DNA of 64,000 nucleotides from an uncultured Candidatus Saccharibacteria bacterium (GTDB lineage: Bacteria; Patescibacteriota; Minisyncoccia; Phycocordibacterales; UBA2100), in contig CAYYEX010000001.1 of assembly GCA_964471165.1 (NCBI GenBank), positions 65,037 to 129,036 on the forward strand, in the 5' to 3' direction. A program made the position numbers and the translations under genes. Under the pieces are notes generated by a model that was not told the origin of the DNA, made no database searches, and saw only the letters and a program-made list of their open reading frames with translations. This document shows, one piece after another, positions 1 through 64,000 of this stretch. The number at the start of each line of letters is the position of its first letter. Within the stretch, counting starts at the first letter, position 1.

Positions 1-178
1 GAAACGCGCGACGCAGTGGCGAGGAAACAATAAAATCTATATTTCCAGGCAGCGAAGCGGCGGCAACTTCGGCCTGTTGAATCCCCGTTTCATTTAATGG
101 CGCATCGATTTCCTGCCCCTGCGGGAGTTTGTTTTTATTGAAATCGGTTTGTCCGTGACGGACGAAAAGCAGCTTCAT
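1..178 (-). CDS. histidine phosphatase family protein (phosphoglycerate-mutase-like), N-terminal 59 aa only; gene continues beyond window start
   Basis: Reverse translation from ATG at 178..176 gives MKLLFVRHGQTDFNKN...PLNETG, the classic RHG catalytic motif of the PGAM/histidine phosphatase family. ORF runs off the window edge. Confidence 0.5.
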   Translation of the reverse strand, partial: MKLLFVRHGQTDFNKNKLPQGQEIDAPLNETGIQQAEVAAASLPGNIDFIVSSPLRRAF

Positions 179-278
179 GCGAGAACTATGCCACAAATCG
201 CCTGCATATATCAAAGGATATAACAAAAAGCCGCCGGATTCACCGACGGCCAGAAGCTGCGTTGTAATGCGATTGCAA

Positions 279-830
279 CTACATTGAATTGATGAGTCGT
301 GTCATCGAACTGAGGTGGGGCTGCAATGGATTTCTCGTGTCGAGCCATGTCAGCGCACCGTCGTCGAACCTATCAATGTCGCCGATGATTTTGTCAGCGA
401 CGGCCAGAGATTCGGCGGACAGCATCCGAGAGAATAACCTCAGGTGCGCCTTGCAGAAGTCGGCGGTGCCGATGCCGAGATTTACCGAAATCCCTGCACT
501 CTTGTTGATTCCCTGTGTGGGAAACACGACACTCATAGCATTGATGCTCCTGCGACACGCGTCGATGCTCGTTTCGGAGACCGTCACAATGCCCAAGTGC
601 CGTATGACGAGGGCATGCTTCCCTTCAAGTATGATTCCCGCGTCGAGATCGGCCGCACTAAGACGCTGCGATGCCTCCCGGCCCAATGCGGTCGCAAGGA
701 AAACCGCGAAGTATTTCGTAAGATCGGCGTCAGAGAGCGTAACGAGTCGGTCTGTGCGCAATGCGCCGAGAATATTCCTAACTGCCATGGGTTGCCCCTC
801 TACCGTTCGTATTGTTGCCGGAAAATACAA
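279..830 (-). CDS. hypothetical protein (183 aa)
   Basis: Six-frame ORF with balanced, protein-like composition. The competing plus-strand ORFs are Arg/Cys-rich. No recognisable motif. Confidence 0.4.
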   Translation of the reverse strand: MYFPATIRTVEGQPMAVRNILGALRTDRLVTLSDADLTKYFAVFLATALGREASQRLSAADLDAGIILEGKHALVIRHLGIVTVSETSIDACRRSINAMSVVFPTQGINKSAGISVNLGIGTADFCKAHLRLFSRMLSAESLAVADKIIGDIDRFDDGALTWLDTRNPLQPHLSSMTRLINSM

Positions 831-839
831 TACAACAAA

Positions 840-1037
840 CTAGCGTTGTGTCCACAGCGGAACAAGTTCACCGCCGGTTACATAAAAGCTCAAGTCACCG
901 AGCCCTTGGAATGGCGGCGGGCAGTCCTCCTCTGGCACCGCACATGCGTAATGAACTACCGCCCCGACGTATCGCACCCCGAGATAGAGCCCGCTGACGA
1001 TAACGATGGTTGCAAGAATCTTTAGAGCTTTTCCCAC
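840..1037 (-). CDS. small hydrophobic membrane protein (65 aa)
   Basis: ORF with one clear TM segment (LKILATIVIVSGLYLGV). Ends 9 nt upstream of the 279..830 gene on the same strand. Confidence 0.3.
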   Translation of the reverse strand: MGKALKILATIVIVSGLYLGVRYVGAVVHYACAVPEEDCPPPFQGLGDLSFYVTGGELVPLWTQR

Positions 1038-1058
1038 AGTATTAGTTGCAATTGATAA

Positions 1059-1262
1059 TTATTTTTGAAACTCAAGGATTTCTCCGGGCTGACAATCCAG
1101 TGCTTTGCAGATTGCCTCGAGGGTCGAAAATCGGATTGCCCGTGCCTTGCCGTTTTTCAATATCGAAATATTGGCCATCGTGATACCGACTTTCTCTGTG
1201 AGTTCCGTAACACTCATTTTTCGCTTTGCGAGCATTACGTCTATGTTGATGATGATTGCCAT
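1059..1262 (-). CDS. XRE-family helix-turn-helix transcriptional regulator (YozG-like, 67 aa)
   Basis: KMSVTELTEKVGITMANISILKNGKARAIRFSTLEAICKALDCQPGEIL is a canonical Cro/C1-type HTH of the short YozG-like regulators. Confidence 0.8.
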   Translation of the reverse strand: MAIIINIDVMLAKRKMSVTELTEKVGITMANISILKNGKARAIRFSTLEAICKALDCQPGEILEFQK

Positions 1263-1265
1263 ATA

Positions 1266-1727
1266 TTACACAGTGAGGTCGCTCTCTGATTGGAGGTCGA
1301 CAGCATTTTGCAGAAGCCGCTGAAGCACCGCCGCAAAGACACCCACAACCAGCGGCGCAAATATGCACACAAGCCCAACCAGTACCACACCAGGCGCGTC
1401 ATCTACTTCTGCAATATGAATAATGAATGGCATCATTGCGGCATAGAGCGAACTAATGATGAACGCACAATACTCAATCCTCGTGATTGCACGCACTGAT
1501 GCTTGTGAGAATGCCGTGTTTCGTTCAATAGAGCGTAGTAATTCCATACCCTGATAGAGCGCGTACAAAAACGGTATCGCGGTAAGAAAGACACCAATCA
1601 TTATAGGCAGACCAATACCTGCGTTTCCCGAAACCGTTACGCCTACTATGATTATGCAAACCCCGATAGCGACGAGTCCGAGTAGGACGATGACTGATTT
1701 TAAGAAAAGTGTTGAACCTTTTTTCAT
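1266..1727 (-). CDS. DUF2975-like multi-pass membrane protein
   Basis: Four predicted TM helices. Sits immediately upstream of, and co-directional with, the YozG-like HTH gene, the usual DUF2975+HTH two-gene arrangement. Confidence 0.6.
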   Translation of the reverse strand: MKKGSTLFLKSVIVLLGLVAIGVCIIIVGVTVSGNAGIGLPIMIGVFLTAIPFLYALYQGMELLRSIERNTAFSQASVRAITRIEYCAFIISSLYAAMMPFIIHIAEVDDAPGVVLVGLVCIFAPLVVGVFAAVLQRLLQNAVDLQSESDLTV

Positions 1728-1843
1728 ACAGAATCCTTAGTGGTAATACACTCAGTTTACGACTAATATATCGTTTGTCGATATATTGTTATCGTTAATG
1801 TGGATAACTGGATTTACGAATCAAAAACCACCCTCTCGGGCGG

Positions 1844-2149
1844 TTATTGTTTCCTTTTTTTCCGAGCCAGGATTCCCTTTATGGACGGACTGAGCGCTTT
1901 GTCAGTTCGGTGGATACAACCAATCCAGCAACACGGTCGGCGCTTACCCTCTTTGAGCTCAACGGTGAAGCGTTTTACGTGGTCCAGTCGCGTCTCGTCT
2001 CTCTTTACTGATGTGGTCCAGCAAATCCACTCATTGCGCGAGAGCGGCGTAAGAGTCTGCCACTTAGAAAGCGCTGCTTTATCTTTTGTGAGTGCCACTT
2101 TCATATCTGCAGGCACTGTGTGTACCACTCCTGTGGCGATTTTTTCCAT
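1844..2149 (-). CDS. YdeI/OmpD-associated (OmdA) family protein
   Basis: Central segment ...LSKWQTLTPLSRNEWICWTTSVKRDETRLDHVKRFTVELKEG matches the conserved core of YdeI/OmdA-type proteins. The plus-strand ORF 1800..2213 is less protein-like. Confidence 0.5.
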   Translation of the reverse strand: MEKIATGVVHTVPADMKVALTKDKAALSKWQTLTPLSRNEWICWTTSVKRDETRLDHVKRFTVELKEGKRRPCCWIGCIHRTDKALSPSIKGILARKKRKQ

Positions 2150-2506
2150 GCACTCAATATATCAAATCAGCGTAACCGATTCTTCGATTACGCCGATTCG
2201 AGTTGATGTGTAGGTGAACGAGCTGCCTAGTTCTTGTACGGACGATTTTTGTCCTTCTTATCTTTATCTTTTTTAGGCTTTTTCGCCTCCTTCTTTTTAT
2301 CCATTCCTTTTGACATATATGTCCAGATTAGCATGCACTATTTCTAATTCCAGTGCGCATTTGGGATAGCGTGCTGCGGGCCAGCTGCCTGGACACCACA
2401 ATAATGGGAATCGTGATACCCTTTGCCGTGGCTTGTCCTTCGACATACCGATTCTCTACTCTGAATACAGCTCACATTCTATATCCCCGGAAAGGAGGGT
2501 AGACCA

Positions 2507-3739
2507 ATGACTAAACCGATTCAGGCGACTGCCCCCTCTGGCAGCACGATTTCTGCAGCTACGAACTCGCCACTTCGTAAGACGGTGATTCTGCCTACCG
2601 GCAAAGAGGTACAGGCCTCAACCGGATGGGAGCCCTGGATGGATGAGGATGGTGCGACAGGATGGGTAGTCCCCGAAATCCTCGCACCTGACCCCGATCA
2701 GCCGCGAGACGAAATGAACGAGGCCGATCTCGAGGAATTGACCGAGAGTGTTCGTGTGGCTGGAGTGCGGCAAATTATCGACATCACGCCAGTCAAGCGT
2801 GCCCCGTGGATTAAAGTGCGCAAGGAGCATCGCAATCTGCCGCTTCTCATCGTTGCCGGACATCGACGACAGTTGGCTGCGCTCGGCGCCCCTATTGGTG
2901 CAGTGCGGATTATCATCCACATCTACGCTGATGCCGACGAACACGACGACGACCGCTCAATCTCCAACAAGCAGCGCGAGGGCGTTACCGAACTCGACGA
3001 AGGTCGGGAAATGGTCAAGCAGATTACGCGACGCAAGCTCAGCGTCGCCGAACTTGCAAGGCGGTGGGGCTACTCGCAACCCAAGGCACAGGCGCGAATC
3101 AATCTCACACAACTGGACCCCGCGATTTGGCCGCTCTTAAAGGCGGTAAGCGGCTCCCGCCGATCACTCGCACCAACAATTGGTGGACACCTTGGCGGTG
3201 TGAATACACCTACACTGGACGAGCTTGAGGAGCTGCGCAAACAGTTTACGAACGACGTTGCGTGGTCACGCTCCAAAGAATCCGAGAAGTCGATTGTCCC
3301 CGCAGCAGACGTGTCAGAAATTGACGACGAGGACCAGCTTCGGTTTCAGTGGCAACGGGTTATGCTCGCGGTCATTCGCCATCGCGGCATACCGTCGTCA
3401 AATGCGGTCAATCTCATCCTCACCCACAAGGCAACGATGAGCGCATCGCACAACGCCACTGGCCGTCCATCGGAGAAACATCAACCGAAGCGTCGCCTCG
3501 ATATTTTGGACAACACGCTCGAAGCGTTCTTGAAGTCCGAAGTGTGGGGATGGAACGGACCAGAATTCACGCGCATCTGTTCGAATTCCTCCCAGCAGGA
3601 TGTGCAGGCGTTTGTGGCGAAGCTCACGCAGGTGATTGCGCACGCCAAAGGCCTGGGTGACATTCTGGCTCGAATCAGCGCCACGAAGAAAGCCACCAGC
3701 CCCGAGGTCGCCGAACTGATGAAACGAAGGACTGGCTAA
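2507..3739 (+). CDS. ParB-like nuclease domain protein with internal HTH (410 aa); not the chromosomal parB
   Basis: Strong RBS GGAAAGGAGGG 8 nt upstream of the ATG. ParB/Srx-type N-terminal motif (LLIVAGHRRQLAALGA) and an HTH (KLSVAELARRWGYSQPKAQ). Lies in a GC-richer block. Hairpin terminator follows at 3779..3822. Confidence 0.7.
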   Translation: MTKPIQATAPSGSTISAATNSPLRKTVILPTGKEVQASTGWEPWMDEDGATGWVVPEILAPDPDQPRDEMNEADLEELTESVRVAGVRQIIDITPVKRAPWIKVRKEHRNLPLLIVAGHRRQLAALGAPIGAVRIIIHIYADADEHDDDRSISNKQREGVTELDEGREMVKQITRRKLSVAELARRWGYSQPKAQARINLTQLDPAIWPLLKAVSGSRRSLAPTIGGHLGGVNTPTLDELEELRKQFTNDVAWSRSKESEKSIVPAADVSEIDDEDQLRFQWQRVMLAVIRHRGIPSSNAVNLILTHKATMSASHNATGRPSEKHQPKRRLDILDNTLEAFLKSEVWGWNGPEFTRICSNSSQQDVQAFVAKLTQVIAHAKGLGDILARISATKKATSPEVAELMKRRTG

Positions 3740-3778
3740 CGAAGAGCCTGCGTTCTCGAACAAACATTTGAACACATT

Positions 3779-3822
3779 GAGGCTCTGCGGACACAACATC
3801 CGACAGAGCCTCTTTCTTTTGT
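3779..3822 (+). terminator. Rho-independent terminator after the parB-like gene
   Basis: GAGGCTCTG-N16-CAGAGCCTC hairpin followed by TTTCTTTTGTGTG. Confidence 0.6.
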
Positions 3823-3875
3823 GTGAGAACCAACGCGTCGAATCACGCACTTAGTGTTCGGTACGCGGTGGCGCG

Positions 3876-4208
3876 CTAGCGGTCCAGAATTCTGAGGCTT
3901 CTTTTTACCGTCACAAATACGTATGCCCATAAAAGGGGCAGCCATATCGGCATGATTCCAAGCAAGCTAGTTCGCGCAAATGTCTCGACGCCAGTGTGTA
4001 TGAACCACGCCTCGGATATAGATATGGCAATGAGGCCAACCACGGCCGCCAAGATGTCGTTGCGTTCACTTTTAAAACAGAGGAGCGCACAGATGCACAC
4101 AACGTAGACTGCAGCCAGTGCATAATCGTTTTGAATATGGGGTATGAGTCCAATCATGACGAAGATTGGAATTACATAGATGCAGATTTTTATTATCCTC
4201 GTACTCAT
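3876..4208 (-). CDS. hypothetical 3-TM membrane protein
   Basis: Hydrophobic ORF. Start placed at the internal Met (MSTRIIKI...) to avoid overlapping the NUDIX gene; the ORF could extend to 4238. Confidence 0.4.
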   Translation of the reverse strand: MSTRIIKICIYVIPIFVMIGLIPHIQNDYALAAVYVVCICALLCFKSERNDILAAVVGLIAISISEAWFIHTGVETFARTSLLGIMPIWLPLLWAYVFVTVKRSLRILDR

Positions 4209-4212
4209 AGTT

Positions 4213-4737
4213 CTACGAAAAACGGAGCGCTTCACCACTCAGAAGTTCAAAGCCGCGCATCATCGTAAGATACTCCGGGTCGTCGCCACTGTTGTGATTT
4301 GCGTACTCGCTGGTAACAATCTGCGCGCGTAGTTCTTTTACCTCGTCTTTCGAAAACCACCCGCATGTTGAGTGGTCCTCTGGGTGGATCATAACGTTCT
4401 CAATCGGGTCAGTGAATTGCGCAAAATATGTAACCTGTATCGAATGTGAGCCTTTTATGTGGTTCATGTAGGTGCACGTATAAAACGGGTCTCCCACGGC
4501 AACGCCCATACCAAGCTCCTCCTTAATCTCGCGCTTGAGCCCCAGCACGATATCTTCGCCAAAGTCGATATGCCCGCCCGGCAACTCGTACACGCCGGGG
4601 AGAAACTTTTTTGTGTCTGCACGCTTCGGGAGAAACACTTTGGTTACACCGTCGAACTTTGCGTGAATAAACGCACATGCGCTTATTACCTGCTGCCCAT
4701 GTGCTGGAACTTCACTGTCGTGCGAAATCTTGTTCAT
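4213..4737 (-). CDS. NUDIX hydrolase
   Basis: Nudix box [23 protein letters not shown] (GX5EX7REUXEEXGU). Confidence 0.8.
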
Positions 4738-4833
4738 AGGCGACTGAGTTGTTCCATTCTTTCTATTCTAGCGCAATTCAAACCGGTCACTTGGTATGAA
4801 GTGCAAGTAGACATAGAATTGAAACAAGAGCCT

Positions 4834-5208
4834 ATGAAAACAAATCCAAAGACACTACAACGCATTTACACCATGAGCTTTGCGCGAGTTTATCCCCTCT
4901 ACGTGGCAAAGGCGGAGAAAAAAGGACGCACGAAGGCGGAAGTCGACGAGGTAATCCGTTGGCTAACCGGATATCGCGAAAAAGGCTTGCAAACACAATT
5001 GAAAAAGCAGACGGACTTCGAAACATTCTTTGCCAAAGCTCCAAAGCTCAACCCAAAGCGGCGACTCATCACCGGTTTGATTTGCGGTATCCGCGTGGAA
5101 GACATTAAGGAGCCCCTCATGCAAGAAATCCGCTATCTCGATAAACTTGTCGATGAATTAGCAAAAGGAAAAGCGATGGAGCAGATTCTGCGTAAAAAAG
5201 ACCCTTAG
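4834..5208 (+). CDS. DUF2200 family protein (124 aa)
   Basis: [47 protein letters not shown] matches the conserved N-terminus of DUF2200 proteins. The upstream part of the long six-frame ORF (4459..) is antisense to the NUDIX gene, so the start was moved to the ATG at 4834. Confidence 0.65.
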
Positions 5209-5798
5209 CGCAAAGCGGCAAAGCGGCGTCGTTCTCGCTCGAAGTCCGGGCGAACTTCGTCTTGAACCTCCGGAAAAAATATCTTTTTATTGAAATCCCT
5301 ATCTGTCTTCTCCAGTCCCCATTTCAAAATATCGGCCTTTGTCTCTCCTCGTGCTGTAAAGTTCTCCACCGCAAAATCATAAAAATCTGTTTGCAGGTGA
5401 ACTACCGCATCTGCAGTTGCCATTATCTTCCCCTCGAGGGTTCGAGGTGCATCCCCATCCCTGCAGCTGTGATATTTGATTGCATCGTCAACGATGAGCG
5501 TAATCTCTGCATCGGTAAATCCCGATAGTCGCAAAAGGCCCCGTGCAATGGCCATACTCTCCTGTTCGTGCCGCGGGTCTTCTCGCGACATAACGGCGTC
5601 GGCTACGTCGTGCAACATTGCCGCTGCTACTACCAAATCCACGCCCGCACCAAACCGCACGGCCAATTCCCTCGCCTTATCAGCCACCTTAAACACATGG
5701 CTCGTGTGCAAATAATCTGCCCAGTCTTTTGCTCGGCTCGTGTTCTTGTCTAGATACAAGGCATCAATCCGATCTTTAAGTGCCTCGATTCGATTCAT
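5205..5798 (-). CDS. HD-domain phosphohydrolase
   Basis: H...HD motif ([10 protein letters not shown]) and a downstream conserved D (ATADAVVH). Typical HD superfamily layout. Confidence 0.7.
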
Positions 5799-6211
5799 AC
5801 TTGGGGTAACCGCAGATACCTCTGATAAATCACACCAGTGTCCGTGCAGAGTTTGCCCTCCGTATACAACTGGTCAACTTCCTCTTTTTTCATCCACCCC
5901 GACCATTGCCATTCCGTCTCGTCTGTCTGCAGCGTGTCATCAGTCTCTGTAATATATGCATGCGACGTTTGTTGAAAATTCGGCATATCAAAGTCTTCTG
6001 TAAACAAGTACCGTATGGGTGTTTTTAAACCAGTCTCCTCAAACAATTCCCTTGCAGCAGCCTCTTGAGGCAGTTCCCCTTCGTCCACATGCCCGCCCGC
6101 ACCAATACCATATCTATTCGGAAACATTTTTTTAGATGCCAAACGCTGATGCATAAAATACTCACCCTGGGAGTTTTTTATAAAAATGATGACTACTTCG
6201 ACTTTGGCCAT
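5795..6211 (-). CDS. NUDIX hydrolase
   Basis: Nudix box GGHVDEGELPQEAAARELFEETG. Overlaps the HD gene by 4 nt, suggesting an operon. Confidence 0.8.
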   Translation of the reverse strand: MAKVEVVIIFIKNSQGEYFMHQRLASKKMFPNRYGIGAGGHVDEGELPQEAAARELFEETGLKTPIRYLFTEDFDMPNFQQTSHAYITETDDTLQTDETEWQWSGWMKKEEVDQLYTEGKLCTDTGVIYQRYLRLPQV

Positions 6212-6226
6212 AATGGTGCTGCCTGT

Positions 6227-6817
6227 TTAGCCTACATCCTCGACGAGCTTTTTCTCCCTCGTCCGGCGCGTGAGAATAAACAGCGTCATCAGTGAATTGG
6301 TCGTAATCATAGCAATTGAATGGAGCGTCGTGGCTATGTTGTAGGCCTGCAAAGAAAGCAACGCAAGAATATGCCGGAGCACGTTGGTACCGTACAAGAG
6401 CGGGGACTCAGTTTTTGGTTCCAACCATGTTTTACGAAGCGTTGGAATAAAGGCGACAACATCAATGGCAACAACCACAATAACCGACATTGTTGGGTCA
6501 TTCGTATAAATCCACGGAACAATACCTGCGAGCGCGATGGCAAGAAAGATTTTATCTGTTTTTGTTGGATTCTTGAATCCGTATTTGAGAGAAAGGAGAA
6601 AAATCATAATTGTGAAAATCTCTGAAGCGGCAGTAGGGAGTGCGCCAATGCCAGCACCTTTTGCAAGCTGCCCAAAGAACACAACGCCTGAGACAATCGA
6701 CCAAACAAACCACGTATACGCATGTGGCTCAATCCTCCCTTTCACCACATCAATCATGTACGGAACATTTCCCGCTATCGCGAGAAGCGCAGCAACAATG
6801 GCAATAGATTCTTTCAC
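6227..6817 (-). CDS. hypothetical polytopic membrane protein (196 aa)
   Basis: Six hydrophobic segments. No recognisable motif. Confidence 0.45.
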   Translation of the reverse strand: MKESIAIVAALLAIAGNVPYMIDVVKGRIEPHAYTWFVWSIVSGVVFFGQLAKGAGIGALPTAASEIFTIMIFLLSLKYGFKNPTKTDKIFLAIALAGIVPWIYTNDPTMSVIVVVAIDVVAFIPTLRKTWLEPKTESPLLYGTNVLRHILALLSLQAYNIATTLHSIAMITTNSLMTLFILTRRTREKKLVEDVG

Positions 6818-6828
6818 AAAGTAAGAAT

Positions 6829-7527
6829 CTATTTAGAAAGAACGAGCCAGTGGTGCTTGCAGCCGTAGTCTTTTCCGTTGAACTGTGTGACCTTTTCTAT
6901 CCGCTCCCACTTTTCTATCTTGAAGTCTTTGTAAACGCTACGTAATTCGTCCTCATCGAACGTCTTTTCAAATTTACCCGTCGGGTGGTGAAAAGCATTC
7001 TGCTGCTCTGCGGGGGCTGTCTGCATCATTTCTTTATGAAACTCGTCGTCGGTTGAAAGAAGATACGCCAGTAAATAACCACCTGGTTTGAGCACTCGAT
7101 GGAACTCACTGATTGCATATGCGCGGCCTTCGGGTGATTCGATGTCGGTCGAAGCAAAACAATCAATGGCAAAATCGAACGAATCCGTTTCGTAGTCCCA
7201 CGTTTTTGTGGCGTCTTGGACAATAAAATGTGCCCCCTCTATCTGAGCTGCAAATGCCCGTCGTTTGGCTTCTTCGATCGCAATCGGAGAAAAGTCGAAT
7301 CCATACATCTCAACACCCTTTGCAGCAAGCCACACAACATTTCTACCCTTGCCACACCCCATTTCAACACCGCGCACATTGTCTGTTCTACCTTCTGCCT
7401 TAAGGAGTCCCCAAAACTTTTTCACGCCACTCGAACCCTCATCGGAATCCATTTGTAATAAAACACTGGGAGAGGCATGCTCTGCATCCCATATTCTTTG
7501 CTGGTCCTCGTGTGTAAAGTTTTTCAT
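6829..7527 (-). CDS. class I SAM-dependent methyltransferase
   Basis: Motif I VEMGCGKGRN and motif post-I/II (YGFDFSP...DAT). Rossmann MTase fold. Confidence 0.75.
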   Translation of the reverse strand: MKNFTHEDQQRIWDAEHASPSVLLQMDSDEGSSGVKKFWGLLKAEGRTDNVRGVEMGCGKGRNVVWLAAKGVEMYGFDFSPIAIEEAKRRAFAAQIEGAHFIVQDATKTWDYETDSFDFAIDCFASTDIESPEGRAYAISEFHRVLKPGGYLLAYLLSTDDEFHKEMMQTAPAEQQNAFHHPTGKFEKTFDEDELRSVYKDFKIEKWERIEKVTQFNGKDYGCKHHWLVLSK

Positions 7528-7533
7528 AATTCG

Positions 7534-8139
7534 TTAAGACAAAGAATCGGAACTGGTTGATGATTCTAGAATAATGCTACAAATACTCTCAATAAGCAGC
7601 CCCGGGCCATCGGTTGAATTGTCCAGTACATGTGGACTGAATGACATGAATGTTTGCTCCTTGATATATGGCACGCTCCCCACTTCTTTTGGCACGAAGT
7701 CATCCGCCGATGCCTCGCCACGCAAGGAAAGACGCGAAATGCGCACCGCCTCGTCCACAGTGAGAAGAAATAAGTAGTCCGGTTTTCTGAGTGCGGTCTT
7801 CTTGAAATCTGGAACCAACGCTGCGTCCAGCCCACGCGCAATATGCTGGGCAACCGTGGAGTACACGTATCTGTCACAAATAACCCATGCATCCGTGAGC
7901 AGTGGCGTTATCTCTGCAGACTTGTTGAGTGCGCTCGCAACATAAAAAAAGAAACTCGCTTCCACGGTAGCATGAGCCTTTATGTATTCTTTTGCCGCAT
8001 TGAAGACACTGTTTCTATTCTCAATATCTTCATAGCGCACAGCGTTAATGCCGCGATTTTTGAGCTCGGTCACGAGAAGCGACGAAATTGTCGTCTTTCC
8101 GGTCCCATCAATCCCCTCGAATACTATTAATTTTCCCAT
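7534..8139 (-). CDS. tmk: thymidylate kinase
   Basis: MGKLIVFEGIDGTGKTT P-loop, DRY motif (CDRYVYS), lid region. Canonical dTMP kinase. Confidence 0.85.
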   Translation of the reverse strand: MGKLIVFEGIDGTGKTTISSLLVTELKNRGINAVRYEDIENRNSVFNAAKEYIKAHATVEASFFFYVASALNKSAEITPLLTDAWVICDRYVYSTVAQHIARGLDAALVPDFKKTALRKPDYLFLLTVDEAVRISRLSLRGEASADDFVPKEVGSVPYIKEQTFMSFSPHVLDNSTDGPGLLIESICSIILESSTSSDSLS

Positions 8140-9146
8140 AACATCTTTGCGATTTGGCGCGTGCGCTCCACGGTTTCTTTCGATGTTTGGCCATTCTCCT
8201 CCTCTCGAATGTATCGCGCCAAGCGTCGACCTACCTCTGCGTATGATTCCTGCATCACAACGTCTTCGTTGATGATGCCCGCCCTGAGTCGGTTTACGCC
8301 CATGCTGGTTGCTGAAGTAATCGTGCGCAGTAACGCGCCTTCTGCGGGAAATAGTTCTGACATTCTTCTCAGAATTTCGTAGTTTTCGATATCACGATTG
8401 TAGGAGACAGCACCACTTCCATGATTACTATCGTGCATTACGTGGTCAAAAAAGTCTGCAGAAGCCGCCATAAATGCCAGGTGGAGTGGATGGTGAATCG
8501 GGAGGTCAAACACGGGAAACGTTTCGAGTTTCAAATAAAATGGAATCGAACCTTTTTTCATTAGAAAATAAAGCTGGGACAGGCATACGTTGAACTTGCC
8601 ACTGCCTCCTCCAGGACTCAAGACGATTTGAATGGGCTTCACTGCATCAATAAACGAGTTTCTATCCAGATGATGAGCAATTTGAGTGGTGTTGGTATAG
8701 TCCTCTATCTCATAAAAGTAATGCACCTCGTTACCGCGAGCCTGAATGGTGCGGATAAAATTCTGAAGCCTTGTTTCGCTTTCCCAGCCCTGCAGCAGCC
8801 TCGTGAGCGCAACATGTTTTACTTTGAGGCCACGTTTTTCGAGCTCATTCAGTGAGCGCACAGTCTCGTCGTCGTATCGTGTTTTAAAATCACCACGTAT
8901 CCGTCCGCCAAGAATGTCCTTTGCAGATACACAAAAAATCGGCTCACTCTCGGGAAGCGAAAGGACAAGTTCGAGTTTCGCGTCCTCATGATACCCGGGC
9001 AGAACGCGAGCAGCGTGTCTGTCTTGTAGAATCTTCCCCCCAAACTCCACCACTAATGAATCCGTTTTACCCTCGACGGCAGCCCGAATGGCCGCTACTT
9101 GTGCCTCAATGTAGCGAGGTGTGTCGAACCCGATTCTATCGGTCAT
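8127..9146 (-). CDS. DUF1846 (UPF0371) family protein
   Basis: N-terminus ...LVVEFGGKILQDRHAARVLPGY resembles the conserved start of UPF0371/DUF1846 proteins. Shorter than typical members. Confidence 0.45.
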   Translation of the reverse strand: MTDRIGFDTPRYIEAQVAAIRAAVEGKTDSLVVEFGGKILQDRHAARVLPGYHEDAKLELVLSLPESEPIFCVSAKDILGGRIRGDFKTRYDDETVRSLNELEKRGLKVKHVALTRLLQGWESETRLQNFIRTIQARGNEVHYFYEIEDYTNTTQIAHHLDRNSFIDAVKPIQIVLSPGGGSGKFNVCLSQLYFLMKKGSIPFYLKLETFPVFDLPIHHPLHLAFMAASADFFDHVMHDSNHGSGAVSYNRDIENYEILRRMSELFPAEGALLRTITSATSMGVNRLRAGIINEDVVMQESYAEVGRRLARYIREEENGQTSKETVERTRQIAKMLWEN

Positions 9147-9202
9147 TGGGGAATCCTAGCACTGAGCACGTGGTTGGCGCCATTTTGTAGAGGTGTTTGA
9201 TG

Positions 9203-11089
9203 TTATCTGCAGATATTGATTTCTAAGTCGTCGTGGTAGTTCAGGCTCTGCAATTCAATCAAACGGGACAGTTTTTGGACCTCTACAGGATTTCCCATTT
9301 GCCACTTTTCAATTACAAGTATGTCCTCTCCTCCCTTTTCGATGCCAAGAATAACGGTTGAATGGATTTCTTGGAAAGATTCTCCGCGCCCGTTTGATAT
9401 AAGCAAAACACGCGACGCGGGCGCATTCGAAATACTTTCAATAATCTCTTTAACAATTCTGTTTGCGTGGTCTTTGGCCCCCTGCACACTCGCAAGTCCG
9501 CGAATCTCTGTGTGGGGAATCGCGATATGCTCGCCACTGTCATACATATCTTCTGTATATTCCTTCATGTCCTGCACAAATTCTTTCCCTTCGGCGCTCT
9601 CAAACATTTTGCTTACTTTTTCCTTGAATGCCTGTTCCCATTCATATTCCGACTCGAAATCCTCTAACTTTGGCTTCTCAACTGCCGGCGCAGTCGGTAC
9701 CGGCAAATCCAGGTCATCCCTGGCAATCGTGAGCATGAACGAATGGCAATCGTAGCTTTGCTCGTCATTCTTCGCATACCGAGCAGCAAGATGCTCGTTC
9801 AATGCGTTGAAATCTCTTGTCTCAAAACAATGTTCGGCTAATTTGTACGTTTCCTCAAGGCGCGGGGAAAGAGGCTCTAGGTATTCAACTTCGCCAGGAA
9901 TCGGTTCTGCTTCCGCGCGGCGAACACCCTCGCTGTCAAAGACATCGTCGTATGGCTGCCAACCGCGGTTACGCGTTTTCACAGACACGCCTGCACGTAC
10001 TTTAGTTCCACTATTGTCGTTCCAAAGTTTACTCAGATACTCCTGAGAATCCGGACGCAGGTCTTGAAAAAGCTTCCTGTTCGCCGCACCAATTGCGTTC
10101 TCACGCGAATTGTCTCCTGGCTTATTGTTGCTATTAACGAGCATTTGAGAGAGCTCGTGGTCGGAGGATTTGACAACACTTAATATTTTTTCCAAACCAG
10201 CATCTGTAAATGCATCCTTGATACTTTGGTCGAACAAATCACCGCCCCGGATATAGCCGCGCTTTATGCCCTCCCATATCTGTTCAACAGACGTTTCCGC
10301 AGCTTCTGCTAAATACTCCATAAAGATACGCACAAACCGCACTTCAGATTTGCGGTGAAATCCGTACTGAAAGAGCTCACTATTCGAACATGATATGTAC
10401 TTCTGCACATCATCCCGTGTTATCCCGAACCGGTCGGGACCGACTCTCCTCACGTATTCAACAAGCGTATCCTGCGTAATCATTTGGGTTATTCCCTCAT
10501 CGAGTATTTCCCCAAAAAACCGCCATGTTTCCAAAAGTAGGTTCTTTGTCTCTTCTTCATATACCCTATAGCCCGAAATTTCTCGCGTAGTGCTGTTTAT
10601 GAAGCTGGTGAGAAAGTGACCGATTTGCTCACGGCGCTGCAGTGCAATAGCGTGTGTCTCTTCGTGAATAACTATTTCCAACGCATTGATTCGCTTCAAT
10701 GCTTTAGTATCAATGCCAGGAACCGCAAAGTATCCTGTGCCCTTGAGTGGCTCTAAGTGCAGGGGCACACGCTCTAGCGCCAGGCCTTTCCCTTTACTAC
10801 GAGCGACTACAATTGTGTTGTCTTCCGGGTTGTAGTGCGCAGCGCCATACTCAATGTCTCCGACAAAAAAACGCTCTGCTCCAACAAAATTAATGTCTTT
10901 GGGATTCGCTCCACTCTTCTTATGCATTTCCTCAAAAATTTCACGAAGCGTTTTGAGGTCAACGGTTTCAAGAAAATTTGATACCCGCTCGTCTCTTTCG
11001 AGGCCGCGGCGTAATAGCTTTTCAACCGAAGGCGCCTTGCTATATCCGGTTCGCCCCGCTGGCCGTTCGTGTGATTGTGATTCTTTCAC
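9203..11089 (-). CDS. large acidic hypothetical protein with a single HExxH (HEETH) motif; possible zincin-like metallopeptidase domain
   Basis: 628-aa uninterrupted ORF. IVIHEETHAIAL contains HExxH. No other recognisable domain. Confidence 0.6.
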   Translation of the reverse strand: MKESQSHERPAGRTGYSKAPSVEKLLRRGLERDERVSNFLETVDLKTLREIFEEMHKKSGANPKDINFVGAERFFVGDIEYGAAHYNPEDNTIVVARSKGKGLALERVPLHLEPLKGTGYFAVPGIDTKALKRINALEIVIHEETHAIALQRREQIGHFLTSFINSTTREISGYRVYEEETKNLLLETWRFFGEILDEGITQMITQDTLVEYVRRVGPDRFGITRDDVQKYISCSNSELFQYGFHRKSEVRFVRIFMEYLAEAAETSVEQIWEGIKRGYIRGGDLFDQSIKDAFTDAGLEKILSVVKSSDHELSQMLVNSNNKPGDNSRENAIGAANRKLFQDLRPDSQEYLSKLWNDNSGTKVRAGVSVKTRNRGWQPYDDVFDSEGVRRAEAEPIPGEVEYLEPLSPRLEETYKLAEHCFETRDFNALNEHLAARYAKNDEQSYDCHSFMLTIARDDLDLPVPTAPAVEKPKLEDFESEYEWEQAFKEKVSKMFESAEGKEFVQDMKEYTEDMYDSGEHIAIPHTEIRGLASVQGAKDHANRIVKEIIESISNAPASRVLLISNGRGESFQEIHSTVILGIEKGGEDILVIEKWQMGNPVEVQKLSRLIELQSLNYHDDLEINICR

Positions 11090-11233
11090 ACGGCTATGAT
11101 ATCACCGCTCCTGTTAGTGATTGCTTCACCTGCAAGTACCATGCCTGCACCATACGAGGTTAGGCCTATGGCAACCTCCTGATATATAGTATTGCCATTG
11201 AGGTAAATACTTAAAAGAATAGGCGGCACCGCT

Positions 11234-11473
11234 ATGGATGAAACAGAACAGAATGAAGCAGAACAAACAACCGACAGTAACGGCAACACATTGCAAAATG
11301 GCGATTCGGTCCTCGTTATCAAGGACCTTAAGGTAAAGGGAAGTTCTGTCACGTTAAAAAAAGGAACCAAGGTAAAGAACATCCGTTTGACCGATTCTCC
11401 GGACGAGATAGAGGGCAATGTCGACAGCGTTCGCGGCCTTGTTCTTAAAACAGAATTCGTCAAAAAAGCGTAG
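11234..11473 (+). CDS. PhnA-domain protein (79 aa)
   Basis: [33 protein letters not shown]...KTEFVKKA matches the conserved C-terminal PhnA/YjdC domain. Confidence 0.7.
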
Positions 11474-11476
11474 CGG

Positions 11477-11537
11477 GAAGAGCCGCAAGGTTGTGAAGAG
11501 CCGCAAGGTTGTGAAGAGCCGCAAGGTTGAACCTTGC
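11477..11537. repeat. 18-bp tandem repeat (gaagagccgcaaggttgt) x3 ending in palindrome GCAAGGTTgaACCTTGC
   Basis: Direct reading: units at 11477-11494, 11495-11512 and 11513-11530. The last unit merges into a 7-bp-arm hairpin followed by GATTTTG. Confidence 0.8.
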
Positions 11538-11738
11538 GATTTTGACTCTACCCGCCCCCAATGAGATTTATTGCGTGAGCGACAGCGCGGCGCCGAGATA
11601 GTACGGCCAAATAACTACAGCAAGCACCCCGGACCAAAAACTTAGGTGCAGGTACCCGATTGTAAAAAGCCATGCGGCAACCCAGAAACCCCCTGATAAC
11701 GTATGATGCTCAATTTTTATTTTTTCCATACGTCTTTA

Positions 11739-12086
11739 CTATACTCCTTTTTCCCGTATACGTTGGTCACTCACTAAGAAAAGAATCCCTGTGAGCAGAA
11801 AAGGCGCACATAACATTGCGTTCACCCAAAACGAGTTACCGAGCAGAATGAAAGGAATGAGAGATACCATAATGAACATGTATCCTCCCAGTCGCTCGTC
11901 CTTCCAAGCCACGACGAGAACAGTGGCTAGCACTAGACTTGGGATATTGTGAACAAGAAAACCAACGAGTAAATTCGTGAGAGATACACCTGTTTCAAAT
12001 ACATCGAGCGAAAACAGGCTAATGAAAAGAATACCGAGGATTCCCAATATTCGGGGTGCCCAGTATAGCGCTTTGAGCATATCCAT
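11739..12086 (-). CDS. hypothetical 4-TM membrane protein
   Basis: Hydrophobic ORF with no competing frame. Confidence 0.45.
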   Translation of the reverse strand: MDMLKALYWAPRILGILGILFISLFSLDVFETGVSLTNLLVGFLVHNIPSLVLATVLVVAWKDERLGGYMFIMVSLIPFILLGNSFWVNAMLCAPFLLTGILFLVSDQRIREKGV

Positions 12087-12132
12087 ATGATATCAGAAAC
12101 ACACCGTGGGTCGGCTTCCCCCCACCTCGAAT

Positions 12133-12840
12133 TTAACCGGCAGAATTTAACTCCTGGTCGATTCTTGCGATAAGATTCACTGCCAATTGCTTCAAGGCAT
12201 CGAACTCCTGATTATTAAAACGAGTCCGCTCGCTTTCCAGTCTTTCAGCGAGCACGGTCAACGTCTGCCGAAGCATGTAAGGGCTCCAGTAAATATAGGG
12301 AGTACCATCAATCATATACAAATTACTTTTCTCGTCGCCCTCCTTCTTTCCGTACACATACTGCTCGCCCTTAGCGAGGTCTGCAAGAAAAGACGAGTGT
12401 TTATCGTAGGCATTCGTATAATAGCGAATCAACTTTCTTCCAAGATCTAAATACGCGTCGCTCTCTTGCTGCATATTCGACTGTTCATCTGGCGTTACAT
12501 TTGAAATCACCGCAAAGACTTCCTTTCCGCTCTTGTCACCAATTCGTGCTTCTGCCACGACGAACGATATCGGCGAATCAATACCATACCCGCGAAGCTC
12601 ATCAAAATGCCTCTTAGATAGCGCTGCAAATTCTTCCGCTGTGACTTCACCTGACTCTTTCGCGTGCCACCGCCTTTTTTCAATCATGCTCTCCCAGTGA
12701 AGTGGGCGTATGACGAGGTCTTTCCGATTCTCTAATTGCAGTAGTAAGTCATCTTTCGTTTTATCCCAATGTTCAACATGAGGCACGAGCCTGTGCGAAA
12801 ATGCGGTCACCTCTGGAATCTTTTTTAATCTCTCGCTCAT
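12133..12840 (-). CDS. hypothetical protein (235 aa); first gene below the cassette-like array
   Basis: Clean ORF with soluble composition. Preceded (5' on minus) by a copy of the conserved intergenic box. Confidence 0.5.
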   Translation of the reverse strand: MSERLKKIPEVTAFSHRLVPHVEHWDKTKDDLLLQLENRKDLVIRPLHWESMIEKRRWHAKESGEVTAEEFAALSKRHFDELRGYGIDSPISFVVAEARIGDKSGKEVFAVISNVTPDEQSNMQQESDAYLDLGRKLIRYYTNAYDKHSSFLADLAKGEQYVYGKKEGDEKSNLYMIDGTPYIYWSPYMLRQTLTVLAERLESERTRFNNQEFDALKQLAVNLIARIDQELNSAG

Positions 12841-12930
12841 TCACATCATCGTATCAAGAATTGCAGTGAGTCGTCGACACTCTTCAAGACACGCCGTGGC
12901 CAACTCAAGTTAAACGGTGGTTCGCATACA

Positions 12931-12960
12931 TTGCTGAGTGCTCGGTACGAAGTTGGAACT
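12931..12960 (-). repeat. conserved intergenic box, copy R6 (degenerate)
   Basis: gctgagtgctcggtacgaagttggaact; shares ...ggtacgaagttggaac with the other copies. Confidence 0.7.
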
Positions 12961-12970
12961 ATTTTACAGC

Positions 12971-13654
12971 CTAGTGGTGGGAATCTCGAATCGTGAGAAA
13001 TGACTGCCATGTAATCCGCAAGATTACGATAGTGATAATCAAGCCGATGACCGGGTCGGCAATCTGGAGTCCGAAAAAGACAAGCGCAGCACTCGCAACA
13101 ACGGCAAGACTCACATACCCGTCGGCGTGCGCATGCGCGCCATCTGCGATAAGCGCAGGGCTATTGAGTCGTTTCCCCGCACGTGTGCGTATCACGGCCG
13201 CAACTTCGTTACCCGCGTACCCGATGATTCCAGAAATGAGCAAGGCAAACAAATGGTCAACGGTTTGCGGATGAATAAAGCGTAAAATTGCCTCGTAACC
13301 GGCGACGCATGCGCTCACAAAAATTATAAATACAACGAAGTATCCTGCGTATTTTTCCATCACCTTGCTTTGTAACAAAAAAGCTGCGCCAAGCGGCAGA
13401 GCGGTCAGCGCATCTCCAAAGTTATGAATCAGGTCAGCAAGTAGCGCGATGGAATTTGTCGAGAAAAAGATAATCGCTTGGATTCCTGCCGTGGCCAAAA
13501 GTACTACAAGACTCAAGCTTACCGCCCGTACCCCCTCTTTTGATCGCGTGATGGATTCGTGCACCAACCCATGGCTGTGCCCATGTTCGTCGTGCGAATG
13601 ATGGCCATCATGAGGATGGTCGTGATCGTGATTGTGTTCGTGAGAATCGTGCAT
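12971..13654 (-). CDS. cation diffusion facilitator (CDF) family transporter, TM domain only (227 aa)
   Basis: His-rich N-terminus (HDHDHPHDGHHSHDEHGHSHG), 5-6 TM helices, LADLIHNFGDAL motif. Lacks the usual ~80-aa C-terminal cytoplasmic domain. Confidence 0.7.
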   Translation of the reverse strand: MHDSHEHNHDHDHPHDGHHSHDEHGHSHGLVHESITRSKEGVRAVSLSLVVLLATAGIQAIIFFSTNSIALLADLIHNFGDALTALPLGAAFLLQSKVMEKYAGYFVVFIIFVSACVAGYEAILRFIHPQTVDHLFALLISGIIGYAGNEVAAVIRTRAGKRLNSPALIADGAHAHADGYVSLAVVASAALVFFGLQIADPVIGLIITIVILRITWQSFLTIRDSHH

Positions 13655-13680
13655 ATTCAGATCAGAATACCTTAAAAAAC

Positions 13681-13733
13681 TCGACTGGGTGTTTGGTTTA
13701 GCCTGAGCTTGTCGGACGGGACAAAGTTGGAAC
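13681..13733 (-). repeat. conserved intergenic box, copy R5 (with 22-nt insertion)
   Basis: tcgactgggtgtttggt[ttagcctgagcttgtcggacggg]acaaagttggaac. Confidence 0.75.
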
Positions 13734-13738
13734 TTTTC

Positions 13739-14467
13739 TTAAACCTCAGGACTGAACTTATTACGGCTCCAGTTCCATAGAACGGGATGCATTTCGACGG
13801 GAGACACGGTGCCACCATTAAGCAAATCTTTCCATACCTCGGCTACTTCCAACGACGTCATGGTCGGTTTTGCAAGCCCGAGTTTGACCGAACACTGCAA
13901 AACATGCGTGTCCGGAATGATGGATATCTCTGACATATTTTTAAACTTTGCGTCCGTGTAATGCGAAAGGATGTAAAGCCAATAGTTCGCCATCTTCGGT
14001 CCGCTGATATAGGGAAAGTCTTTCCGCATATCTTGCTGAATGATTTTATGGATATTCACAACATCCCAGTCAGCAGTTGTAAAAAGTTCACGTGGATCGC
14101 TTTTGAAATGGGAGCTGAACGCGTTCGATACAGCCATCCATATATCAGTATGCTTATTGAGTTGTAGCGCGAGCTTATGCTTCAGTAAGTCTTTTTGCAC
14201 TTTCTCCCGCGCAGCCTTTGCTACAATTTCCGGAAAGAAAAGATAATTTGTTTCCGAGTCATTCCATGTTTTAAGTGCTGCCGCCCACATTGCCGGCGAT
14301 TGTCGTTGAAAATTGATACTCGGCGGCAATGTGAAATAGAGATAATTTTCTCGACTCCCCTTTTCTAAGCCGGGATTTACTTCATGTTGCGCAAGCATGG
14401 GAATTGCGCCGTCCAAAAAAAGTTGGTGCAGTTTGAGAACCCGCTCCAACTGTTCCGACTTATTCAT
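13739..14467 (-). CDS. hypothetical protein; weak HhH-GPD-like signature
   Basis: Start set to the internal Met (MNKSEQ...) because the upstream part of the ORF overlaps the conserved intergenic box. ...ISIIPDTHVLQCSVKLGL is reminiscent of the PxDTHVxR helix-hairpin-helix motif of EndoIII-type glycosylases. Confidence 0.4.
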   Translation of the reverse strand: MNKSEQLERVLKLHQLFLDGAIPMLAQHEVNPGLEKGSRENYLYFTLPPSINFQRQSPAMWAAALKTWNDSETNYLFFPEIVAKAAREKVQKDLLKHKLALQLNKHTDIWMAVSNAFSSHFKSDPRELFTTADWDVVNIHKIIQQDMRKDFPYISGPKMANYWLYILSHYTDAKFKNMSEISIIPDTHVLQCSVKLGLAKPTMTSLEVAEVWKDLLNGGTVSPVEMHPVLWNWSRNKFSPEV

Positions 14468-14483
14468 AGAATTACTATACCTG

Positions 14484-14516
14484 ACCGGACTGGGTGTTTG
14501 GTACGAAGTTGGAACC
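14484..14516 (-). repeat. conserved intergenic box, copy R4
   Basis: gaccggactgggtgtttggtacgaagttggaacc, starting 3 nt after the upstream gene's stop codon. Confidence 0.85.
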
Positions 14517-14520
14517 GGAG

Positions 14521-14985
14521 TCAAGTATTTACAGGAATGCCCTTCACAAGCTTTTTCCCATCTGAGGTAAGGATGGTCTTCCCCGCAGGGTTGGCCCAGT
14601 CCGTAAAACGCCACCAGATTGGAGTGAACATAAAGAAAACATCGTCCGGATGTTTACCTTCCTTACTGGGGAACTTAGCAAAATATACCTTTTTCAACAT
14701 TTCTTCGTCCGCGCTAAGTAACCGCGCCACACCGTCCAACTGAAAGGTTTTCTCTTTACCTCCCGGTACTTCTTCTAGACCAATTACAAAAGAAGCCCGC
14801 ACCAACTCCTTTTGAAGCAGAGGTTCTACTTTTCTGTATGTTGGGCTTGTGAGGAATATAAACGTCAAAGGGTCGTCATGGTGAGCAAAATGCACAGTAG
14901 CCGCATGTGGAGAGCCATCGGTCATCTCGACAGCTATCACGCCGACCCGCTGAGTGTTTATGTATGCAAGAACTTCAGGATTCAT
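14521..14985 (-). CDS. pyridoxamine 5'-phosphate oxidase-like (PNPOx/FMN-binding split-barrel) family protein
   Basis: N-terminal ...AYINTQRVGVIAVEMTDGSPHAATVHFAHHDD... pattern typical of general-stress PNPOx-like proteins. Confidence 0.6.
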   Translation of the reverse strand: MNPEVLAYINTQRVGVIAVEMTDGSPHAATVHFAHHDDPLTFIFLTSPTYRKVEPLLQKELVRASFVIGLEEVPGGKEKTFQLDGVARLLSADEEMLKKVYFAKFPSKEGKHPDDVFFMFTPIWWRFTDWANPAGKTILTSDGKKLVKGIPVNT

Positions 14986-15005
14986 ATTTATGTTCCACTT
15001 TAATT

Positions 15006-15034
15006 TGCTGGGTGTTTGGTGCGAAGTTGGAACC
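15006..15034 (-). repeat. conserved intergenic box, copy R3
   Basis: tgctgggtgtttggtgcgaagttggaacc, flanked by short inverted repeat GTTCCA / TGGAAC. Confidence 0.85.
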
Positions 15035-15039
15035 TTTTT

Positions 15040-15468
15040 TTAAGACACAGACTCAAACGTCGGGTCATCTTTCGTAAGAATCTCCAATACGTCATCATCG
15101 CCTAGCAAGAAATGCTTCATACCCAAGCAATCATTAACCCCTCGATTCTCTGCATTTAGCCAGTCGATGTAGGGACTTGCAGTTGTATAGCGCAGACCGG
15201 ATATAGGCGACGGACTTTTACTGATGTTCCATGTATCCAAAAGATACGACTCGTTCGTAAATCGGTACGCAAACGGACCCGATATTCTTTCAAAAGTAAT
15301 CTTAATCGTTTCAGCAGATACATTACTTCGATCTTTGAGTTCCACGATCAGACTCACATCATCAATGGACACTTTTTCTATCTTCCACATCGGTACGAAC
15401 TCCCCTTCAAAAGACTTGTTCTCCCAAATGATTTGTCTTGGATTTTCCATGTTCATATCTCTGCTCAC
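15040..15468 (-). CDS. hypothetical protein (142 aa; GTG or internal ATG start)
   Basis: Clean ORF bounded on both sides by copies of the intergenic box. Confidence 0.45.
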   Translation of the reverse strand: MSRDMNMENPRQIIWENKSFEGEFVPMWKIEKVSIDDVSLIVELKDRSNVSAETIKITFERISGPFAYRFTNESYLLDTWNISKSPSPISGLRYTTASPYIDWLNAENRGVNDCLGMKHFLLGDDDVLEILTKDDPTFESVS

Positions 15469-15480
15469 ATGTTACCAAAA

Positions 15481-15512
15481 CCGGACTGGGTGTTTGGGAC
15501 GAAGTTGGAACC
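15481..15512 (-). repeat. conserved intergenic box, copy R2
   Basis: ccggactgggtgtttgggacgaagttggaacc, 5 nt after the upstream gene's stop codon. Confidence 0.85.
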
Positions 15513-15515
15513 CCA

Positions 15516-15917
15516 TTAAAGAACGACCTCCCCAGTTTCTCGTAACTTTTTGAGAAACTCTTCGTCCCGAACTACCACCCTAAACTCGGACGGGTCCGGT
15601 AGTTTCTCAAGATTCGGATTACTGTATGTGACAATCTCTAATATGATAACTCTTCCATCTACGACATGTAGAAGTATTTCTAGCGGTCCGCCATCCCGGG
15701 GATTAATTAGACCCTCTACCGGGACCCTGTCTAGGACGTTCGCTAGCACCTGTGACTTCGTAAGAATATCTATAGTAAGTGACTTATCATCCCACTCTCT
15801 TACTTCGCAATCAGATATTTGTTCGCGAATTGCGTCGCGACCCGGGAAGTCATTCTCGAGCAGCTTATCGAGAACCCTTATCTCATCTTGATTTAATGGT
15901 CGATAATTGTCAGACAT
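15516..15917 (-). CDS. hypothetical acidic protein (133 aa)
   Basis: Clean ORF, no motif recognised. Confidence 0.45.
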   Translation of the reverse strand: MSDNYRPLNQDEIRVLDKLLENDFPGRDAIREQISDCEVREWDDKSLTIDILTKSQVLANVLDRVPVEGLINPRDGGPLEILLHVVDGRVIILEIVTYSNPNLEKLPDPSEFRVVVRDEEFLKKLRETGEVVL

Positions 15918-15919
15918 AT

Positions 15920-15978
15920 CATTGCTTAAAAAACTGGCTGGGCGTTTGGTACGAAGTTGGTACTACATTTAAGCAATG
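15920..15978 (-). repeat. conserved intergenic box, copy R1, embedded in an 11-bp perfect inverted repeat
   Basis: CATTGCTTAAA-aaactggctgggcgtttggtacgaagttggtactaca-TTTAAGCAATG. Confidence 0.85.
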
Positions 15979-15984
15979 ACAACG

Positions 15985-16299
15985 CTACGTCCGGATTGTC
16001 TCCACGTACCCTGGTTTCTTAAAGGCTGTCCAAAGGAGGCCGATGGAAATAGCTGTGAGAAAAATGGCCATGGCAATATTTGGCCCCGGTACATGTTTTG
16101 TCTCAAGGCATGTGGGACCCCGATATTTTCCCCCAGGCGTCATACGCACACAAATTTCGTGATGATCAAATTTGAATGCATATATGGACACAACAAAGCA
16201 AGCGAGGGCAATGATCACAAGCAAGCTCTGCAGAGACCTCGGCACTTTCCTACTCCGCAACATTACATGGATGATGCGCCCGCACGGATGAAAAATCAA
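15985..16299 (-). CDS. hypothetical 2-TM membrane protein (104 aa)
   Basis: Hydrophobic segments; preferred over the competing plus-strand ORF 15976..16332, whose composition is poor. Weak call. Confidence 0.3.
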   Translation of the reverse strand: MIFHPCGRIIHVMLRSRKVPRSLQSLLVIIALACFVVSIYAFKFDHHEICVRMTPGGKYRGPTCLETKHVPGPNIAMAIFLTAISIGLLWTAFKKPGYVETIRT

Positions 16300-16300
16300 T

Positions 16301-16317
16301 CTGGGGGACTTGGAATC
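16301..16317 (-). repeat. 17-nt exact copy of tRNA-Gln 3' end (GATTCCAAGTCCCCCAG), 182 nt downstream of the tRNA
   Basis: ctgggggacttggaatc at 16301-16317 equals 16499-16515. A second degenerate copy ...cttgtcccccag lies at ~16330-16345. Confidence 0.85.
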
Positions 16318-16498
16318 CCCATCGACTCATAATATCAGCCGTCGCTTCTGGGGGACAAGGAGCGCTCGCATGAGCTCGCTTTTTGAGAACCCACGGTTCT
16401 CAACGTGTCTTCGCACTGCTCTCCTCCACGGGAAACTACCGTTTCCCGCCCCCTTCACTTCCAAGTCCCGCAGGACTCGTTCATTTCATTCTCTCGTG

Positions 16499-16569
16499 CT
16501 GGGGGACTTGGAATCGAACCAAGATACGCAGCTTCAAAGGCTGCTGTCCTACCGTTAGACGATCCCCCA
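16499..16569 (-). tRNA. tRNA-Gln (anticodon UUG)
   Basis: Reverse complement TGGGGGATCGTCTAACGGTAGGACAGCAGCCTTTGAAGCTGCG...GGTTCGATTCCAAGTCCCCCAG. U1-A72 pair, G73 discriminator, anticodon loop CTTTGAA. CCA not encoded. Confidence 0.85.
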
Positions 16570-16717
16570 ATGCGCCTAAAGATAGCAGTTTCGAGCAAAA
16601 GTACGAAACCTAGCCTTCCCAGGTGCCTTATTGCATATCCCACCTGATGGGCTATTCTGAGGCAGTCGTCGGGCCTCACAGCCCGATTTTTGCGTATTTG
16701 CAATGGAGGGACTTCTC

Positions 16718-18226
16718 ATGCCACTCATGCGATTTGCACTACCGCCGAAACAGTTCTTCGAAAATTTGGCAATCACAGGCGACAGCGTCCCATTCGACGA
16801 AGTCCTCCTCGTGCCTCGGTATTCCGAGGTCCTTCCTGGTGAAGCGGATCTTTCCACCCGGATTACACGTGATCTGCGAATGGGTCTTCCCTTCCTTCCC
16901 GCTGCAATGCCCACCGTCACAGATGTGAGGATGGCCATCGCATGCGCGGAGCGCGGAAGCATGGGTATCATCCCCAGGCAACAGGACCCTGAAAAGCAGT
17001 CCGAGAAAGTCTCGACCGTCAAAAACGTGCGTAGCGGTTTCGTAAAGACGCCGCGAACGCTTCGAGCAGACAAGACTCTTGCCGAGCATCGCAGCGATCA
17101 GGATCTGCGGCTCGCCGCGGGAAAAAATGTCTTCCAATATCATCCCGTGGAAGACTCCGACGGCTCGCTTGTCGGATATCTCGACGACACACAGCTCGTC
17201 TTTCATCGCGACGACACCAAGACGATTGGTGAAATCATGACGCCAATCAGCGACAAGTATACGGTGAAGTCCGATACGACTCCGCAACAGGCTTACAAGA
17301 CACTGCTCGACCGGGCAATCCCGATTATCTTTCGGGTCCGCGGAAAGCATCTGACCGGCATGTATCTGCTCAGCGGCCTCGAGCGCAAGTTCGACAAGGC
17401 AAGCCGGACCGCCAACGTCGACAAGAATGGTCGCTTCGTGGTTGGCGCGGCGATTGGGGTCGGGACAAAGGAAATCGATCGCGGACTTCTGCTCCTGTCG
17501 AAGGGGGCGGATTTGATTGTTGTGGATGTCGCTCATATTCACACCAAATCTGGCCTCGAGACGGTGAAAATTCTGTCGAAAGAAACTCCCAACGTTCTGA
17601 CAGGAAATATCGCAACCGATGAGGCCGCACGCGACCTCATCCGCGCAGGAGCCGCTGGATTGAAAGTTGGCATCGGTCCGGGTTCAATCTGCACTACTCG
17701 TGCGGTTACCGGCAGCGGCGTGTTGCAATTGACTGCCCTGTACTGGGTCGCTCGATATGCAAAGCGATTCGGCATCCCGGTTTGCGCGGATGGAAACATC
17801 GTCGTTTCCGGCAGCCTCGCAAAGGCGTTCGGGGTCGGTGCAGAAAGCGGCATGTGCGGCAGTCTGTTCGCTGGAACAGATGAGTCACCCGGTGAGCCCT
17901 ACATCAACGCCAAGGGCCATAAGGTGAAGCGATACGACGGCGCCGGCTCAATGAGCGCAATGAACAGCGGCTCCGGCGAAATCAGGTACCGGCAGAAAAC
18001 TGTTCCCGAGGGTGTCGAGAGCGAGGTCCCGTACAAGGGCCCCGTTTCTCAGGTCATCACCAACCTCGAGGGTGGCCTGCAAGCTGCTTGCGGAATGATT
18101 GGTGCAGCCAACATTCCGGCAATGCAGAAGCAGGCGCTTCTCACTCGGATGAATGCGGCTGGTCAGCGTGAATCAAACGTTCACGACGTGACCGTGGTCG
18201 GCGATCGCGTTATCGGCTTGATGTAA
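16718..18226 (+). CDS. guaB: IMP dehydrogenase / GMP reductase family protein
   Basis: Catalytic loop VGIGPGSICTTR, ADGNIVVSGSLAKA, GSLFAGTDESPGE. RBS GGAGGG 7 nt before the ATG at 16718. The CBS-pair region looks divergent. Confidence 0.8.
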   Translation: MPLMRFALPPKQFFENLAITGDSVPFDEVLLVPRYSEVLPGEADLSTRITRDLRMGLPFLPAAMPTVTDVRMAIACAERGSMGIIPRQQDPEKQSEKVSTVKNVRSGFVKTPRTLRADKTLAEHRSDQDLRLAAGKNVFQYHPVEDSDGSLVGYLDDTQLVFHRDDTKTIGEIMTPISDKYTVKSDTTPQQAYKTLLDRAIPIIFRVRGKHLTGMYLLSGLERKFDKASRTANVDKNGRFVVGAAIGVGTKEIDRGLLLLSKGADLIVVDVAHIHTKSGLETVKILSKETPNVLTGNIATDEAARDLIRAGAAGLKVGIGPGSICTTRAVTGSGVLQLTALYWVARYAKRFGIPVCADGNIVVSGSLAKAFGVGAESGMCGSLFAGTDESPGEPYINAKGHKVKRYDGAGSMSAMNSGSGEIRYRQKTVPEGVESEVPYKGPVSQVITNLEGGLQAACGMIGAANIPAMQKQALLTRMNAAGQRESNVHDVTVVGDRVIGLM

Positions 18227-18251
18227 CGCAATCGATCAGGGCATTGTGCGG

Positions 18252-18291
18252 TCGCCGGACTTAAATGTTCCGGCGGCCGCTTTCTTTTTTT
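18252..18291. terminator. bidirectional Rho-independent terminator between guaB (+) and the L,D-transpeptidase (-)
   Basis: GCCGGAC-ttaaatgt-TCCGGC hairpin then GGCCGCTTTCTTTTTTT. Confidence 0.65.
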
Positions 18292-19189
18292 ATGACTGAA
18301 CAATGACTAATGTGCCCTGTGGCGTCCACTCGTAAAGTTTACGGGCGAGATAAAGCGGCATGTTCACACATCCGTGAGAATGCTGGAATCCGAACTCATC
18401 ATGCCAGTACGCCCCGTGAATCGCCGCTCCGTCATCGGTAAAATACATCGTCCACGGTACTCCCGGCAAATCATATTCATCTGATGTCTGTCCAGGAATC
18501 GGACCTTGCATGTATCGACTGGGCGTCTTTCTGAATATTTCATATGCACCAAGCGGAGTCGGGATACCGTCGAGACCCGTTGAGACGTCTGCCAGCATGA
18601 ACAGCTTGTCGCCGTCGTACGCATAGAGTGCCTGCTCGGAAAGATCAATGATAATCCGTTTATTATCGTCACGCCTCTCGCTCTCTCTGAAATCATGCGG
18701 TGCTGGCATTTCAAAGCTTTGCACAGCATCGCGCGCGACATAAAGCTCGGCACCAAGTCGCTCCGGATAGCGAACGAATTCATCGAAGGTGATTTTGTAC
18801 CAATCGCGATAATTATTTCGTACGACTTTGTCGACTCGCAGTACCACGCCTTTGCGCAGTTTCATGACCGCGGGGTAATCAGTTCCGGGACCGGAACGCA
18901 CATTGATACACTCACCCACGAATGCCCAGTTGCAGGTGTCGATTGCTTCGACGTACGTAATCACGCCCTCGCTGGTCTGTCGCAGCGGCATCATCGCATT
19001 TTGCACCGCACTCACGGCTTGCGGATTATTCTCGATAATCGTCACTTTGCCGCCTGAACGAGAAATGCGAAACGCGTTGCTGTCTTCGTTGGCTACGCGA
19101 TCAAGAAATCCAACCGCGCTAAAAAGCAGCAGCATCACAACAATCGCAATGACTAAACTGCGCGTTGAAGTAACACCCGATTGAGGCAT
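18290..19189 (-). CDS. L,D-transpeptidase (YkuD domain) with N-terminal TM and SH3-like region
   Basis: Catalytic motif HGAYWHDEFGFQHSHGCVNM (H...SHGC). Confidence 0.8.
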   Translation of the reverse strand: MPQSGVTSTRSLVIAIVVMLLLFSAVGFLDRVANEDSNAFRISRSGGKVTIIENNPQAVSAVQNAMMPLRQTSEGVITYVEAIDTCNWAFVGECINVRSGPGTDYPAVMKLRKGVVLRVDKVVRNNYRDWYKITFDEFVRYPERLGAELYVARDAVQSFEMPAPHDFRESERRDDNKRIIIDLSEQALYAYDGDKLFMLADVSTGLDGIPTPLGAYEIFRKTPSRYMQGPIPGQTSDEYDLPGVPWTMYFTDDGAAIHGAYWHDEFGFQHSHGCVNMPLYLARKLYEWTPQGTLVIVQS

Positions 19190-19220
19190 TCGATAAGAAT
19201 AGCAATCTTTGGGAGTATTT

Positions 19221-20105
19221 TTAGTCCCGCACCGTTACCGGTGTGCCTAGGTCGGCCCATTCGTACAACTCTTTTGCTTTTGGTGGGGGCAAGTTCACGC
19301 AACCGTGCGACCACTGCTGACCAAAGCTGTCGTGCCAATATGCCCCGTGAATCGCTCCACCTTCGTTTGTGAAATACATCGTCCACGGTACACCGGGTAA
19401 ATCAAACTCCTGGTCGCTAATGCCCGGCACCGGCCCCTGCATGTAGCGTGTTGGTGTCTTGCTAAAAATCAGAAACTGTCCGCGCGGTGTCGGCGTATCA
19501 TCAAGTCCGGTCGAAATAGTTTGTTCCATAAACAACGTCTCGCCGTCATAGGCGAAGAGCTTTTGCTCGGAACGGTCTACCAGTATTCGTTTTGCTGTAA
19601 CTGGCTTTGCGTCGTCCGCTAGTTTTTCTGCTGGCAAATGGCTAAACAGCTGCACCACATCTGCCGCCACATACCATTCATGCGACACTCGTTCTGGATA
19701 ACGCACCCATTCATCGAATGTAATTTTGTACCAATCGCGGTCATCACCGTGAATTACTTTCTGTACACGAAGCACCACGCCCGTGCGCAACGTTGCCACG
19801 GCTGGGTACTCCACTCCGGGGCCCGTGCGCACATTCACACAGGCGCCTTCATAATGAGGGGCGCAGCTATCAAGCACTTCGATGTAGTCGAGTGGTTGCG
19901 GCGGCAGTATCGGTGCGGGTTCTCTGGCAAATGATTCGTCAGAGCCCGCGGCCGCAACTTGTTCACTAGCCTCTTCTGTTGAAGCAGCAATAATCTCCTG
20001 CGGACGGTCAGACGTAAAATAGAGAATCGGCATAACAATCACCAGGCCTACGAGAGCCGTAAAACCTATTTTGCCTTGTTGTGAAAATTCCATGCCGCCG
20101 TGCAC
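19221..20105 (-). CDS. L,D-transpeptidase (YkuD domain), tandem paralog
   Basis: HGAYWHDSFGQQWSHGCVNL. Domain order identical to the neighbouring gene. Confidence 0.8.
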   Translation of the reverse strand: MHGGMEFSQQGKIGFTALVGLVIVMPILYFTSDRPQEIIAASTEEASEQVAAAGSDESFAREPAPILPPQPLDYIEVLDSCAPHYEGACVNVRTGPGVEYPAVATLRTGVVLRVQKVIHGDDRDWYKITFDEWVRYPERVSHEWYVAADVVQLFSHLPAEKLADDAKPVTAKRILVDRSEQKLFAYDGETLFMEQTISTGLDDTPTPRGQFLIFSKTPTRYMQGPVPGISDQEFDLPGVPWTMYFTNEGGAIHGAYWHDSFGQQWSHGCVNLPPPKAKELYEWADLGTPVTVRD

Positions 20106-20169
20106 CGCTGGTGTCGGACATTAGTAGCATACCATCGGCCTCCCTCCAAAAAAGATGAGTTTTGTGGAG

Positions 20170-21225
20170 TTACGACGACGTAACGCCCGAGGCCGAGCAG
20201 ATATCTATGATTGCAAGCTCGAGCGGCAGATGTGGTACTGCCGCGTACGCCATTTTTCCGTATGCATCCAACATCAAACGCAATGTATCTGAATTAATGC
20301 CCGGCTCTTTTGAAAGACTGCTCGCGACACCACGGTCCGCCTCGGTAAGCTCTTGTGATAACTCACCGGCAAGATTTGGTGCATAGCGCATCAGAAGCAC
20401 AACGCGCAGTCGGTGAATCAAAAGTTTTGCAAGCGTTCGTGCATCCATGTTGTCTTTCACAGCCTGCTGCATCGCTGTAAGCGCCGCTGGGGCATCTTTT
20501 TTTCCTATCGCTACCAGCAACGAGCGTACAAGCTCACCGCGTGGAGCTCCGGATACTGCCTCTACATCAGAGATATCAATTTTCTTGCCGGCGGAAACGG
20601 CGAGCACCTTTTGCAAAATCGAGAGCGCATCACGAAACGAACCCTCGGCAAGCAATGCAACCAATTCAGCCCCTGCTTTGTCGAGCGTAAAGCCCTCTTT
20701 TACAGCAACGTCGCTCACCGTTTGTGCAAGCATTTCTCGCGATGGTTGTTTGAACGTGTAAATCTCGCACCGAGATTGAATAGTCTCCGGCACGCGGTCA
20801 CGCTCAGTGGTAGCAAGCACAAAAATGGCGTGCGCTGGTGGCTCCTCTAATGTTTTTAAAAATGCGTTCCACGCTTCTTTAGTGAGCATATGCGCTTCGT
20901 CGATGATGTAGAACTTGTACGGTGATTCAAACGGGAGTGCATAGACACCTTCGCGTAGTTCGCGGATGTCGTCGATGCCGCGATTCGATGCTGCATCCAT
21001 TTCATACAAATCCTTTTCCGATACACCGAGCTCGCGCGCAAGGATACGCGCCACCGAAGTTTTGCCTGTTCCGCGTGTTCCGCAGAACAAATACGCGTGT
21101 CCAATTTTCTTGTTCTTGATGGCCTTTTCGAGAACTCCTGTTACCTGCTCTTGCCCGCGCACCTCATCAAAAACAGAGGGCCGGTATTGGCGGTAGAGCG
21201 TTTGGTGTTTTGCCTCCTTTGACAT
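20170..21225 (-). CDS. dnaX: DNA polymerase III subunit gamma/tau (short form)
   Basis: Walker A CGTRGTGKTS, conserved YRP motif, AAA+ clamp-loader organisation. Confidence 0.85.
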   Translation of the reverse strand: MSKEAKHQTLYRQYRPSVFDEVRGQEQVTGVLEKAIKNKKIGHAYLFCGTRGTGKTSVARILARELGVSEKDLYEMDAASNRGIDDIRELREGVYALPFESPYKFYIIDEAHMLTKEAWNAFLKTLEEPPAHAIFVLATTERDRVPETIQSRCEIYTFKQPSREMLAQTVSDVAVKEGFTLDKAGAELVALLAEGSFRDALSILQKVLAVSAGKKIDISDVEAVSGAPRGELVRSLLVAIGKKDAPAALTAMQQAVKDNMDARTLAKLLIHRLRVVLLMRYAPNLAGELSQELTEADRGVASSLSKEPGINSDTLRLMLDAYGKMAYAAVPHLPLELAIIDICSASGVTSS

Positions 21226-21232
21226 GGCGGCA

Positions 21233-21301
21233 GTATACCCCGTGAGATAAAGAATTCTATAATTCTGCCTGACGCAGCCTTCGTTATCTCATGGGGTATA
21301 C
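21233..21301 (-). ncRNA. long imperfect inverted repeat immediately upstream of dnaX; candidate structured RNA (ffs-like position) or operator
   Basis: GTATACCCCGTGAGATAA-N33-TTATCTCATGGGGTATAC (17/18 bp arms). The loop contains the AGAATTcTAtAATTCT sub-palindrome. SRP RNA domain IV consensus was not clearly found. Confidence 0.2.
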
Positions 21302-21347
21302 CCACAAAACGAAACCGGCGCATTCGCGCGCCGGTGGGTCGTCTCTT

Positions 21348-21647
21348 TCATCGTCGACGGCCAGGTGTCATCGAACGCATGGCGATGCCTCGACTAGGCC
21401 GCAGCGTTACGTCGCTCTTAGCCGGTCGTTCATTCGGGTCTGGAAAACCCAGCTCAATACGCTGGTGCTGCTCGAGGTCTTCGAGATACTTCTTTACGAC
21501 ACTCGCACTACCGTGCAGACGCATTGCCGCTCGGTTCGCAACGTTCTGAATATTGATGGTCTGCGAACTTTTCAGCGCCTTGATCGCAGCTTTGACCTGC
21601 GCCCGAATTTCATCAGGCGTGTCGAAATATCGTACTGATCTCACCAT
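21348..21647 (-). CDS. hypothetical protein (99 aa)
   Basis: ORF only; basic C-terminus. Confidence 0.3.
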   Translation of the reverse strand: MVRSVRYFDTPDEIRAQVKAAIKALKSSQTINIQNVANRAAMRLHGSASVVKKYLEDLEQHQRIELGFPDPNERPAKSDVTLRPSRGIAMRSMTPGRRR

Positions 21648-21762
21648 TCGAGGGGTCTCCTTCCGAACATATTGGTATCACGCCGTTATCAAATGTCTAT
21701 AAAAGCACATCGACCGACGGAGTATTCTCCGCCGGTCTCATTTTCCATATCCCTCAGAGGGG

Positions 21763-22041
21763 TTACGCGGCCACATCAGCGGCCTTGTCCATGTCCGTAC
21801 GTTTTCCGAGCAACGGACCCAGCACTTCATCACCGGCATCCAGTGCTCTCTGTTCGAAATTGGGCTCCGCCTTGCCCAAATCGCCCATGGACCGAGCGAG
21901 CAGTGGAGGGTCTGCCTTCACCTCAGGCGGCGCGGTTTCCGTGACCACATTCGGCACCCGTTTGCCATTCTTGATGTGCGGCTTTTTCTTCCCGCTGTAG
22001 GGTTTGTACACCCATTCGCGCTGCGGCTTCCTCTTATTCAT
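21763..22041 (-). CDS. hypothetical protein, Lys-rich N-terminus (92 aa)
   Basis: ORF only. Confidence 0.3.
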   Translation of the reverse strand: MNKRKPQREWVYKPYSGKKKPHIKNGKRVPNVVTETAPPEVKADPPLLARSMGDLGKAEPNFEQRALDAGDEVLGPLLGKRTDMDKAADVAA

Positions 22042-22108
22042 ATCATCCCCCGCTCATCGATACCGCCGCAACAATATGTCGATGGGCGCTTTTTTGCAAC
22101 ATCATCAA

Positions 22109-23068
22109 CTATACGTGCGCCGCAAGTATTGCGAGCGCTTCCGGAACCGTGTTCGTTTCCATGAGTTCAACACGCAAATCCTTCGCATTGTCCCATCCGT
22201 GTATATACGCCTTGAAGTGTTTTTTCATAACCGCGTAGTGCGTGGTCGTGCCGAGTAGTTCGTCGAACAAGCGCAGATGCTCGGCGAGAGCATTGATTCG
22301 CTCGCTCGGCGTCACCGCGTGTTCAGAGAAAAGCCACGGGTTTCCAAACATGGCACGGCCGAGCATGACGCCGTCGCATCCGCTCTCGGCCGCCTTCGCC
22401 CGCGCATCGGCGATATCTTTTACATCGCCATTTCCCACAAGCAATGTTTTTGAGCCGAGTGAATCGCGAAGCGCAACTGCATCTTTCATGCGCTCCCAGT
22501 GCGCCGGCACATCCGACATTTCTTTGCGCGTTCTCAAGTGGAGAATGAGTGTGGTCGGATCTTCTTCAAGCAGCTGAGTGACCCATCGTTCAAGTTCGTC
22601 GGTGTTGTATCCGATGCGTGTCTTCACAGAGAGCGGTAGTCTCGGCGCCCCGCGACGCACGGCGCGCATAAGCTCGCGAGCGAGCTCCGAATTGTTTATG
22701 AGAGCGGAGCCGCATCCCTGCTTTTCAACGGCCTTGTCCGGACACCCCATATTGATGTCGATGCCATCGAAGCCCATTTCGGCGGCGAGTCGTGCGGCTT
22801 GTTCCATGCGTTCAGGCACCGCCGAAAAGAGCTGTGCGACAATCGGTCGTTCATTTTCGGAATATAAAAATTTCTTCAGCAATTTTGTTTTACCCGGTTC
22901 CGGGGCAAGAACCAGTCCGTCGGCAGAGGTGAATTCCGTATAGGTTACATGTGGCTTACCGTGAACCGCGAACATCTGTCGGAACGCGGCATCTGTTACA
23001 TCATCTAACGGAGCCATTACAAAAAACGGCTTCGGCAATTCATTCCAAAAACTCATTTGGAACACCAT
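22109..23068 (-). CDS. dus: tRNA-dihydrouridine synthase
   Basis: FVMAPLDDVTD, DGIDINMGCP, PLSVKTRIG are Dus family signatures. True start may be the Met 12 nt downstream (at 23056, MSFWNE...). Confidence 0.8.
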   Translation of the reverse strand: MVFQMSFWNELPKPFFVMAPLDDVTDAAFRQMFAVHGKPHVTYTEFTSADGLVLAPEPGKTKLLKKFLYSENERPIVAQLFSAVPERMEQAARLAAEMGFDGIDINMGCPDKAVEKQGCGSALINNSELARELMRAVRRGAPRLPLSVKTRIGYNTDELERWVTQLLEEDPTTLILHLRTRKEMSDVPAHWERMKDAVALRDSLGSKTLLVGNGDVKDIADARAKAAESGCDGVMLGRAMFGNPWLFSEHAVTPSERINALAEHLRLFDELLGTTTHYAVMKKHFKAYIHGWDNAKDLRVELMETNTVPEALAILAAHV

Positions 23069-23205
23069 ATCAGATAGTCGCTTGCCGAACTTTGCATAAA
23101 TGCCACTTTCGTTGCATAATCGCAGCCGGAGGAACTGGTGCGGTTAGTAGTGTACCTCCGCTCATAAGATCACGGGGAAACAACAGAAGAACGAAAGTGC
23201 GGCAT

Positions 23206-23478
23206 ATGCCCAAGGATGAAACCGACGTTAACTCGATTCTTTGCGACCCGAAAACCCTACTGGGAAGGGGCGAGCTCGAGGAAGTGGTCATTCAGACACT
23301 GTCCGAAGCAGGACAGATGCCTGAAAGGTCGATTGGACTTCTGGTTCGATCAAAGCTCAAGAAGCTGTCTCCTGATGAGGCGAAGGCCCTTTGCCTCTCG
23401 ATAGCTGAGCACGGAGACCCAGCGATGATTGGCAAGCTGGTGAAGCTGCTGATTGCACGTCGCATCCAGGATAATTAG
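23206..23478 (+). CDS. hypothetical small protein (90 aa)
   Basis: In-frame ATG inside the longer ORF 22951..23478, whose upstream part is antisense to dus. Soluble composition. Confidence 0.35.
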   Translation: MPKDETDVNSILCDPKTLLGRGELEEVVIQTLSEAGQMPERSIGLLVRSKLKKLSPDEAKALCLSIAEHGDPAMIGKLVKLLIARRIQDN

Positions 23479-23502
23479 TCACCTGGAAGAGCGGGAACAC
23501 AC

Positions 23503-23540
23503 GGGGCGGCGCGAAAGCGACCGCCCCAGTTTATTTATTG
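23503..23540 (+). terminator. Rho-independent terminator
   Basis: GGGGCGG-cgcgaaagcga-CCGCCCC hairpin followed by AGTTTATTTATT. Confidence 0.5.
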
Positions 23541-24458
23541 AGCAGCCTCTTCGGGACTCTCCACATTTTTAAATTTGTAGTACACGCGGTTGCCAAATCG
23601 CAGGTCGATGTATTCAAGCTCAGCCTCTTTGCCGCGCAGCGCTGGTGCCACCGATACGAGTTCGAGATTGTGGATGATGGTGTCGATGTCCTGACCGAAC
23701 GATGCTTTAATCGTAAAACCATTCGTAAGTGCGACCGTGAAATCCTGTTCGTCGAGCACATGTACCGCTACGGGTATAAAACGTGCTTCGCGCATGCGCT
23801 GCAGGAGTTCACGCTGCCCTGCAAGCTTTTCTGCAAGAAAGACAGAGCCGATTATCGGAGCTGTGTTGATTCCCCCAAAAAACGTATACGGCATTTCTGG
23901 CTTGCCGGAGCGTTCCACCCCCGCGTACACGAGTCCCCCTTCGTCGAATACATAGCAATCGTTCGGCACCGACTCGCTGCACCACGTAGCGTACGCTGCG
24001 CGTTCGTCAACATTCACGATAAGGGTTGTGCCAAATAAACTACCGCGCGAAACGCGCACGGATTTGAGTCGTGGAAATGTGCGCGCGATTCCCGCACGCA
24101 ACTCTTCGCGCGGGTACGATAAAATGTTGTCCCGCGCAATAAACTGATTTGATGATTGCAGGAGTTGCGTGCGAGTGAACGCAACGATTTCACCCGGGTC
24201 TTGCAACATCGCACCACGCACCGAAATTTCTTTAATTCGCAGGTTCGGTCGATACGATACCCAGTGTATGCCGTATAACAATGCCGCCAACAAAATAAAA
24301 CCGACTACGCCAAAGAGGATACGAATGCGTCGCCGACGCTTCTTTAACGGTATTGGTTTTTTAGGTGCAGGTCGCTTTCCGAGAGACGCCAACTTTTGTT
24401 GTGGTGCGCGGGAAGAATGTGTGAGCGACGGACGAAGGTCTACAATTTTCGGAACCAT
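23535..24458 (-). CDS. ftsQ: cell division protein FtsQ/DivIB-like (N-terminal TM + POTRA)
   Basis: Basic cytoplasmic N-terminus (KKPIPLKKRRRRIRI), one TM helix, POTRA-like LRIKEISVRG, about 300 aa. Confidence 0.65.
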   Translation of the reverse strand: MVPKIVDLRPSLTHSSRAPQQKLASLGKRPAPKKPIPLKKRRRRIRILFGVVGFILLAALLYGIHWVSYRPNLRIKEISVRGAMLQDPGEIVAFTRTQLLQSSNQFIARDNILSYPREELRAGIARTFPRLKSVRVSRGSLFGTTLIVNVDERAAYATWCSESVPNDCYVFDEGGLVYAGVERSGKPEMPYTFFGGINTAPIIGSVFLAEKLAGQRELLQRMREARFIPVAVHVLDEQDFTVALTNGFTIKASFGQDIDTIIHNLELVSVAPALRGKEAELEYIDLRFGNRVYYKFKNVESPEEAAQ

Positions 24459-24472
24459 GGTGTTCCTGTAGT

Positions 24473-25759
24473 TTACGCGCCAATGGAGTCTTTGCCGATG
24501 TATGAGCGCAAAACCTCAGGTATCTCTATTGTGCCGTCAGCGCGTTGATAGTTCTCAACGATTTGCGTAATGATGCGCGGGAACGCAAGCGCCGTATTAT
24601 TGAGGGAATGTACGTATCGCAGCGTTCCCTGCTCGTCGCGATAGCGAATGTTGAGGCGGCGCGTTTGAAAGTCGTGGAAATACGACGATGAGTGCGTTTC
24701 TCGATACGTGTTCTCGCTCGGCATCCACGCCTCGATGTCGTATTTTTTTACCTGGCCTAATCCTAAGTCGCCGCCGCAGTTAACTACCACATGATACGGA
24801 AGTTTAAGTTCCTGCAAAATGTCTTCCGCATTCTTGGTGATTTCCTCGTGTATTCGCACCGATTCCTCGTGAGATGCTTCGCACAAGACCACCTGTTCGT
24901 ATTTCATAAATTCGTGGACCCGGAATACTCCTTTCGTATCCTTGCCATGACTGCCGGCTTCGCGACGGAAGCACGGTGAAAACGCAAAGAACTTAATCGG
25001 GAGTTGCGACTTCTCGAGCATCTCGTCCATGTAGTAACCCATTGCCGCCACCTCGGCAGTTCCTGCCAAGTAATCGCCATCCTGTGTTTTATACAAATCT
25101 TCTTCGCTTTGTGGCAGGTACCCAGTTCCCACAAACGGTTCTCGGCGAACCATTGACGGCACTATCATCGGCGTGAATCCTTCGCGATTCATAAATCGGT
25201 CTTCTACGAGGCGCTTGAGCGCCCACTCTAATCGCGCACCATCGTTTTTTAGAAAGTAGCCACGAAATCCAGCAACCTTAGCTCCACGTTCAAAATCTGC
25301 CATATCGTGCGCAAGCATGAGGTCCACTGCCGACTTCGGCGTAAACGGGAGCGCCCGCGGCTCACCACCATCGCCACCTGCCGGCGACCATTTCCGAATT
25401 TCCAGATTGTCGGCATCGCTATCGCCGTCCGGCACCGACATGTCGGGCACATTGGGAACCCGCACCATGAGGGCAAGCCACTCTTTCATTACCTCGGCTA
25501 GCGCTTCCTCGTCTTTTTTGAGCGCCTCTTTCACCGACTGCATCCCTGCAATAAGAGTTACCCGCTCCTCGGGTGACGCCTTGCTAATGCCGTCGGATGC
25601 CGCATTTTGTTGAGCCCTATTCGCATCAAACGAAGCCTGGAGTTCGCGGCGCCGGTCGTCGAGCTTGAGGAGTGCCTCAATATCTACATCAACGTGCTTC
25701 TTTTTTGCACCCGCGATGACGATATCCTTGTTTTCTCGTATGAATTTTATGTCCAACAT
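24473..25759 (-). CDS. serS: serine--tRNA ligase
   Basis: N-terminal coiled-coil arm and class II aaRS motifs (FRRE, GSHGKDT, RYVHSLN..ALAFPR). Confidence 0.9.
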   Translation of the reverse strand: MLDIKFIRENKDIVIAGAKKKHVDVDIEALLKLDDRRRELQASFDANRAQQNAASDGISKASPEERVTLIAGMQSVKEALKKDEEALAEVMKEWLALMVRVPNVPDMSVPDGDSDADNLEIRKWSPAGGDGGEPRALPFTPKSAVDLMLAHDMADFERGAKVAGFRGYFLKNDGARLEWALKRLVEDRFMNREGFTPMIVPSMVRREPFVGTGYLPQSEEDLYKTQDGDYLAGTAEVAAMGYYMDEMLEKSQLPIKFFAFSPCFRREAGSHGKDTKGVFRVHEFMKYEQVVLCEASHEESVRIHEEITKNAEDILQELKLPYHVVVNCGGDLGLGQVKKYDIEAWMPSENTYRETHSSSYFHDFQTRRLNIRYRDEQGTLRYVHSLNNTALAFPRIITQIVENYQRADGTIEIPEVLRSYIGKDSIGA

Positions 25760-25875
25760 TGTTCAGGTTTTAGGTTATAGGTTATAGGTTTTAGTAAGTA
25801 CAAAAAACATCTGCTCCCCGTGGTTTTTACTATTCCCTATACCCCATTCCCTAATAACTGTGCAATGATAGCACC

Positions 25876-26739
25876 ATGGAGAGCGCGCTCAAACAGCTCA
25901 GCCCCAACGAATTTCCTGCGCTTTTGCAGCAGATTCCCGACCGACCTAAAAAACTATACGTCCGCGGCGAACTGCCCGGTGATGATAAGAAGTGGCTCGC
26001 GGTGGTGGGTTCACGCGCCGTGTCCCCCTACGGCAGGGCTGTAATCACACATTTAATAGAGGGGCTTCGCGGCTACCCGATTGTGGTTGTTTCTGGTCTA
26101 GCTTATGGAGTGGACGCCGAGGCCCACAAGGCAGCACTGCGAGCGGGACTCACGTGTGTTGCCGTTCCCGGCTCGGGACTCGACTGGGGAACCATTTCTC
26201 CACGGGCAAATGTGCAGCTTGCCCGTGATGTACTCAATAGCGGTGGCGCACTATTAAACGAGTTCGAGCCAACACAGCCGGGAACCGACTACACATTTCC
26301 ACAGCGCAACCGCATTATGGCCGGCATGTCGCATGCAACCTTGCTTATCGAGGCAAAAGAGAAATCTGGCACACTCATTACCGCCCGGCTCGCAGTGGAG
26401 TACAACCGCGACCTCCTCGTTGTGCCGGGTTCAATTTTTAACGACAATAGTCGCGGCACACATCAGTTTCTGCGATTGGGAGCAACAGCTATAACGAGTG
26501 CAGACGACATCCTGGTTGCATTGGGTCTTGAAAAACGCATCGGGGAAAACTTTGCGAGCGAGCGAACTGATTTGTCGGATAGTGAGCGACGCGTGCTCGA
26601 TATTATTGCCTCACCAGTCTCTCGCGACGAACTTCTTGAATCCCTCGAACTTGATATCTCGGAAGCCAACGTGCTGCTTTCTGCAATGGAAATCAAGGGT
26701 CTCATTGTGGAAGAAATGGGCATTGTACGCGCGCGGTAG
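25876..26739 (+). CDS. dprA: DNA processing protein DprA (Smf)
   Basis: LAVVGSRAVSPYG...VVVSGLAYGVDAEAHKAAL Rossmann-like DprA core. Immediately upstream of topA (conserved dprA-topA pairing). Confidence 0.85.
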   Translation: MESALKQLSPNEFPALLQQIPDRPKKLYVRGELPGDDKKWLAVVGSRAVSPYGRAVITHLIEGLRGYPIVVVSGLAYGVDAEAHKAALRAGLTCVAVPGSGLDWGTISPRANVQLARDVLNSGGALLNEFEPTQPGTDYTFPQRNRIMAGMSHATLLIEAKEKSGTLITARLAVEYNRDLLVVPGSIFNDNSRGTHQFLRLGATAITSADDILVALGLEKRIGENFASERTDLSDSERRVLDIIASPVSRDELLESLELDISEANVLLSAMEIKGLIVEEMGIVRAR

Positions 26740-27021
26740 CTTTTCTCATCCAACTTTCTTGCGCGGACGTAGGACCGGAATATGGCCGGACAGACTTTTT
26801 TGGAGGACCGACCAAAAAAAGAAGGAGCGAAAGCACGGATGACTACCCGCCGTTCAATCATAAATACGGATAATACTCCGTCACAACAAGGAAAATAAAG
26901 CATCCATCGCCATGACAAACGCTTAAAAATTTTAAGAGGGAAACTTGACCGTGTTAGTGTATTGATATATCAATGCGCTCCGGCGAGTGCGAGGTGTGCA
27001 TTCATACGCATTGAGTCAATC

Positions 27022-29232
27022 ATGAAGTTAGTAATCGTAGAGTCACCTGCGAAAGCGAAAACGATCGAAAAGTATCTGGGAAAGGGATACACGGTCCGCG
27101 CTTCGGTGGGCCACATACGGGACCTCCCGAAAAGTAATAAAGACGCCGTCGATATCGAGGGTGGTTTTGTACCGCGCTATCAAATCGTAAAGGAAAAACA
27201 AAAGGTCATTGACGAGCTACACGAGATAGCGGAACGCTCGACCGAAGTGATTCTTGCAACAGACCCCGACCGAGAAGGCGAAGCGATTGCCTGGCATTTG
27301 GCGCAAACGATTGGCCTCAAAAAGCCGAAGCGAATCGTATTCCACGAAATCACCGAAAAAGCCGTCAACGATGCCATGGCCCACCCACGGAAAATCGACG
27401 AGCAGCTGGTGCGCGCCCAGGAGGCACGCCGTGTACTGGACCGCCTCTTCGGATACGACCTTTCAGGACTTATCTGGAAAAAGGTGCGCTACGGGCTTTC
27501 TGCCGGACGCGTGCAGTCCCCTGCGCTTCGCATCATCATGGAGCGCGAGCGAGAAATCCGCGCGTTCGTCCCCGAAAAGTACTGGGTAGTCAGCGCTGAT
27601 GTTAAAACAAAGAAAAAAGAACAATTCACTGTCATCTGCACTGAGGAACCAAAATCCGAAGAGGAGGCAAAGAGAATCCATGACGCCGCTACCAACAAAG
27701 AGTGGCAGGTTATTTCTGTGGACGAGAGCGAAGCAAAGCGCTCCCCGCGCGCGCCATTTACTACATCTACCTTGCAACAGGCAGCCTCGACGCGCCTCGG
27801 CTTTTCTCCATCGCGCACCATGGGTGTTGCACAAAAATTGTACGAAGCAGGTCACATTACCTACATGCGTACCGACAGTCCGAACTTGGCTGTTGAAGCG
27901 CAAGCGGCGCTCGTGGCAGTAGCCACAAACGAGTTCGGAGCAAATTATGTGGAGGCACGCACCTATAAAACTAAGTCAAAAAGTGCACAAGAAGCGCACG
28001 AAGCCGTTCGCCCCACAAATCCTCAGAAAGCGAATTGTGGCAACAACGAGGAGCAGAAAAAACTCTATGCACTCATTCGCGCTCGAGCACTGTCGAGCCA
28101 GATGGCAGACGCTAAGACGCTTCGCACGAAAATCATCGCGAATGTGACCGGAGCAACAATCCCTGATTTTGCTGCCAACGGCTCGCGCGTTACGTTCGAT
28201 GGCTGGCTTGCCGCGGACCCCGATGCTCGCGGTGAAGATGTGGAGCTACCAAAAGTTGCTGCGAACGACCCACTCACGCTCGTGGAAGCACATACCGAAG
28301 GAAAAGAAACGCAGCCACCGGGTCGCTACTCTGAAGCGGGACTCGTGAAAGAGCTCGAAAGCCGCGGCATCGGGCGCCCATCTACTTATGCATCTATTAT
28401 CCGCACCCTTGAAACACGCGGCTACGTGGAAAAGCAGGGCCGTACCATGCTCCCTACCGCAACAGGCGACGTAGTATCTACATTTATCGAAACCAACTTC
28501 GGTGAATACATTTCGGACACATTTACCGCTGAGATGGAAAACGAACTTGACGAAATCTCAGAAGGTACGCGCAAATACGAAAAAACGCTCAAAGATTTTT
28601 ACACTCCGTTTAAGAAAGCGGTGAAGGGTAAGGAAAAGATTCCAAAAATCACCGGCATGGGTGACGCACCGGAAGAGTTCCCCTGCCCAATTTGTAACGA
28701 CCCTATGGAATACAAGCTCTCCAAGAGCGGACGATTCATGAGCTGTAAAAAGTTCCCCGTGTGTTTGGGAGCTCGCCGCGACGACGGCACAATAATTCCA
28801 CCGCCAAAAGAAATCGGCGAAGCCTGCCCCGACTGCGGAGAATCAAAAGACGGCAAACTCATCCTGCGTGAGGGCCGATTCGGGCCGTTTATCGCCTGCT
28901 CCAACTTCCCCAAATGTAAGTTTGTAAAACAAGATCCGGAACAGGAGGCAAAAATGAAAACCGGCGTTACGTGCCCAACCTGCGGCACCGGAGAAATGGT
29001 GGAGCGCCGCGGACGGTTCGGAATATTCTTTGCCTGCGCGAACTACCCGAAGTGCAAAAACGCAATAAAGGCTCGCCCCACCGGCGCAATCTGCAAATTA
29101 TGCGGCTCACTCATGATGGAAGGGACTAAGACCATCCCCGAGCGCTGCAGCCAAAAGACCTGTGCAATGCACAATCCACACAAACTTGAGGGCACACCAG
29201 GAGCAGCCAAGAAAACTTCAAAGAAGAAATAA
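27022..29232 (+). CDS. topA: DNA topoisomerase I with C-terminal Zn-ribbon repeats
   Basis: MKLVIVESPAKAKTIEKYLG Toprim start, active-site region, three CxxC...CxxC zinc ribbons at the C-terminus. Start placed at the internal ATG at 27022. Confidence 0.9.
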   Translation: MKLVIVESPAKAKTIEKYLGKGYTVRASVGHIRDLPKSNKDAVDIEGGFVPRYQIVKEKQKVIDELHEIAERSTEVILATDPDREGEAIAWHLAQTIGLKKPKRIVFHEITEKAVNDAMAHPRKIDEQLVRAQEARRVLDRLFGYDLSGLIWKKVRYGLSAGRVQSPALRIIMEREREIRAFVPEKYWVVSADVKTKKKEQFTVICTEEPKSEEEAKRIHDAATNKEWQVISVDESEAKRSPRAPFTTSTLQQAASTRLGFSPSRTMGVAQKLYEAGHITYMRTDSPNLAVEAQAALVAVATNEFGANYVEARTYKTKSKSAQEAHEAVRPTNPQKANCGNNEEQKKLYALIRARALSSQMADAKTLRTKIIANVTGATIPDFAANGSRVTFDGWLAADPDARGEDVELPKVAANDPLTLVEAHTEGKETQPPGRYSEAGLVKELESRGIGRPSTYASIIRTLETRGYVEKQGRTMLPTATGDVVSTFIETNFGEYISDTFTAEMENELDEISEGTRKYEKTLKDFYTPFKKAVKGKEKIPKITGMGDAPEEFPCPICNDPMEYKLSKSGRFMSCKKFPVCLGARRDDGTIIPPPKEIGEACPDCGESKDGKLILREGRFGPFIACSNFPKCKFVKQDPEQEAKMKTGVTCPTCGTGEMVERRGRFGIFFACANYPKCKNAIKARPTGAICKLCGSLMMEGTKTIPERCSQKTCAMHNPHKLEGTPGAAKKTSKKK

Positions 29233-29237
29233 CTGAA

Positions 29238-29262
29238 GCGGCGCAGAGTGCGCCGCTTTTTC
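29238..29262 (+). terminator. Rho-independent terminator after topA
   Basis: GCGGCGC-agagt-GCGCCGC followed by TTTTT. Confidence 0.7.
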
Positions 29263-29279
29263 GTTCAACCCGGAACAGG

Positions 29280-29588
29280 TCAGTATTCGGGCCCATGAAC
29301 GACCGTATCATCGATGATTGGCTGCTCGCGCTTTGCTGCGATGTCGTCTTGCCGCCACGCTTCTTGCGAGCATGCAGAGCAGCGTCCATCTTCGTCGAGC
29401 GCTTTGCCACATGCGCACTTCGTCGTGTTTTTCAGGGGCACGCTGGATGCCATGAATATTTCGACGCCGCCAGCAATCTGTACCTGCGGACATTCGGCGG
29501 GTACAGGCATATCAAGCGCCAACTCGAATGCCGCATCGCTTTCATCGGTTCCGATTGCACAACCGCCGCAGTTGAGTCCGCACACCAT
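29280..29588 (-). CDS. hypothetical Cys-rich small protein (102 aa; CGLNCGGC...CPQ...CACGK...CSAC)
   Basis: Internal ATG preceded by GGGAGA. Acidic, protein-like composition. Competes with plus-strand ORF 29295..29648. Confidence 0.35.
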   Translation of the reverse strand: MVCGLNCGGCAIGTDESDAAFELALDMPVPAECPQVQIAGGVEIFMASSVPLKNTTKCACGKALDEDGRCSACSQEAWRQDDIAAKREQPIIDDTVVHGPEY

Positions 29589-29644
29589 GTCGCTCTCCCG
29601 TTCACGAGATTTGACCGAGTCCTTGTACAGAGTAGTATCAATAT

Positions 29645-31192
29645 ATGACTGCCGCCACTCCCCGACCTGTAAAAGACATTCTTTCGGAGATGTCGTCAAA
29701 ACTCCCCGACGACGTGTCTCTCGTTTCTCGCGCATACGACTTTGCACAAGTGGCTCACCAACCACAAAAGCGGTATTCGGGAGACCCATATTTTGTGCAT
29801 CCGGCCGAAGTTGGTTACTACCTTGCGCAGGTGGGCATGGACGCACACACCATTGCGGCGGGCCTCCTACACGACACAATTGAAGACGCCGGGGTGAAGC
29901 CTCAAACAATTACCGAGCAATTCGGCCCCGATGTTCTCACGCTTGTAGAAGGTGTAACCAAACTCGGCACCCTGCGCTACCGCGGGATGGAGCGCCACAC
30001 GGAATCACTTCGTAAACTATTTGCTGCAACCGCAAAGGATATTCGCGTACTTATCATTAAGTTAATGGATCGTTTGCACAATGCGCGCACACTTGAGCAC
30101 GTGCCAAAAATCGAGAAGCGCACGCGCATCGCACTCGAAACGCTGGAAATTTATGCACCTATTGCCGACCGACTCGGTATGTCGGTGGCGAAGCAGGAAC
30201 TCGAAGACGCTGCATTCCCGTGGGCTCACCCGAAGGAGGCAGAGAAAACCCGTGAACTTTTGAAGGAGCGCAAACACGAAAACGAACGTCGTCTCGAAAA
30301 AACGGAGCACGATATGAAGCGCGAACTCGCAGACGCGGGAATCCGCAACTTTCGCACCGAGGCTCGTATCAAAGGGATTTACAGCCTGTACCGAAAACTC
30401 GAGCGCAAAGATTGGGACATTACGAAAATCTACGACATTTTGGCGCTGCGCGTCATTTTCCCGACGGTTGCCGATTGCTATACCGCGCTCGGTATTATCC
30501 ACGGTCACTGGCGCCCCGTTCCAGGGAAAATTAAGGACTACATCGCATTCCCAAAGCCAAACGGCTATCAGTCAATCCACACCACTGTGTACACCGGCGA
30601 CGGCGGCGCACTTGAAATGCAATTGCGCACAGAAGCGCAACATCGCGAAGCCCTCTACGGAATCGCGTCTCATCTTACGTACAAAGACGTTCAGGTTGGC
30701 GCAAATAAGCGCGGAAGCCTTGAGTGGATTCGACAGTTTTTCCCTGGGTTTGGCAGTAAAAAAACTGAGACGACTGTTGGCATCGAAGAAGATTTGTTTG
30801 CTGAGGTGCCGGAGTGGGTGCAGGAACTCGCACACGTGCAACACCCAGGCGAAGCAACCGACGAATACCTCGATACCCTCAAATCTGACTTCTTCAGCCA
30901 TCGAGTATTCGTGTTTACACCGAAGGGCGACGTTATTGACCTGCCGATATCTGCCACACCTATCGACTTTGCCTATGCTGTGCATTCAGACCTGGGCAAC
31001 AAAATGTCGGGTGCGCGCGTAAACGGAAAAATGGTTTCGCTTGATACATCGCTGCGAAATGGAGACATGGTGGAAATCATCACCAAGGCATCGAGCAAGC
31101 CGTCGCGCAAATGGCACGACATCGCAAAGACCAACATGGCGAAAAAGCACATTCGAGCCGCACTCGCGCAGGAGCAGCGTAAGGCAAACTGA
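29645..31192 (+). CDS. rel: bifunctional (p)ppGpp synthetase/hydrolase, RelA/SpoT family (HD + synthetase + TGS, no ACT)
   Basis: HD motif LLHDTIED, synthetase motif RIKGIYSLYRKL...DILALRVI, TGS domain VFVFTPKGDVIDLP. Confidence 0.85.
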   Translation: MTAATPRPVKDILSEMSSKLPDDVSLVSRAYDFAQVAHQPQKRYSGDPYFVHPAEVGYYLAQVGMDAHTIAAGLLHDTIEDAGVKPQTITEQFGPDVLTLVEGVTKLGTLRYRGMERHTESLRKLFAATAKDIRVLIIKLMDRLHNARTLEHVPKIEKRTRIALETLEIYAPIADRLGMSVAKQELEDAAFPWAHPKEAEKTRELLKERKHENERRLEKTEHDMKRELADAGIRNFRTEARIKGIYSLYRKLERKDWDITKIYDILALRVIFPTVADCYTALGIIHGHWRPVPGKIKDYIAFPKPNGYQSIHTTVYTGDGGALEMQLRTEAQHREALYGIASHLTYKDVQVGANKRGSLEWIRQFFPGFGSKKTETTVGIEEDLFAEVPEWVQELAHVQHPGEATDEYLDTLKSDFFSHRVFVFTPKGDVIDLPISATPIDFAYAVHSDLGNKMSGARVNGKMVSLDTSLRNGDMVEIITKASSKPSRKWHDIAKTNMAKKHIRAALAQEQRKAN

Positions 31193-31205
31193 CAGACAAA
31201 CGAGA

Positions 31206-32240
31206 CTAGAGACTGAAATTTTTTACCGAGTACAAGTCTTCGGTCTCCTTCGTTTCTTCGGGCGTGGGCTCCGGTTGTGGCTCCGGCATTGTTTCTGCTT
31301 CCACTGGGACTGCTGGTGCCGCCTCCGGTGCCGCAACTGTTTCTGCGACGACTGCCTGCACGTTTTGCGGCGCGAGCGTAGCAATGGTTTGCGCAGCGGA
31401 CTGTGTGGTAAGTGCGATGCAAAGATTCGTCAAATCCTCCGGTGAGAAAAAGTCGATGTGGAGTTTGCCACCTGTGTCTTTCTTTTCGATGCGCACGCGC
31501 GTGCCAAGCCGCTCGGAGAGCTGCTTTTCGAGCGACATCAAGTCCGGTGACACGAGCGCCTTGTGGCGCACACGCTCAATCGCTACACGGCGCGCGAGTG
31601 CTTCTGCGTCGCGCACGGTCAGTCGGCGCGCAATAATCTCCTTGAAGAGTGTCATCTGTTCCTCGATTCTGTCGGCGAGCATCAAAAGCGGACGAGTGTG
31701 TCCCTCGCTAATCTCACCTTGTTCGAGCGCGGTCTGCATCCCTTCCGGAAGCGCAAGAATGCGCAACGTGTTTGAAACGTACTCGCGGCTTTTTCCGACA
31801 CGGGCACCGATTTCCTTGTGCTGGAGTCCGAATTGGTCGACGAGTTGCTTGAATGCTTTTGCGCGGTCGAGCGAATTAATGTCTTCACGCTGCAAGTTCT
31901 CGATGATAGCGAGCTCGAGTTTCATCTGGTCGCTATCTTCGGCGGTGCGAATGACAACCGGCACCATCGAGAGCCCTGCGAGCTTGGAGGCACGCAGACG
32001 CCGCTCCCCCGCAATCAATTCATATGCGACAGAAATCCCCTCACCCGGTCGCTCGGTTTCTTTGCGAGTGACGGTGAGCGGCTGAAGAATGCCGTACTGA
32101 CGAATAGACTCAGCAAGCGACGCGAGAGCTGCCTCGTCGAAGGTTTTTCGGGGCTGGTAGGGGTTCGGAGAAATCCTATCTACCTCAACCCAATATATTG
32201 AATCCATCATTCCTCCTGCCATATGACGCGATTGTAACAT
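31206..32240 (-). CDS. parB: chromosome partitioning protein ParB/Spo0J with Pro/Glu-rich C-terminal tail
   Basis: ParB box GERRLRA, HTH, C-terminal dimerisation region. No parA adjacent. Confidence 0.85.
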   Translation of the reverse strand: MLQSRHMAGGMMDSIYWVEVDRISPNPYQPRKTFDEAALASLAESIRQYGILQPLTVTRKETERPGEGISVAYELIAGERRLRASKLAGLSMVPVVIRTAEDSDQMKLELAIIENLQREDINSLDRAKAFKQLVDQFGLQHKEIGARVGKSREYVSNTLRILALPEGMQTALEQGEISEGHTRPLLMLADRIEEQMTLFKEIIARRLTVRDAEALARRVAIERVRHKALVSPDLMSLEKQLSERLGTRVRIEKKDTGGKLHIDFFSPEDLTNLCIALTTQSAAQTIATLAPQNVQAVVAETVAAPEAAPAVPVEAETMPEPQPEPTPEETKETEDLYSVKNFSL

Positions 32241-32316
32241 GCACCATTATTTGTTTTCGGGGGAAAAAAGCCGTAGACTTCACCGCATCGTCCTAGAACT
32301 CGCTTTTGGGAACGAT

Positions 32317-32398
32317 GCCGGAGTGGCGGAATTGGTATACGCGAACGACTCAAAATCGTTTGTCGAAAGGCATGAGGGTTCGAGTCCCTCCTCCGGCA
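32317..32398 (+). tRNA. tRNA-Leu (anticodon CAA), type II with long variable arm
   Basis: GCCGGAG/CTCCGGC acceptor stem, anticodon loop CTCAAAA, T-arm GAGGGTTCGAGTCCCTC, discriminator A. Confidence 0.85.
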
Positions 32399-32404
32399 CA
32401 AAAA

Positions 32405-32440
32405 TACAAAAGACGGGACATTGTCCCGTCTTTTGTATTT
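32405..32440 (+). terminator. Rho-independent terminator after tRNA-Leu(CAA)
   Basis: AAAAGACGGGAC-attg-GTCCCGTCTTTTGTATTTT. Confidence 0.7.
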
Positions 32441-32573
32441 TGTAGAGCGGGGTGGAACGAGAAAGTGAGGACTGGGGCCCCGCGAGTACGCGGGGATGTC
32501 CGAGCAGGGCCGAGCGGAGAAAAGTTCTGACGAGAACTTTTCGAGCGCTTGGCCGAGTCCCTCCTCCGGCACA
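32441..32573 (+). repeat. ~130-nt tRNA-Leu-associated structured element ending in a 20-nt exact copy of the tRNA-Leu(CAA) 3' end
   Basis: Contains hairpins CCCCGCG-agta-CGCGGGG and GAAAAGTT-ctgacgag-AACTTTTC. Ends cgagtccctcctccggcaca, equal to the tRNA at 32381-32400. Homologous element at 53261..53393. Confidence 0.8.
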
Positions 32574-32575
32574 AA

Positions 32576-32956
32576 TTAAGAACGCTTCCCAAACCAACGG
32601 TGGCGGTTCGAGGCGATAATACGATACACCAGGGCACCAAGGTGCTTAATGCCCGGTAGGGCCGAAATGGGAGCCACATACCTCCCGAGCGGGTGCCACC
32701 GCAGTATCACAATCACCGCATCGATTCCCCGATACATCACGCCGTTTTCGTCCATCGCGTGCATTTGGTACATGAGCGCTTCCTTACTCATTCCCTCCGG
32801 CAGGGTTTCTGACGCACCCACCGCATCTAAGTCGATATCTGTACGCAATTTCTTTACTGTGCTCTCGCAAAGATCGCACGAATCGTCGTAGAACACTGAG
32901 CGCCGTCCGGGATGGTCTACGTGATTATCCATACAAAGTATTGTACTGTGCCGCAA
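32576..32956 (-). CDS. thiol-disulfide oxidoreductase DCC family protein (DUF393)
   Basis: VFYDDSCDLCESTV is the YDGxCxLC signature. True start may be the internal Met (at 32932). Confidence 0.7.
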   Translation of the reverse strand: MRHSTILCMDNHVDHPGRRSVFYDDSCDLCESTVKKLRTDIDLDAVGASETLPEGMSKEALMYQMHAMDENGVMYRGIDAVIVILRWHPLGRYVAPISALPGIKHLGALVYRIIASNRHRWFGKRS

Positions 32957-33861
32957 TGAATCATGTACTGGTTATCGTGGGGCCCACCGCTTCAGGTAAA
33001 AGCGCCCTTGCCGTGCGCTTGGCAAAGAAATTCAACGGAGAGGTAATTTCCGCTGATTCACGCCAGGTGTACAAGGGCCTCGACATCGGAACGGGTAAAA
33101 TCACAAAAAAGGAAATGAGAGGAGTTCCGCATCACCTGCTCGATGTATCGTCTCCCAAAAAGAATTTTTCTGCGGGAGATTATGTGCGCCACGCACGCTC
33201 GTCCATCAAAGAAGTTGCGGCACGCGGCAAACTGCCGATAGTGGTAGGCGGTACTGGTTTCTATGTGGATTCCCTGCTTGGCCGCATCGACTTACCAAAC
33301 GTGCCCCCGAACAAAAAACTCAGAGACTCGCTCGCAAAGAAAACCGCTCCGCAGTTATTTGCCATGCTTAAGAAAAAGGACCCGAAGCGGGCGCGGGCCA
33401 TGGACACACAGAGCGAACGCAACAATCCAGTGCGACTTATCCGCGCACTCGAAGTAGCAACTGCCCCCAAGAGCTCGAAAAGTAAAAATGTAGCGAGGTT
33501 CGACCTTGGTACTGTTCTATGGATTGGGATTTCGCCGAGTGCGACGTTGCTGGAAAAGAAGATTCGCACTCGACTCCTGTCGCGCATAAAAGACGGGATG
33601 GTTGCCGAGGCACGACGACTGAAGAAATCTGGCCTCTCCTACAAACGCATGCGCGAGCTTGGGCTTGAATACCGCTCTCTGGCCGACCTACTTGAGAAGA
33701 AAATTACTCAAGTGGAGCTCGTTGAAATTTTGTATGGGGAGATTCGTCGCTACGCACGCAAACAAACTGGCTACTGGAACCGCAACCAAGACATCGCTTG
33801 GTTTGACCCGAAAGACGTGCAGAAAATCGTAGCCCTTGTCAGTCGATGGCAGAAGGAATAA
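32941..33861 (+). CDS. miaA: tRNA dimethylallyltransferase
   Basis: VIVGPTASGKSALAVRLA P-loop, ISADSRQVYKGLDIGT, about 300 aa MiaA architecture. Alternative start at 32956. Confidence 0.85.
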   Translation: MYCAAMNHVLVIVGPTASGKSALAVRLAKKFNGEVISADSRQVYKGLDIGTGKITKKEMRGVPHHLLDVSSPKKNFSAGDYVRHARSSIKEVAARGKLPIVVGGTGFYVDSLLGRIDLPNVPPNKKLRDSLAKKTAPQLFAMLKKKDPKRARAMDTQSERNNPVRLIRALEVATAPKSSKSKNVARFDLGTVLWIGISPSATLLEKKIRTRLLSRIKDGMVAEARRLKKSGLSYKRMRELGLEYRSLADLLEKKITQVELVEILYGEIRRYARKQTGYWNRNQDIAWFDPKDVQKIVALVSRWQKE

Positions 33862-34267
33862 CACCTGCTTCTAGCAGCGCTTTTACGTATCGATCCAATT
33901 CATCAACGGAAAGTGACTTTAGTTCCGCAAGCGTTACCCACTTGTACTCGATGTGCTCTTCGCTCAAATGCGGAGTACCTTCCGCGGTTCCTACATATGT
34001 GACCCGCACCACATGGCGATTCTGTTTTTGAACAAAAATATCCTGTGCCGCGATAACCCGGGGCTCGGAAGTCATTGTGAGTGCTGTTTCTTCAAATACC
34101 TCTCGTGCCAGGTTTTCGGATAACGATGAGCCCGTGTTGATGCGACCGCCCGGTATATCCCATTTGAACGACTCTGGGTATTCGATTGGCGAGCGTTTTA
34201 TCAGTAAATACTTTCCATCGGGATTCTTCAGAAGTACTTTAACGCCGACCTGGAGTTCCATACGCAA
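33839..34267 (-). CDS. NUDIX hydrolase
   Basis: Nudix box PGGRINTGSSLSENLAREVFEETAL. Confidence 0.75.
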   Translation of the reverse strand: MRMELQVGVKVLLKNPDGKYLLIKRSPIEYPESFKWDIPGGRINTGSSLSENLAREVFEETALTMTSEPRVIAAQDIFVQKQNRHVVRVTYVGTAEGTPHLSEEHIEYKWVTLAELKSLSVDELDRYVKALLEAGVIPSAID

Positions 34268-34660
34268 TTACAAGAGGTCGATGATGTAGTGACCAAATAT
34301 TCCAATACCGATGATTGCGGCAGTAATTGCAGAAAGCAGGACTGCACCGGCGGCGACGTCTTTTGTGTCGCGTGCGTATGGGTGAAATTCCGGCGAGGTG
34401 AGGTTGATATCAATTTCAATGGCAGTGTTGAACGCTTCAGCGGTAAGAACAAAGCCGCCGGCAAATGTGAGGAGCATCCAGTCTATGTAGGCGATGTCGA
34501 AATAGATTCCCATCAAGATTGCAACTGCAAGTGCCGAAATGTGCACCCATGCGTTATGGGTAGTTTTGAGAAAAATCCATAGCCCCCGCCCTGCATATGT
34601 AAAACTCTTTGCGCGCTTTACTATCGAAAACTGCTCCTGCGTTTCTGTCCGCTCTTCCAT
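34268..34660 (-). CDS. dgkA: diacylglycerol kinase / undecaprenol kinase (DgkA family)
   Basis: Three TM helices and the EAFNTAIE signature of prokaryotic DAGK. Confidence 0.75.
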   Translation of the reverse strand: MEERTETQEQFSIVKRAKSFTYAGRGLWIFLKTTHNAWVHISALAVAILMGIYFDIAYIDWMLLTFAGGFVLTAEAFNTAIEIDINLTSPEFHPYARDTKDVAAGAVLLSAITAAIIGIGIFGHYIIDLL

Positions 34661-34774
34661 AAATAAATCCTAGCACGTTGCCGAGACTCTCTTCATAAAA
34701 AAAACAGAGGGCTTTTGCCATACTGCCCACGTGTCCGATTACTAGCAAAGACACCATTTATATACATCAGGCAT

Positions 34775-34960
34775 ATGAACATTCTCATCACGTGTCCCCA
34801 ATGCGGCTATGAGCACAAAACCACCTCTAATAGGGAGCTCATGAACAAAATTGTTATGTGGAACCACATGAAGCGGGCGCATCCTGGAACCGCAGAGAGC
34901 ATACTGCGCAGATTCAAGCGCGTCCCCCACGACCTCTATCACGTAAAGATTACGGCATAA
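34775..34960 (+). CDS. small zinc-ribbon-like protein (61 aa; CPQCG...H...H)
   Basis: Internal ATG of ORF 34715..34960. Basic, C2H2-like spacing. Weak RBS. Confidence 0.3.
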   Translation: MNILITCPQCGYEHKTTSNRELMNKIVMWNHMKRAHPGTAESILRRFKRVPHDLYHVKITA

Positions 34961-35000
34961 GAACAGTTGGCGGGCATGCAAGCGCCCGCCGAATCAGGAT

Positions 35001-35609
35001 ATGAGTATGCTGAATCTGAGAGTTGTTGTTGCGTGTATCGGTGCGGTTACCGCAGCTTTTTTAATCACTGCCGCAATGCACGCGTTGGCACTACGACTCC
35101 CGGACAGCGATACGGGAGCTATTGGTACTGCCTCCACCAGCAGCACTGGTGCAGGCCTGCCCACGCGACTCAAAATTCCCTCGCTCGACATCGATGCACG
35201 GGTACAGCAAGTGGGCATTAACAAAAAAGGAGAAATGGGAATACCCGATAACTTTCGTGATGTTGCATGGTACGCGTATGGTCCCGCACCTGGTGAAAAA
35301 GGGAGCGCCGTCATAGATGGCCACGTGGACAACGCACTTGCGCTCAGTGGCGTATTTAAGCGCCTGCACGAGGTTCGCGCGGGGGACGAGGTAATCGTCG
35401 TAACCGAGAGCGGTGCGCAATTGCGCTTTATAGTCGTAGACGTGCAAACGTATCCCTACGCGGACGTGCCGCTTGACTTGATTTTCACTCGAGCGGACGC
35501 AGCTCGCTTAAACCTTATTACCTGTGCAGGAACATGGGTATCAGGCCTGCGCACGTATGACAAACGTACCGTCGTGTACACAATATTTTCCAATGCTATC
35601 GGCCTGTAA
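35001..35609 (+). CDS. sortase family transpeptidase
   Basis: N-terminal TM, catalytic His (VIDGHVD), TLxTC motif (LNLITCAG), conserved Arg (LRTYDKRTVV). Confidence 0.75.
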   Translation: MSMLNLRVVVACIGAVTAAFLITAAMHALALRLPDSDTGAIGTASTSSTGAGLPTRLKIPSLDIDARVQQVGINKKGEMGIPDNFRDVAWYAYGPAPGEKGSAVIDGHVDNALALSGVFKRLHEVRAGDEVIVVTESGAQLRFIVVDVQTYPYADVPLDLIFTRADAARLNLITCAGTWVSGLRTYDKRTVVYTIFSNAIGL

Positions 35610-35628
35610 ACGTGGACTGAGACCGGTA

Positions 35629-36708
35629 TCACGAGGACACGGAGTAATCGATTTCTACCTCGCTTCCCTTGTCGCGAAAATGATTCTCGGAGAGCGTGCT
35701 GAGCGCCTTGGCGTGTCCCACAGGCAGCAGTACCGTAAAAACGGTGCCTCGTGGCACAGCGCTCTGGACCGCGATTTTCCCCTTGTGCTCCTTTACCAGC
35801 TCGGAAACTATCGTGAGGCCCAGGCCGGTTGTGCCAGAGACTCGTTTACGCGAACTATCACCGCGATAATAGGGCTCAAAAATACGTGACAAATGCTCGC
35901 GTGAAATACCAGTACCGGAATCGCGCACAGAGAGCTCCACATAGCCCGGATGCACGGGTACAACCTTGATGACAACGAGGCCGTCTTTTGGTGAGTGAGT
36001 CATCGCGTTCTTTACGATATTCATCACAATCTGTTCAAGTGCTCCCGAATTACCCCACACCAAGCTGTTCTTGGTGATATGCAAATCCACCTTGGTGGAG
36101 CGTTTTTCTTTGAGTGCTCGGAGTGTGCCGAGCGCTGCTCGAACCACATCGCCTAAATCGACGTTGCTAAACTTGGCTGCTTCTAAGCGAAATATCGATG
36201 AGAGCGAGAGGCGGTTATTTATGATGTCGGAAGTGCGTTCTAATTCGACGTCGATGCTTCGCATCATTGCAGCCTCAGCAGGAGATATATCCGAAGACAT
36301 GAGCGCTACTTCCATTGTGGTTTTAATGATTGAAAGCGGCGTACGCAGCTCATGCGCAAGATTAGATATGAACTCCTTTTGTGAACGGAGCGTTTGTTCT
36401 GCATGGCCAAGTGCGACACTCATAATCAAGTATCCAAAAATTGTGCTCACGAGGATTACCCCAACTGAAATCAAAAAAACGGTCTCATTACGCATGAGAA
36501 ATAAGAGCCCTGCGACCGTTGTAATGTAGCCGCCGAGTAAGAGCCCAATAGTGGATTCCACCCTAAAAAAGGGGTCGGAGCGGTATCTATGTGCGTAGGC
36601 GATAGCCCACACCACGAATCGTTTCCAGTATCCCCTCAGCGCCCGCGCCATCGAGTTTTCGTCGTAGATTTTTGACATGAACGTCGACGATATTACTGAA
36701 TCCAACAT
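35629..36708 (-). CDS. sensor histidine kinase (2 TM + HisKA + HATPase_c)
   Basis: H-box ISNLAHELRTPLS, N-box, G-boxes GTGLGLTIV. The ORF's 5' part overlaps the upstream response-regulator gene by up to 122 nt, so the start is uncertain (alternatives at 36678 or 36651). Confidence 0.8.
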   Translation of the reverse strand: MLDSVISSTFMSKIYDENSMARALRGYWKRFVVWAIAYAHRYRSDPFFRVESTIGLLLGGYITTVAGLLFLMRNETVFLISVGVILVSTIFGYLIMSVALGHAEQTLRSQKEFISNLAHELRTPLSIIKTTMEVALMSSDISPAEAAMMRSIDVELERTSDIINNRLSLSSIFRLEAAKFSNVDLGDVVRAALGTLRALKEKRSTKVDLHITKNSLVWGNSGALEQIVMNIVKNAMTHSPKDGLVVIKVVPVHPGYVELSVRDSGTGISREHLSRIFEPYYRGDSSRKRVSGTTGLGLTIVSELVKEHKGKIAVQSAVPRGTVFTVLLPVGHAKALSTLSENHFRDKGSEVEIDYSVSS

Positions 36709-37261
36709 AGTTGAAGTCCCATAAGTGACTGAGTAAGTCTTCTCTGTTAACGACTTTGTCCTGGTGTCGCATGAAATATTCCAGTAGTCCGAATTCTTTC
36801 AATGTAAGGAGAAGGTCACGTGTACCATACGCTACCTTGCGCGTGCCCGGGTCGAGACTCAACTTTCCCGCAGTAAGTACCTGTGGCAAAACCTCGTTTG
36901 GTCTGCGCATGAGTGCATGGATGCGCGCATTGAGCTCAGAGAACGCAAACGGCTTTACGAGGTAATCGTCTGCCCCGGAAGAAAGTAGTTGCACTTTGGT
37001 TTCTGTTTCTGAGCGTGCAGAAAGAATGAGTACTGGTACTCGTATTTCTTTTTCGCGCATTTGTTTGCAAACCTCAAGACCGTCCATGGTCGGCAACATG
37101 AGATCGAGCACAACCAAATCGTAATCGGTGCGATGCAGCGAAATTCGAGTGAGCCCCTTTGCCCCGTCATCTACAACATCGACCGTGTATCCTTGTAGCT
37201 CGAGGCCGCGTTTGATTACTTCGGAAAGTTTCTTTTCGTCTTCGATAAGGAGTATTTTCAT
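36587..37261 (-). CDS. OmpR-family response regulator (REC + winged helix)
   Basis: MKILLIEDE...DLVVLDLMLP...LILSA...DDYLVKPF receiver domain, C-terminal trans_reg_C (RLRT end). Confidence 0.85.
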   Translation of the reverse strand: MKILLIEDEKKLSEVIKRGLELQGYTVDVVDDGAKGLTRISLHRTDYDLVVLDLMLPTMDGLEVCKQMREKEIRVPVLILSARSETETKVQLLSSGADDYLVKPFAFSELNARIHALMRRPNEVLPQVLTAGKLSLDPGTRKVAYGTRDLLLTLKEFGLLEYFMRHQDKVVNREDLLSHLWDFNYVGFSNIVDVHVKNLRRKLDGAGAEGILETIRGVGYRLRT

Positions 37262-37467
37262 GCGTTTTTTGGGTTACGTTCAGTAATGTGGATGCACATT
37301 GGCGCCCTGCCCTCCCGGCGCCGACCCCAGCACTATATCGGAGAAAGGATGAAATGTTCATGAAGAAAGATGAAGGCGGGGTTTAAGCCCGGAAATGGGG
37401 CGGTTTGGGGTTATTTCGAGGAATCGAAATGTCACCGGCCCTCCGCTCGGTTTAAGGTACTATAAAA

Positions 37468-38013
37468 GTGATGCCTGCAGACGCACATAAACGAGAGGTG
37501 TCTGGCACCGAGGCCCGCGAAATGGTGCTTTCTGATATGCACCTTAAAAACCTTGTCATTCGGGGCTCTTTTGAAATGTCGGCTAGTCAAGCAGACAACT
37601 GGGAGTGGCAAAAAGAAATAGTGATTGAGAATTGTATTGTGGAGGACCTCCAGATCCCAATGTTCCATGCAGCAAAGCCCGTCGTTTTTTTGAATTCGGA
37701 TTTCAAAAAAATCGATTTGTATGCCCCGTATTTCTTATCTGGCCTACTCGTAAAGAACTGTCTTTTCGAGACTGTGGTCGATTTTCAAAGCGGTGGACAC
37801 AATAAGAATGGGACTGAATTTCGACTCGAGGGCAATGTGTTCAAAGAGTTCGTAAACTTCTTCGATGACTGGTTCGAGGGTCCAGTTGTAGTGAAGGACA
37901 ACAAATTTGAAAAAGGCACGAACTTGTTGAGCACAACACAAATGGTGACTTTCGATGTTGCTCCAGAAATCTCGGGTAATAGCGGAGAGATTAATATCGA
38001 GGGTGAAAACTGA
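37468..38013 (+). CDS. hypothetical protein (181 aa)
   Basis: ORF only. Acidic, repetitive N/F/E-rich segments. Confidence 0.4.
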   Translation: MMPADAHKREVSGTEAREMVLSDMHLKNLVIRGSFEMSASQADNWEWQKEIVIENCIVEDLQIPMFHAAKPVVFLNSDFKKIDLYAPYFLSGLLVKNCLFETVVDFQSGGHNKNGTEFRLEGNVFKEFVNFFDDWFEGPVVVKDNKFEKGTNLLSTTQMVTFDVAPEISGNSGEINIEGEN

Positions 38014-38057
38014 AAAACTCCCCGCATGGCGCATCTTTCATTAGGGTGCGGGCGATG

Positions 38058-38073
38058 TAGGAAACTCTCTAGC
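38058..38073 (-). repeat. 16-nt exact copy of tRNA-Trp 3' end (gcgggcgatgtaggaa), ~150 nt downstream of the tRNA
   Basis: Identical to 38221-38236. An inverted degenerate copy (tcgattcctaca...atcgccca) lies at 38153-38195. Confidence 0.8.
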
Positions 38074-38218
38074 CTCTCAGTTCGCCGTCGCTCACTTCGG
38101 GCTGGGCACCGCCTCGCACCCGCGCGTGCTCGCGCGGGACCCGCTCCGGCGCTCGATTCCTACACGCACAGCGCCCCACGCTATGCTATCGCCCACCGTT
38201 TTCACTATGTTCAAACTT

Positions 38219-38292
38219 TTGCGGGCGATGTAGGAATCGAACCTACACTAGCGGTTTTGGAGACCGCTGTTCTACCACTAAACTAATCGCCC
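38219..38292 (-). tRNA. tRNA-Trp (anticodon CCA), CCA encoded
   Basis: Reverse complement GGGCGATTAGTTTAGTGGTAGAACAGCGGTCTCCAAAACCGCTAGTGTAGGTTCGATTCCTACATCGCCCGCCA. Anticodon loop CTCCAAA. Confidence 0.85.
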
Positions 38293-38375
38293 TTTATTTA
38301 CTGCTGTCCGGCCAAGTATATGTGTCCGAGGCCAATTTAGAAAGAGCCCGGTTTCCCGGACTCTTTCGTTTTTTG

Positions 38376-38531
38376 TTATTTCTTAGCTTCCTTGAAAATC
38401 ACGTGCTTTCGGAGCTTTGCGCTGTATTTCTTCAGCTCGACTTTCCGGGTCACGAGCTTGCGGTTTTTGCGCGTCCAATACACCTCTCCGGTGGCTGCGT
38501 GCTTGAGCATTATGAGCTGGTCCTGTGACAT
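38376..38531 (-). CDS. rpmG: 50S ribosomal protein L33 (51 aa, non-zinc form)
   Basis: Not in the >=60-aa ORF track. Manual translation gives MSQDQLIMLKHAATGEVYWTRKNRKLVTRKVELKKYSAKLRKHVIFKEAKK, matching the L33 YxTxKNKRN...LELKKYxxxxRKHxxxKExK pattern. Sits upstream of tRNA-Trp, as in the conserved rpmG-trnW-secE-nusG locus. Confidence 0.7.
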   Translation of the reverse strand: MSQDQLIMLKHAATGEVYWTRKNRKLVTRKVELKKYSAKLRKHVIFKEAKK

Positions 38532-38635
38532 GTCCGCGAACTATACCGAAACGCCGCCAAAAATCAACATCTGGGGCCCTCAGCAAAAAAGACGAAGACC
38601 CGGTCAGATGACCGGGTCCCCTACAGCACGACTGG

Positions 38636-39142
38636 CTACCCCAAGGTAAACCAGAAATACAGCGTCAATTCACTGCTAAGAACAATGGTGGCGGCTTCGC
38701 CATCCTTAACCGGCCATGTCTGGCCGGTCTTGATTCGGTACTCCCAGACGCCCGCTTTTCGCAAACTGCCCAACGGAGCAATGTAGTGCGGGTCGCCAAG
38801 AGCTTGGAAAGTCGGGTCCCCGTGGGTCAGGATGTCGACCACGATGTGCCCCACCCAGCCCACGCCAAAAGCCGTAATGAGCGGCTGGTGAAGCCACAGG
38901 CCCAAGGCCACGCTCGCAATCGCAAGGATGAGTGAATGACTCATTTCCTTAATCGCGAGCAGGAACGGGCCCTGCTCGAGGAGCGGCTGTTTGCCCCTCA
39001 TTTTGTCGAGAAAAAACTGCGGGGCCATCACCACATCGGGCCCCACCGAGGAAACCAGACACGCGAGCTGCGCGAGCGGCTGCCCCGGAAACATGATTGC
39101 GCCGAGTAGTGCGCCGATTGGAGCGTGTGTGACTGTCTGCAC
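38636..39142 (-). CDS. membrane-bound metal-dependent hydrolase-like protein (DUF457/YdjM-like)
   Basis: His-rich TM protein (HAPIGALLG..., GWVGHIVVDILTHGD) resembling LexA-regulated inner-membrane hydrolase-like family. Confidence 0.45.
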   Translation of the reverse strand: MQTVTHAPIGALLGAIMFPGQPLAQLACLVSSVGPDVVMAPQFFLDKMRGKQPLLEQGPFLLAIKEMSHSLILAIASVALGLWLHQPLITAFGVGWVGHIVVDILTHGDPTFQALGDPHYIAPLGSLRKAGVWEYRIKTGQTWPVKDGEAATIVLSSELTLYFWFTLG

Positions 39143-39224
39143 AGCTGTGTCCTCTCATCCAAAACCAACTGACGGCACAATGCCACTCAGTAGAATGAGG
39201 GTCAACTACTCTGTTTTATTCTTG

Positions 39225-39668
39225 CTACGCAGTGAGATTTGAAAGTGGTTGCACGTATGCGGCTCGGCCGCTGCAGATACCGTTGTTGGTGAGCCCGTTA
39301 CCCGTGAATGTTTTCATAAGTGTGTCGACAACTATCCAACCCGCAAGAATGATGATGAGGCCGATGAGCACATTGCCGAATACCCGCTTCCCTTTTTGGT
39401 ATATTTCCGAGTTTCCGCCGGCTGTGAGCATGTTCCACCCGGCGTATGCAAACAAAAATGCCGAGAGTACGACTGCGAGGAAGATGCCGAAGTTGAGCAC
39501 ATTCTGTGCGAGCGTGACGATGTCGCAGATAGACTGACACCCGCCGGGCTGATTACAGGTTTCGGGAACAATTTGTTTTGGAATGCCTTGTGCACTCACC
39601 AAAACCGGGAGCATGAGGAGCACAAACACGACGATTGCACTAGCAAATCTCGTCTGTCTGAATGTCAT
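39225..39668 (-). CDS. TrbC/VirB2-like (T4SS_pilin-type) small secreted membrane protein, solitary paralog
   Basis: Signal peptide, Cys-rich segment, then KRVFGNVLIGLIIILAGWIVVDTLMKTF. This matches the C-terminal motif shared by the 53.4-55.3 kb cluster. Confidence 0.5.
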   Translation of the reverse strand: MTFRQTRFASAIVVFVLLMLPVLVSAQGIPKQIVPETCNQPGGCQSICDIVTLAQNVLNFGIFLAVVLSAFLFAYAGWNMLTAGGNSEIYQKGKRVFGNVLIGLIIILAGWIVVDTLMKTFTGNGLTNNGICSGRAAYVQPLSNLTA

Positions 39669-39695
39669 AGGGGGATTTTACCATGCACAAAACAC

Positions 39696-39722
39696 AAAAC
39701 CTGCCGTGAGGCAGGTTTTGTG
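39696..39722. terminator. bidirectional Rho-independent terminator (downstream of tRNA-Tyr on the minus strand)
   Basis: AAAACCTGCC-gtga-GGCAGGTTTTGTG. Confidence 0.65.
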
Positions 39723-39729
39723 TTGCTTG

Positions 39730-39812
39730 TGCGTCGAGCAGGATTCGAACCTGCGCAGACCGAAGTCGCTTGGTTTACAGCCAAGTGCGATTGACCGCTC
39801 CGCCATCGACGC
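39730..39812 (-). tRNA. tRNA-Tyr (anticodon GUA), type II
   Basis: Reverse complement GCGTCGATGGCGGAGCGGTCAATCGCACTTGGCTGTAAACCAAGCGACTTCGGTCTGCGCAGGTTCGAATCCTGCTCGACGCA. Anticodon loop CTGTAAA, long variable arm. Confidence 0.85.
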
Positions 39813-39853
39813 GTGGGGCCATTATGCACCAACGTCCAATTCTCGGCTAGGGT

Positions 39854-42541
39854 TTAAGCCCTAGCAGCTGCGCGAGAGGAGGTGCGGGTGGCACGTTCTG
39901 GTCCTTTGCGTACGTCAAACGTAAACTCTCCGTCTTTCACATCCACCATCACCTTGCCGCCATCCATCACGTTGCGGGCAACCATCATGTTGGCAACTGC
40001 AGTGAGAATCTTTGTTTGAATGAGGCGCTTGAGTGGGCGAGCACCGTACTGGGAGCTGTAGCCTTCCTTGCCCAAGTAGTCGAGCGCTGCTTCGGTAACA
40101 GAAAGCGCGATGTGCTTTTCCTCGAGGCGCTTTGCCACAATTTCCACCTGCATGCGCACGATGTCGCGAATTGATTCAGGCGAGAGAATGTTGAACAACA
40201 CAATGTCGTCGAGTCGGTTGAGGAATTCTGGGCGGAAATATTCTTTGAGTGAGTCGGTAACTTTCTCCTTTACCTTTTCGTACTTGTCGCCTTCGGACAC
40301 ATTGAGGCCACTACCGAATCCGAGTGACGACATTTTGTCGATGTGCTCTGCCCCAATGTTGGATGTCATGATTACCACGGTGTTCTTGAAGTTCACCACA
40401 CGCCCCTTGGCGTCGGTGAGACGGCCGTTGTCGAGCACCTGGAGCAAGATGTTGAACACCTCTGGATGTGCCTTTTCAATTTCGTCGAACAGAATCACCG
40501 AGTACGGTCGATGACGCACCATTTCGGTGAGTCCTCCCCCTTCGTCGTGCCCCACATAGCCCGGTGGAGAGCCAATCATTTTGGATACTGAGTGTTTCTC
40601 CATGTATTCCGACATGTCGACGCGAATGAGTGATTTATCACTGTTGAAGAGAAAGTCTGCCAGCGCGCGTGTGAGTTCTGTTTTACCCACGCCTGTTGGT
40701 CCCAGGAACAGGAACGAGCCCACAGGTCGGTGCGGGTCGGAAATGCCTGCACGAGAACGCTTGATGGCATCGGAAACCTTCTGCACGGCCTCGTCTTGGC
40801 CCACGATGCGCTTTTTGAGCTCACTCTCGATGCGCGAAAGCTTCTCTGCCTCCTCTTCAATCATTCGAGAAACTGGCACGCCGGTCCATCGGGAAACAAC
40901 TGCAGCAATATCTTCGCCGGTAATGTCTTCTCGCAGGACACGACGTGTCTGCTGGAGCTTCTTGAGACGCTTGGTGGCAGTCTCAATTTCCTTTTCGAGG
41001 TGCGGAATTTTTCCATAACGGAGTTCCGCGGTTTTGGTGAGGTCGGCTGCAATTTCGGCGCTATCGGCATCTTGTCGGGCTTTTTCAAGCTCGCTCTTTG
41101 CGCGTTTTATTTCGGTGAGTGTGTCTTTTTCGTTTTTCCACTTTGTTTCCAGCTCGCGGGTAGAGTCTCGCAAATCTGCAATTTCTTTCTCAATAATTTT
41201 CACACGTGTACGGGCCTTGCCCTCGCCTTCTTCGGACTCTTTCTTGAGGGCTTCTTTTTCAATTTCCAAACGTGTCACCTTGCGATGTGATTCTTCGAGT
41301 GCTGGTGGCATGTTCTCGAGCGAGAGTCGAAGCGCAGAAGCTGCTTCGTCGATGAGGTCGATTGCTTTGTCCGGCAGAAATCGCTCAGTAATGTAACGCG
41401 ATGAAAGCTGTACTGCAGCGAGAATAGAGTCGTCGGTAATGTGGACGCCGTGGAACGTTTCGTAGCGCTCCTTGAGGCCGCGCAAAATTGCAACCGTGTC
41501 GTCGAGCGACGGCTCATTAATGTATACGGGTTGGAATCGTCGCGTGAGCGCAGGGTCGTGCTCGATGTGCTTCTGGTACTCCTTGAGGGTTGTAGCCCCG
41601 ATAACACGCAATTCTCCGCGCGAAAGTGCAGGCTTGAGCATGTTCGAGGCGTCCATTGAACCTTCGGCAGCACCTGCGCCGACGATTGTGTGCATTTCGT
41701 CGATAAACAAAATGATTTTGCCCTCGGAGCGCTCGACTTCTTTCATAACCGCCTTGAGGCGCTCTTCGAACTCGCCGCGATACTTGGTGCCCGCAATCAA
41801 AAGCCCAAGGTCGAGCTGCACGAGCTCCTTTCCACGCAAACTCTCCGGCACGTCGCCGGATGCCATGCGCGAGGCCAAGCCTTCTGCAACCGCAGTTTTG
41901 CCCACGCCGGCCTCGCCGATGAGCACTGGATTGTTTTTTGTGCGGCGCGAAAGAATTTGGATAACACGCGTGATTTCCATATCGCGACCAATGACTGGGT
42001 CGATTTTGTTTTCACGCGCCTTGTCCGTGAGTGAGCGGGCAAACTTTGTAAGCGCGCGTGTTTTTTTGGTGTCATCGACATCGCCTCGAATTTTGCCTTC
42101 CTTGATATCAGTAAGCACACGAGCGAGCGCGGTGCGATCGACGCGGAATCGAGAGAGTGTTTCCGATGCAGGGCCTGGGTGTTCTGCAATACCGAGCAAG
42201 AGGTGCTCTGGAGAAACGAACTGGTCGTTGAACGATGCGGCAATTCGTGGGGCAGCTTCGAACACACGGACCAATTCTGGCGTGAGGTAAAGCTGGAATG
42301 AGGGCGAAACGGCTGTAGAGCCTGCGGTGCCTTCGATGAGCTCGAGGACTGAGTCTGTGAGGTGTGCCACGTCTATCTCGACTTGTTCGAGCATAGGCAC
42401 CACCATAGTTTCCTCCTGTGTGAGAAGTGCGGCAAAAAGGTGCAGGGTTGAAACCTGGTTGTGACCGCGCTCCACCGCGAGCTGATGCGCCCGGTGAATC
42501 GCTTCTTTTGCCTTGGTTGTGTAGTTATTGAATGGTGTCAT
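39854..42541 (-). CDS. clpB: ATP-dependent chaperone ClpB
   Basis: Clp N domain, two AAA+ modules ([19 protein letters not shown]) separated by a long coiled-coil M domain. 895 aa. Confidence 0.9.
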
Positions 42542-42658
42542 AGCTATGAGAAGTATATAGAAATGGAATGCATTTCACAAATCTAATAATCGCTATCTTC
42601 ATTTTGTACACATAAATTTGTGCACGCACAACTCGGATTGCCGAGATTGAGATACGAT

Positions 42659-42685
42659 ACCATACTTTACAAAGTAAAGTATGGT
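42659..42685. promoter_or_regulatory. perfect 12-bp-arm palindrome ACCATACTTTAC-aaa-GTAAAGTATGGT in the clpB upstream region; candidate operator
   Basis: Direct reading. Located ~120 nt upstream of the clpB start codon and not followed by a U-tract on either strand. Does not match CIRCE, HAIR or CtsR consensus. Confidence 0.4.
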
Positions 42686-42699
42686 TACTACCGATATTT

Positions 42700-43527
42700 C
42701 TATTGTGTTGCCTTTTTCGAAGGCAGCAGTTGTGCCGCTGCAATGAACCCCTGCCCAGATGACGCACGTGACACGGCCGTGCTTACACCAACCAAGTTCC
42801 CGCTCGTGTCTACCAGTGGCGAGCCCTGCATAATCGAGCTGTCAGAAACATTTGTATCAATAACTGTTCCGCCATCCCCCTGTAAGAGCGAAGTCACGAG
42901 CCCGCTTGCAATGCGTGCCACCGTTTTGCCGGAGAGCGCTACGATTGCGGCACCAAGCACTGGCTTATCCGTTGCGATTGCAACCGGCTTCCAAACGACT
43001 GGCTTTGGAGCATCCGCTACCGTTGTGGTGCTTGCTTTCAAGTATGCAATGCCGTGCTCGGTATCGCGGCGAGTTACAAATGCGCGCACTCGCGTACCAT
43101 CAAAGAGTGCGAGCGTTGCTTCGGGTCGTTCATCAAGGGCGCTGTTATCGGTCAAAATGGTGCCACCAGCATCCATAACGATTCCGAGTCCCAAGAACAC
43201 CGGTTCCGCGTTGTTCGAGTAGAGACGAACGATGGAGGGACTCACTCCCTCAACAGCTTTCGCAATTTGTTCGGATTCGGAAACGACGACCGTTTTTTCT
43301 TTTGTAATCACTGTTGCTGCGGCTGCCGTAACTGCAGGCGGGCCTGCTGGCGCAGCTGTGACTGTTTCAACAGTTTTTTCGATTACGCGATTTACCGTTG
43401 CAGCCACAATCGGTGGCGCCTGGTCCATCAATGAAACAGTAACGATGCCTGTTGCAATGGAGCTTACAAACGAAACAAGCAGAGCCAGGAGAACAATCTG
43501 TGAGCGAGAGAGGTGTTCAACGTCCAT
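42700..43527 (-). CDS. trypsin-like (S1C/HtrA-like, no PDZ) serine peptidase domain protein with N-terminal TM
   Basis: TM anchor, Ala/Pro/Thr linker, GSPLVDTSGNLVGV resembling the GDSGGPL oxyanion/Ser motif. The His and Asp regions are less clear. Confidence 0.5.
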   Translation of the reverse strand: MDVEHLSRSQIVLLALLVSFVSSIATGIVTVSLMDQAPPIVAATVNRVIEKTVETVTAAPAGPPAVTAAAATVITKEKTVVVSESEQIAKAVEGVSPSIVRLYSNNAEPVFLGLGIVMDAGGTILTDNSALDERPEATLALFDGTRVRAFVTRRDTEHGIAYLKASTTTVADAPKPVVWKPVAIATDKPVLGAAIVALSGKTVARIASGLVTSLLQGDGGTVIDTNVSDSSIMQGSPLVDTSGNLVGVSTAVSRASSGQGFIAAAQLLPSKKATQ

Positions 43528-43577
43528 GCGGGCATCGTATCACGCTCTTCTGCAGAGAAAAGAGTTCAAAAATCGGT

Positions 43578-44819
43578 TTATGTTCGGGCAACGATTGTGG
43601 CGAGTGATTTGGCAATTGTGGCAACATCGGATTCGTTGGTATCGCTACCGAGCGAAAAACGGAGCGTGTTTTTAGAGCGCCACCCTTCGACTTCTCTCAA
43701 GGCTGGCGGTATGAGAGCTTCCACAACATGTGAGCGACTTTCTTCCCCTTCGCGACAGGCGCTCTTGGTGGAAACCGCGATTCCGTCTTGGTCGAGCGAA
43801 AGTGTTATGTACTCGCTGCTGATTCCTGGAATGGAAACATTGAGCATGTGCGGTAGCACGCGCTTGCGGTCGCCGTTTATGATGAGTCCCGGAATAGATT
43901 CGAGCAGCGCATCAGCAAGCGCGTCTCGAACACCGCTCACGCGCATAGCTTCTGCCTCCCTTCCTGCAGCAATCGTTTCAAAGGCCGCAGCAAAGCCGAG
44001 CGCGAGTGCCACATTCTCGGTGCCCGGACGCAATCCGCGTTCTTGCGGGCCACCCTGCAGCGTGCGCGTGAGTTCTGCACGATTACTCACAAACAAACAC
44101 CCAACACCGTGCGGGCCGTACAATTTGTTTGCACCAATGGAGCACAGATCGACTCCGAGACTATTTATTCCGGTTGCAAGATAGAGTGGCGCCTGCCCCG
44201 CATCGGCGTGTAAGAGAATGGTAACGCTGTGCTCTTTTTCGTATGCGTGAATCGCGCGAAAAATATCGGAAAGCGGTTGGATGGTACCAATTTCGTTGTT
44301 CGCCCAGCCGACTGATACAAGCACGGTGTGTTTTGTGAGTGCAGCTGCAACTGTTTCCGGAGAAATTATTCCCCGCTCGTCCGGATCTATATGAGTCACC
44401 GTGCCACCAAGTCGTTCGATTTCGCCGAAACAATCGAGCACCGACGTGTGTTCTATTGAACTCACCACCCAATGCGTGCCTGCGAGCGAGCGCTTTGCGC
44501 GCTCATGTGCGCGTGCCGTACCAAGAATAGCAATGTTGTTTGATTCGGTGAGCCCAGCCGTAAAAATGATTTCACGCGACTTTACGCCAAGGAGATGTGC
44601 GACTTTTTCTCTCGCTGTATCGAGTCCACGCTTGGCTTCTACGCCCTCGCTATGAATTGCCCCGGGATTCCCGGTGAAGGCGCGCGCGGCATATACCGCG
44701 TCCTCTGCCTCCTTTAATACAGGCGGGGCACTCGCGTAATCGAGGTAGATTCGTTTCTTTCCAAACCCAAGCATTCTCGCCATTGTACGGAGATGCCAAT
44801 CTTTTACAAATGCCCACAT
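43578..44819 (-). CDS. cysteine desulfurase (class V aminotransferase, IscS/NifS-like)
   Basis: PLP-lysine region SIGANKLYGPHGVGCL, SxxK active-site Cys loop SACREGE, about 410 aa fold. Confidence 0.85.
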   Translation of the reverse strand: MWAFVKDWHLRTMARMLGFGKKRIYLDYASAPPVLKEAEDAVYAARAFTGNPGAIHSEGVEAKRGLDTAREKVAHLLGVKSREIIFTAGLTESNNIAILGTARAHERAKRSLAGTHWVVSSIEHTSVLDCFGEIERLGGTVTHIDPDERGIISPETVAAALTKHTVLVSVGWANNEIGTIQPLSDIFRAIHAYEKEHSVTILLHADAGQAPLYLATGINSLGVDLCSIGANKLYGPHGVGCLFVSNRAELTRTLQGGPQERGLRPGTENVALALGFAAAFETIAAGREAEAMRVSGVRDALADALLESIPGLIINGDRKRVLPHMLNVSIPGISSEYITLSLDQDGIAVSTKSACREGEESRSHVVEALIPPALREVEGWRSKNTLRFSLGSDTNESDVATIAKSLATIVART

Positions 44820-44899
44820 TTATCATATAATCCTGCGCATCGCATTTGCACGAGCCGCGGGGCTCGCAAATACCATGAATTTCCACAAACACACAACCT

Positions 44900-46396
44900 A
44901 TGTCAAAAGAAACCTCACATTCGCAAGAGCGTCCGCCCGTAGTGGTGGTCATGGGCCACGTCGACCATGGTAAGTCGACGCTTCTCGATTTCATTCGCAA
45001 AGCCAACGTTGTAGCCGGTGAAGCCGGTGGTATTACGCAGCATGTTGCAGCGTACGAGGTTGAACACAAAAAGAAGCGCATAACGTTTATCGACACCCCG
45101 GGACACGCAGCGTTTTCTGCTATTCGTGCCCGTGGCGCAAACGTGGCCGACATTGCAATTCTCGTAGTGGCAGCAGACGACGGCGTAAAGGCGCAGACAC
45201 TCGAGGCCCTCGAACAAATCCGCGAGAGCGGCATTCCGTTTATCGTTGCTATCAATAAAATCGACAAGCCCAACGCAGACATGTCTCGCACACAGGGCTC
45301 ACTCCTTGAAAAGGGCGTGTACTTGGAAAAGCTTGGTGGAGATGTGCCGTGGGCAGCTATTTCTGCAAAGGTGGGCACCGGCGTCGAGGAATTGCTCGAC
45401 CTCATTCTCATTGTTTCAGAGTTCGCTAACTTTAAGGCCGACGCGTCGCTGCCAGCGACCGGCTACGTGATAGAAGCACATCGCGACCAAAAGCGCGGCA
45501 TCGCTGCCACGCTTATTGTGACCGAGGGCACGCTTGAAAGCGGCATGGCCGTTGTGGCGGGTGGCGCAATTGCGCCGGTGCGCATTATGGAAAATCATCT
45601 CGGCAAGCAAATCAAGAGCGCGACATTCTCTACCCCAATCGCGCTCGTGGGATTCGACGAACTCCCTGCTGTGGGTGAGCAATTCAAAACATACAAAAAC
45701 AAGAAAGAGGCTGAGGCAGCGCGACAAGTGACTCTCACAGAAACTCCAAAGCCTGCTGCAGAAGTGCGCGAAGAAGGCGGACAGAAATACTATATGTCGG
45801 TAATCGTGCGCGCCGACGCTGCCGGCTCGCTCGAAGCGATATTGTCGGAAATCTCTCGCCTCGGCGACGAACACTCCAAAATCACCATCGTGCAGAGTGG
45901 CATCGGCAACATTTCGGAGTCCGACATGAAAACTGCACTCGCCGGCTCGCAGAAAGCAATTGTGATCGGATTCAACGTAGGAATCGATGGTATTGCAGAA
46001 ACTATCGGCAACCAACAGAGCGTACGCGTGGAGAAGTTCAACATCATCTACAAACTGACCGAGTTCCTTGAGGAACTTTTGCAGAATTCACGTCCAAAGC
46101 GCACTGTTGAGGAAATCATTGGTAAGGCACGTGTGCTTCGTGTATTTTCGACCCGCAAGGCTGAGCACGTGGTGGGTGGCACGGTGTTTGAGGGATTCTT
46201 GGAAAAGAAGGGCGATATCCGCGTGATTCGCCGCAACGTAACGGTAATTGGTGAAGGCAAGCTCATCAACATGCAGGCGAGCAAGATAAATGTGGACCGT
46301 GTAGAAAAGGGCACCGAATTCGGTACACAGATTGAAGCTCCATTTGAAATTGCCGAGGGCGACATCTTGATGTGCTTCCGCCGCACCACCATATAA
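44900..46396 (+). CDS. infB: translation initiation factor IF-2 (short, 498 aa; N-terminal domains absent)
   Basis: G-domain GHVDHGKSTLLD, DTPGH, NKID. C-terminal beta-barrel domains present. Confidence 0.85.
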   Translation: MSKETSHSQERPPVVVVMGHVDHGKSTLLDFIRKANVVAGEAGGITQHVAAYEVEHKKKRITFIDTPGHAAFSAIRARGANVADIAILVVAADDGVKAQTLEALEQIRESGIPFIVAINKIDKPNADMSRTQGSLLEKGVYLEKLGGDVPWAAISAKVGTGVEELLDLILIVSEFANFKADASLPATGYVIEAHRDQKRGIAATLIVTEGTLESGMAVVAGGAIAPVRIMENHLGKQIKSATFSTPIALVGFDELPAVGEQFKTYKNKKEAEAARQVTLTETPKPAAEVREEGGQKYYMSVIVRADAAGSLEAILSEISRLGDEHSKITIVQSGIGNISESDMKTALAGSQKAIVIGFNVGIDGIAETIGNQQSVRVEKFNIIYKLTEFLEELLQNSRPKRTVEEIIGKARVLRVFSTRKAEHVVGGTVFEGFLEKKGDIRVIRRNVTVIGEGKLINMQASKINVDRVEKGTEFGTQIEAPFEIAEGDILMCFRRTTI

Positions 46397-46402
46397 ACCA
46401 CT

Positions 46403-46741
46403 ATGGCATCAAAGCGACAGATACAAATCTCTGAAGCATTCGCACACTTGGCAGCGGATTATTTTGCACGCGAATCAAATCGCCTTGCACTCATTACCGT
46501 GACCCGTGCGGATGTGTCTCCCGATCTCAAGAACGTAACAATTTATTTTTCGGTCTTACCGGAAACATACGAGGAGCAGGTTGTGCATTTTGCACGACGC
46601 AGCCGCACAGACTTCCGCCAATACATAAAAGACAAAGCAACCATGCGCGTGTTACCCAACGTGGATTTTGTGCTCGACTTAGGTGAGAAAAATCGCCAAC
46701 GAATTGACGATTTAACTCGAACTCCTCCGAAGCTCGACTAA
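46403..46741 (+). CDS. rbfA: ribosome-binding factor A
   Basis: KH-like RbfA pattern (ITVTRADVSPDLKNVTIYFSVL). Follows infB, the conserved infB-rbfA order. Confidence 0.8.
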   Translation: MASKRQIQISEAFAHLAADYFARESNRLALITVTRADVSPDLKNVTIYFSVLPETYEEQVVHFARRSRTDFRQYIKDKATMRVLPNVDFVLDLGEKNRQRIDDLTRTPPKLD

Positions 46742-46751
46742 CTAATTGAAT

Positions 46752-46814
46752 TTGAGGCCACAGCGGGAGTTGCACCCGCCCATAGCGCAATTCTACAAAC
46801 AGAGCAGACCGCCG
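46752..46814 (-). repeat. partial copy of the tRNA-Cys 3' half (36 nt identical plus cagaccgccg), ~95 nt downstream of the tRNA
   Basis: ttgaggccacagcgggagttgcacccgcccatagcg repeated at 46752-46787 and 46851-46886; cagaccgccg at 46805 and 46893. Confidence 0.85.
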
Positions 46815-46853
46815 TGCGGAATGGGATTGAGTTGAAGAATCTATATTTTTTTG

Positions 46854-46925
46854 AGGCCACAGCGGGAGTTGCACCCGCCCATAGCGGTTTTGCAGACCGC
46901 CGCGTTGCTACTTCGCCATATGGCC
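46854..46925 (-). tRNA. tRNA-Cys (anticodon GCA), unusual T-loop (G at position 55)
   Basis: Reverse complement GGCCATATGGCGAAGTAGCAACGCGGCGGTCTGCAAAACCGCTATGGGCGGGTGCAACTCCCGCTGTGGCCT. 7-bp acceptor with G-U, anticodon loop CTGCAAA, U73 discriminator typical of Cys. T-loop TGCAACT is atypical. Confidence 0.6.
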
Positions 46926-46978
46926 GAGGAAGTACGCCGTGTACTGTAACATAAATTGACGTTACTATGTGCCCCATT

Positions 46979-47063
46979 GCCGGGGTGATGGAATGGTAGA
47001 CATAGGGGACTTAAAATCCCCAGGCCGTAAAAGGCCGTGTGGGTTCGAGTCCCACTCCCGGCA
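46979..47063 (+). tRNA. tRNA-Leu (anticodon UAA), type II
   Basis: GCCGGGG.../...TCCCGGC acceptor, anticodon loop CTTAAAA, variable arm GGCCGTAAAAGGCCGT, T-arm GTGGGTTCGAGTCCCAC. Confidence 0.85.
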
Positions 47064-47072
47064 CAAAAAAGA

Positions 47073-47099
47073 GAGCGACTGCCAAAATGACAGTCGCTC
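47073..47099. terminator. hairpin GAGCGACTG-N9-CAGTCGCTC; has a U-tract only on the minus strand (terminates 47124..47393 gene)
   Basis: Minus-strand reading: GAGCGACTGtcattttggCAGTCGCTCTCTTTTTTGTG. Confidence 0.55.
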
Positions 47100-47123
47100 A
47101 AGTTCAAGGTTGCTCACATTGGC

Positions 47124-47393
47124 TCAGCACTTTTTTCTCCAGTTGCTGAACGCAGCGAGACCCAGTGTGAATCCAACGGCTGCCCCGACGAGCAGCAGCC
47201 AGCTCCCCATCCCATAGAGCGTAAACAGATTCTCCTCGGAACAGGGCCAGCCAGTCGCTTTCAGGATGCCGCACGTCGCTCGCTCGATGTAGTACATGTG
47301 GTTTCTCCATATATCAAAGAGCCGTATCGCAACAGCGACACGGCTCAGGGGTTGGTTGATATGTACCTGACGAAGGAATAGACATACATCCAC
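47124..47393 (-). CDS. hypothetical small protein with C-terminal TM helix (89 aa)
   Basis: ORF followed by a good terminator. Composition moderate. Confidence 0.25.
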   Translation of the reverse strand: MDVCLFLRQVHINQPLSRVAVAIRLFDIWRNHMYYIERATCGILKATGWPCSEENLFTLYGMGSWLLLVGAAVGFTLGLAAFSNWRKKC

Positions 47394-47556
47394 ACCACCG
47401 ATTTCGCGGCGCTGTGGAAAGTTGTTACGTATGTCGGAATATAGGTAGGCTTATGACCAATCCTCCTTCGCCACTGCAGACGATATACATGACCTAATCT
47501 GCTGTCAATTTCTGCGGCGCTCGCGACGACCAAGCCGCATTTGCTACTATTGCTCA

Positions 47557-48252
47557 ATGAAGCGTGAGCATTTGAATCTCATTGCAGTGCCGCTGAGTGT
47601 GCTGGCCGCTGCGGTGTTTCTCTACGTTACCTGGCAGCTGCTCAATCTGCCTTCGCAAGAATCGATGGTGACACTCGCACGACAATATTTTGAACGCTAC
47701 GGACTCATCACGGTATTTCTCAGCGCCATACTCGAAGGCGCACTTTTCATAGGCGTGTACTACCCTGGTAGTCTCGTGATTTTTCTCGGGGTTATTTTTT
47801 CCATCGGGAGTATTCCCCGTGCCATCGAGACCGTGGCGGTGGTTACCGCTGGACTCCTCATTGGATACTGCATCGACTATGTATTGGGCCGATACGGGTG
47901 GTACCGACTCTTTCTTGCCGTCGGGCTCAAAGGCCCGCTTGAGAGCGCGCAAAAGCGAGTAGCAGCATATGGACCACGCGCTTTGTTCCTGAGCTACTGG
48001 CACCCAAACTTTGCCGCACTCACATCGACTGCTGCAGGTGTGCTGCACATGGAGTTTGCCGTGTTTTTCCGCAACGCAGTAATTGCAGCGATTGCATGGA
48101 ATGCGTTTTGGGGACTGATTGTGTATACCCTCGGCGAAGCCTCGCTGTGGTTTATGGGGATGCCGTTTGTACTCACATTCGTTGCTGCTTGGATTGTGGT
48201 GATTGTGATTCGAGAGATTTGGAAAAGAAACGCGGCTGCCACACTCAACTAA
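47557..48252 (+). CDS. DedA/VTT-domain family membrane protein
   Basis: YGLITVFLSAILEGALFIGVYYPGS is the characteristic DedA re-entrant loop motif. About 230 aa. Confidence 0.75.
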   Translation: MKREHLNLIAVPLSVLAAAVFLYVTWQLLNLPSQESMVTLARQYFERYGLITVFLSAILEGALFIGVYYPGSLVIFLGVIFSIGSIPRAIETVAVVTAGLLIGYCIDYVLGRYGWYRLFLAVGLKGPLESAQKRVAAYGPRALFLSYWHPNFAALTSTAAGVLHMEFAVFFRNAVIAAIAWNAFWGLIVYTLGEASLWFMGMPFVLTFVAAWIVVIVIREIWKRNAAATLN

Positions 48253-48330
48253 TCTGCACACAAAAGGGCGCGGTTCGGAAGAATAACCGCGCCCACCCTA
48301 ATGTTCAAAAATTCTGTTTCATCCGCGGGC

Positions 48331-48936
48331 CTAAAAGAGCATGCGGTGTGTTTTGGCAGCGTACTGCCTGTCCCGGAACGCGCGGTACCGTGCCTTGTAT
48401 TCCTTGCTGTCCGTGGCCGGAACGACGAGAAGATCGAGACCGAGAATGAGACGCACCTGATTCATCTGCAACCTCGCCGTCCTTGTGTTGCCGCTAACAA
48501 AGGCGCGATAGTAGCAAATCTGGTCGTGAACGTTCCAACCGAAGTCCGTCTTCTCCTGGTCCGAAACATGGTAAAGCGAAGGCAAGCGCTTGATGATTCG
48601 CTTGTCGAACGCCGAAATCAGCCTGGGCATATACTTGCCCTTCGGTGACTCGTCCACACCTTCGTTTCCACCCCGACGGAAAAACTTGTTTGGTCGGCAG
48701 GTCAGGGCCGAATTCACAAGCACCGTGGAGCAGAAGTTGCTGCCCTCAAAGAACAAATACTGGGCAATCTTGAGATGTGCCTCGATTTCAGGTTCGGCCC
48801 AATCCGCGTCGGTATCCAAACGCGAATCGGCAAGGAGTTCACTTTGCCGCACATACTCCTTGCGCACATCTTCCGGAATCCGTTTCCGAACCGGGAACGT
48901 CTGCCCGGTTTCTAGAATTGTCGCTGTCATTGGCAT
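48331..48936 (-). CDS. hypothetical protein (201 aa)
   Basis: ORF with soluble composition. No motif recognised. Confidence 0.45.
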   Translation of the reverse strand: MPMTATILETGQTFPVRKRIPEDVRKEYVRQSELLADSRLDTDADWAEPEIEAHLKIAQYLFFEGSNFCSTVLVNSALTCRPNKFFRRGGNEGVDESPKGKYMPRLISAFDKRIIKRLPSLYHVSDQEKTDFGWNVHDQICYYRAFVSGNTRTARLQMNQVRLILGLDLLVVPATDSKEYKARYRAFRDRQYAAKTHRMLF

Positions 48937-49103
48937 TTTGTATTCCCCGTCGCGATTGATGATGCCGCCAAATTAATTATTGCCGCCGTGCCGTGTATCA
49001 AAGCCTGCCACGATGGTAGCAGGTGGGTGTGTGGGTTCTCAAATGGAAAATCTATTGTAGAATGCCCAGCACCTGCCCGCTTGGGCAGTCCTTCACACAA
49101 AAT

Positions 49104-49176
49104 GCGCTCATAGCTCAGCTGGTAGAGCAGTCGCCTCTTAAGCGAACGGTCCCAGGTTCGAATCCTGGTGGGCGCA
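49104..49176 (+). tRNA. tRNA-Lys (anticodon CUU)
   Basis: GCGCTCATAGCTCAGCTGGTAGAGCAGTCGCCTCTTAAGCGAACGGTCCCAGGTTCGAATCCTGGTGGGCGCA. Anticodon loop CTCTTAA. Confidence 0.85.
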
Positions 49177-49190
49177 CAAAGACGAAACAA

Positions 49191-49214
49191 ACCTGGCCTG
49201 CGCCAGGTTTTTTC
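49191..49214 (+). terminator. Rho-independent terminator after tRNA-Lys
   Basis: AACCTGGC-ctgc-GCCAGGTTTTTT. Confidence 0.7.
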
Positions 49215-49343
49215 GCTTTGTGCGGGCCGGAGCCATGTCGCAAAAGCTTTTGCGACGGGCGAGGCAGGGTCGTGGAATTTTCCGAGCGGCGGCGAGGAAA
49301 ATATCCCTGACCACATGTGGCCCTACACCGGCGAGACGAGGGA

Positions 49344-49354
49344 GAATCCTGGTG
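49344..49354 (+). repeat. 11-nt copy of tRNA-Lys T-arm/acceptor junction (gaatcctggtg) 176 nt downstream of the tRNA
   Basis: Identical to 49161-49171. Weaker than at other tRNAs but at the same characteristic distance. Confidence 0.4.
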
Positions 49355-49358
49355 ACTC

Positions 49359-49781
49359 TTGTCCTCATCCCTCTCCCCATGCCACAATTTCCCCATGGAC
49401 TCCCTCATCACCTTCTTTCAAAACCACCCCGATTACCCGTTCTTCGCCATTTTTCTTTTCGCTATTTCCGGAATAGTTTCTCAACAAATCCTTTTCAATA
49501 GAATCAAGGAGCACCATCCCGAAAAGTGGGTGGAGCTTGGCCAGCCGAGTATGTGGAATATGTCGCAGCGAAATAATTGGCGCTACACCAAACTCCTCTT
49601 CAAGGGCGACCCGGTACTTGCCGGCGACATGCGTATCAACGGACTCATCGACTTAAATCGTGCGCTCTCCATCATTACGATTCTCGCGGTCATCGCATTC
49701 TTTGGGTATCACGTAATGATTGGCATAAACTCGATTCCCGTGTCAGTGAATGAGAACGGGAGCATCTTGCAGTCTGACTAG
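49359..49781 (+). CDS. hypothetical membrane protein (start uncertain)
   Basis: ORF with 2 TM segments. Overlaps the short tRNA-Lys copy at its 5' end. Confidence 0.3.
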   Translation: MSSSLSPCHNFPMDSLITFFQNHPDYPFFAIFLFAISGIVSQQILFNRIKEHHPEKWVELGQPSMWNMSQRNNWRYTKLLFKGDPVLAGDMRINGLIDLNRALSIITILAVIAFFGYHVMIGINSIPVSVNENGSILQSD

Positions 49782-49877
49782 CCCTTGTATTTGACTCCCC
49801 CCTATAATCAATGTACGGTATTTCCGGCACGCGAACGCACAATCCTGTGCGTACGCGAATATGGATGGAGAGTTGCC

Positions 49878-50477
49878 ATGATCTTCGTGATGAAAGTCGT
49901 CACACCAATCCTTGGGGCGCTCGGCGTTCTGATTCTGCACTACGTGTTCGGCCTCTCGCTCTTGACCGACGGGTTCCTGCTTCTGCTGGTCGCCCTGTTC
50001 AGTGCAGGCGTCTGGTTCGGTTTCGGCAACGTCATCGGGTTCTGCATGACGCAGTTCAAGGTCGCGTTCGTGCTGATTCTGACGCTGTGGCCGGTCGTGC
50101 TGTTGGCGGCGATGTATTACCTCGTGCCTTCCCTGCACGCAAACGTCCAGCGTCCGATGCAGAACGAAACCAAGGACGCCGTGATGGTCTTCAGCGGCGT
50201 TGGCGTCGGCATGGCCATTATTTCGATTATCGCCAGCTTCGTTGCTGTGCGTGAATCGGTCATCATCACCAACCTGCTGACCTCAGTCGCGTGGCTGTGC
50301 GTCATCGCCTGGATAAACGGCGGCACCTGGAATGCCTCTGGCGTCCTGCAGTACTGGGGTCTCATTGCGCTCGTAGCCTCCGGAGTCGAAGTGTTCGCCG
50401 GCATCATCGCGAGCGTGCACAACGCCTGGAACAAGAACCCCACGATGCTCCAAGGCGGCGGTCGCACCGGCATCTGA
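49878..50477 (+). CDS. hypothetical polytopic membrane protein in a high-GC (~60%) block
   Basis: RBS GGATGGAGAG before the ATG at 49878. Five to six TM helices. GC3-rich codon usage unlike neighbouring genes. Confidence 0.5.
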   Translation: MIFVMKVVTPILGALGVLILHYVFGLSLLTDGFLLLLVALFSAGVWFGFGNVIGFCMTQFKVAFVLILTLWPVVLLAAMYYLVPSLHANVQRPMQNETKDAVMVFSGVGVGMAIISIIASFVAVRESVIITNLLTSVAWLCVIAWINGGTWNASGVLQYWGLIALVASGVEVFAGIIASVHNAWNKNPTMLQGGGRTGI

Positions 50478-50517
50478 CCTCCATCCAGTCACCGAAAGGA
50501 GGTGATCACGTATCTGG

Positions 50518-50550
50518 CCCCTACCGCAATCGCGGTAGGGGTCTTCGTTT
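50518..50550 (+). terminator. hairpin terminator
   Basis: CCCCTACCGC-aatc-GCGGTAGGGG then TCTTCGTTT. Confidence 0.5.
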
Positions 50551-50725
50551 AAAAAATGGCTTCATTGACATCTCATTTAGACGTGATACTGTTATCCCAT
50601 CAACCAGCGCTGATCCAGAGACGTAGGGATCGACCTCCACTCCAGCTAACTGCCATTGATGCCAAGCCCCAACAAGATTAATTTTTTGAAACGAGTTTGG
50701 CCTTAGCAGAGCAAAATACAAAACC

Positions 50726-50926
50726 ATGCAGCAAGGAACTATTGCCCGTCTTACAGACAAGGGCTTCGGATTCATCTCCATCGAGGGTCAGGATAAAGAT
50801 CTCTTTTTCCACTCGAACGAGCTCCAGAACGTAAAGTTCGACGAGCTTCGCGAAGGAGACAAGGTTGAGTTTGAGGTAGGTGAGAGCCCAAAAGGCCCAA
50901 ACGCCCTCAAGGTCAGCAAGATCTAA
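50726..50926 (+). CDS. cold-shock protein (CspA family)
   Basis: GTIARLTDKGFGFISIEGQDKDLFFHSNEL contains RNP1 (KGFGFI) and RNP2 (LFFH) motifs. Long 5' UTR with TTGACA-N17-TACTGT-like promoter around 50566-50600. Confidence 0.85.
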   Translation: MQQGTIARLTDKGFGFISIEGQDKDLFFHSNELQNVKFDELREGDKVEFEVGESPKGPNALKVSKI

Positions 50927-50945
50927 TTCGATCAAACAAACAAAA

Positions 50946-50973
50946 AGCCCCGCGAAAGCGGGGTTTTTTGTTT
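50946..50973 (+). terminator. Rho-independent terminator after csp
   Basis: AAAAAGCCCCGC-gaaa-GCGGGGTTTTTTGTTT. Confidence 0.8.
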
Positions 50974-51007
50974 GGGCAGTGCTATGCTTACGTGACTTCC
51001 CTCTCAC

Positions 51008-51697
51008 ATGCAGCGTTTTGGTACATACCTCGCACTCCTTCCCGTCGCACTCGTTGCGCTTGTAGCCATTTGCTCGCCACTACTGCTATTCGTACTCGAT
51101 AACGACACGCTTGTCGGATTCGGATGGACGTTCAGTCTATTCATTTTGCCTGTTTGTGCAGGCCTGAGCGCAATCGGCTTGTGCATAAAAGCATACGGAT
51201 ACTTCCGCGGCACGGTTCGTATTAATCTTTGGAGCACCAGCGTTTACCTCGTAGCTCTTTTAGTATTTTCGCTACTTTCCAGCTTGGCTATTTTTCTACC
51301 AGTTGCAGCGGTCGTAGTCCCGGTGTTTGCGGCGCTCGCATGGCGCGACCAAAAAGCGAGTACCGATATCCCCACACGCCTTTCACCTGGTCGGTTTTTT
51401 ATTCTCTGGGCGGTATTCATAGTAGGAATGTATGTCACCCTCAATGCAATAGGCGGATATAAAACCGACCAATTTTTGGACAAGGCTACAAACGGCACAG
51501 GGATTCTTACATGCCAGTCCGCAATCGACGATACATACGAAAAAGTCCTTGCTGGATACTGTGATTCCAATAGCTACTTTTTCAAGATTTCTGACCAGCA
51601 GGCTCGCGGGTACACATTTACCCTACTCAGTCACGCAACATCGACCAATACCTACGGAGTTTCGGTACACGTTTTCAAAGTGAAAGTCGAAAAGTAG
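51008..51697 (+). CDS. hypothetical membrane protein (4 TM + C-terminal soluble domain)
   Basis: ORF with hydrophobic N-terminal half. Followed by a strong terminator. Confidence 0.5.
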   Translation: MQRFGTYLALLPVALVALVAICSPLLLFVLDNDTLVGFGWTFSLFILPVCAGLSAIGLCIKAYGYFRGTVRINLWSTSVYLVALLVFSLLSSLAIFLPVAAVVVPVFAALAWRDQKASTDIPTRLSPGRFFILWAVFIVGMYVTLNAIGGYKTDQFLDKATNGTGILTCQSAIDDTYEKVLAGYCDSNSYFFKISDQQARGYTFTLLSHATSTNTYGVSVHVFKVKVEK

Positions 51698-51707
51698 ACA
51701 GGCAATG

Positions 51708-51736
51708 AAAACACCCCGCTTTCGCGGGGTGTTTTG
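51708..51736. terminator. bidirectional Rho-independent terminator
   Basis: AAAACACCCCGC-tttc-GCGGGGTGTTTTG, with U-tracts on both strands. Confidence 0.8.
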
Positions 51737-51755
51737 CATCGAGTGGTCTATCTCA

Positions 51756-53033
51756 CTAACCTACAAAGGTCAGCGCCTTGCCACCCTTGCCTGCGCGGCC
51801 GGTTCGGCCGATTCGGTGTACGTAGTCGTCGTAGGTTGTTGGCTGGTCGTAGTTGATTACGTGAGTCACATCGGCAACGTCGATACCTCGTGCAGCAACG
51901 TCGGTTGCCACGAGAATGTTCACCCTGCCCTTTTTGAACGCATCGAGTGCGCGCTCACGCTTACCCTGTGTTTTATTGCCGTGAATTGATTCTGCCTTAA
52001 AGCCTCGGTCCGTAAGAATGTTCGCAAGCTTTTCTACACCGTGTTTGGTGCGACCGAAAATCAGCACGCGACTGAACTCAGGCTGTGAGAGCAGGTCGTG
52101 GAGCACGTCGAGCTTGTCTTTGCCGTTTGTACGAACCACATCTTGGTCAACCGAAGATGCAGTGTCGCGCGTTTTGACCGAAATCTGAATTGGTTTGTTG
52201 AGGAAGTCCCCAACCATGCGCTCAATTTCGCGAGAGAGCGTTGCAGTGAAGAAGAGCGTGTGACGCTGCTTTGGCATGTGCGCGAGAATAAATCGCATGT
52301 CGTCGATGAAACCCATGTCGAGCATGCGGTCTGCTTCGTCTAACACCACAGTGGTGAAGTCGGAGAGGTCGAGCGCACGCTGACTCATGAGGTCTTTCAA
52401 GCGACCAGGTGTACCGATTACGAAGTTCGGCTTGCGGCGAAGTGTCTGAATCTGTTTGTTGATGTTGGCACCGCCCACGCAGGTAACTGCACCGATGCGC
52501 ATGTACTCTGCGAAGCCCCAGAACTCATCTTCGATTTGCGTAGCGAGTTCACGGGTTGGCACCATAATAAGCACCTTTTGTGAGCGGTCATTGAGCACCT
52601 TGTCGATGAGTGGAATCAAAAACGCCGCCGTTTTTCCGGTGCCGGTGTTTGCGATACCAATCACGTCGGAGCCCGCGAGCACATGTGGAATTGCACGGTC
52701 CTGAATTGGCGTTGGTGTAACGTAACCCTTTTTAATGATGTTCTTCTTAAGGTCCTCAGCGACGTTAAAGTCGACGAAGTTGTGCTCGGGCACGAATACC
52801 TCCTGCACTTCTGTTACGGTCGCTTTGTTAACAAAGCGAGCCGGGTCGATGTACTGACCCATCTGACGCGGAGCGCGGCTTTTTGGGTAGTTTGCGCGAC
52901 CGCCCTGTGAGCGACCGCCGAATCGGGAGTGAGAACCGCCACTGCCAGAGCGTTGATATTGTTTATACATGGAGTGTGCCGCATTGCGGCTTCTAGTGTC
53001 TAATCCGACGGCCTCAAGAGTCTCATCTCCCAC
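51756..53033 (-). CDS. DEAD-box ATP-dependent RNA helicase with N-terminal RG-rich region
   Basis: Q motif, motif I ANTGTGKT, DEAD box VLDEADRMLDMGF, SAT, HRIGRTGRAG. Confidence 0.85.
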   Translation of the reverse strand: MGDETLEAVGLDTRSRNAAHSMYKQYQRSGSGGSHSRFGGRSQGGRANYPKSRAPRQMGQYIDPARFVNKATVTEVQEVFVPEHNFVDFNVAEDLKKNIIKKGYVTPTPIQDRAIPHVLAGSDVIGIANTGTGKTAAFLIPLIDKVLNDRSQKVLIMVPTRELATQIEDEFWGFAEYMRIGAVTCVGGANINKQIQTLRRKPNFVIGTPGRLKDLMSQRALDLSDFTTVVLDEADRMLDMGFIDDMRFILAHMPKQRHTLFFTATLSREIERMVGDFLNKPIQISVKTRDTASSVDQDVVRTNGKDKLDVLHDLLSQPEFSRVLIFGRTKHGVEKLANILTDRGFKAESIHGNKTQGKRERALDAFKKGRVNILVATDVAARGIDVADVTHVINYDQPTTYDDYVHRIGRTGRAGKGGKALTFVG

Positions 53034-53134
53034 TTTCGACTACAGGAGCGGTCTCGAGAGCCATCTCAAGACAAAAGAATACGAGAACGTTGGTATATGA
53101 AGATTAACACTTTGTGGTAGTATTGTCAATCGAC

Positions 53135-53216
53135 GGGCAGATGGCGGAATTGGTATACGCACTAGCCTTAGGAGCTAGCTCCGTAAGGATTGGGGGTTCG
53201 AGTCCCCCTCTGCCCA
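53135..53216 (+). tRNA. tRNA-Leu (anticodon UAG), type II
   Basis: GGGCAGA/TCTGCCC acceptor, anticodon loop CTTAGGA, variable arm TCCGTAAGGATTG, T-arm GGGGGTTCGAGTCCCCC. Confidence 0.85.
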
Positions 53217-53260
53217 CAAAAATCATTAGAGCCAGGGCATGACCTGGCTCTAATGATTTT
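53217..53260 (+). terminator. long hairpin terminator after tRNA-Leu(UAG)
   Basis: AAAAATCATTAGAGCCAGG-gcatga-CCTGGCTCTAATGATTTT. Confidence 0.75.
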
Positions 53261-53393
53261 CGGGAGGTGGATGAGACGAGAAGGCGAAGGCTGGGGACCC
53301 CGCGAGCACGCGGGGATGCCTGAGCGTAGTCAGGCGGAGAAAAGTTTTGACGAAAACTTTTCGAGCGCTTGACCGAGTCTCCCTCCGCCCACA
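53261..53393 (+). repeat. ~130-nt tRNA-Leu-associated structured element (homolog of 32441..32573) ending in an 18/21 copy of the tRNA-Leu(UAG) 3' end
   Basis: CCCCGCG-agca-CGCGGGG and GAAAAGTTTT-gacg-AAAACTTTTC hairpins. Ends cgagtctccctccgcccaca. Closing stem GGCGGAG...CTCCGCC possible. Confidence 0.8.
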
Positions 53394-53400
53394 CAAATAC

Positions 53401-53434
53401 AAAAGACCGAGGAATGCCTCGGTCTTTCGTATTT
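53401..53434. terminator. hairpin terminator similar to the one following tRNA-Leu(CAA)
   Basis: AAAAGACCGAGG-aatg-CCTCGGTCTTTCGTATTT. Confidence 0.65.
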
Positions 53435-53451
53435 CGTAGAGTCCCCGTTTG

Positions 53452-53754
53452 CTACAACTTAATATTGCTGTACTCTCCGGCGTTACTCGTGTCTGTCGCT
53501 TTTTGGCTGTCGATGCCGAACGTGGTTGTGAGCAACGTGAGGATTCCGTATACCGAGACCATGATGAACATGCCCACAACACCCCAAAGCATATGTTGCT
53601 TACCCTCAGATGTAACCTCTCCCTCGCGCGAGTTCCACAGAAATACAACCAGACCCCACACGAAGAAGAAGAATCCCCCAGCAAACACCAATAGAATCAA
53701 CGGATTGATAATCAAGTCATTCAACTTGTTCATTATGTCCGAAGCAGCAGCCAT
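53452..53754 (-). CDS. TrbC/VirB2-like (T4SS_pilin-type) small membrane protein (100 aa)
   Basis: Two TM helices; C-terminal motif HMLWGVVGMFIMVSVYGILTLLTTTFG shared with neighbours. Confidence 0.5.
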   Translation of the reverse strand: MAAASDIMNKLNDLIINPLILLVFAGGFFFFVWGLVVFLWNSREGEVTSEGKQHMLWGVVGMFIMVSVYGILTLLTTTFGIDSQKATDTSNAGEYSNIKL

Positions 53755-53774
53755 ACTCGCTTAGATGAGCGAGC

Positions 53775-54158
53775 CTAGAAGGAGCGAATACCGTCTGGAG
53801 TGATTGAGGTGTTCTGCGTAACTCCGAAGGTGTTCTGGAGGAGTCGAATGATTCCCCAGATAGAAACCATCACGAAGATTGCGATAACGCCGTAAAACAT
53901 GAGCTTCAAGCCCTCCGACTTGTCTTCGCCACCTCCCGAGAAGAGGTATTTAATCAAGCCCCAGAAGAATGCAAGAATTGCAACGAGAATGAGCAGACCA
54001 ACCAAGCCGTTAAGAATGCGGTTGGCAAGAGCGAGCGTGCCGAGCAGACCCTGGGCAGCTGTTTGCTGCGCGGCTACAACTGCTGGAAGTGCAACGAACG
54101 CGAGCGTTGATGCGGTGGCGGTCAACTGAAATATAGACTGTCTGAGCTTTGATCCCAT
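53775..54158 (-). CDS. TrbC/VirB2-like (T4SS_pilin-type) small secreted membrane protein
   Basis: Signal peptide after the internal Met (start moved from 54281), then LMFYGVIAIFVMVSIWGIIRLLQNTFG. Confidence 0.5.
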   Translation of the reverse strand: MGSKLRQSIFQLTATASTLAFVALPAVVAAQQTAAQGLLGTLALANRILNGLVGLLILVAILAFFWGLIKYLFSGGGEDKSEGLKLMFYGVIAIFVMVSIWGIIRLLQNTFGVTQNTSITPDGIRSF

Positions 54159-54252
54159 AAAAAATGAAGTAGATAACGTTAGTGCTAGTACATCAATCGT
54201 ATCCTCTGTAGGGCCGAGAACAAGGCCTAAACGCAGCGAATGTGGATAGCTT

Positions 54253-54579
54253 TTAGTGCTCCTCTTCCTCGTGCCCCCCACTTGCCATCAGTGTAGTACC
54301 CACGAAATAGACGACAGCAGCAGCCACAATGGCTCCAACCACCATCGTTGCCTGCGCCATATGCGTTTGTACGAGCTGTGCAATCCACAGTAAAACCGCG
54401 AGCACCAGCAAAATGGTTACCGCCCACTGCATCATCAAAATTGCTTCATCACGATAGGTCGGGTATGTGCCGAGGCGCACGTACCACAGCATGAGCCCAC
54501 CGCCCATGAGCAATATAGAGAATGTGAGCATCACGCCCACTACAATGTTGAATAAAGCGATGACAGAGGTGAAATCCAT
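54253..54579 (-). CDS. small 3-TM membrane protein with acidic HEEEEH C-terminus (member of the pilin-like operon)
   Basis: Tightly packed between paralogous genes. Hydrophobic. Confidence 0.4.
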   Translation of the reverse strand: MDFTSVIALFNIVVGVMLTFSILLMGGGLMLWYVRLGTYPTYRDEAILMMQWAVTILLVLAVLLWIAQLVQTHMAQATMVVGAIVAAAVVYFVGTTLMASGGHEEEEH

Positions 54580-54581
54580 AC

Positions 54582-54923
54582 TTAGTCACCTATTGAGCTT
54601 TGCTGTCCCCCGCTGGTGCCAAAAAGCGTCTGCTGAAGCAGGTTAAGAATCCCCCAAATTGAAACCATCACAAAAAGAATAATTACTCCCCATATCAGAA
54701 ACTCGCGTAGCGCGCCCCCACCGCGCTCCCCAGCTTTCAGCATGTTGTATGCGGCGCCGTACAAAAAAGCCACGAGTGCCGCTGCCACGAGCACGGTTGT
54801 TGCCTCGTTCAACAATCCCACAATCATTCCCACGAGCTCTTTGAATGTGTTTGGAGCCGCAAACGCAATCGTGGGGAGAGTAAGCACAAGCAAAATCGGC
54901 ACGACGTTGAGTATCTTTTTCAT
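54582..54923 (-). CDS. TrbC/VirB2-like (T4SS_pilin-type) small secreted membrane protein
   Basis: Signal peptide (MKKILNVVPILLVLTLPTIAFA) and C-terminal FLIWGVIILFVMVSIWGILNLLQQTLFG. Confidence 0.55.
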   Translation of the reverse strand: MKKILNVVPILLVLTLPTIAFAAPNTFKELVGMIVGLLNEATTVLVAAALVAFLYGAAYNMLKAGERGGGALREFLIWGVIILFVMVSIWGILNLLQQTLFGTSGGQQSSIGD

Positions 54924-54924
54924 A

Positions 54925-55275
54925 CTAACTGGTGAGCTCTTTTATTGTTCCCCCGATGAGAGACGCAAATACCCATGCACCGAGTATGAGAATTGCCCCG
55001 ATAACCACGTATACGAAGTTGGTCTTTGCTTTCGAAAGCTGCTCCTGATTTCCCTGAGCAAACACGAACAAGAATCCCGAATACACCATGAAAAGCGTGA
55101 TGATGGGTAGTGCCACCATAACCATTACCTTGAGTGCCCCGGAAACGAACTGAGGAATCGTGCTGAAGTTGTCGCTCAATGGATTTTTCAATTGGGCAAA
55201 TGCTACGTCTGCTGCAAACAAAGAGAGCACAAGCCCTGGCACAACGTATACGGCTATTCGACGGAGGTAGGTCAT
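54925..55275 (-). CDS. TrbC/VirB2-like small secreted membrane protein (divergent)
   Basis: Signal peptide and C-terminal FVYVVIGAILILGAWVFASLIGG related to the family motif. Confidence 0.45.
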   Translation of the reverse strand: MTYLRRIAVYVVPGLVLSLFAADVAFAQLKNPLSDNFSTIPQFVSGALKVMVMVALPIITLFMVYSGFLFVFAQGNQEQLSKAKTNFVYVVIGAILILGAWVFASLIGGTIKELTS

Positions 55276-56612
55276 GGTGTTTGTTGCACGTTGTTCTTTT
55301 CTTGATTATACGTGTCGAGCAAGGTCGCAATCTGTCGGTCGGCGCGTTGCACCGCTTCGCCAAGCAAGAGCGAGCCCGAAACAGTGTCTTCAATCATAGC
55401 GCGGAAAATTTCGTTGGTCTTTGCCGGATCTGGATCGGCCCAAGAGCGCACAAGAATTGCTTGTTTACTGTTGAGCCCGAGCTCAGTGGAAGACGCGGCA
55501 TTGAGCACATCACGTCGCGCTGATGGCAAGCCAACAGCCTGTGACATCCGCGCGTTCGTAGCCTCTGCACCAAGCAAACGAATGACTTCGTATGCACCTG
55601 TCTGGTTTTTACTTGTGCGCGGAACAGTAAACGCATATGTGTACCCGGCGTTCACGGCAGCCGATGTGCTACGTCGCTGTGGCACTCCCGCTGCAGCAAA
55701 ATTGAGATTCGGGTTTGCGGCAGAAATCAGCTTCCGCTCGCTCGAGAGTCCAATATAGAGCGCTAGGTCGCCTGCGATAAATGCTTTGCGCGCTTCAGGG
55801 AGCGAGGCGTTCCATGAGTAGCTCGGCTTTGCCGGGTCGGCAAAATCTGTATAAAAACGCAGCGCTGCAAGCGAAGCCATTGCCACATTTGTTTGCGACG
55901 GCGCAAGTTCTGCCTGGAGTACACCGTCGGAGTCCCGCGCCGTTATGTCGCCTCCCGCCTGCATCACCAGCAACGACAGAATCTCCTTGGCGTTGTTTAC
56001 ATTTTTATATTGTCCAAACGGAATAGTTGCTTTTGTGATAGTGCCTGTTTCTGTGCGCTTCGTAATCTTTTGCGCCATATCCTGCACCTGGTCCCAATAT
56101 TTCGGTGCATCCGCATATCCTGCGGTATTGAGCATATCTTTGTTCCAATACAAAACGAGTGGGTCTACGAGAATAGGGAGCCCGAGAATATTGCTGTCAC
56201 TCACAAACGGCGACGCCGCATCAGCGTAACGCCGTTCGAATTCGCTTTTTGGAAGTGATTCAAACGAAATAGGTAGCACGCGCGTTTCTTGCGTGAGCGC
56301 AAAGTCTTGGCGAAGAATAATCAAATCCGGTCCCTTACCACTGGCGAGCGCGTCTGTAATCCCCGTTATGTATGAGTCGGCATCCTTTTGCACATACGTA
56401 ACGCCGAGCAAACTAGAATCAGCATCTGCCGCTTCTCGGAGCAAATCGGTAATTGCATTACCGTCGAATGTCCCCCAGATAACCACCTGGCCGACAACGT
56501 TTGAGTTGCCGCGCCCGACTGCGAGCGCAAAAATCAGCACGCCGGCAATCGCGCACGCGCCAAACACACACAAGAGAATCACCTGAAACATGGACATGCC
56601 GCCGGATTTCAT
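55272..56612 (-). CDS. extracellular solute-binding protein (ABC-type SBP family 1-like), no adjacent permease/ATPase
   Basis: N-terminal TM/lipobox-like anchor and a periplasmic binding-protein fold signature (ILRQDF..., LVLYWNKDML). 446 aa. Confidence 0.65.
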   Translation of the reverse strand: MKSGGMSMFQVILLCVFGACAIAGVLIFALAVGRGNSNVVGQVVIWGTFDGNAITDLLREAADADSSLLGVTYVQKDADSYITGITDALASGKGPDLIILRQDFALTQETRVLPISFESLPKSEFERRYADAASPFVSDSNILGLPILVDPLVLYWNKDMLNTAGYADAPKYWDQVQDMAQKITKRTETGTITKATIPFGQYKNVNNAKEILSLLVMQAGGDITARDSDGVLQAELAPSQTNVAMASLAALRFYTDFADPAKPSYSWNASLPEARKAFIAGDLALYIGLSSERKLISAANPNLNFAAAGVPQRRSTSAAVNAGYTYAFTVPRTSKNQTGAYEVIRLLGAEATNARMSQAVGLPSARRDVLNAASSTELGLNSKQAILVRSWADPDPAKTNEIFRAMIEDTVSGSLLLGEAVQRADRQIATLLDTYNQEKNNVQQTP

Positions 56613-57190
56613 ATGTGTGATGGTTTTTTATAAATCAGTCCGTAATGGTGTGCCCCGGCATCAAACTCTCGCACAGGCTCGAATCCAGCTTTTTCCGCAC
56701 ACGAAAGCGCTTTCTCTTTTTTCACCACAGCAGATTTGTGTGGCCCCATGCCGCCGAACGACTCACTCCAATCCACAACAGCAAGCAGGCCATCTGGTTT
56801 CAAAATACGGTATGCCTCGCTAAAAAGCACGTCTTTGTCATCAAGTTGAAAGAGGAGGTTTGAAATAAGCACGCGGTCTGCATGATTATCAGCAATTTTG
56901 GAACCATATGGTCGCTCCAAGTCGCTCCACACAATTTCTACATTCTTGTAGCCGCGCTTGTGTGATTCATTCTTGATTCGTCGTAAGAGGTCTTGCTGCA
57001 CATCAATAGCATAGACGTGCCCTGCATGCGCGAGCCGCTCAGCAATCGCAAGCACATACGCACCTGAGCCGCTGCCAAAATCCGCCACTATCATGCCGGG
57101 TTGAATATCCATCGCACCAACGTTTCGTGGCGGGTGCGCAAAATTCTCCGTTTGAAGCGGATTCATCATCATAAATAAGTATACCGCCAC
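56609..57190 (-). CDS. class I SAM-dependent methyltransferase
   Basis: Motif I VADFGSGSG, post-I acidic residue, motif IV LAVVDW. Confidence 0.75.
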   Translation of the reverse strand: MAVYLFMMMNPLQTENFAHPPRNVGAMDIQPGMIVADFGSGSGAYVLAIAERLAHAGHVYAIDVQQDLLRRIKNESHKRGYKNVEIVWSDLERPYGSKIADNHADRVLISNLLFQLDDKDVLFSEAYRILKPDGLLAVVDWSESFGGMGPHKSAVVKKEKALSCAEKAGFEPVREFDAGAHHYGLIYKKPSHI

Positions 57191-57232
57191 AATGTGGCGG
57201 TATCTCGTGATTATTTGTGGGTATGGGGATGG

Positions 57233-59746
57233 CTAGTCTTTCACGTCTTCGTCGTCTGCTTCGAACACAACGAACGATGCCACCGTATCCGTATCGCGCA
57301 TTTTCATCACACGCACGCCCTGTGTTGCGCGCGAGAGTGTTGGAATCTCATCGAGGCCAGTGCGGATGGTCTGCGATTTTTTCGACATCGCAACCAATTC
57401 CCCGCCACTCTTTACGAGCACGTAACCACCGACGAGTTGTTTTGTTTTTGCAGTGATAGACATTGTTTTAATGCCCGAGCCTCCGCGCCCCTGTGTTTTA
57501 TATTCATCGAGACTCGTTTTTTTGCCGTAACCGGTCGATGAGATAACGAGCAACTCAGCGTCTTTGGAACCCTTGGGAATAACGCCCGCGCCCACAATCG
57601 TGTCGCCGGAGCCGAGCTTCATGCCGCGCACGCCGGCTGCCTGACGGCCCATTTCACGCACATCATCTGCAGCAAAACGAATTGACTGACCCTTGGCGGT
57701 AACCAAGAGCGCGTCGTCTCCTTTGCGCACAAACTCCGCCGTTATGAGTGAGTCTCCCTTGTCCAGACCGATTGCAATCAGGCCGCTTCGACGCACTTCT
57801 TTAAAATTGCTTGCTGCAACACGCTTCACGGTGCCGTTCTTTGTCGCCATAAGGAGCGAAAGGTCGTCTGCGGCCTTCTTTTCCTTCGGCATCGAAAGAA
57901 TCGATGTGATTGCCTCTCCTTGTTCGAGCGAGAGGAAGTTCATGATTGACTTGCCCTTTGTTGCGCGTTTTCCTTCCGGTAGCTCATACATTTTCAGCTG
58001 GTATGCCTTGCCGCGGTCCGAGAAGAACAACAGGTCGCTGTGTGCAGAGGCAGTCAAAAACTGCGTTACGAAATCTTCTTCTTTGGTATCCAAATCAACA
58101 ACACCCACGCCGCCGCGTTTCTGTCTGCGGTATTCGCTTGGGTTGGTGCGTTTGATGTAGCCACCGCTCGTGAGCACGAGCACCGACTCGTCGTCGGCTA
58201 CCAAGTCTTCGGCGGAAAGAATTGTGGCGCCGCCTTTCACGATTTTGGTACGACGGTCGTCGCCGTATTTCTCGACGACTTCAGTGATTTCTTTCTTGAT
58301 GAGGTCCATGAGTTTTTTCTCGCTCTTGAGAAGTGACTGAAGGTATGCGATGAGTGCCTGCACTTCCTTGAGCTCGTCTTCGATTTTCTGGCGCTCAAGC
58401 GCAGCAAGTCGCTGGAGGCGCAAATCAAGAATCGCCTGCGCCTGCAAGTCCGAGAACTTGAAGGTTTTCATGAGGCCGTTCTTCGCATCTTCTACGGTCT
58501 TTGACTTGCGGATGAGGGAGATGATTTCGTCGAGATGGTCGAGCGCTTTCTTGAGGCCGATGAGGATGTGCTCGCGCGCCTCTGCAATGCGCAAATCGTA
58601 TTTCGTGCGGCGAGTCACCACTTCTTTGCGGTGCGCAATGTAGTACTCGAGCATCGCCTTGAGCGAGAGCGTCTGCGGCACACCGTCAACGAGTGCCACC
58701 ATGTTGTAGTGGAACGTGTCTTCGAGTTGTGTGTGCTTGTAGAGGTAGTTGAGTACCGTCTGGGCGTTGGCATTGTTTTTGAGCTCAATAACGATGCGAA
58801 TGTCTTTTGTGGACTCGTCGCGAATGTCGCGAATGCCTTCCAGTTTTTTCTCCTGGACCAAGTCGGCGATTTTGATGATGAGGTCGGCCTTAACCACGCG
58901 ATACGGAATTGATGTGACGATTATTTGATAGTCACCCTTTTTTCCTTCGACGATTTCTGCATTACCGCGCACCACGACCGGGCCTCGCCCCGTGGTGTAT
59001 GCCTGCACGATATCGCGCTTATTGAACGCAATGCATCCCGTTGGGAAATCTGGACCCTGAACAAACTGAAGCAAGTCTTCGGTGGTTGCGTCTGGGTTTT
59101 CAATCATGTGAATCGCTGCCCCACCTACTTCGCGTAGATTGTGCGGCGCGATGTTGCTGGCCATACCCACAGCAATGCCGAGCGTGCCATTGAGGAGCAG
59201 GTTTGGAATTGTGGTTGGGAGCACTGTTGGTTCCTGCTTGGTGTTGTCGTAGTTTGCACGGAAATCTACAGTGTCTTTATCGATATCGCGGAGCATTTCC
59301 CCGCCGATGCGTGACATTTTTGCCTCGGTGTATCGATAGGCCGCAGCACCGTCGCCGTCGATTGAGCCGAAGTTGCCCTGTCCAATAACCAACGGGTAGC
59401 GCATCGAAAAGTCTTGCGCCATTTTTACCATCGCGTCGTAAACGCTGGCGTCGCCATGCGGATGGTACTTACCGAGCACATCTCCAACGACTGTTGCCGA
59501 CTTACGAGTCTTAGCGCTTGCAGTGAGTCCCGCTTCTTGCATCGCAAACATGATGCGGCGGTGCACTGGTTTGAATCCGTCGCGAACATCCGGCAACGCA
59601 CGTCCGGTGATAACGGTCATTGCGTAGTCGAGATAGGACTCGCGCATTTCTTGCGTAATCGAACGCGAAATCACGTTACCGGTTGGCACGTTTTCTTTAG
59701 CACCCCCGTTGTCGGATGGGGTTTCGTCTTTCTTTGCGCGCGCCAT
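57233..59746 (-). CDS. gyrA: DNA gyrase subunit A
   Basis: Active-site region, QRDR-like AMQEAGL..., GyrA-box-containing C-terminal beta-pinwheel repeats. 837 aa. gyrB not adjacent. Confidence 0.9.
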
Positions 59747-59829
59747 ATTCAGTGAATTGTAACAAAAATGAAGTTGTACCGCCAGTAATCAGAATACTCA
59801 AAAACCCTTATTTGCTGCCCTATTATTGA

Positions 59830-60150
59830 CTATTGACCAGTTTGTTGTGACGAAGGAACAAGGTCTACGCGCCCGTTTGTAGAGCTTGCTGTAAACTCGG
59901 TCGGCTCGCCCAGCAGCACACTGTCTGCTGCCGCTGCGGCAGAGGCAGTCTGTGGGGCACTCTTGGGCGTGCCCTGGTCGCGGGTGAGCCCGAGCGCCGT
60001 GCGGCCAATTGACCGAACCGCAAAGAATCCCCAGAACACAAACAGAAACAGCGCGATACCAACCGCCCAGTACATCGCGATGGTCCGTCGTTCATGATGC
60101 GGACGTTCTTTCAATTCTTCTATCTTGTCGAGTGTCCGCTGCACAACCAT
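59830..60150 (-). CDS. hypothetical small membrane protein (106 aa from internal Met)
   Basis: Single TM (YWAVGIALFLFVFWGFFAV); Ala/Ser-rich tail. Confidence 0.35.
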   Translation of the reverse strand: MVVQRTLDKIEELKERPHHERRTIAMYWAVGIALFLFVFWGFFAVRSIGRTALGLTRDQGTPKSAPQTASAAAAADSVLLGEPTEFTASSTNGRVDLVPSSQQTGQ

Positions 60151-60169
60151 ATCGCTATTATGCACCAAT

Positions 60170-60790
60170 CTAAGAAGACAGCACCACAACCTCGCCCTGC
60201 TTGCCCACGAGGTCACGCGGTTTAATCGTGAGCTTGTCGACGGGCTTCGTAGCCTCGGCACCCGCTTCTTTGAGGAAGGTCTTCAACGTTTTGTCGTCGT
60301 ACATAATCGGAATCACAATTTTTGCTCCCAATTTTACCGAAAGCTTTTCCGCTTCGGCTGGCGAAAGCGTGCCCTCGCCACCAACAGGAATGATGAGCAC
60401 GTCGGGGGAATCCATTTCCAATACGTCGGCGGGAATGTCCATGTCGCCGAGCGCCCCGAGATACAAAACGGAAATTCCGTCAAAGTGAACTGAGTAGACA
60501 GTATTTATGCGCCCCTCTTTGTCGTACATGGAACCTGCAGGATACCCGGAAGCAGTGATGTCTTTTACTTCGTATTCACCAGGACCATAAATAACGAACG
60601 GCTGTTTATCGCCACGCCCAGCTTCGTCGGAACCATTCATGTCGGGATGGTTGAGCGAAATGAATGCGACGTCTGCACCAAAGTTCGTCGGTTTAAAATT
60701 TTTCGACTGTTTAGATATAGGACCGAGCACAATAGCAGTGTCGCCAGCGCTCGCTCGAATGCATGAACCTTCGTGGAATGTCAAAATCAT
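60170..60790 (-). CDS. MBL-fold metal-dependent hydrolase
   Basis: ...FHEGSCIRASAGDTAIVLGP...HPDMNG...VHFDGISVLYLGALGD... is the pattern of beta-lactamase-superfamily Zn hydrolases. Confidence 0.6.
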   Translation of the reverse strand: MILTFHEGSCIRASAGDTAIVLGPISKQSKNFKPTNFGADVAFISLNHPDMNGSDEAGRGDKQPFVIYGPGEYEVKDITASGYPAGSMYDKEGRINTVYSVHFDGISVLYLGALGDMDIPADVLEMDSPDVLIIPVGGEGTLSPAEAEKLSVKLGAKIVIPIMYDDKTLKTFLKEAGAEATKPVDKLTIKPRDLVGKQGEVVVLSS

Positions 60791-60906
60791 GCGCAGTAGT
60801 ATACCCCATTGTGCCATGTGCTCCAGTGCAACCGCGTTATGATAATAGAACTCCGCGCGTGCGGAGCATGTGCGCCAACGGCGCGTTTACATACGAGGAG
60901 GAGACG

Positions 60907-61230
60907 ATGAAGCGATTGTTCCTGCTTACAGCGTGTGCTGCGGCACTCTGCGTTACGCCGGCTACGGCAAGCGATGTGTCGAAGGCCATCCCGCCGGAAA
61001 TCAAGTCCGTCACCGCGGACGTCGGCAATGCCATCGAATACAACTTCCGCTCGAAAGCGCTCAAGGTGACCGGCGATCTCGGCGAAGCCACCGTCGAAGT
61101 CGATCCGAAGGTCAAGCATCGTGTCGAGGCGCTGTTTCGTCGCTTCGGCGAGAAAATGCGCAACGAAGGCGACAAACTGCTCGGCAAGGGCGACCGCATG
61201 CTCGAACGGGCGAACATCGAGATCAAGTAA
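60907..61230 (+). CDS. small secreted protein (107 aa) in a high-GC island
   Basis: Strong RBS AGGAGGAG before the ATG. Signal peptide MKRLFLLTACAAALCVTPATA. Followed by a terminator. Confidence 0.5.
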   Translation: MKRLFLLTACAAALCVTPATASDVSKAIPPEIKSVTADVGNAIEYNFRSKALKVTGDLGEATVEVDPKVKHRVEALFRRFGEKMRNEGDKLLGKGDRMLERANIEIK

Positions 61231-61263
61231 CTGACGCACTGGCATGGGCTGGGGCATACGATC

Positions 61264-61292
61264 CGGGCCAAGTGCGCCCGGATTGTTTTTTG
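61264..61292 (+). terminator. Rho-independent terminator
   Basis: CCGGGC-caagt-GCGCCCGG then ATTGTTTTTTGT. Confidence 0.7.
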
Positions 61293-61757
61293 TACACATG
61301 AATGCCTCGACATATTTTTCCGACAGGTGTAGCCTTTCTGTAGGTCACCCGAACACGGTAACTCGTGCCTTCGGCATGACCCAACGCGAAAGGAGTTCCT
61401 TTGCCCACTTTCACTCTGAATCGCGCGTCTCAGCACCGTGCAGCGGTCGCAGTGGCGCTCAAGGCGAAGAAGGCCAAGAAGGTCGAAGCAAGCTGACGCG
61501 ATCGTCAGGAACCCCGAGGGAGATGACTCTCATGGAATGGCCCTAGGCTGTCCATCTCGTAGGTTCGCCGCACCTCATAATAGCGGCAACGATGATAATG
61601 GTACCCGGCTGGCGCGAGCGCCACCGGGGACCTTTTTTTATGAACTCCATCTCCTCGACAAAGCCCCCGGGCAGGCGTAGCGTTATTACAGTATCCGTGA
61701 GCGCGTACCCACCACGCCTCGGTGCGTATAAATAGATGGGACTTTGGGGAGGATGCT

Positions 61758-62153
61758 ATGCGAGCCATAGCCCTGGGTATCATGACGGCTACTGCATTCG
61801 CCCTGTCCACGCACGTCGTGGCACAGGAGGCTGCATCAGAAGATTCGTTCAAAGCACGGTTCGCGGCCGCAACGCAGCGAACTGCGGCGTTTGCCCCGAC
61901 GAAGGAGATGGAACATGTGTCTGCCGGACCATCAAACTTTGTTCATCCGCTTGACCGCGTGATTGCACAGCGCAGGATTAACCTTCGGGCATTCCTTCAC
62001 ACGGGCGGAGAGCTCGACGACCTGCCGTTCATCTGGTCACTTTCCGCATGGAAATGGCCAGTCATTTCCGCAGAACTCGCCGAGGAAGAGCCCGCCGTGG
62101 AGGCTCCGACGAACAGCCCGCCAAAAGCAATTGCGGCGACGGTTCCGAAATAA
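61758..62153 (+). CDS. secreted hypothetical protein (131 aa) in a high-GC island
   Basis: RBS GGGGAGGA before the ATG at 61758. Signal peptide MRAIALGIMTATAFALSTHVVAQ. Confidence 0.45.
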   Translation: MRAIALGIMTATAFALSTHVVAQEAASEDSFKARFAAATQRTAAFAPTKEMEHVSAGPSNFVHPLDRVIAQRRINLRAFLHTGGELDDLPFIWSLSAWKWPVISAELAEEEPAVEAPTNSPPKAIAATVPK

Positions 62154-62226
62154 CCGCGCAATAACCGCCTGACTACATGTTCTCAATGATTCGAGCCTCG
62201 GCATCACGCCGGGGCTTGTCATTTAT

Positions 62227-62661
62227 TTATTCTTTATGGTGGGAATCAAGATGCTGCTTGAGCGCATCGCGGATTTCCATGAGCAGCTTCTGGTCGTCGG
62301 TTGGTTCAGGCTTTACTGCGGGGTTTGCCTCTTCCTTTTTCGCAAGGCGCTTTCGCAAGCGAGATACGAGCTTGAACATCAGGAATATCGCCATCGCAAT
62401 AACGATAAAGTTGAGGAACACTTGCAGCAGGTGGCCATAACTGATGACTACGTGCTCACCCAGTTGGTACTTGATACCACTTAAGTCTTCAAGGTTGCCT
62501 GTTGCGATTGAAAGGACTGGCATTGCTACATCGGCAACAAATGAGTTCACCACGGCGCCGAAGGCATTGCCCAAGATAACGGCGACCGCCAAATCGAACA
62601 CATTGCCTTTTGCGGCAAAGGCCCAGAACTCGTGCCAGAATCCCCCGGCACGTTTTCCCAT
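62227..62661 (-). CDS. mscL: large-conductance mechanosensitive channel
   Basis: NVFDLAVAVILGNAFGAVVNSFVADVAMP TM1 signature, TM2, charged C-terminal helix. Start at internal Met (ORF extends to 62697). Confidence 0.8.
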   Translation of the reverse strand: MGKRAGGFWHEFWAFAAKGNVFDLAVAVILGNAFGAVVNSFVADVAMPVLSIATGNLEDLSGIKYQLGEHVVISYGHLLQVFLNFIVIAMAIFLMFKLVSRLRKRLAKKEEANPAVKPEPTDDQKLLMEIRDALKQHLDSHHKE

Positions 62662-62856
62662 CTGTTCCTGCAGTTCGGCGACCCGCTTCATGAGCAAGAT
62701 AATACCACGCCTGGTCCTGGGGGCAGACTTGCATAGGGGCCGCGCTCTATATATAGTGCACGGACCATTTATTTATTAGTTTATGGTGTCGGTTCATACT
62801 CCTCCTCCGAAAGGCACGGTAGCGCAAGGGGCGGAGCGCCGAAACCACCAAACACA

Positions 62857-63966
62857 ATGGCTGAAAACATTAAAGACGTCGAAGACAACGACGTTGAGGT
62901 AGTACAAGAGAAAAAGGGCCCGATGGCGGAGCTTCTTTTGACGGCACCGAAGGTGCCGGTAATCGACGACGTGGTTGAAGGACCGGTCGTTGCAATCGGA
63001 CGCGCTCGCGTGTTCGTCGACTTGCATCCGTTTGGTACGGGTATTATTTATGGCCGTGAATACCTCTCGGCTCGCGAAACACTCAAGAACGTCAACATCG
63101 GCGACTTGGTGACCGCGAAGGTTGTCGGCAACGAAAACGCCGAAGGATACATCGAGCTCTCGCTGCGCGAGGCTCGACAGGCACTCATCTGGAACGAGGC
63201 AGAACAGGCTTCGCAAAAGAAGACAGTGTTCGAACTTCCAATCACAGATGCAAACAAGGGCGGTCTTATCATCAACTGGAACGGTATCCAGGGCTTCCTC
63301 CCAGCGTCGCAGCTTTCCCCTGCGCACTACCCGCGTGTGCCAGATGGAGACAAGGACAAGATTTTCGTTGAGCTCAAGAAAATGATTGGCACGAAGCTCG
63401 AAGTGATGGTTATCACCGCGAACCCAAAGGAGCAGAAACTTATCTTCTCTGAAAAGGGCGCTGGTACATCTGAGCGCGCGTCATTAGTCGGTAAGTACAA
63501 CGTAAACGATGTACTCGACGGTGTGGTCACTGGTGCAACCGAATTCGGTGTATTCGTAAAACTCGAAGACTCACTCGAAGGCCTCGTGCACATCTCAGAA
63601 ATGGATTGGGCACTCGTGGAGAACCCAAAGACTCGCTACAAGGTTGGCGAAGCTGTGAAGGTAAAGGTAATCGAAATCAAAGACGACAAGGTCTCCCTCT
63701 CTATCAAGGCACTCGTGGATGACCCATGGAAGGCAGCTGCTGCGAAGTATAAGAAGGACCAGCAGGTGGAAGCAGTGGTTATCAAGTACAACAAGCACGG
63801 CGCGCTTGCCTCTATCGAGGAAGGCGTTGCAGGGTTGGTGCACATCTCAGAATTCGGCAGCGAAGAAGAACTCCGCGCAAAACTCGAACTCGGCAAGGTG
63901 TATCAGTTCTCAATCACCTTCTTCGAACCAAAGGAGCGCCGCATGACCCTCAAACCGGTCGTTTAG
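62857..63966 (+). CDS. rpsA: 30S ribosomal protein S1 (four S1 domains)
   Basis: Repeated S1 OB-fold motifs (GxVxGxVxxIxxFGxFVxL). Confidence 0.85.
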   Translation: MAENIKDVEDNDVEVVQEKKGPMAELLLTAPKVPVIDDVVEGPVVAIGRARVFVDLHPFGTGIIYGREYLSARETLKNVNIGDLVTAKVVGNENAEGYIELSLREARQALIWNEAEQASQKKTVFELPITDANKGGLIINWNGIQGFLPASQLSPAHYPRVPDGDKDKIFVELKKMIGTKLEVMVITANPKEQKLIFSEKGAGTSERASLVGKYNVNDVLDGVVTGATEFGVFVKLEDSLEGLVHISEMDWALVENPKTRYKVGEAVKVKVIEIKDDKVSLSIKALVDDPWKAAAAKYKKDQQVEAVVIKYNKHGALASIEEGVAGLVHISEFGSEEELRAKLELGKVYQFSITFFEPKERRMTLKPVV

Positions 63967-64000
63967 TCTTTCTCCCCGAAGACCAAAGGGAAAAATCCGG

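Follow-up and report, generated by a model that had tools for sequence, protein, structure and literature searches.

A tRNA-Gln-anchored array of small gene cassettes with a shared box in a Saccharibacteria genome: a probable integron-like capture array

A run of small accessory genes downstream of a tRNA-Gln gene, six of them closed by copies of one conserved box, is probably an integron-like capture array, in which the box would recombine with the 3' end of tRNA-Gln or with another box through a recombinase acting in trans. The array lies in a 64-kb window, the whole stretch of DNA analysed here, from an uncultured Candidatus Saccharibacteria bacterium. It is not an integron by definition, and no description of such an array was found in the literature searched. 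Its unit, the cassette, starts at the base after CCCAG(C) and comprises a short leader (in some cassettes with a -10 element), as a rule a single small accessory gene up to its stop codon, and the box. The original prediction of a site-specific cassette array beside a tRNA has gained comparative evidence (a box shared between loci, CCCAG(C) junctions and variable relatives), while the recombination mechanism is one that we infer, because no recombinase was identified.

On the minus strand, the box reads A-N4-GGTTCCAACTTCG-YA-CCAAAC-N-CCCAG-C; it is 28-33 nt long, with CCCAG(C) as its own end, and is present in six copies from 12933 to 15964. A 26-nt query (GTTCCAACTTCGTACCAAACACCCAG), allowing up to 3 mismatches, retrieves five minus-strand copies (15938-15963, 15486-15511, 15008-15033, 14490-14515 and 12934-12959), with no matches expected from 100 dinucleotide shuffles. 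R1 (15937..15964) has 2 mismatches to the query, R2 (15485..15512) and R3 (15007..15034) match it within this limit, and R4 (14489..14516) is identical to it. R5 (13685..13734) is split, a 20-nt insert (13698-13717) separating its left half (13718-13734) from its right half (13685-13697), and the degenerate R6 (12933..12960) has 3 mismatches and scores 18 bits with nhmmer. The six copies and the co-directional genes reported earlier are therefore confirmed, all boxes being on the minus strand and none elsewhere in the 64 kb. The six fall within 3.1 kb, and the other 61 kb of the window and 20 kb of added flanks are free of boxes, so that genome-wide occurrence, named beforehand as a sign of a general promoter element, was not seen; nor is there the genome-wide scatter of the usually palindromic REP, MITE or other dispersed intergenic repeats, all six copies being in one array.

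In the window, every box copy starts 3-10 nt past the stop codon of an ORF on the minus strand, and its end is 17-93 nt from the next start codon, rather than 15-60 nt as first described. A box had been placed after each of seven genes; this stands for six, and the seventh co-directional gene (12133..12840, minus strand, 235 aa) is followed by none. Cassette 1 (15985..16300) encodes a small predicted membrane protein (ORF 15985..16299) and, like the cassettes that follow, is on the minus strand. The gene of cassette 2 (15516..15917, 133 aa) has a weak, sub-threshold match to DUF6984 in Pfam, and those of cassette 3 (15040..15468, 142 aa) and cassette 5 (13739..14467, 242 aa) match no Pfam family. 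Pfam agrees with the PNPOx-like assignment of the cassette 4 gene (14521..14985, 154 aa; PF01243, E = 5e-10) and with a CDF transporter lacking its C-terminal domain in cassette 6 (12971..13654, 227 aa), where the match covers the cation-efflux membrane domain only (PF01545, E = 7e-22, residues 47-219); the HhH-GPD-like protein that had also been proposed drew no Pfam match. The GC content of the array region is 44-49%, against about 53%.

Upstream of the boxes and on the same strand lies a tRNA-Gln gene (anticodon TTG; 16498..16569, minus strand; ARAGORN; Rfam tRNA 61.9 bits) that ends in ...CCAAGTCCCCCAGC, and we propose this 3' end as the anchor of the array and its primary insertion site. 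Repeat analysis delimits, between the tRNA and the first cassette, a non-coding 'A element' of about 180 nt (16318..16497, minus strand), in which the tRNA 3' end recurs twice, inverted at 16459-16473 and as a partial direct copy at 16347-16361. The A element matches no Rfam family; its relatives follow tRNA-Gln in loci L025 and L036 and a box in locus L013. A putative promoter, so named because of its consensus match (16329..16358, minus strand; TTGTCC, 18 nt, TATTAT, TG upstream), points into the array, and its -10 part is kept in L013 (TGATATCAT). Repeat analysis also revealed a perfect, displaced 17-nt copy of the tRNA-Gln 3' end (GATTCCAAGTCCCCCAG; 16301..16317, minus strand), and cassette 1 begins directly after the CCCAG of this copy. 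L013, L025 and L036 likewise contain genuine displaced copies of their own tRNA-Gln 3' end.

At least 25 further distinct contigs contain the box, and the taxonomically labelled ones belong to Patescibacteria (Paceibacterota, Saccharibacteria, Nomurabacteria). Among 185,579 species genomes scanned there were 12 genuine loci (10 in labelled Patescibacteria-group taxa, 2 unlabelled) and 2 further matches that are high-GC chance hits inside coding sequence; a metagenome scan contributed 24 more box loci, and scans of phage and plasmid collections gave zero matches. The A at box position -5 is 96% conserved, and conservation of the box core is inflated because the loci were collected by pattern match. 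Wherever a distinct locus includes a tRNA (15 of 15), it is tRNA-Gln (TTG or CTG), and the boxes are downstream of it on the same strand. The same placement holds for 44 of 48 boxes, the other 4 forming one inverted sub-array in L020. Housekeeping genes (e.g., dnaX, dus, guaB) lie upstream of the arrays. The cargo is diverse (NUDIX, GNAT, methyltransferases, HEPN_AbiU2, DUF5677, NADAR, HAD and others), and among the genes nearest the tRNA are those for peptide deformylase, 8xMP, HEPN_AbiU2, DUF5677 and an inositol phosphatase. Over all loci the box mostly starts -1 to +14 nt from the stop codon, and box-to-box spacing has a median of 566 nt (range 232-2764 nt) with a gene in each interval, which is not the layout of a CRISPR (28-37 nt repeats, 25-45 nt spacers). 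The box score becomes lower the further a box lies from the tRNA (rho = -0.51, p = 3.5e-4), an age gradient that may be partly biased because one perfect box served to retrieve each locus.

Comparison of the loci shows that either the tRNA-Gln 3' end or a box can form the left junction of a cassette, the one standing in for the other. Cassette 1 has 77.6% nucleotide identity to L013:5412-5712, which lies deep in a Saccharibacteria array; the homology runs from directly after CCCAG to the stop codon and box, whereas the left neighbour is the displaced tRNA 3' end in the window and a degenerate box in L013. Likewise, the A element stands behind tRNA-Gln in L025 and behind a box in L013, and a 75-nt leader with a promoter comes after the tRNA in L008 but after boxes in L030 and L035. 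Moreover, L005 has one additional gene-plus-box between the tRNA and a 25-nt segment shared with L038, where the segment adjoins the tRNA directly, and between cassettes of L004 and L030 there is 80% identity over the box-to-box interval, while their flanks are unrelated. In four independent comparisons, CCCAG(C) marks the limits of the homology. One relative retains the flanks but carries another set of genes and zero boxes; the conserved gene order among relatives that was to count against a recombination array is thus not what we find. Independent samples of this genome share the same cassette order, no gain or loss of a single cassette was observed for it at strain level, and no circular cassette contigs were seen.

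These junctions also bear on an unlikely alternative, in which the box serves as a portable stretch of homology, and RecA recombination between boxes, or between tRNA-Gln genes, swaps the intervening genes with DNA taken up by natural competence of Patescibacteria, no dedicated recombinase being involved. Competence-related genes (DprA, TfoX_N) are present near the array on the source contig, no recombinase is found near any array, tRNA-Gln genes are 76-94% identical between array-bearing lineages, and the 28-33 conserved nucleotides lie near the lower size limit of RecA pairing. However, in at least three independent cases one cassette starts on a tRNA end in one locus and on a box in another, and there the two share just CAGC to CCCAGC, far too short for such pairing. 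Homologous exchange also leaves unexplained the strict one-directionality of the arrays, the position of the box against the stop codon and its mimicry of the tRNA-Gln 3' region.

The box consensus aligns with the 3' 23 nt of tRNA-Gln better than 5000 shuffles do (P < 0.001); the two have A-N4-GGTTC...CCAA...CAGC in common, and in the tRNA-Gln genes inspected the A has the same offset before GGTTC as in the boxes. A conserved box segment of about 5 nt has no counterpart in the tRNA, and the box does not covary with the host tRNA, keeping one consensus throughout. Both properties speak against boxes as decayed att scars of serial tRNA-targeting islands (tycheposon, Islander-type) that once carried integrases and have lost them, an origin that we regard as quite doubtful. 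The true displaced tRNA-Gln 3' ends, those of the window (16301-16317 and 16347-16361) and of the three other loci, would suit such an origin, for they start in the T-loop, where classical integrases reportedly cross over. In addition, tRNA-anchored islands with scattered partial tRNAs are a known precedent (10.1101/2020.12.28.424599), and the present array resembles these islands and tycheposons in growing beside a specific tRNA, in newcomers apparently pushing older material outward and in having tRNA-3'-related, att-like repeats. Nevertheless, a single box consensus persists although the T-arms and acceptor ends of tRNA-Gln differ (e.g., CCCGCAGC in L005 and CCGGCAGC in L035), whereas the real displaced copies match the tRNA of their own host. 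Tycheposons, moreover, are multi-kb elements with their own tyrosine or large serine recombinase and often replication genes, and their repeats copy the host tRNA; here each unit holds about one gene, no integrase or integrase fragment is found in the 37 loci, none stands at the tRNA-proximal end, and direct repeats of the host tRNA are confined to the A element.

The box itself forms no hairpin and lacks the dyad symmetry of typical core sites of tyrosine and serine recombinases; its position matrix shows two direct GTNCCAA heptamers, 11 nt apart, and no inverted arms. The copy-specific, attC-like inverted repeats described earlier are not a genuine trait of the element: R1 is the sole copy in the window with a strong inverted repeat around it (12-nt arms, 15919-15930 and 15968-15979), and of the six spacers only that of R1 gives a fold that beats shuffled sequence (z = -3.9), the other five having z between -1.9 and +1.5 whichever strand is folded. 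Complementarity between the two flanks, or between box and flank, is the same as in shuffled controls for a set of 57 non-redundant boxes drawn from all loci (p = 0.47, 0.53, 0.26). A shared promoter or operator, the alternative first offered, fares no better. The -10-like hexamers that follow the boxes are mildly enriched (26/56 versus 19.2 +/- 3.2), but their offsets range from 1 to 37 nt, not the fixed spacing to a -10 element of a sigma-70 promoter or operator, and terminator-like and promoter-like sites show neither regional enrichment nor coincidence with boxes.

Hence it is also improbable that the box is primarily an RNA or transcription signal (3'-UTR processing, stability, termination or a tandem-site operator) and the modularity secondary. 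Its location at the stop codon of each gene and the hexamer enrichment would agree with such a role, as would the layout of the heptamers, which we take to resemble OmpR/PhoB-type binding sites; the window also codes for a response regulator of the OmpR type (36587..37261). Against this, there is no secondary structure or flank complementarity and no Rfam family match, many next genes begin within about 10 nt of the box, and the box is found in a single locus per genome, always tied to tRNA-Gln. An operator would, in addition, govern the unrelated neighbouring cassette and leave the tRNA-proximal cassette without one, and the exchange of tRNA ends for boxes at junctions would go unexplained.

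For capture by a recombinase, the preferred reading, the enzyme was sought directly. No integrase was found within about 84 kb here or in 36 other loci (stretches of 1-15 kb each), and the precomputed Pfam annotation, which spans about 84 kb of the source contig, lists no recombinase. In the window and the 36 loci, phmmer with a XerD probe gave no match at E < 0.1, resolvase probes were negative, and Pfam scans of neighbouring genes found no recombinase; a very divergent enzyme could escape these searches. These searches and the unfolded box uphold the earlier statement that neither an intI-like integrase nor a canonical attC is present in the window. Transposition of IS200/IS605 elements by the HUH enzyme TnpA involves a tnpA gene, subterminal hairpins at both ends and insertion 3' of a short target; insertion 3' of CCCAG and an element end at CCCAG fit this, the hairpins are absent, and the search for HUH genes is that of the neighbouring-gene Pfam scans only.

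In the mechanism that we propose, a free cassette, probably a one-box circle, would be joined to the chromosome by a recombinase that reads both the box and the similar tRNA-Gln 3' region, with strand exchange within or beside the shared CAG(C). Each new entry at the tRNA would push older cassettes outward, where their boxes would decay, and recombination of box with box would excise or reshuffle cassettes; the recombinase would act in trans. Expression may come from cassette-borne promoters or by read-through from the tRNA/A-element side. By analogy with the integron, the tRNA-Gln end would correspond to attI and the box to attC, although the box is a linear, asymmetric site, conserved in sequence rather than folded.

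Among the nearest known systems are integrons, above all sedentary chromosomal ones, and clusters of attC sites without an integrase, known as CALINs (Cury et al., 2016; PMC4889954). With these the array shares its one direction, its co-oriented, mostly single, small and unrelated accessory genes with one site directly after each, discrete units with a fixed junction (CCCAG(C) here), a fixed primary site at the head with apparent proximal insertion and outward decay, and the types of cargo (GNAT, NUDIX, methyltransferases, defence-like genes and many without known role). In contrast, no IntI or adjacent intI is found here, the box is a 28-33 nt linear asymmetric site and not a 57-141-nt imperfect palindrome (R''-L''...L'-R') read in folded, single-stranded form, cassettes are joined at CCCAG|C instead of G|TTRRRY, the head is a tRNA-Gln 3' end and not attI beside intI, and many cassettes have their own -10 element.

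In staphylococci, SCC composite islands too insert serially behind a conserved gene, at the 3' end of rlmH (orfX), with short direct repeats that mimic the gene end, and members without recombinase genes can be moved in trans. Ccr large serine recombinases mobilise these islands, whose lengths run from kilobases to tens of kilobases; here no Ccr gene was found, and host group and site sequence differ. The pdif modules of Acinetobacter plasmids and IMEX are likewise small modules with sites of about 28 bp served by a host recombinase in trans. In their dif-type sites a 6-bp spacer separates two inverted 11-bp arms, and the orientation alternates from one site to the next, whereas the box has direct heptamers in place of inverted 11-bp arms with a 6-8-bp spacer, lacks dyad symmetry and keeps one orientation.

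Finally, a candidate eroded box (GCCACCGCGTACCGAACACTAAG; 3850..3872, minus strand) lies 3 nt past the stop codon of 3876..4238; it is a weak candidate, under the nhmmer threshold and without a match in a half-box search. Because it stands at the far end of a low-GC, co-directional run of accessory genes, the array may once have extended over about 3.85-16.3 kb.

The array is headed by a tRNA-Gln(TTG) gene (16498–16569, minus strand), and from 16569 down to 12133 on that strand about 200 nt of non-coding DNA are followed by seven co-directional ORFs. A search with GTTCCAACTTCGTACCAAACACCCAG at up to three mismatches returned five copies of the box, the ~30-nt repeat that follows the array genes, all on the minus strand (15938–63, 15486–511, 15008–33, 14490–515 and 12934–59), where none was expected by chance. 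With no copy elsewhere in the 64-kb window, the box is confined to a single array at tRNA-Gln and is not scattered genome-wide, in line with the original prediction. A sixth copy, R5 (13685–13734, minus strand), is split by a 20-nt insert (GTCCGACAAGCTCAGGCTAA, 13698–13717, minus strand) and was recovered by half-box searches; its left half stops at box position 17 and its right half resumes at position 15, and the interruption could have been left when an imprecise deletion joined two adjacent boxes. Every copy in the window starts 3–10 nt past a stop codon. All seven genes had been described as trailed by a box, which holds for six of them but not for 12133..12840. A candidate eroded box lies 3 nt past the stop codon of 3876..4238, so the array may formerly have been longer. 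The GC content is 44–49% from about 4 to 16 kb, as against ~53% in the rest, and the cargo includes PNPOx and cation-efflux domains (Pfam). Small accessory-type genes, mostly co-directional, extend past the recognisable boxes and beyond the left end of the window (window 1–12000; L051:10900–20462 on a compared contig), including two NUDIX genes as well as HD, methyltransferase, thymidylate kinase, DUF1846, His_Phos, YbaK-like, PMSR, PAP2, VIT1, MGMT-like and TfoX_N genes; no boxes were detected in this run. At 11477–11530, in a 478-nt gap after the small ORF 11568..11729, an 18-nt unit, GAAGAGCCGCAAGGTTGT, is repeated three times in tandem, and a terminator-like hairpin (11520–11538, plus strand) overlaps its last copy.

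The consensus of 57 non-redundant boxes is A(-5, 96%)-N4-GGTTCCAACTTCG-Y-A-CCAAAC-N-CCCAG-C, the conservation of its core being inflated by the retrieval of loci through a pattern match. The box holds two direct GTNCCAA heptamers, with starts 11 nt apart, and has no dyad symmetry. The attC-like inverted repeats thought to surround the boxes were not borne out: when folded against shuffles, only the R1 spacer, nearest the tRNA, stood out (z = -3.9), the other five window spacers being no better than shuffled sequence on either strand, and flank-to-flank and box-to-flank pairing over the 57 boxes was the same as in shuffled controls. An attC-like hairpin was rejected on both grounds, and a known RNA family because no Rfam family matched at the boxes. 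The box could instead be a shared promoter or operator, or an RNA signal, the alternative that the original prediction had offered. This explanation fails because structure is absent, because promoter geometry is not fixed (offsets of 1–37 nt), and because the box would control the adjacent, unrelated cassette; as neither promoters nor terminators are enriched, a general promoter or terminator was also rejected. The box shares AACTTCGTA with loxP but has no inverted arm, and this likeness is regarded as a coincidence. The consensus does resemble the last 23 nt of tRNA-Gln (GGTTC...CCAA...CCCAGC): for three tRNAs the alignment beat all 5000 shuffles and for a fourth P was 0.0006, and the tRNA-Gln genes inspected also carry an A at -5 before GGTTC. 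Because tRNA-Gln ends differ between genomes (CCCGCAGC in locus L005 and CCGGCAGC in L035) while the box consensus remains unchanged, CAGC is the sole sequence always common to box and tRNA.

The box is not peculiar to this genome. A degenerate pattern scanned against 185,579 species, one genome apiece, matched 14 loci, where some 0.3 chance matches would be expected under uniform base composition, as estimated from the pattern degeneracy and the size of the collection. Two of the matches are high in GC, lie within coding sequence and lack the GGTT prefix; the other 12 are complete GGTTCC...CCCAG boxes in intergenic DNA, ten of them labelled as Paceibacterota, Saccharibacteria, Nomurabacteria or Patescibacteria group and two unlabelled. 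A metagenome scan contributed 24 additional loci, and a profile made from the box copies uncovered more boxes, of a more degenerate kind, within these loci (about 11 in L002, and four or five each in L009, L013, L016 and L030). Viral contigs, GenBank phages and PLSDB plasmids held no box, and a phage or plasmid carrier was therefore rejected. In each of the 15 distinct loci with a tRNA gene, ARAGORN placed a same-strand tRNA-Gln (TTG or CTG) upstream of the boxes; loci lacking a tRNA are mostly contigs of 1–3 kb or have insufficient upstream sequence. Within the tRNA-holding loci 44 of 48 boxes are downstream and co-oriented, and the other four form a single inverted sub-array in L020. The far side of the tRNA is occupied by housekeeping genes (dnaX and dus; guaB in the window). 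The finding is real and lineage-wide in Patescibacteria.

Boxes are separated by a median of 566 nt, and the cargo across loci is diverse and accessory (NUDIX, GNAT, methyltransferases, HEPN_AbiU2, DUF5677, NADAR, CYTH, HAD and peptide deformylase). Cassette 1 (15985–16300), the first after the tRNA, is 77.6% identical to L013:5412–5712, and the homology begins exactly past CCCAG and stops at the stop codon and box; upstream of this junction the window has its own displaced tRNA 3' end (16301–16317) and L013 a degenerate box. The A element, the non-coding segment between tRNA-Gln and the first cassette, is ~170 nt long and stands directly after tRNA-Gln in L025 and after a box (L013:4149–4179) in L013. 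A 75-nt leader with TTTGATATAAT begins right past CCCAGC in three loci, where the sequence ahead of it is the tRNA (L008), a good box (L030) or a degenerate box (L035). RecA-mediated exchange on box homology would also move genes, but 4–7 common bases are too few for it to link a tRNA end with a box, and that swap is present in at least three separate comparisons. In L005 exactly one gene and its box lie between tRNA-Gln and a 25-nt segment that abuts the tRNA in the related L038, and L004:7151–7781 and L030:10108–9484 share 80% identity over their box-to-box length, between flanks that are unrelated. The farther a box lies from the tRNA, the lower its quality (rho = -0.51, p = 3.5e-4), as expected if insertion is proximal and decay distal, although the trend may owe something to retrieval bias. 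Conservative site-specific recombination is the best-supported model, and mechanisms of this class have good support: a free cassette would recombine through its box, by sequence, with the tRNA-Gln 3' end or with a resident box, strand exchange falling within or beside the common CAG(C). Recombination of this kind would account for exact junctions, uniform box orientation, stop-codon-to-box packing, a box resembling the tRNA 3' end and the decay gradient; each of the rivals fails on at least one point. The array may still be active. Among 5.8 billion proteins, cassette 1 has two homologues only, the one informative context repeating the gene order of L013, and no circular cassette contigs were found. 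In L006, two identical boxes (6679–6709 and 7520–7550) lie ~840 nt apart with the same A-like non-coding sequence behind each, a pattern suggesting that a box-bounded unit was recently duplicated in tandem.

The A element (~160–200 nt; no Rfam match) is found at 16300–16497 of the window (minus strand) and at L013:4180–4355, L025:3649–3821 and L036:6893–7108. Its flanks are tRNA-Gln and a displaced copy, 14–17 nt long and starting in the T-loop, of the host's own tRNA 3' end, the mark of a classical integrase event; in the window there are two such partial copies and one inverted copy. Its 3' part, AGCGACGGCTGATATYATGA, is conserved between the window and L013 and looks, from its sequence, like a candidate outward-facing TG-extended -10 promoter into the cassettes. 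The boxes themselves might be decayed scars of ordinary integrase-bearing islands. Scars, however, would be expected to agree with the tRNA of their host, as is true of the real displaced copies, whereas the boxes keep their own consensus. Such scars should also be accompanied by integrase remnants, yet the window, 20 kb of added flanks and 36 other loci yielded no tyrosine or serine recombinase. This search, which agrees with the lack of an intI-like integrase first noted for the window, combined phmmer with XerD and resolvase probes and Pfam (window genes, conserved neighbours, 48 cassette proteins, 10 large neighbouring proteins and 10 tRNA-proximal proteins), together with precomputed Pfam tables for the source contig to 10 kb past each window end. 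On this search a cis-encoded recombinase was rejected, and the array would be served by one encoded elsewhere.

The array functions like an integron, but two defining features, IntI and a folded attC, are not present. With tycheposon-type islands it has tRNA anchoring and outward growth in common; those islands carry recombinases, whereas here none is element-borne, the units are of one gene and the repeat is not a tRNA copy. A literature search with motif strings and for cassette or integron-like arrays in Patescibacteria, covering sources other than subscription journals, found no description, and the finding is probably undescribed. In Patescibacteria, genomes are very small and recognised mobile elements few, but accessory gene content varies widely. 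We propose, tentatively and at slightly less than an even chance, that these bacteria own a previously undescribed gene-capture platform, in which single-gene cassettes with a linear, asymmetric 28–33-nt site mimicking the tRNA-Gln 3' end are inserted at that end by a recombinase encoded off-locus, which may belong to a new family or be a host enzyme put to another use; it would be an integron analogue that evolved independently in tiny-genome bacteria, its cassettes exchanged between class-level lineages. If so, the platform would be a concrete mechanism for accessory gene variation in Patescibacteria, and the integron concept would widen to a site read by sequence, not fold. The array points to a recombinase worth seeking, and genetic tools could use the box and tRNA-Gln pair as a natural landing pad in these bacteria, which are hard to manipulate.

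Comparison of syntenic regions, as originally suggested, showed gene content that does differ between relatives. L044 (GCA_021733565.1, contig JAKFZD010000002.1), the closest relative that is informative, lacks the system entirely; it keeps the flank order dprA-serS-dus-dnaX-ykuD-guaB, but its tRNA-Gln (14664–14735) is inverted relative to the window, facing guaB, and it has no boxes and another 4-kb gene set, of small accessory genes in mixed orientation, up to a DUF2975 homologue. At strain level no variation was seen, two other samples of the same organism carrying an identical cassette order; another relative's contig stops short of the array. Three Logan contigs of the same organism (L039, L041 and L042; independent assemblies from two or three sequencing runs) break within the tRNA-Gln/A-element segment, L041 and L042 beginning at the same A-element position, CGGGAAACGGTAGTTTCCCG, and L039 stopping ~160 nt upstream of guaB; the breaks may reflect repeated tRNA 3' ends or population variation at that point.

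Nuclease genes also occur beside tRNA-Gln. Small stand-alone GIY-YIG genes (~80–150 aa) adjoin it or form cassettes in five distinct loci (L008:1546–1788 and 1946–2197; L013:299–769; L014:252–512; L018:161–400; L030:11708–11989); being absent from the window, they were rejected as the mobilising nuclease and are regarded as frequent passengers. In L020:2210–3020 (the same sequence as in L014 and L029) a LAGLIDADG endonuclease gene (2285–2983, minus strand) lies between an intact tRNA-Gln and a tRNA-Gln D-arm fragment (3004–3019), an arrangement suggesting that a homing endonuclease inserted next to or within the tRNA gene; farther on, the opposite strand carries a second, degenerate box array.

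Follow-up and report, generated by a model that had tools for sequence, protein, structure and literature searches.

Five of the eight tRNA genes in the window, the whole 64-kb stretch of DNA that we analyzed, are followed by a unit in which a hairpin element of 110-190 bases separates the tRNA 3' end from a second copy of that end. It is strongly supported that these units are one element family with a true core fold. We put about even confidence in the idea that they are miniature integrative cassettes, devoid of an integrase gene, whose hairpin mimics the target site. The parts follow each other in a fixed order: the tRNA 3' end (O); T1, which is a hairpin or a terminator; a 5' arm, reverse-complementary to the beginning of O; a conserved core of ~95-110 nt that folds into a three-way junction, carries two hairpins that covary, and has invariant loops; and the copy (O'). 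The unit sits in T-loop-like sequence, just 5' of GA(A/G)TCC, and leaves the target gene intact. The original prediction on this DNA correctly saw the direct copies, but overlooked the 5' arm; being complementary to the 3' end of the tRNA, this arm closes the element as a hairpin.

The tRNA genes were called with ARAGORN and Rfam, which agree on the same eight. A same-strand copy of the 3' end was found 130-260 nt downstream of Gln, Leu-CAA, Trp, Lys, and Leu-UAG, and in these five units the repeated stretch runs from the middle of the T loop to the discriminator and beyond. The longest exact direct match to the tRNA in the 400 nt downstream is 17 nt for Gln, 18 nt for Leu-CAA (22/22 when the trailer is counted), 15 nt for Trp (18/19 overall), 33 nt for Cys, and 11 nt for Lys; the Leu-UAG copy matches at 16/18, or 21/23. 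Tyr and Leu-UAA, already reported to have no obvious copy, show at most 8 nt. The best ungapped downstream 18-mer scores 16-18/18 for Gln, Leu-CAA, Trp, Cys, and Leu-UAG, a measure for which the Lys copy is too short. As a control, the 400 nt upstream of each tRNA gave exact matches of at most 8 nt and best ungapped 18-mers of 9-11/18. A search of both strands of the 64 kb with the 3'-end 17-mers, allowing up to 3 mismatches, returned only the tRNA itself, its own downstream copy, or a paralogous tRNA. The copy pattern is real and far above chance, and no copy was seen other than downstream of its own tRNA and on its strand. The systematic, att-like arrangement first described is thus confirmed. 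Its count of six tRNAs holds for five, since the Cys copy that had been grouped with the others is a partial pseudo-tRNA, which is another class of object. With the corrections made at each locus, five tRNAs carry a unit of the family, Cys has a pseudo-tRNA fragment, and the sites at Tyr and Leu-UAA are empty.

The features of the window are given below, where R1 is the family covariance model derived from an alignment (A6) of 15 units from 7 tRNA types.

16301..16317, minus strand: outer O'' of Gln, exact copy of the tRNA 3' end
16352..16469, minus strand: decayed inner unit of Gln (R1 11 bits, E 0.004, local search; inverted 11-mer)
16499..16569, minus strand: tRNA-Gln (ARAGORN, Rfam)
29130..29235, plus strand: uninterrupted topA 3' end, the empty form of the non-tRNA target occupied in L084 and L087
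32317..32398, plus strand: tRNA-Leu(CAA), its last ~20 nt, from the middle of the T loop, being O (ARAGORN, Rfam, copy search)
32400..32441, plus strand: T1 hairpin/terminator of the Leu-CAA unit, AAAAATACAAAAGACGGGA-CATT-GTCCCGTCTTTTGTATTTTG (read from the sequence)
about 32445-32461, plus strand: degenerate 5' arm of the Leu-CAA unit, directly 5' of the core
32454..32561, plus strand: A-type three-way-junction core of Leu-CAA (R1 115.1 bits, E 5e-29)
32554..32575, plus strand: O' of Leu-CAA, copy of the tRNA 3' end and trailer, CGAGTCCCTCCTCCGGCACAAA
about 38005-38052, minus strand: terminator-like hairpin and T run after the Trp O'
38047..38065, minus strand: O' of Trp
38059..38161, minus strand: B-type core of Trp (R1 33.3 bits, E 2.5e-6, full length)
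38154..38196, minus strand: 5' arm of the Trp unit (read from the sequence; inverted 12-mer)
38222..38292, minus strand: tRNA-Trp (ARAGORN, Rfam)
39730..39812, minus strand: tRNA-Tyr, empty site in the window genome
46752..46813, minus strand: partial pseudo-tRNA-Cys, outside the unit family
46979..47063, plus strand: tRNA-Leu(UAA), empty site in the window genome
49104..49176, plus strand: tRNA-Lys(CUU) (ARAGORN, Rfam)
49189..49210, plus strand: T1 terminator of the Lys unit (terminator call)
49217..49317, plus strand: decayed core of the Lys unit (R1 22.4 bits, E 2.6e-6, local search without filters)
49344..49354, plus strand: truncated O' of Lys, GAATCCTGGTG
53135..53216, plus strand: tRNA-Leu(UAG) (ARAGORN, Rfam)
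53218..53260, plus strand: T1 hairpin of the Leu-UAG unit (read from the sequence; weak terminator call at 53234-53251)
about 53262-53280, plus strand: 5' arm of the Leu-UAG unit
53273..53381, plus strand: A-type core of Leu-UAG (R1 113.4 bits; fold z-score -5.6)
53374..53393, plus strand: O' of Leu-UAG
53395..53447, plus strand: second terminator (T2) of Leu-UAG and relic O'' (terminator call at 53402-53427)

The Leu-CAA core is made of the inner pairs of P1, of P2 with hairpin hp1, and of P3 with hairpin hp2. Its T1 is of a conserved type with a CATG-like loop, which also accompanies A-type cores at Leu-UAG in L004 and at Tyr in L086. At Leu-UAG, T2 matches the T1 of Leu-UAG in L004, and comparison with L004 and with the empty site of L003 identifies the GAGTCCCCG following T2 as the relic O'' of an older unit whose hairpin was deleted. 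The Trp copy had been placed at 38058-38073 and actually lies at 38047-38065. The 5' arm of this unit is split into GTGGGCGAT, the complement of the acceptor 3' strand, and GTGTAGGAATCGA, the complement of the T stem and T loop; a junction hairpin parts the two halves at the very boundary of acceptor and T stem, as it does in Lys, Tyr, Asp, and Ser units of relatives. The Lys copy is short because its unit has decayed, although the family model still recognizes it. The exact and the degenerate copy noticed at Gln are both present, but they belong to different objects: the degenerate one, CCTTGTCCCCCAG (16348-16360), is the O' of the inner decayed unit and pairs with its 5' arm GGGACTTGGAA (16459-16469), whereas the exact one is the outer copy, preceded by an hp2-like remnant with a GCGACGGC loop. 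A low-GC block adjoins this tRNA gene.

In the A6 alignment 95.3% of the cells are paired in the consensus fold, and 25 of the 36 pairs have changed on both sides. None of 500 shuffles was as good, and only 30-43% of the cells remain paired when the partners are slid. The fold belongs to the tRNA-sense strand, because there are 26 G-U pairs versus 4 A-C. The core is under structural constraint, and hence the elements are not inert scars, one of the options of the original prediction. The shared GC hairpins that it mentioned turn out to be the covarying hairpins of this core, and the alignment and covariance model that it proposed to build recover a conserved fold. The repeats measure 11-35 nt at tRNAs and about 95-105 nt at the gene topA.

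The family is widespread among related Paceibacteria (candidate phyla radiation, CPR): R1 produced about 35 matches in roughly 420 kb of their DNA, nearly all of them 27-253 nt downstream of a same-strand tRNA, and none elsewhere in the window. Besides topA, at least 12 tRNA species carry the core. Among relatives, the Tyr site is empty in the window, L005, and L006 and filled in L003, L004, L007, L008, L086, and L092; the Leu-UAG site is empty in L003; and Leu-UAA is filled only in L001, where it carries a tandem array. Comparing orthologous tRNA loci, as had been advised, thus revealed both filled and empty sites. Tandem arrays with a full O' and a terminator between units were found in L029 and L053, and nested or fused units in L048 and L078. 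The core of Leu-CAA in the window is 91% identical to those of Tyr in L086 and Leu-UAA in L001, and 68% identical to that of Leu-CAA in L070; the IF-2 genes of the window and L086 are 80% identical as DNA. Core similarity is decoupled from tRNA identity in these comparisons. The T1 type is also common to A-type cores across different tRNAs and different genomes.

The topA gene provides a target that is not a tRNA. In L084 and L087 the family core follows topA, O being a stretch of ~95 nt that reaches the stop codon. The 5' arm of these units is complementary to the allele of the functional gene end, and the displaced O' is the other allele, which is uninterrupted in the window. In L084 the displaced, divergent end still reads as an intact C-terminus. 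This suggests that the host's own end was displaced downstream, an assignment of the native end that rests on few genomes.

We favor integrative cassettes because the copies are confined to the downstream side of their own tRNA, on its strand; because one family with a covarying fold is targeted downstream of same-strand tRNAs; because sites differ in being filled or empty and units form tandem and nested arrays; and because of the displaced topA end, the independence of core similarity from tRNA identity, and the shared T1 type. Of the two options originally put forward, a miniature tRNA-targeting insertion element is for these reasons (filled and empty sites, arrays, topA) the better fit. 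In such a cassette, O would be the replacement copy of the target 3' end, which in tRNAs begins in mid T loop and ends a few nt beyond the discriminator. When the tRNA-sense strand becomes single-stranded, the 5' arm could pair with O or O', and the resulting hairpin would recreate the target site in duplex form, with the core as its cap. By analogy with integron attC sites and the attP(+) of CTX phage, it may be the folded site on which a recombinase provided in trans acts. Judging from the layouts, repeated insertion at one tRNA would stack cassettes into arrays, while hairpin deletion and recombination between direct repeats would fuse or remove them. The inserts were rightly described as short and free of cargo or integrase: a scan of 50 window ORFs revealed no gene for a recombinase, a transposase, or a reverse transcriptase. 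A single integrase was seen, in L091; by tblastn across 418 kb it retrieved only itself, with none near units, and no free, circular, viral, or plasmid copy of a unit was found in viral, phage, and plasmid collections. Some observations speak against cassettes. The alternation of target-specific O, conserved T1, target-specific 5' arm, and conserved core cannot come from a single crossover when the target changes. The orthologous Tyr units of L003 and L004 show compensatory changes, next to terminators that cannot be aligned, and these could equally reflect in-place constraint on a functional RNA.

The units resemble attC sites, integron cassettes, and attP(+) in several respects. All are imperfect palindromes of ~60-150 nt, conserved in structure rather than sequence, that fold in a strand-specific way, occur in ordered arrays beside one primary site, mimic a duplex target by a folded single strand, and form cassettes without a recombinase gene; a conserved, strand-specific imperfect palindrome in arrays is also what we observe in the units. 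However, inspection of A6 revealed no attC boxes R''/R' (RYYYAAC / GTTRRRY); O' starts with CGA(A/G)TCC and the 5' arm ends with TCGAA(A/G)G. No IntI or Xer site was identified in the units, whose recombination is only proposed, their "cargo" is only a replacement gene end and a hairpin, and the primary site is the tRNA T loop. As in tyrosine-integrase elements, direct repeats from the T loop to the 3' end flank the insert, the gene is restored, and at topA the host's own end lies downstream. Yet the units measure 130-260 nt instead of kilobases, have neither ORF nor integrase gene, and share one core among many target species; moreover, to the left of the crossover the duplex does not resemble a tRNA, and the distant complementary arm supplies this part by folding. 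MITEs, REP/BIME, Rickettsia palindromic elements, and Correia elements are likewise short, non-coding, hairpin-forming, numerous in small genomes, and variably present between relatives. In contrast with their constant terminal inverted repeats, the unit arms match each target, and the units lie strictly downstream of tRNAs in one orientation. We rejected an identity with MITEs, as the arms vary with each tRNA and there is no short fixed target-site duplication.

The main rival, which we regard as possible but rather unlikely, is a functional tRNA-trailer RNA like RtT of Escherichia coli. Such an RNA would share a transcript with the tRNA, either by leaky termination at T1 or, in units that lack T1, directly, and would fold into a three-way junction whose closing helix repeats the acceptor and T stems of the tRNA. 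Enzymes processing tRNA ends would cut it at the pseudo-3' end into a stable small RNA with a host function, and unit turnover would result from repeat recombination and from exchange of whole tRNA modules among relatives. The strand-specific covarying fold with its invariant loops and junctions fits this idea, as does the junction hairpin of B/D-type units, placed at the point from which a real tRNA extends its D and anticodon arms. In units of the Trp, Gln, and Ser-GGA types, no terminator separates the tRNA from the core, which makes co-transcription likely there. In general, O' often has a terminator of its own, and at Leu-CAA the core type is linked to the tRNA allele. However, a strong intrinsic terminator precedes most A/C-type units, pairing of the 5' arm extends to the discriminator and trailer, unlike in a tRNA, and many units have lost one arm and kept an intact core. 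The duplicated coding end of topA, the decoupling of core and tRNA, and the fact that close relatives differ in the tRNAs that carry units, some having none in the loci sampled, also argue against a trailer RNA.

The E. coli precedent is nevertheless the closest analogue. Apart from the present units, the layout is seen only in the rtT repeats of tyrT, which are poorly understood, and the "previously undescribed" of the original prediction holds only with a qualification: the 178-nt repeats behind tyrT/tyrV (rttR, RtT RNA, Rfam RF00391) share it, and rttR is a known processed RNA (PMC3318445; bioRxiv 10.1101/2024.07.17.603846). There (locus L088) the tRNA is followed by three units at 178-nt spacing, each ending in an exact copy of the last 19 nt. 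Each has a 5' arm GGGGAAGGAT complementary to the copy, then GAGAAG as in a CPR variant, and arm and copy close a branched fold. The CPR units likewise lie behind a tRNA and end in a 3'-end copy closed by a complementary 5' arm. R1 matches all three repeats on the right strand at 6.8-9.8 bits, too weakly to be significant as homology. With all of Rfam, cmscan of the Leu-UAG and Trp units gave no RtT match at E up to 10, a threshold at which RtT would have shown up; among 4227 Rfam models, the 64-kb window gave none at the gathering score and the units matched no self-cleaving ribozyme, group I intron, or other family. In contrast with the CPR units, the E. coli feature is restricted to one tRNA operon, lacks a terminator inside the unit and the P3/hp2 domain, includes CCA in its copy, and has been described as a processed RNA rather than a mobile element.

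Local duplication without mobility seems improbable. Slippage and template switching at a palindromic terminator would make inverted and direct copies, which gene conversion would hold in agreement, and sequences would be shared because the trailers have a common ancestor. This agrees with the long palindrome that O plus the left T1 half builds with the right T1 half plus the 5' arm, with the variable right-hand end of O', 0 to 16 nt beyond the tRNA, and with the 3.14 tandem repeats of E. coli, but leaves unexplained one conserved covarying core at no fewer than 12 tRNA species and topA, and near-identical cores at different tRNAs of different genomes. That the repeats are att scars of decayed, integrase-bearing prophages or islands integrated at tRNA genes is very improbable given the uniform size and order of the units, the compensatory changes in their core, and the lack of integrase remnants (among the window ORFs and in the tblastn search) or of larger versions in the collections mentioned above, even if their extent fits the tRNA sublocations usual for integrases, from the T loop to the 3' end.

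The Cys fragment, and possibly the low-GC block by tRNA-Gln, may be of this last kind. The fragment extends from the anticodon stem as far as the 3' end, positions 36-40 being replaced by 16 nt of unrelated sequence, and its likeness to the real tRNA-Cys ends after CTGC, at position 35/36. Orthologous decayed remnants of it are present in L004, L005, and L001.

The pattern of tRNA 3'-end copies in the window is real, systematic, and interesting. ARAGORN and Rfam return the same eight tRNAs, all singletons within 37 kb, and exact copies of the 3' end lie downstream on the same strand at six of them.

tRNA-Gln: copy of 17 nt exact
tRNA-Leu-CAA: copy of 18 nt exact, 22/22 including the trailer
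tRNA-Trp: copy at 38047-38065, 15 nt exact, 18/19 overall
tRNA-Cys: copy of 33 nt exact, within 46752-46813 (minus strand)
tRNA-Lys: copy of 11 nt exact
tRNA-Leu-UAG: copy matching at 16/18, 21/23 including the trailer
tRNA-Tyr and tRNA-Leu-UAA: no copy (at most 8 nt)

The original prediction of copies behind six of the eight tRNAs was confirmed, with clean upstream controls: the upstream flanks gave at most 8 nt of exact match and 9-11/18 in ungapped comparison, against 16-18/18 in the downstream flanks of Gln, Leu-CAA, Trp, Cys, and Leu-UAG. These are the five clear copies, the 11 nt of the Lys copy being too short for this 18-mer measure. When 17-mers of the tRNA 3' ends were searched on both strands of the whole window with up to 3 mismatches, they matched only in the tRNA itself, in the downstream copy, or in a paralogous tRNA. 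The Trp copy had been placed at 38058-38073 and these coordinates are corrected here. The Cys copy had been counted with the others and does exist, but it is a partial pseudo-tRNA and not a member of the same family. Its homology to the real gene stops exactly after CTGC, at anticodon-loop position 35/36, and decayed orthologous remnants are present in three relatives (L004, L005, and L001). A recent study of Patescibacteria tRNAs reported a group I intron site at this very position.

The window seems to derive from a small genome of Paceibacteria, in the candidate phyla radiation (CPR): it encodes a type IV secretion pilin like those of the CPR and a short IF-2, its eight tRNAs are singletons, and CCA is not encoded. 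The nearest public relatives are metagenome-assembled genomes of Paceibacteria/Kaiserbacteria, and a search with an exact window protein found no strain variants on record; the source contig seems unique.

In the repeated units, the arms reproduce the target in direct and in inverted orientation. At the loci that we read, the order of the parts is fixed on the tRNA strand: the tRNA 3' end, a first terminator (T1), a 5' arm reverse-complementary to that end, a core, the downstream copy, and often a second terminator (T2). T1 is made of an A tract, a hairpin, and a T tract; in A- and C-type units it has a CATG-like loop with flanks AAATACAAAA / TTTTGTATTT, and in units of the Trp, Gln, and Ser-GGA type a short terminator-free linker takes its place. 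The 5' arm, which the original prediction lacked, spans from 1-2 nt beyond the discriminator back to T54, with a terminal TCGAA(A/G)G, and in B- and D-type units a small covarying hairpin divides it exactly at the acceptor/T-stem boundary. The copy begins at C56/G57 (CGA(A/G)TCC) and closes the element by pairing with the 5' arm. The arm pairs equally with the tRNA end through T1, resulting in one long palindrome. We rejected the reading of this arm as a primer-binding site, since it complements the genomic trailer and not CCA.

These units form a conserved, strand-specific, covarying family behind tRNAs and the protein gene topA. Our alignment comprises 15 A-type units, which represent seven tRNA types and come from the window, its syntenic relatives, and a pattern scan of metagenomes (of the 64 loci in that scan, about 50 were chance matches without tRNAs and were dropped after ARAGORN and inspection). 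It has 31 invariant columns. Aligning the elements and modelling their covariation had been proposed as a check, and the outcome is a covarying three-way junction in which 95.3% of cells are paired and 25 of the 36 pairs have changed on both sides. None of 500 shuffles matched the observed pairing values, and sliding the partners by 1-3 columns brought pairing down to 30-43%. P1 consists of the two arms, P2 bears a hairpin with tetraloop AG(C/U)A (hp1), the junction reads GAGC(A/G)(G/U)GG, and P3 has an internal loop GA/GAG and bears a hairpin with tetraloop GACG (hp2). This last tetraloop is CTGACGAG, for which a hammerhead-like reading was rejected because it belongs to a covarying hairpin. 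The core pairs include 26 G-U versus 4 A-C, and two P3 pairs are G-U in around half of the sequences each, always on the tRNA-sense strand. Hence, the fold belongs to that strand, which fits either RNA or folded single-stranded DNA.

The family covariance model built from this alignment (R1) gave 94-118 bits to A-type units, 20-62 bits over the full length to the visibly different B and C types, and 22.4 and 11 bits to the decayed Lys and Gln units of the window. It has about 35 matches in some 420 kb of Paceibacteria DNA, nearly all of them 27-253 nt downstream of a same-strand tRNA (Leu of three kinds, Ser of two kinds, Tyr, Trp, Lys, Gln, His, Asp, and Met), and none away from tRNAs in the window. 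Rfam, at the gathering score and with E up to 10 on two units, returned just tRNAs and chance microRNA-like matches. Viral contigs, searched with three core patterns and then with R1 on the matches, gave only chance matches in high-GC coding DNA, and a BLAST of one unit against phage and plasmid collections gave no match. Among 50 ORFs scanned in the window, no recombinase, transposase, or reverse transcriptase was found.

The similarity between cores is decoupled from target and host. The window Leu-CAA core is 91% identical to both the Tyr core of L086 and the Leu-UAA core of L001, 82% identical to the window Leu-UAG core, and 68% identical to the Leu-CAA core of L070; as a yardstick, the window and L086 share 80% identity in their IF-2 DNA. 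In different genomes, one T1 type is found together with A-type cores at three tRNAs, Leu-CAA, Leu-UAG, and Tyr. Since neither core similarity nor T1 type follows the tRNA, T1 and core move between targets and genomes, and the tRNA end and 5' arm are target-specific.

Related genomes differ by insertions and deletions of units, by arrays, and by states of decay. We compared occupancy across genomes whose IF-2 proteins are 86-97% identical, and orthologous tRNA loci, suggested earlier as a test, include both filled and empty sites. The window, L005, and L006 have an empty Tyr site, which in L003, L004, L007, L008, L086, and L092 is filled, with differing core types. The Leu-UAG site is empty in L003, where the tRNA directly meets the neighbouring gene, and the Leu-UAA site is filled in L001 only, with rearranged flanks in the orthologous comparison. 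The single Tyr terminator of the window aligns ambiguously to T1 or T2 of filled sites. Two tandem arrays (L029 at Asp, L053 at Tyr) read tRNA, T1, A unit, full copy, T2, C unit, and further-out copy, and in L048 and L078 the copy-T2-5' arm hairpin between two cores is deleted, leaving GAATCC..ATTCGAAAG. At the window Leu-UAG locus, the T2 after the copy matches T1 of L004 and adjoins GAGTCCCCG, a relic of a unit still present in L004. Arms decay in two modes: either the 5' arm is perfect to the tRNA end and the copy is missing or derives from a different tRNA, or the copy is perfect and the 5' arm is degenerate.

A protein gene is also a target. R1 matches immediately 3' of topA in L084 (41.5 bits), and a C-type unit, recognised by eye, occupies the same position in L087. 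The order in L084 is a short-tail topA 3' end, the 5' arm, the core, and a repeat of the final ~105 nt of topA. The arm complements the start of the short-tail functional end (…GTTTTTGT…). The second copy, which begins with GAAGACCATCCCC, is the other, long-tailed allele and can still be read as an intact C-terminus. In the window this long-tail allele is uninterrupted, and the short-tail allele occurs with no unit in L086 and in more distant genomes. The junction CGATTCC / CCATCCCC resembles a T loop and T stem. This layout, where the arm fits the functional end and the divergent end is displaced, suggests the behaviour of an integrative element bringing a replacement 3' end, with a polarity taken from few genomes.

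We give roughly even odds to the units being integrative cassettes without an integrase gene. Such a cassette would carry a replacement copy of the gene end that it interrupts, and its hairpin, once folded, would mimic the target and serve as recombination site for an enzyme supplied in trans. The main rival explanation, a tRNA-trailer RNA that is processed like RtT, seems less likely to us, and the two are not mutually exclusive. It would account for the terminator-free linkers, the junction hairpin at a tRNA-like position, and the compensatory changes between orthologous units; however, the strong T1 terminators, a pairing that reaches beyond the discriminator, the units at topA, and the uneven occupancy of sites argue against a purely RNA-gene reading.

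Both att-type duplications of tRNA 3' ends and RtT-type trailer repeats are known kinds of nearby phenomena. In the distal repeats of E. coli tyrT/tyrV (rttR), the tRNA-Tyr end recurs as three exact 19-nt copies spaced 178 nt apart. In front of each copy stand a branched core and a 5' arm (GGGGAAGGAT-GAGAAG) that complements it, and the predicted fold is closed by this arm. In the literature, rttR is described as a single repeat unit of the tyrT operon that is released from the transcript and has no known function (PMC3318445; bioRxiv 10.1101/2024.07.17.603846). R1 recognises all three repeats on the right strand with just 7-10 bits, and Rfam scans of the window Leu-UAG and Trp units gave no RtT match. 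Hence, the layout is common to rttR and the CPR units and their homology is unproven. A study of tRNA introns in Patescibacteria (bioRxiv 10.1101/2025.07.03.662931) makes no mention of the CPR units.

There is a fair chance that the family represents a new class of minimal mobile elements. A more specific proposal, which we consider less likely than not, is a class of mobile DNA made of ~200-nt protein-gene-free cassettes, in which a target-mimicking hairpin with a conserved three-way-junction cap is joined to a replacement gene end. These cassettes would have tRNA T loops, or look-alikes such as a site in topA, as primary sites. A structure-specific recombinase of the host would move them, and both arms could be re-matched to new targets; the E. 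coli rtT repeats would then be a fossil of the same principle. If the units are mobile, they would be among the smallest integrative elements known, and streamlined episymbiont genomes (~0.3-1 Mb) would bear dozens of selfish cassettes at essential tRNA genes. If they are RNAs, they constitute a large new CPR family of tRNA-linked structured RNAs. For the tyrT 178-bp repeats, a puzzle of 45 years' standing, the analysis offers a testable model, and R1 can be applied to any genome. The extra tRNA-end copies and pseudo-ends can mislead tRNA annotation and the callers of att sites and prophages.

The cassettes look like drivers of local genome change, with tRNA modules inverted in place, tRNA genes swapped, and foreign copies. 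Close relatives carry entire tRNA-plus-unit modules in opposite orientations, with the order of the flanking parB, DCC1-like, miaA, and IF-2 genes unchanged (window 32241-32580 versus 9300-9640 of L084/L086/L087; also the Trp, Tyr, and Cys/Leu-UAA loci). The Leu-CAA module has two alleles, one with T stem GTGGG and a C-type unit, the other with T stem GAGGG and an A-type unit. In L001, whose IF-2 is 93% identical to that of the window, the tRNA-Leu(UAA) body (4410-4494) is of the type of the distant L006, and the gene plus its array appears to have been replaced. Copies that match some other tRNA occur in L059 (Tyr), the first unit of L007, and the third unit of L001 (e.g., GAATCCCATTCCCACA behind tRNA-Tyr); such units are the expected product of recombination between units at different tRNAs.

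The sole integrase found in the relatives, in L091, is not linked to units. It is a tyrosine integrase in an island that also encodes a primase-polymerase (11083-17800), with no attached unit and no att repeat of at least 13 nt. Nearby, a duplicate of the first 20 nt of tRNA-Leu(CAA) precedes the gene by ~60 nt (10010-10029). In the window, a lower-GC block (4000-16000; GC 0.45-0.48 versus ~0.52) adjoins the downstream side of tRNA-Gln and encodes NUDIX, HD, methyltransferase, thymidylate kinase, DUF1846, and cation-efflux proteins; neither an integrase nor a far att copy was found for it. Two tandem paralogues at 18290-20105 (minus strand) each encode an L,D-transpeptidase (YkuD) with an SH3 domain. 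Among the relatives, L083 has at ~3640-3700 a tRNA-like 3' half missed by ARAGORN, possibly of an intron-containing tRNA-Asp, and L090 carries a weak Y1 transposase ORF and LAGLIDADG ORFs (9429-10004 and 12593-13387) beside tRNA-Leu(CAA) and tRNA-Tyr.

What the first reader, a model, noticed from the sequence alone, without database searches (positions are those of the whole stretch)
16301..16569. tRNA-Gln locus: two downstream copies of the 3' end and a ~160-nt structured spacer
Between tRNA-Gln and the exact 17-nt copy (ctgggggacttggaatc, 16301-16317) lies a spacer containing the perfect hairpin GAGAACC-gtg-GGTTCTC, the palindrome GAGCGCTC, and a second degenerate terminus (...CTTGTCCCCCAG, ~16330-16345). 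The spacer also contains D-loop-like (AACGGTAG) and T-arm-like (CTTGGAAGTG) fragments, so it looks like a shredded or duplicated tRNA-Gln. This tRNA also marks the upstream end of the cassette-like array.
Basis: seen in the sequence. Interest (0 to 1): 0.6.

Follow-up and report, generated by a model that had tools for sequence, protein, structure and literature searches.

The report
tRNA-Gln insertion scars heading cassette array
The extra copies of the tRNA-Gln gene's tail are scars of DNA insertions at that gene, which here and in many other ultra-small (Patescibacteria) bacteria is the docking point for a row of swappable single-gene cassettes, by an enzyme not yet identified.

Summary
tRNA-Gln(UUG) lies on the minus strand (16498-16569). 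Its last 17 nt recur exactly at 16301-16317, 181 nt downstream.

The spacer is not a pseudo-tRNA: no covariance-model hit at E<=10. It does hold two more tRNA-Gln tail fragments:
- A direct 14-mer (16348-16361).
- An inverted 20-mer (16454-16473) that matches the tRNA-Gln allele of other Patescibacteria.

The 29 nt before the 17-mer (16318-16346) recur in a Saccharibacteria MAG. There they abut a copy of that genome's own, different, tRNA-Gln tail. A third genome has a decayed 25-nt copy behind a 700-nt insert. These are att-type partial-tRNA repeats left by site-specific insertion.

Context: six copies of a 26-27-nt motif (GGTTCCAACTTCGTACCAAACACCCAG) separate the next single-gene cassettes.
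- An exact scan found this motif only in Patescibacteria MAGs.
- Eight of 12 loci carry tRNA-Gln upstream on the same strand.
- Cassette boundaries fall right after CCCAG, the tRNA's own terminus.
- No integrase lies within about 24 kb, and the motif does not fold like an integron attC.

Verdict: ordinary scars, but they head an apparently undescribed tRNA-Gln-anchored cassette platform. The recombinase is unknown.

The parts
16498..16569 (-). tRNA-Gln(UUG) gene. It is intact and has no encoded CCA (CAG|CAC). It acts as the anchor or attachment site of the array.
   Evidence: ARAGORN. Rfam RF00005 at 61.9 bits. An identical 3' 46 nt occurs in five metagenome contigs.
16499..16515 (-). The last 17 nt of the tRNA (G57 of the T-loop to discriminator G73). 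This is the copy of the direct repeat that lies inside the gene.
   Evidence: Exact match to 16301-16317.
16454..16473 (+). Inverted partial tRNA-Gln 3' end (TTCACTTCCAAGTCCCGCAG when read on the + strand). It sits tail-to-tail with the tRNA, 25 nt away. It carries the CCCGCAG acceptor allele seen in the tRNA-Gln of L005 and L026, not the window's own allele.
   Evidence: Local alignment: 15 nt with 1 mismatch, 0 of 1000 shuffles. Inverted repeat I1. L005 and L026 tRNA sequences. Coordinates.
16429..16448 (-). Hairpin CGGGAAAC-GGTA-GTTTCCCG, preceded by GGGGG. It contains the 8-mer AACGGTAG shared with the tRNA D-loop.
   Evidence: The 8-mer is not significant on its own.
16383..16403 (-). Perfect 9-bp hairpin TTGAGAACC-gtg-GGTTCTCAA. 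No T-run follows it on either strand.
16348..16361 (-). Direct partial tRNA-Gln tail TCCTTGTCCCCCAG. It is closer to the L012/L002 allele (TCCATGTCCCCCAG) than to the window's own. It overlaps the palindrome GAGCGCTC (16360-16367).
   Evidence: (marginal significance alone).
16318..16346 (-). 29-nt block AGCGACGGCTGATATTATGAGTCGATGGG, conserved with L012/L019. It contains an extended -10-like TGATATTAT facing the downstream cassette. Its last GGG plus the GA of the 17-mer can pair with TCCCC.
   Evidence: blastn 89% over 46 nt. Alignment. Promoter-like match.
16301..16317 (-). Exact 17-nt copy of the tRNA-Gln 3' end. It is an attR-like displaced tail that sits where an inter-cassette site would be.
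   Evidence: The homologous position in L012 carries L012's own tRNA tail.
15938..16300 (-). First ORF cassette: a small two-transmembrane-helix protein (ATG at 16262 to the stop at 15985) plus the 26-nt motif at 15938-15963. It is 77.6% identical to a cassette in L012/L019, and the homology starts right after CCCAG.
12934..15511 (-). Five further cassettes. Their contents are a DUF6984-like protein, a protein of unknown function, a PNPOx protein, a second protein of unknown function and a cation-efflux protein. Each ends in the motif GTTCCAACTTCGNNCCAAACNCCCAG: 15486-15511, 15008-15033, 14490-14515, 13685-13733 (with a 23-nt insertion) and 12934-12959 (degenerate).

Best explanation
The 3' end of the tRNA-Gln gene is a chromosomal docking site where short pieces of foreign DNA are inserted one after another by site-specific recombination.

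An incoming circle carries a look-alike of the tRNA tail, so the gene is rebuilt. The displaced original tail stays behind as a partial copy. The 17-mer at 16301-16317 is such a displaced tail (attR-like). The tRNA's own last 17 nt are the attL-side copy.

The 181 nt in between are a tiny ORF-less insert or remnant. It is a mosaic that also holds one direct and one inverted tail fragment with tRNA-Gln alleles seen in other Patescibacteria. That points to repeated events and foreign donors. Its last 29 nt belong to an element end that recurs in another genome. This block may also act as an outward promoter for the next cassette.

Before this insertion, the first ORF cassette abutted the tRNA directly. 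Further cassettes follow, each ending in a 26-27-nt non-palindromic motif whose last bases (CCCAG) match the tRNA terminus. Cassette junctions fall right after that CCCAG.

Shown:
- The repeats and their significance.
- The co-variation of the copy with the host tRNA in a second genome.
- The cassette boundaries.
- The link between tRNA-Gln and motif arrays across Patescibacteria.

Inferred:
- That a recombinase (probably a tyrosine recombinase encoded elsewhere) does this.
- The exact crossover point (T-loop versus after CCCAG).
- The order of events.
- The promoter role of the 29-nt block.
For: 1. The exact 17-nt direct repeat of the tRNA tail lies in the same orientation. Chance expectation is about 0.

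2. In L012/L019 (a Saccharibacteria MAG) the homologous 29-nt block is followed by GAGTCCATGTCCCCCAG. That is L012's own tRNA-Gln tail and differs at 2 positions from the window's. In both genomes the identity with the tRNA starts at the same T-loop base. The downstream neighbours differ between the two genomes.

3. L002 has a decayed 19/25 copy of its tRNA-Gln T-arm and tail 701 nt downstream. It is followed by sequence homologous to what directly follows the tRNA in L012, so a one-gene insert (peptide deformylase family) was placed at the tRNA. Same-strand partial copies occur in 3 of 9 loci, against 0.03-0.12 expected per locus.

4. The inverted fragment is significant (0 of 1000 shuffles) and carries a foreign allele.

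5. Cassette boundaries:
- Homology between the window and L012 for the first ORF cassette begins at CCCAG|ATTGATTTTT, although the site to its left differs (17-mer versus degenerate motif).
- In L010, two motif copies differ at 5 positions but are followed by at least 45 identical nt.

6. The motif scan of 185,579 species genomes returned 12 loci. Ten are named as Patescibacteria lineages and two carry only generic titles. Eight carry tRNA-Gln, and no other tRNA, upstream and co-oriented. L002 has at least 11 motif copies. Contig L015/L017, with an identical tRNA 3' half, has an array of 8.

7. Three of 4 long contigs carrying homologues of the PNPOx cassette also have tRNA-Gln upstream.

8. 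G+C drops from about 0.54 to about 0.46 at the tRNA.

9. Published precedent: partial tRNAs are scars of integration (PMC9897764). In Prochlorococcus islands, successive integrations push older elements inward and leave scattered partial tRNAs (10.1101/2020.12.28.424599).
Against: - No recombinase was found. It is absent from the 181-nt insert, from L012's 3.5-kb repeat-bounded segment, from the roughly 24 kb downstream of the tRNA and from 65 larger ORFs of related loci (where only the top 25 families were visible).
- A 181-nt insert is far smaller than any known autonomous integrative element.
- The conserved 46-nt block is known from only two genomes.
- Two crossover positions seem to be implied: the T-loop for the 17-mer and after CCCAG for the motif cassettes. 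This is not resolved, and two systems may target the same gene.
- Similarity between the motif and the tRNA tail is weak (p about 0.02, and tRNA-Trp scores the same).
- No excision product or empty site was observed.
- Positions 16449-16541 are not bridged by the independent Logan contigs.
Confidence: 0.65

Rival explanations
1. The spacer is an ORF-less mobile cassette in its own right. Its recombination site is a tRNA-tail mimic instead of the usual motif, it inserts by crossover right after CCCAG, and it supplies an outward promoter and a secondary docking site for later cassettes.
For: - The 17-mer sits exactly where a motif would sit, and the next cassette starts right after its CCCAG.
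- In L012 the same block plus tail lies 3.5 kb from the tRNA inside the array, directly after a canonical motif and 130 nt of other ORF-less sequence.
- Two further cassettes lie between it and the homologue of the first ORF cassette, as expected if cassettes can insert behind it.
- The block has an extended -10-like TGATATTAT, which reads TGATATCAT in L012.
- Both ORF-less stretches are strongly structured (z = -3.1 and -4.75).
Against: - A site brought in by the cassette would not be expected to match the host tRNA exactly in both genomes, which differ at 2 positions.
- The promoter-like match is no more than chance expectation in this region (1 found, 1.1 expected).
- Only two genomes are available.
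- In L012 the block is not bounded by CCCAG on its left.
Confidence: 0.3
2. The spacer is a decayed tandem duplicate of the tRNA-Gln gene, that is a pseudo-tRNA or tRNA-like RNA.
For: Within 16348-16453 the fragments occur in tRNA order: GGGGG, then AACGGTAG, then GTCCCCCAG. The minimum-energy fold pairs GGGGG with CCCCC like an acceptor stem.
Against: - No tRNA covariance hit even at E<=10, and no ARAGORN call.
- The 8-mer and the 9-mer are individually at chance or marginal level.
- The region is more than twice the length of a tRNA.
- The counterpart in L012 has no 5' tRNA-like part.
- The spacer is absent from contigs with the identical tRNA.
Confidence: 0.07
3. The spacer is a functional structured RNA co-transcribed with tRNA-Gln, such as a trailer, a processing or termination element, or a small RNA. 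On this reading the repeats are by-products of that structure.
For: - Folding energy is below shuffles (z = -3.1).
- The inverted tail copy can pair with the tRNA's 3' end (23 nt, 83% complementary).
- L015/L017 also have a 10-nt inverted copy of the tail about 50 nt downstream of the tRNA (seen in the sequence).
Against: - No Rfam family matches.
- No T-run follows any hairpin on the tRNA strand.
- The sequence is not conserved among the contigs with the same tRNA.
- Pairing with the tRNA tail would compete with tRNA folding.
Confidence: 0.1
4. Cassettes are exchanged by natural transformation and homologous recombination. The conserved tRNA-Gln gene and the 26-27-nt motif serve as short homology anchors, and no dedicated recombinase is involved.
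For: - No recombinase was found near any array.
- Competence genes are common in Patescibacteria and natural competence has been shown in Saccharibacteria (PMC10633639, listed; the rest is my knowledge).
- Junctions at the motif end are also what homology-bounded exchange would give.
Against: - Double-crossover replacement does not create direct repeats of the tRNA tail.
- 17-27 nt is at or below the usual minimum for RecA-dependent exchange (my knowledge).
- It does not explain why an asymmetric 27-nt sequence stays nearly invariant across phyla.
Confidence: 0.12
5. The repeats are an assembly artefact or a chance repeat.
For: Positions 16449-16541 are not covered by the independent Logan contigs. 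These stop at 16448 and 16542.
Against: - The 17-mer copy, the 29-nt block, the 14-mer and both hairpins are reproduced exactly in two other assemblies.
- The stop at 16542 is what a k = 31 graph gives when the tRNA is shared with other species in the sample (inference).
- The chance expectation for the 17-mer is negligible.
- The same architecture is seen in L012/L019 from unrelated samples.
Confidence: 0.02

Closest known systems
Integrative elements that target tRNA genes (prophages, genomic islands, ICEs). These leave attL/attR partial-tRNA direct repeats and can stack in tandem at one tRNA.
   Same: - A direct repeat of the tRNA 3' end in the same orientation, with the intact tRNA regenerated.
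- The identity block starts inside the T-loop and runs to the discriminator base. This is a classical sublocation (Williams 2002, from my knowledge; the reference is listed in PMC9897764).
- A lower-G+C accessory region lies downstream.
   Different: - No integrase in or near the repeat-bounded segment.
- The segment is only 181 nt here (701 nt and 3.5 kb in two other genomes).
- The rest of the island is organised as single-gene units separated by a different, highly conserved 26-27-nt site.
Tycheposons and the tRNA-seeded genomic islands of Prochlorococcus (Hackl et al., preprint 10.1101/2020.12.28.424599)
   Same: - Islands sit next to particular tRNA genes.
- Successive integrations push older elements inward.
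- Partial tRNAs and degraded remnants are scattered through the island.
- Cargo consists of small adaptive modules in a streamlined genome.
   Different: - Tycheposons carry their own tyrosine recombinase and replication genes, and they use several tRNAs.
- Here a single tRNA (Gln) is used across a whole superphylum.
- Here units are single genes, most sites are a non-tRNA-like conserved motif, and no hallmark genes were found.
Integrons and CALINs (attC arrays without an integrase)
   Same: - An ordered, mostly co-oriented array of single-gene cassettes.
- A short conserved site at the 3' end of each cassette.
- The cassette junction lies at the very end of the site.
- ORF-less cassettes exist.
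- There is a fixed primary insertion point at the head of the array.
   Different: - No intI next to the insertion point.
- The site is not an imperfect palindrome and does not fold (z from -2.2 to +1.8).
- There is no RYYYAAC/GTTRRRY core.
- The primary site is the end of a tRNA gene.
- Cassettes seem to carry their own promoters (sequences).
Xer-dependent modules (IMEX elements at dif; pdif modules of Acinetobacter plasmids)
   Same: - Non-autonomous modules are moved by a recombinase encoded elsewhere in the genome.
- Arrays are bounded by sites of about 28 nt.
   Different: - dif-type sites have two inverted arms around a 6-8-nt spacer, and pdif modules alternate in orientation (my knowledge).
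- This motif is asymmetric. It has the direct repeat CCAAC ... CCAAAC, and all copies are co-oriented.
- The GC skew shows no sign of a replication terminus.

Membership tests
tRNA-targeting integrative element (attL/attR scar) | A partial copy of the tRNA 3' end lies downstream in direct orientation, and the tRNA itself is intact. | tested here: met
   17/17 exact at 16301-16317, and the tRNA scores 61.9 bits. Analogous copies occur in L012 and L002.
tRNA-targeting integrative element (attL/attR scar) | The distal copy derives from the host tRNA, so it matches the host allele. Sequence beyond it is host-specific and sequence before it is element-specific. | tested here: met
   In the window and in L012 the copies each equal their own tRNA tail (2 differences between the genomes). 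The 29 nt before the copy are conserved, and the downstream cassettes are unrelated. Only two genomes.
tRNA-targeting integrative element (attL/attR scar) | An integrase gene lies inside the repeat-bounded segment or next to the tRNA. | tested here: not met
   - The 181-nt segment has no ORF.
- There is no tyrosine- or serine-recombinase motif in the 64-kb window.
- There is no integrase Pfam hit in L012's 3.5-kb segment, or in the roughly 24 kb downstream of the tRNA: together, which leave the four ORFs at 14466-16262 covered only by the motif searches.
tRNA-targeting integrative element (attL/attR scar) | Excision to a circle and an empty site can be detected. | not testable with these tools
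   This needs read-level data or PCR.
Integron / CALIN | An integron integrase gene (intI) lies next to the primary site. | tested here: not met
   The neighbours of the tRNA are IMP dehydrogenase and cassettes. No recombinase motif was found.
Integron / CALIN | attC sites are imperfect palindromes that fold into a hairpin with R''/R' cores (RYYYAAC ... GTTRRRY). | tested here: not met
   The inter-ORF regions show no consistent hairpin on either strand (z from -2.2 to +1.8). The motif is asymmetric. IntegronFinder's attC model was not available.
Integron / CALIN | An array of mostly single-ORF cassettes, each ending in a site, with junctions at the end of the site. | tested here: met
   Six cassettes of 363-805 nt. 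Junction evidence from L010 and from the window-versus-L012 comparison.
tRNA pseudogene / tRNA-like RNA | A significant match to the tRNA covariance model, or a cloverleaf called by a tRNA finder. | tested here: not met
   An Rfam scan at E<=10 and ARAGORN find only the real tRNA.
Xer/dif-type module | A site of about 28 nt with two inverted recombinase-binding arms around a central spacer. | tested here: not met
   The motif has no dyad symmetry (direct reading of the alignment). The regions do not form hairpins.
Tycheposon | A tycheposon-type tyrosine recombinase together with replication or packaging hallmark genes. | tested here: not met
   None appeared among the annotated genes of the window's array, of L037, or of the related loci. 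One search shows only the top 25 families.

The most novel reading that the evidence does not exclude
tRNA-Gln is the attI-equivalent of a previously undescribed, Patescibacteria-wide gene-cassette system.
- Single-gene cassettes, each with its own promoter and a 26-27-nt asymmetric, non-folding site ending in CCCAG, are inserted at the last bases of the tRNA-Gln gene.
- A recombinase encoded elsewhere in these tiny genomes does the insertion.
- The tRNA-tail copy with its conserved 29-nt leader is a portable secondary docking site or promoter module of that system.

This would be a third kind of cassette platform beside integrons and Xer/dif modules. It would also be a main route of gene flow between phyla of the Candidate Phyla Radiation.
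Probability: 0.35. Interest if true: 0.85.

Novelty: new variant of a known kind. Interest (0 to 1): 0.6.

Why it matters
Patescibacteria (the Candidate Phyla Radiation) make up a large share of bacterial diversity. They have genomes of about 1 Mb, few recognisable mobile elements, and no described mechanism for how they acquire accessory genes.

This locus shows that one tRNA gene is a shared hotspot. Single-gene modules, many of unknown function, are stacked there and shared between distant lineages, and they are delimited by a nearly invariant short site. The tail copies at 16301-16361 and 16454-16473 are the direct traces that insertion happens at the tRNA end and that donor DNA comes from other lineages.

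If the system is confirmed it would give three things:
- A concrete, testable model of horizontal gene transfer in these organisms.
- A sequence handle (tRNA-Gln plus the motif) for mining their accessory gene pool from metagenomes.
- Possibly a site-specific integration tool for the few Saccharibacteria that can now be manipulated genetically.

Taken alone, a partial-tRNA repeat is an ordinary and well-understood scar.

Tried and rejected
Searches that found nothing:
- Pseudo-tRNA in the spacer: a permissive Rfam scan and ARAGORN were both negative.
- Close relatives through the neighbouring IMP dehydrogenase. The genome scan found none. The best homologue outside the organism itself is 45% identical. 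Strain-level comparison of this exact locus was therefore impossible.
- A phage or plasmid donor. Viral-contig scans with the 17-mer, a spacer hairpin, the 29-nt block and the motif each gave 0 hits. blastn against GenBank phages hit only phage tRNA-Gln genes. blastn against plasmids hit nothing.
- A recombinase. Motif searches in six frames of the window, Pfam scans of array genes, of L012's repeat-bounded segment and of 65 ORFs from related loci, and 7.5 kb of extra contig to the left all found none.
- A second repeat that would delimit a large island. There is no further 17-mer-like copy in the window or in L037.
- Literature. Six full-text searches for Patescibacteria or Saccharibacteria combined with integron, cassette, tRNA-Gln, genomic island or direct repeat found no description of this architecture. 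The library is limited, so this is not proof of novelty.

Ideas tested and dropped:
- Integron attC-like folding of the motif regions: not seen.
- Origin of the motif from the tRNA tail: the similarity is weak and not specific to tRNA-Gln.
- DNA-uptake sequence: rejected, because the motif occurs only in the 3.4 kb next to the tRNA and not in the other 60 kb.
- Homologues of the PNPOx cassette as a route to more arrays. tRNA-Gln linkage was found again in 3 of 4 long contigs, but these lineages lack the canonical motif and have no partial tRNA copies.
Full report
WHAT IS THERE. The window carries tRNA-Gln(UUG) on the minus strand at 16498-16569 (ARAGORN; Rfam tRNA at 61.9 bits). All features below are read on the minus strand, which is the direction of the tRNA.
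- The last 17 nt of the gene are GATTCCAAGTCCCCCAG, running from G57 of the T-loop to the discriminator base. They recur exactly at 16301-16317, 181 nt downstream.
- With up to three mismatches the window holds three matches against 0.14 expected, and no shuffle reaches that number.
- The hairpin TTGAGAACC-gtg-GGTTCTCAA (16383-16403), the hairpin CGGGAAAC-ggta-GTTTCCCG (16429-16448) and the palindrome GAGCGCTC (16360-16367) are all present.
Read on the plus strand it is TTCACTTCCAAGTCCCGCAG (16454-16473).
- In a local alignment of the tRNA against the spacer, the inverted copy beats all 1000 shuffles. The direct 9-mer GTCCCCCAG is marginal (52 of 1000). The shared 8-mer AACGGTAG is at chance level.
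- The spacer folds better than shuffles (z = -3.1).
- Two independent assemblies of other sequencing runs reproduce 11677-16448 base for base, and one reproduces 16542-20631. The source is a 308-kb ENA metagenome contig.

IT IS NOT A SECOND tRNA. A permissive Rfam scan (E up to 10) of 15900-16720 finds only the genuine tRNA. Five metagenome contigs share the identical 3' 46 nt of this tRNA. Their sequences diverge completely immediately after ...CCCCCAG. The spacer is therefore not a conserved part of the tRNA-Gln locus, and the 'shredded tRNA' reading is not supported.

WHAT THE TAIL COPIES ARE. An all-against-all blastn of the fetched loci gave the key comparison.
- The 46 nt at 16346-16301 consist of the 29-nt block AGCGACGGCTGATATTATGAGTCGATGGG plus the 17-mer. 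They are 89% identical to L012 4309-4353, a Saccharibacteria MAG, and the same sequence is in L019 from a different run.
- In L012 the block is followed by GAGTCCATGTCCCCCAG. That is L012's own tRNA-Gln tail, which differs from the window's at two positions. Identity with the tRNA begins at the same T-loop base as in the window.
- What follows the tail copy is unrelated in the two genomes.
- This is the pattern expected of an attR junction: an element end, then the displaced host tRNA tail, then the old host flank.
- A third genome, L002, has a decayed copy (19 of 25) of its T-arm and tail 701 nt downstream of tRNA-Gln. It is followed by sequence homologous to what directly follows the tRNA in L012. 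A one-gene insert of the peptide deformylase family was therefore placed at the tRNA there.
- Same-strand partial copies occur in 3 of 9 loci, where 0.03-0.12 are expected per locus.
- The window's other two fragments carry foreign alleles. The inverted one has the CCCGCAG acceptor seen in the tRNA-Gln of L005 and L026. The direct 14-mer is closer to the L012/L002 allele.
- The spacer is therefore best read as a mosaic of recombination scars that includes DNA from other lineages.
- Partial tRNA genes as by-products of integration are well documented (PMC9897764). Scattered partial tRNAs and inward displacement of older inserts are described for Prochlorococcus islands (10.1101/2020.12.28.424599).

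THE CONTEXT IS THE MORE UNUSUAL PART. G+C falls from about 0.54 to about 0.46 at the tRNA. The next 3.4 kb are six single-gene units (363-805 nt) on the tRNA strand. Each ends in a 26-27-nt motif, GGTTCCAACTTCGTACCAAACACCCAG.
- An exact-pattern scan of one genome per species (185,579 species) returned 12 loci. Ten are named as Patescibacteria lineages (Paceibacterota, Saccharibacteria, Nomurabacteria, or 'Patescibacteria group'), and two carry only generic titles.
- Eight of the twelve contain a tRNA within the 8-kb piece. In every case it is tRNA-Gln, upstream of the motif and on the same strand.
- A profile search finds arrays of up to at least 11 copies (L002), and 8 copies in the contig represented by L015/L017, whose tRNA 3' half is identical to the window's.
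- The motif follows the stop codon by 4-24 nt. The next start codon comes 20-30 nt later, often behind promoter-like hexamers.
- Cassette junctions lie at the end of the motif. In L010, two copies whose motifs differ at five positions are followed by at least 45 identical bases.
- The window's first ORF cassette (16300-15938, a small two-helix membrane protein) is 77.6% identical to one in L012. The homology starts exactly at CCCAG|ATTGATTTTT. The site to the left is the tRNA-like 17-mer in the window and a degenerate motif in L012.
- The 17-mer therefore sits where an inter-cassette site belongs, and the first ORF cassette was probably once directly joined to the tRNA.
- Homologues of the PNPOx cassette are numerous, and all named ones come from Patescibacteria phyla. 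Three of four long contigs that carry one again have tRNA-Gln upstream on the same strand, although those lineages lack the canonical motif.
- In the source contig the run of small same-strand accessory genes continues for more than 24 kb from the tRNA.

WHAT IT IS NOT.
- The motif regions do not fold as hairpins on either strand (z from -2.2 to +1.8) and have no dyad symmetry. They are neither integron attC sites nor dif-like sites.
- No recombinase was found in the following places: the window, the roughly 24 kb downstream of the tRNA (with the four ORFs nearest the tRNA covered only), L012's 3.5-kb repeat-bounded segment, and 65 larger ORFs of related loci (where only the top 25 families were visible).
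- No phage, plasmid or viral contig carries the spacer, the block, the 17-mer outside a tRNA, or the motif.
- The motif resembles the tRNA tail (TTCG-TACCAA-ACACCCAGC against TTCGATTCCAAGTCCCCCAGC). The score is only modestly above shuffles and tRNA-Trp scores the same. I do not claim common origin.

MECHANISM, WITH ITS LIMITS.
- Shown: the repeats, the match between each tail copy and its host tRNA, the cassette boundaries, and the link between tRNA-Gln and arrays across the superphylum.
- Inferred: a recombinase encoded elsewhere inserts circular DNA at the end of the tRNA-Gln gene.
- Inferred: the 198-nt unit (181 nt plus the 17-mer) is the latest such event here, or the remnant of one.
- Inferred: the 29-nt block, with its extended -10-like TGATATTAT (TGATATCAT in L012), may drive the next cassette.
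- Unresolved, part one: the 17-mer points to a crossover in the T-loop, while the motif cassettes point to a crossover right after CCCAG. Either two systems use the same gene, or the tail copy is itself a portable site.
- Unresolved, part two: both Logan assemblies stop at 16448. The stop at 16542 is what a k = 31 graph gives when the tRNA is shared between species. The stop at 16448 might reflect structural heterogeneity inside the spacer, but I could not test this.

COMPARISON AND VERDICT. The tail copies are members of a very familiar class, the attL/attR-type partial tRNA repeats, except that the defining integrase is missing and the insert is minute. The array works like an integron or a tycheposon-seeded island but fails the defining tests of both. 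I found no description of a tRNA-Gln-anchored, motif-delimited cassette array in Patescibacteria in six full-text searches. That library is incomplete. I therefore rate the finding as a new variant of a known kind. The scars themselves are ordinary, and the platform they reveal is interesting.

Noticed in passing
window 12934-15963 (six copies); L002, L009, L012, L015/L017 and others: The 26-27-nt inter-cassette motif GGTTCCAACTTCGTACCAAACACCCAG is nearly invariant across several Patescibacteria lineages. It contains a direct repeat, CCAAC ... CCAAAC, about one helical turn apart. Lineage variants exist, for example GTTCTAACATCGTCCCAGACCCCCAG in L015/L017.
   Followed up: partly
window 13685-13733: The fifth motif copy is split by a 23-nt insertion (GTCCGACAAGCTCAGGCTAAACC-like) between its two halves. 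The sixth copy (12934-12959) is degenerate, and no copies are found farther from the tRNA.
   Followed up: partly
window 16448/16449 and 16541/16542 (contigs L020, L021, L001): Independent Logan assemblies from two runs both end at 16448, and another contig ends at 16542, so 93 nt are left unbridged. The end at 16542 fits a shared-tRNA graph break. The end at 16448 could mean strain-level structural variation inside the spacer.
   Followed up: no
window 16496-16499 versus L015-L018 and L002: The window's tRNA-Gln gene has no encoded CCA (CAG|CAC). L015-L018, whose tRNA is identical or near-identical to the window's, and L002 encode CCA right after the discriminator. This fits replacement of the trailer by inserted DNA.
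   Followed up: no
L037 1-10000 (7.5 kb left of the window start) and window 1-12900: The run of small, mostly minus-strand accessory genes continues more than 24 kb from tRNA-Gln without motif copies. The genes include MsrA, YbaK-like, VIT1, PAP2, MGMT-like, TfoX_N, NUDIX, HD, a methyltransferase and a dTMP-kinase-like protein. A ParB_N-domain gene (2507-3739, + strand, G+C 0.57) interrupts the run.
   Followed up: partly
window 11477-11530: Three tandem copies of the 18-mer GAAGAGCCGCAAGGTTGT lie in an intergenic stretch of the accessory region.
   Followed up: no
window 18290-19189 and 19221-20105: Two adjacent paralogous genes for SH3 plus YkuD (L,D-transpeptidase) proteins, about 65% identical at the DNA level.
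   Followed up: no
L010 2304-2384, 3224-3302, 3703-3783 (and 1-39): A promoter-like module of about 50 nt (…CTCTATTGACG…) is repeated three to four times. The copies at 2304 and 3703 lie directly behind a motif copy, and those two motif copies differ from each other.
   Followed up: partly
L026 8691-12655: Another Patescibacteria array downstream of tRNA-Gln(CUG) uses a different inter-cassette repeat: a short hairpin followed by GCATATTCGCCAA and a TATAAT-like box. tRNA-Gln hotspots therefore exist with lineage-specific junction sequences.
   Followed up: no
L015/L017, about 50 nt downstream of tRNA-Gln: A 10-nt inverted copy of the tRNA tail (GGGGGACTTG) lies just downstream of the tRNA. It resembles the inverted fragment in the window although the surrounding sequence is unrelated.
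   Followed up: no
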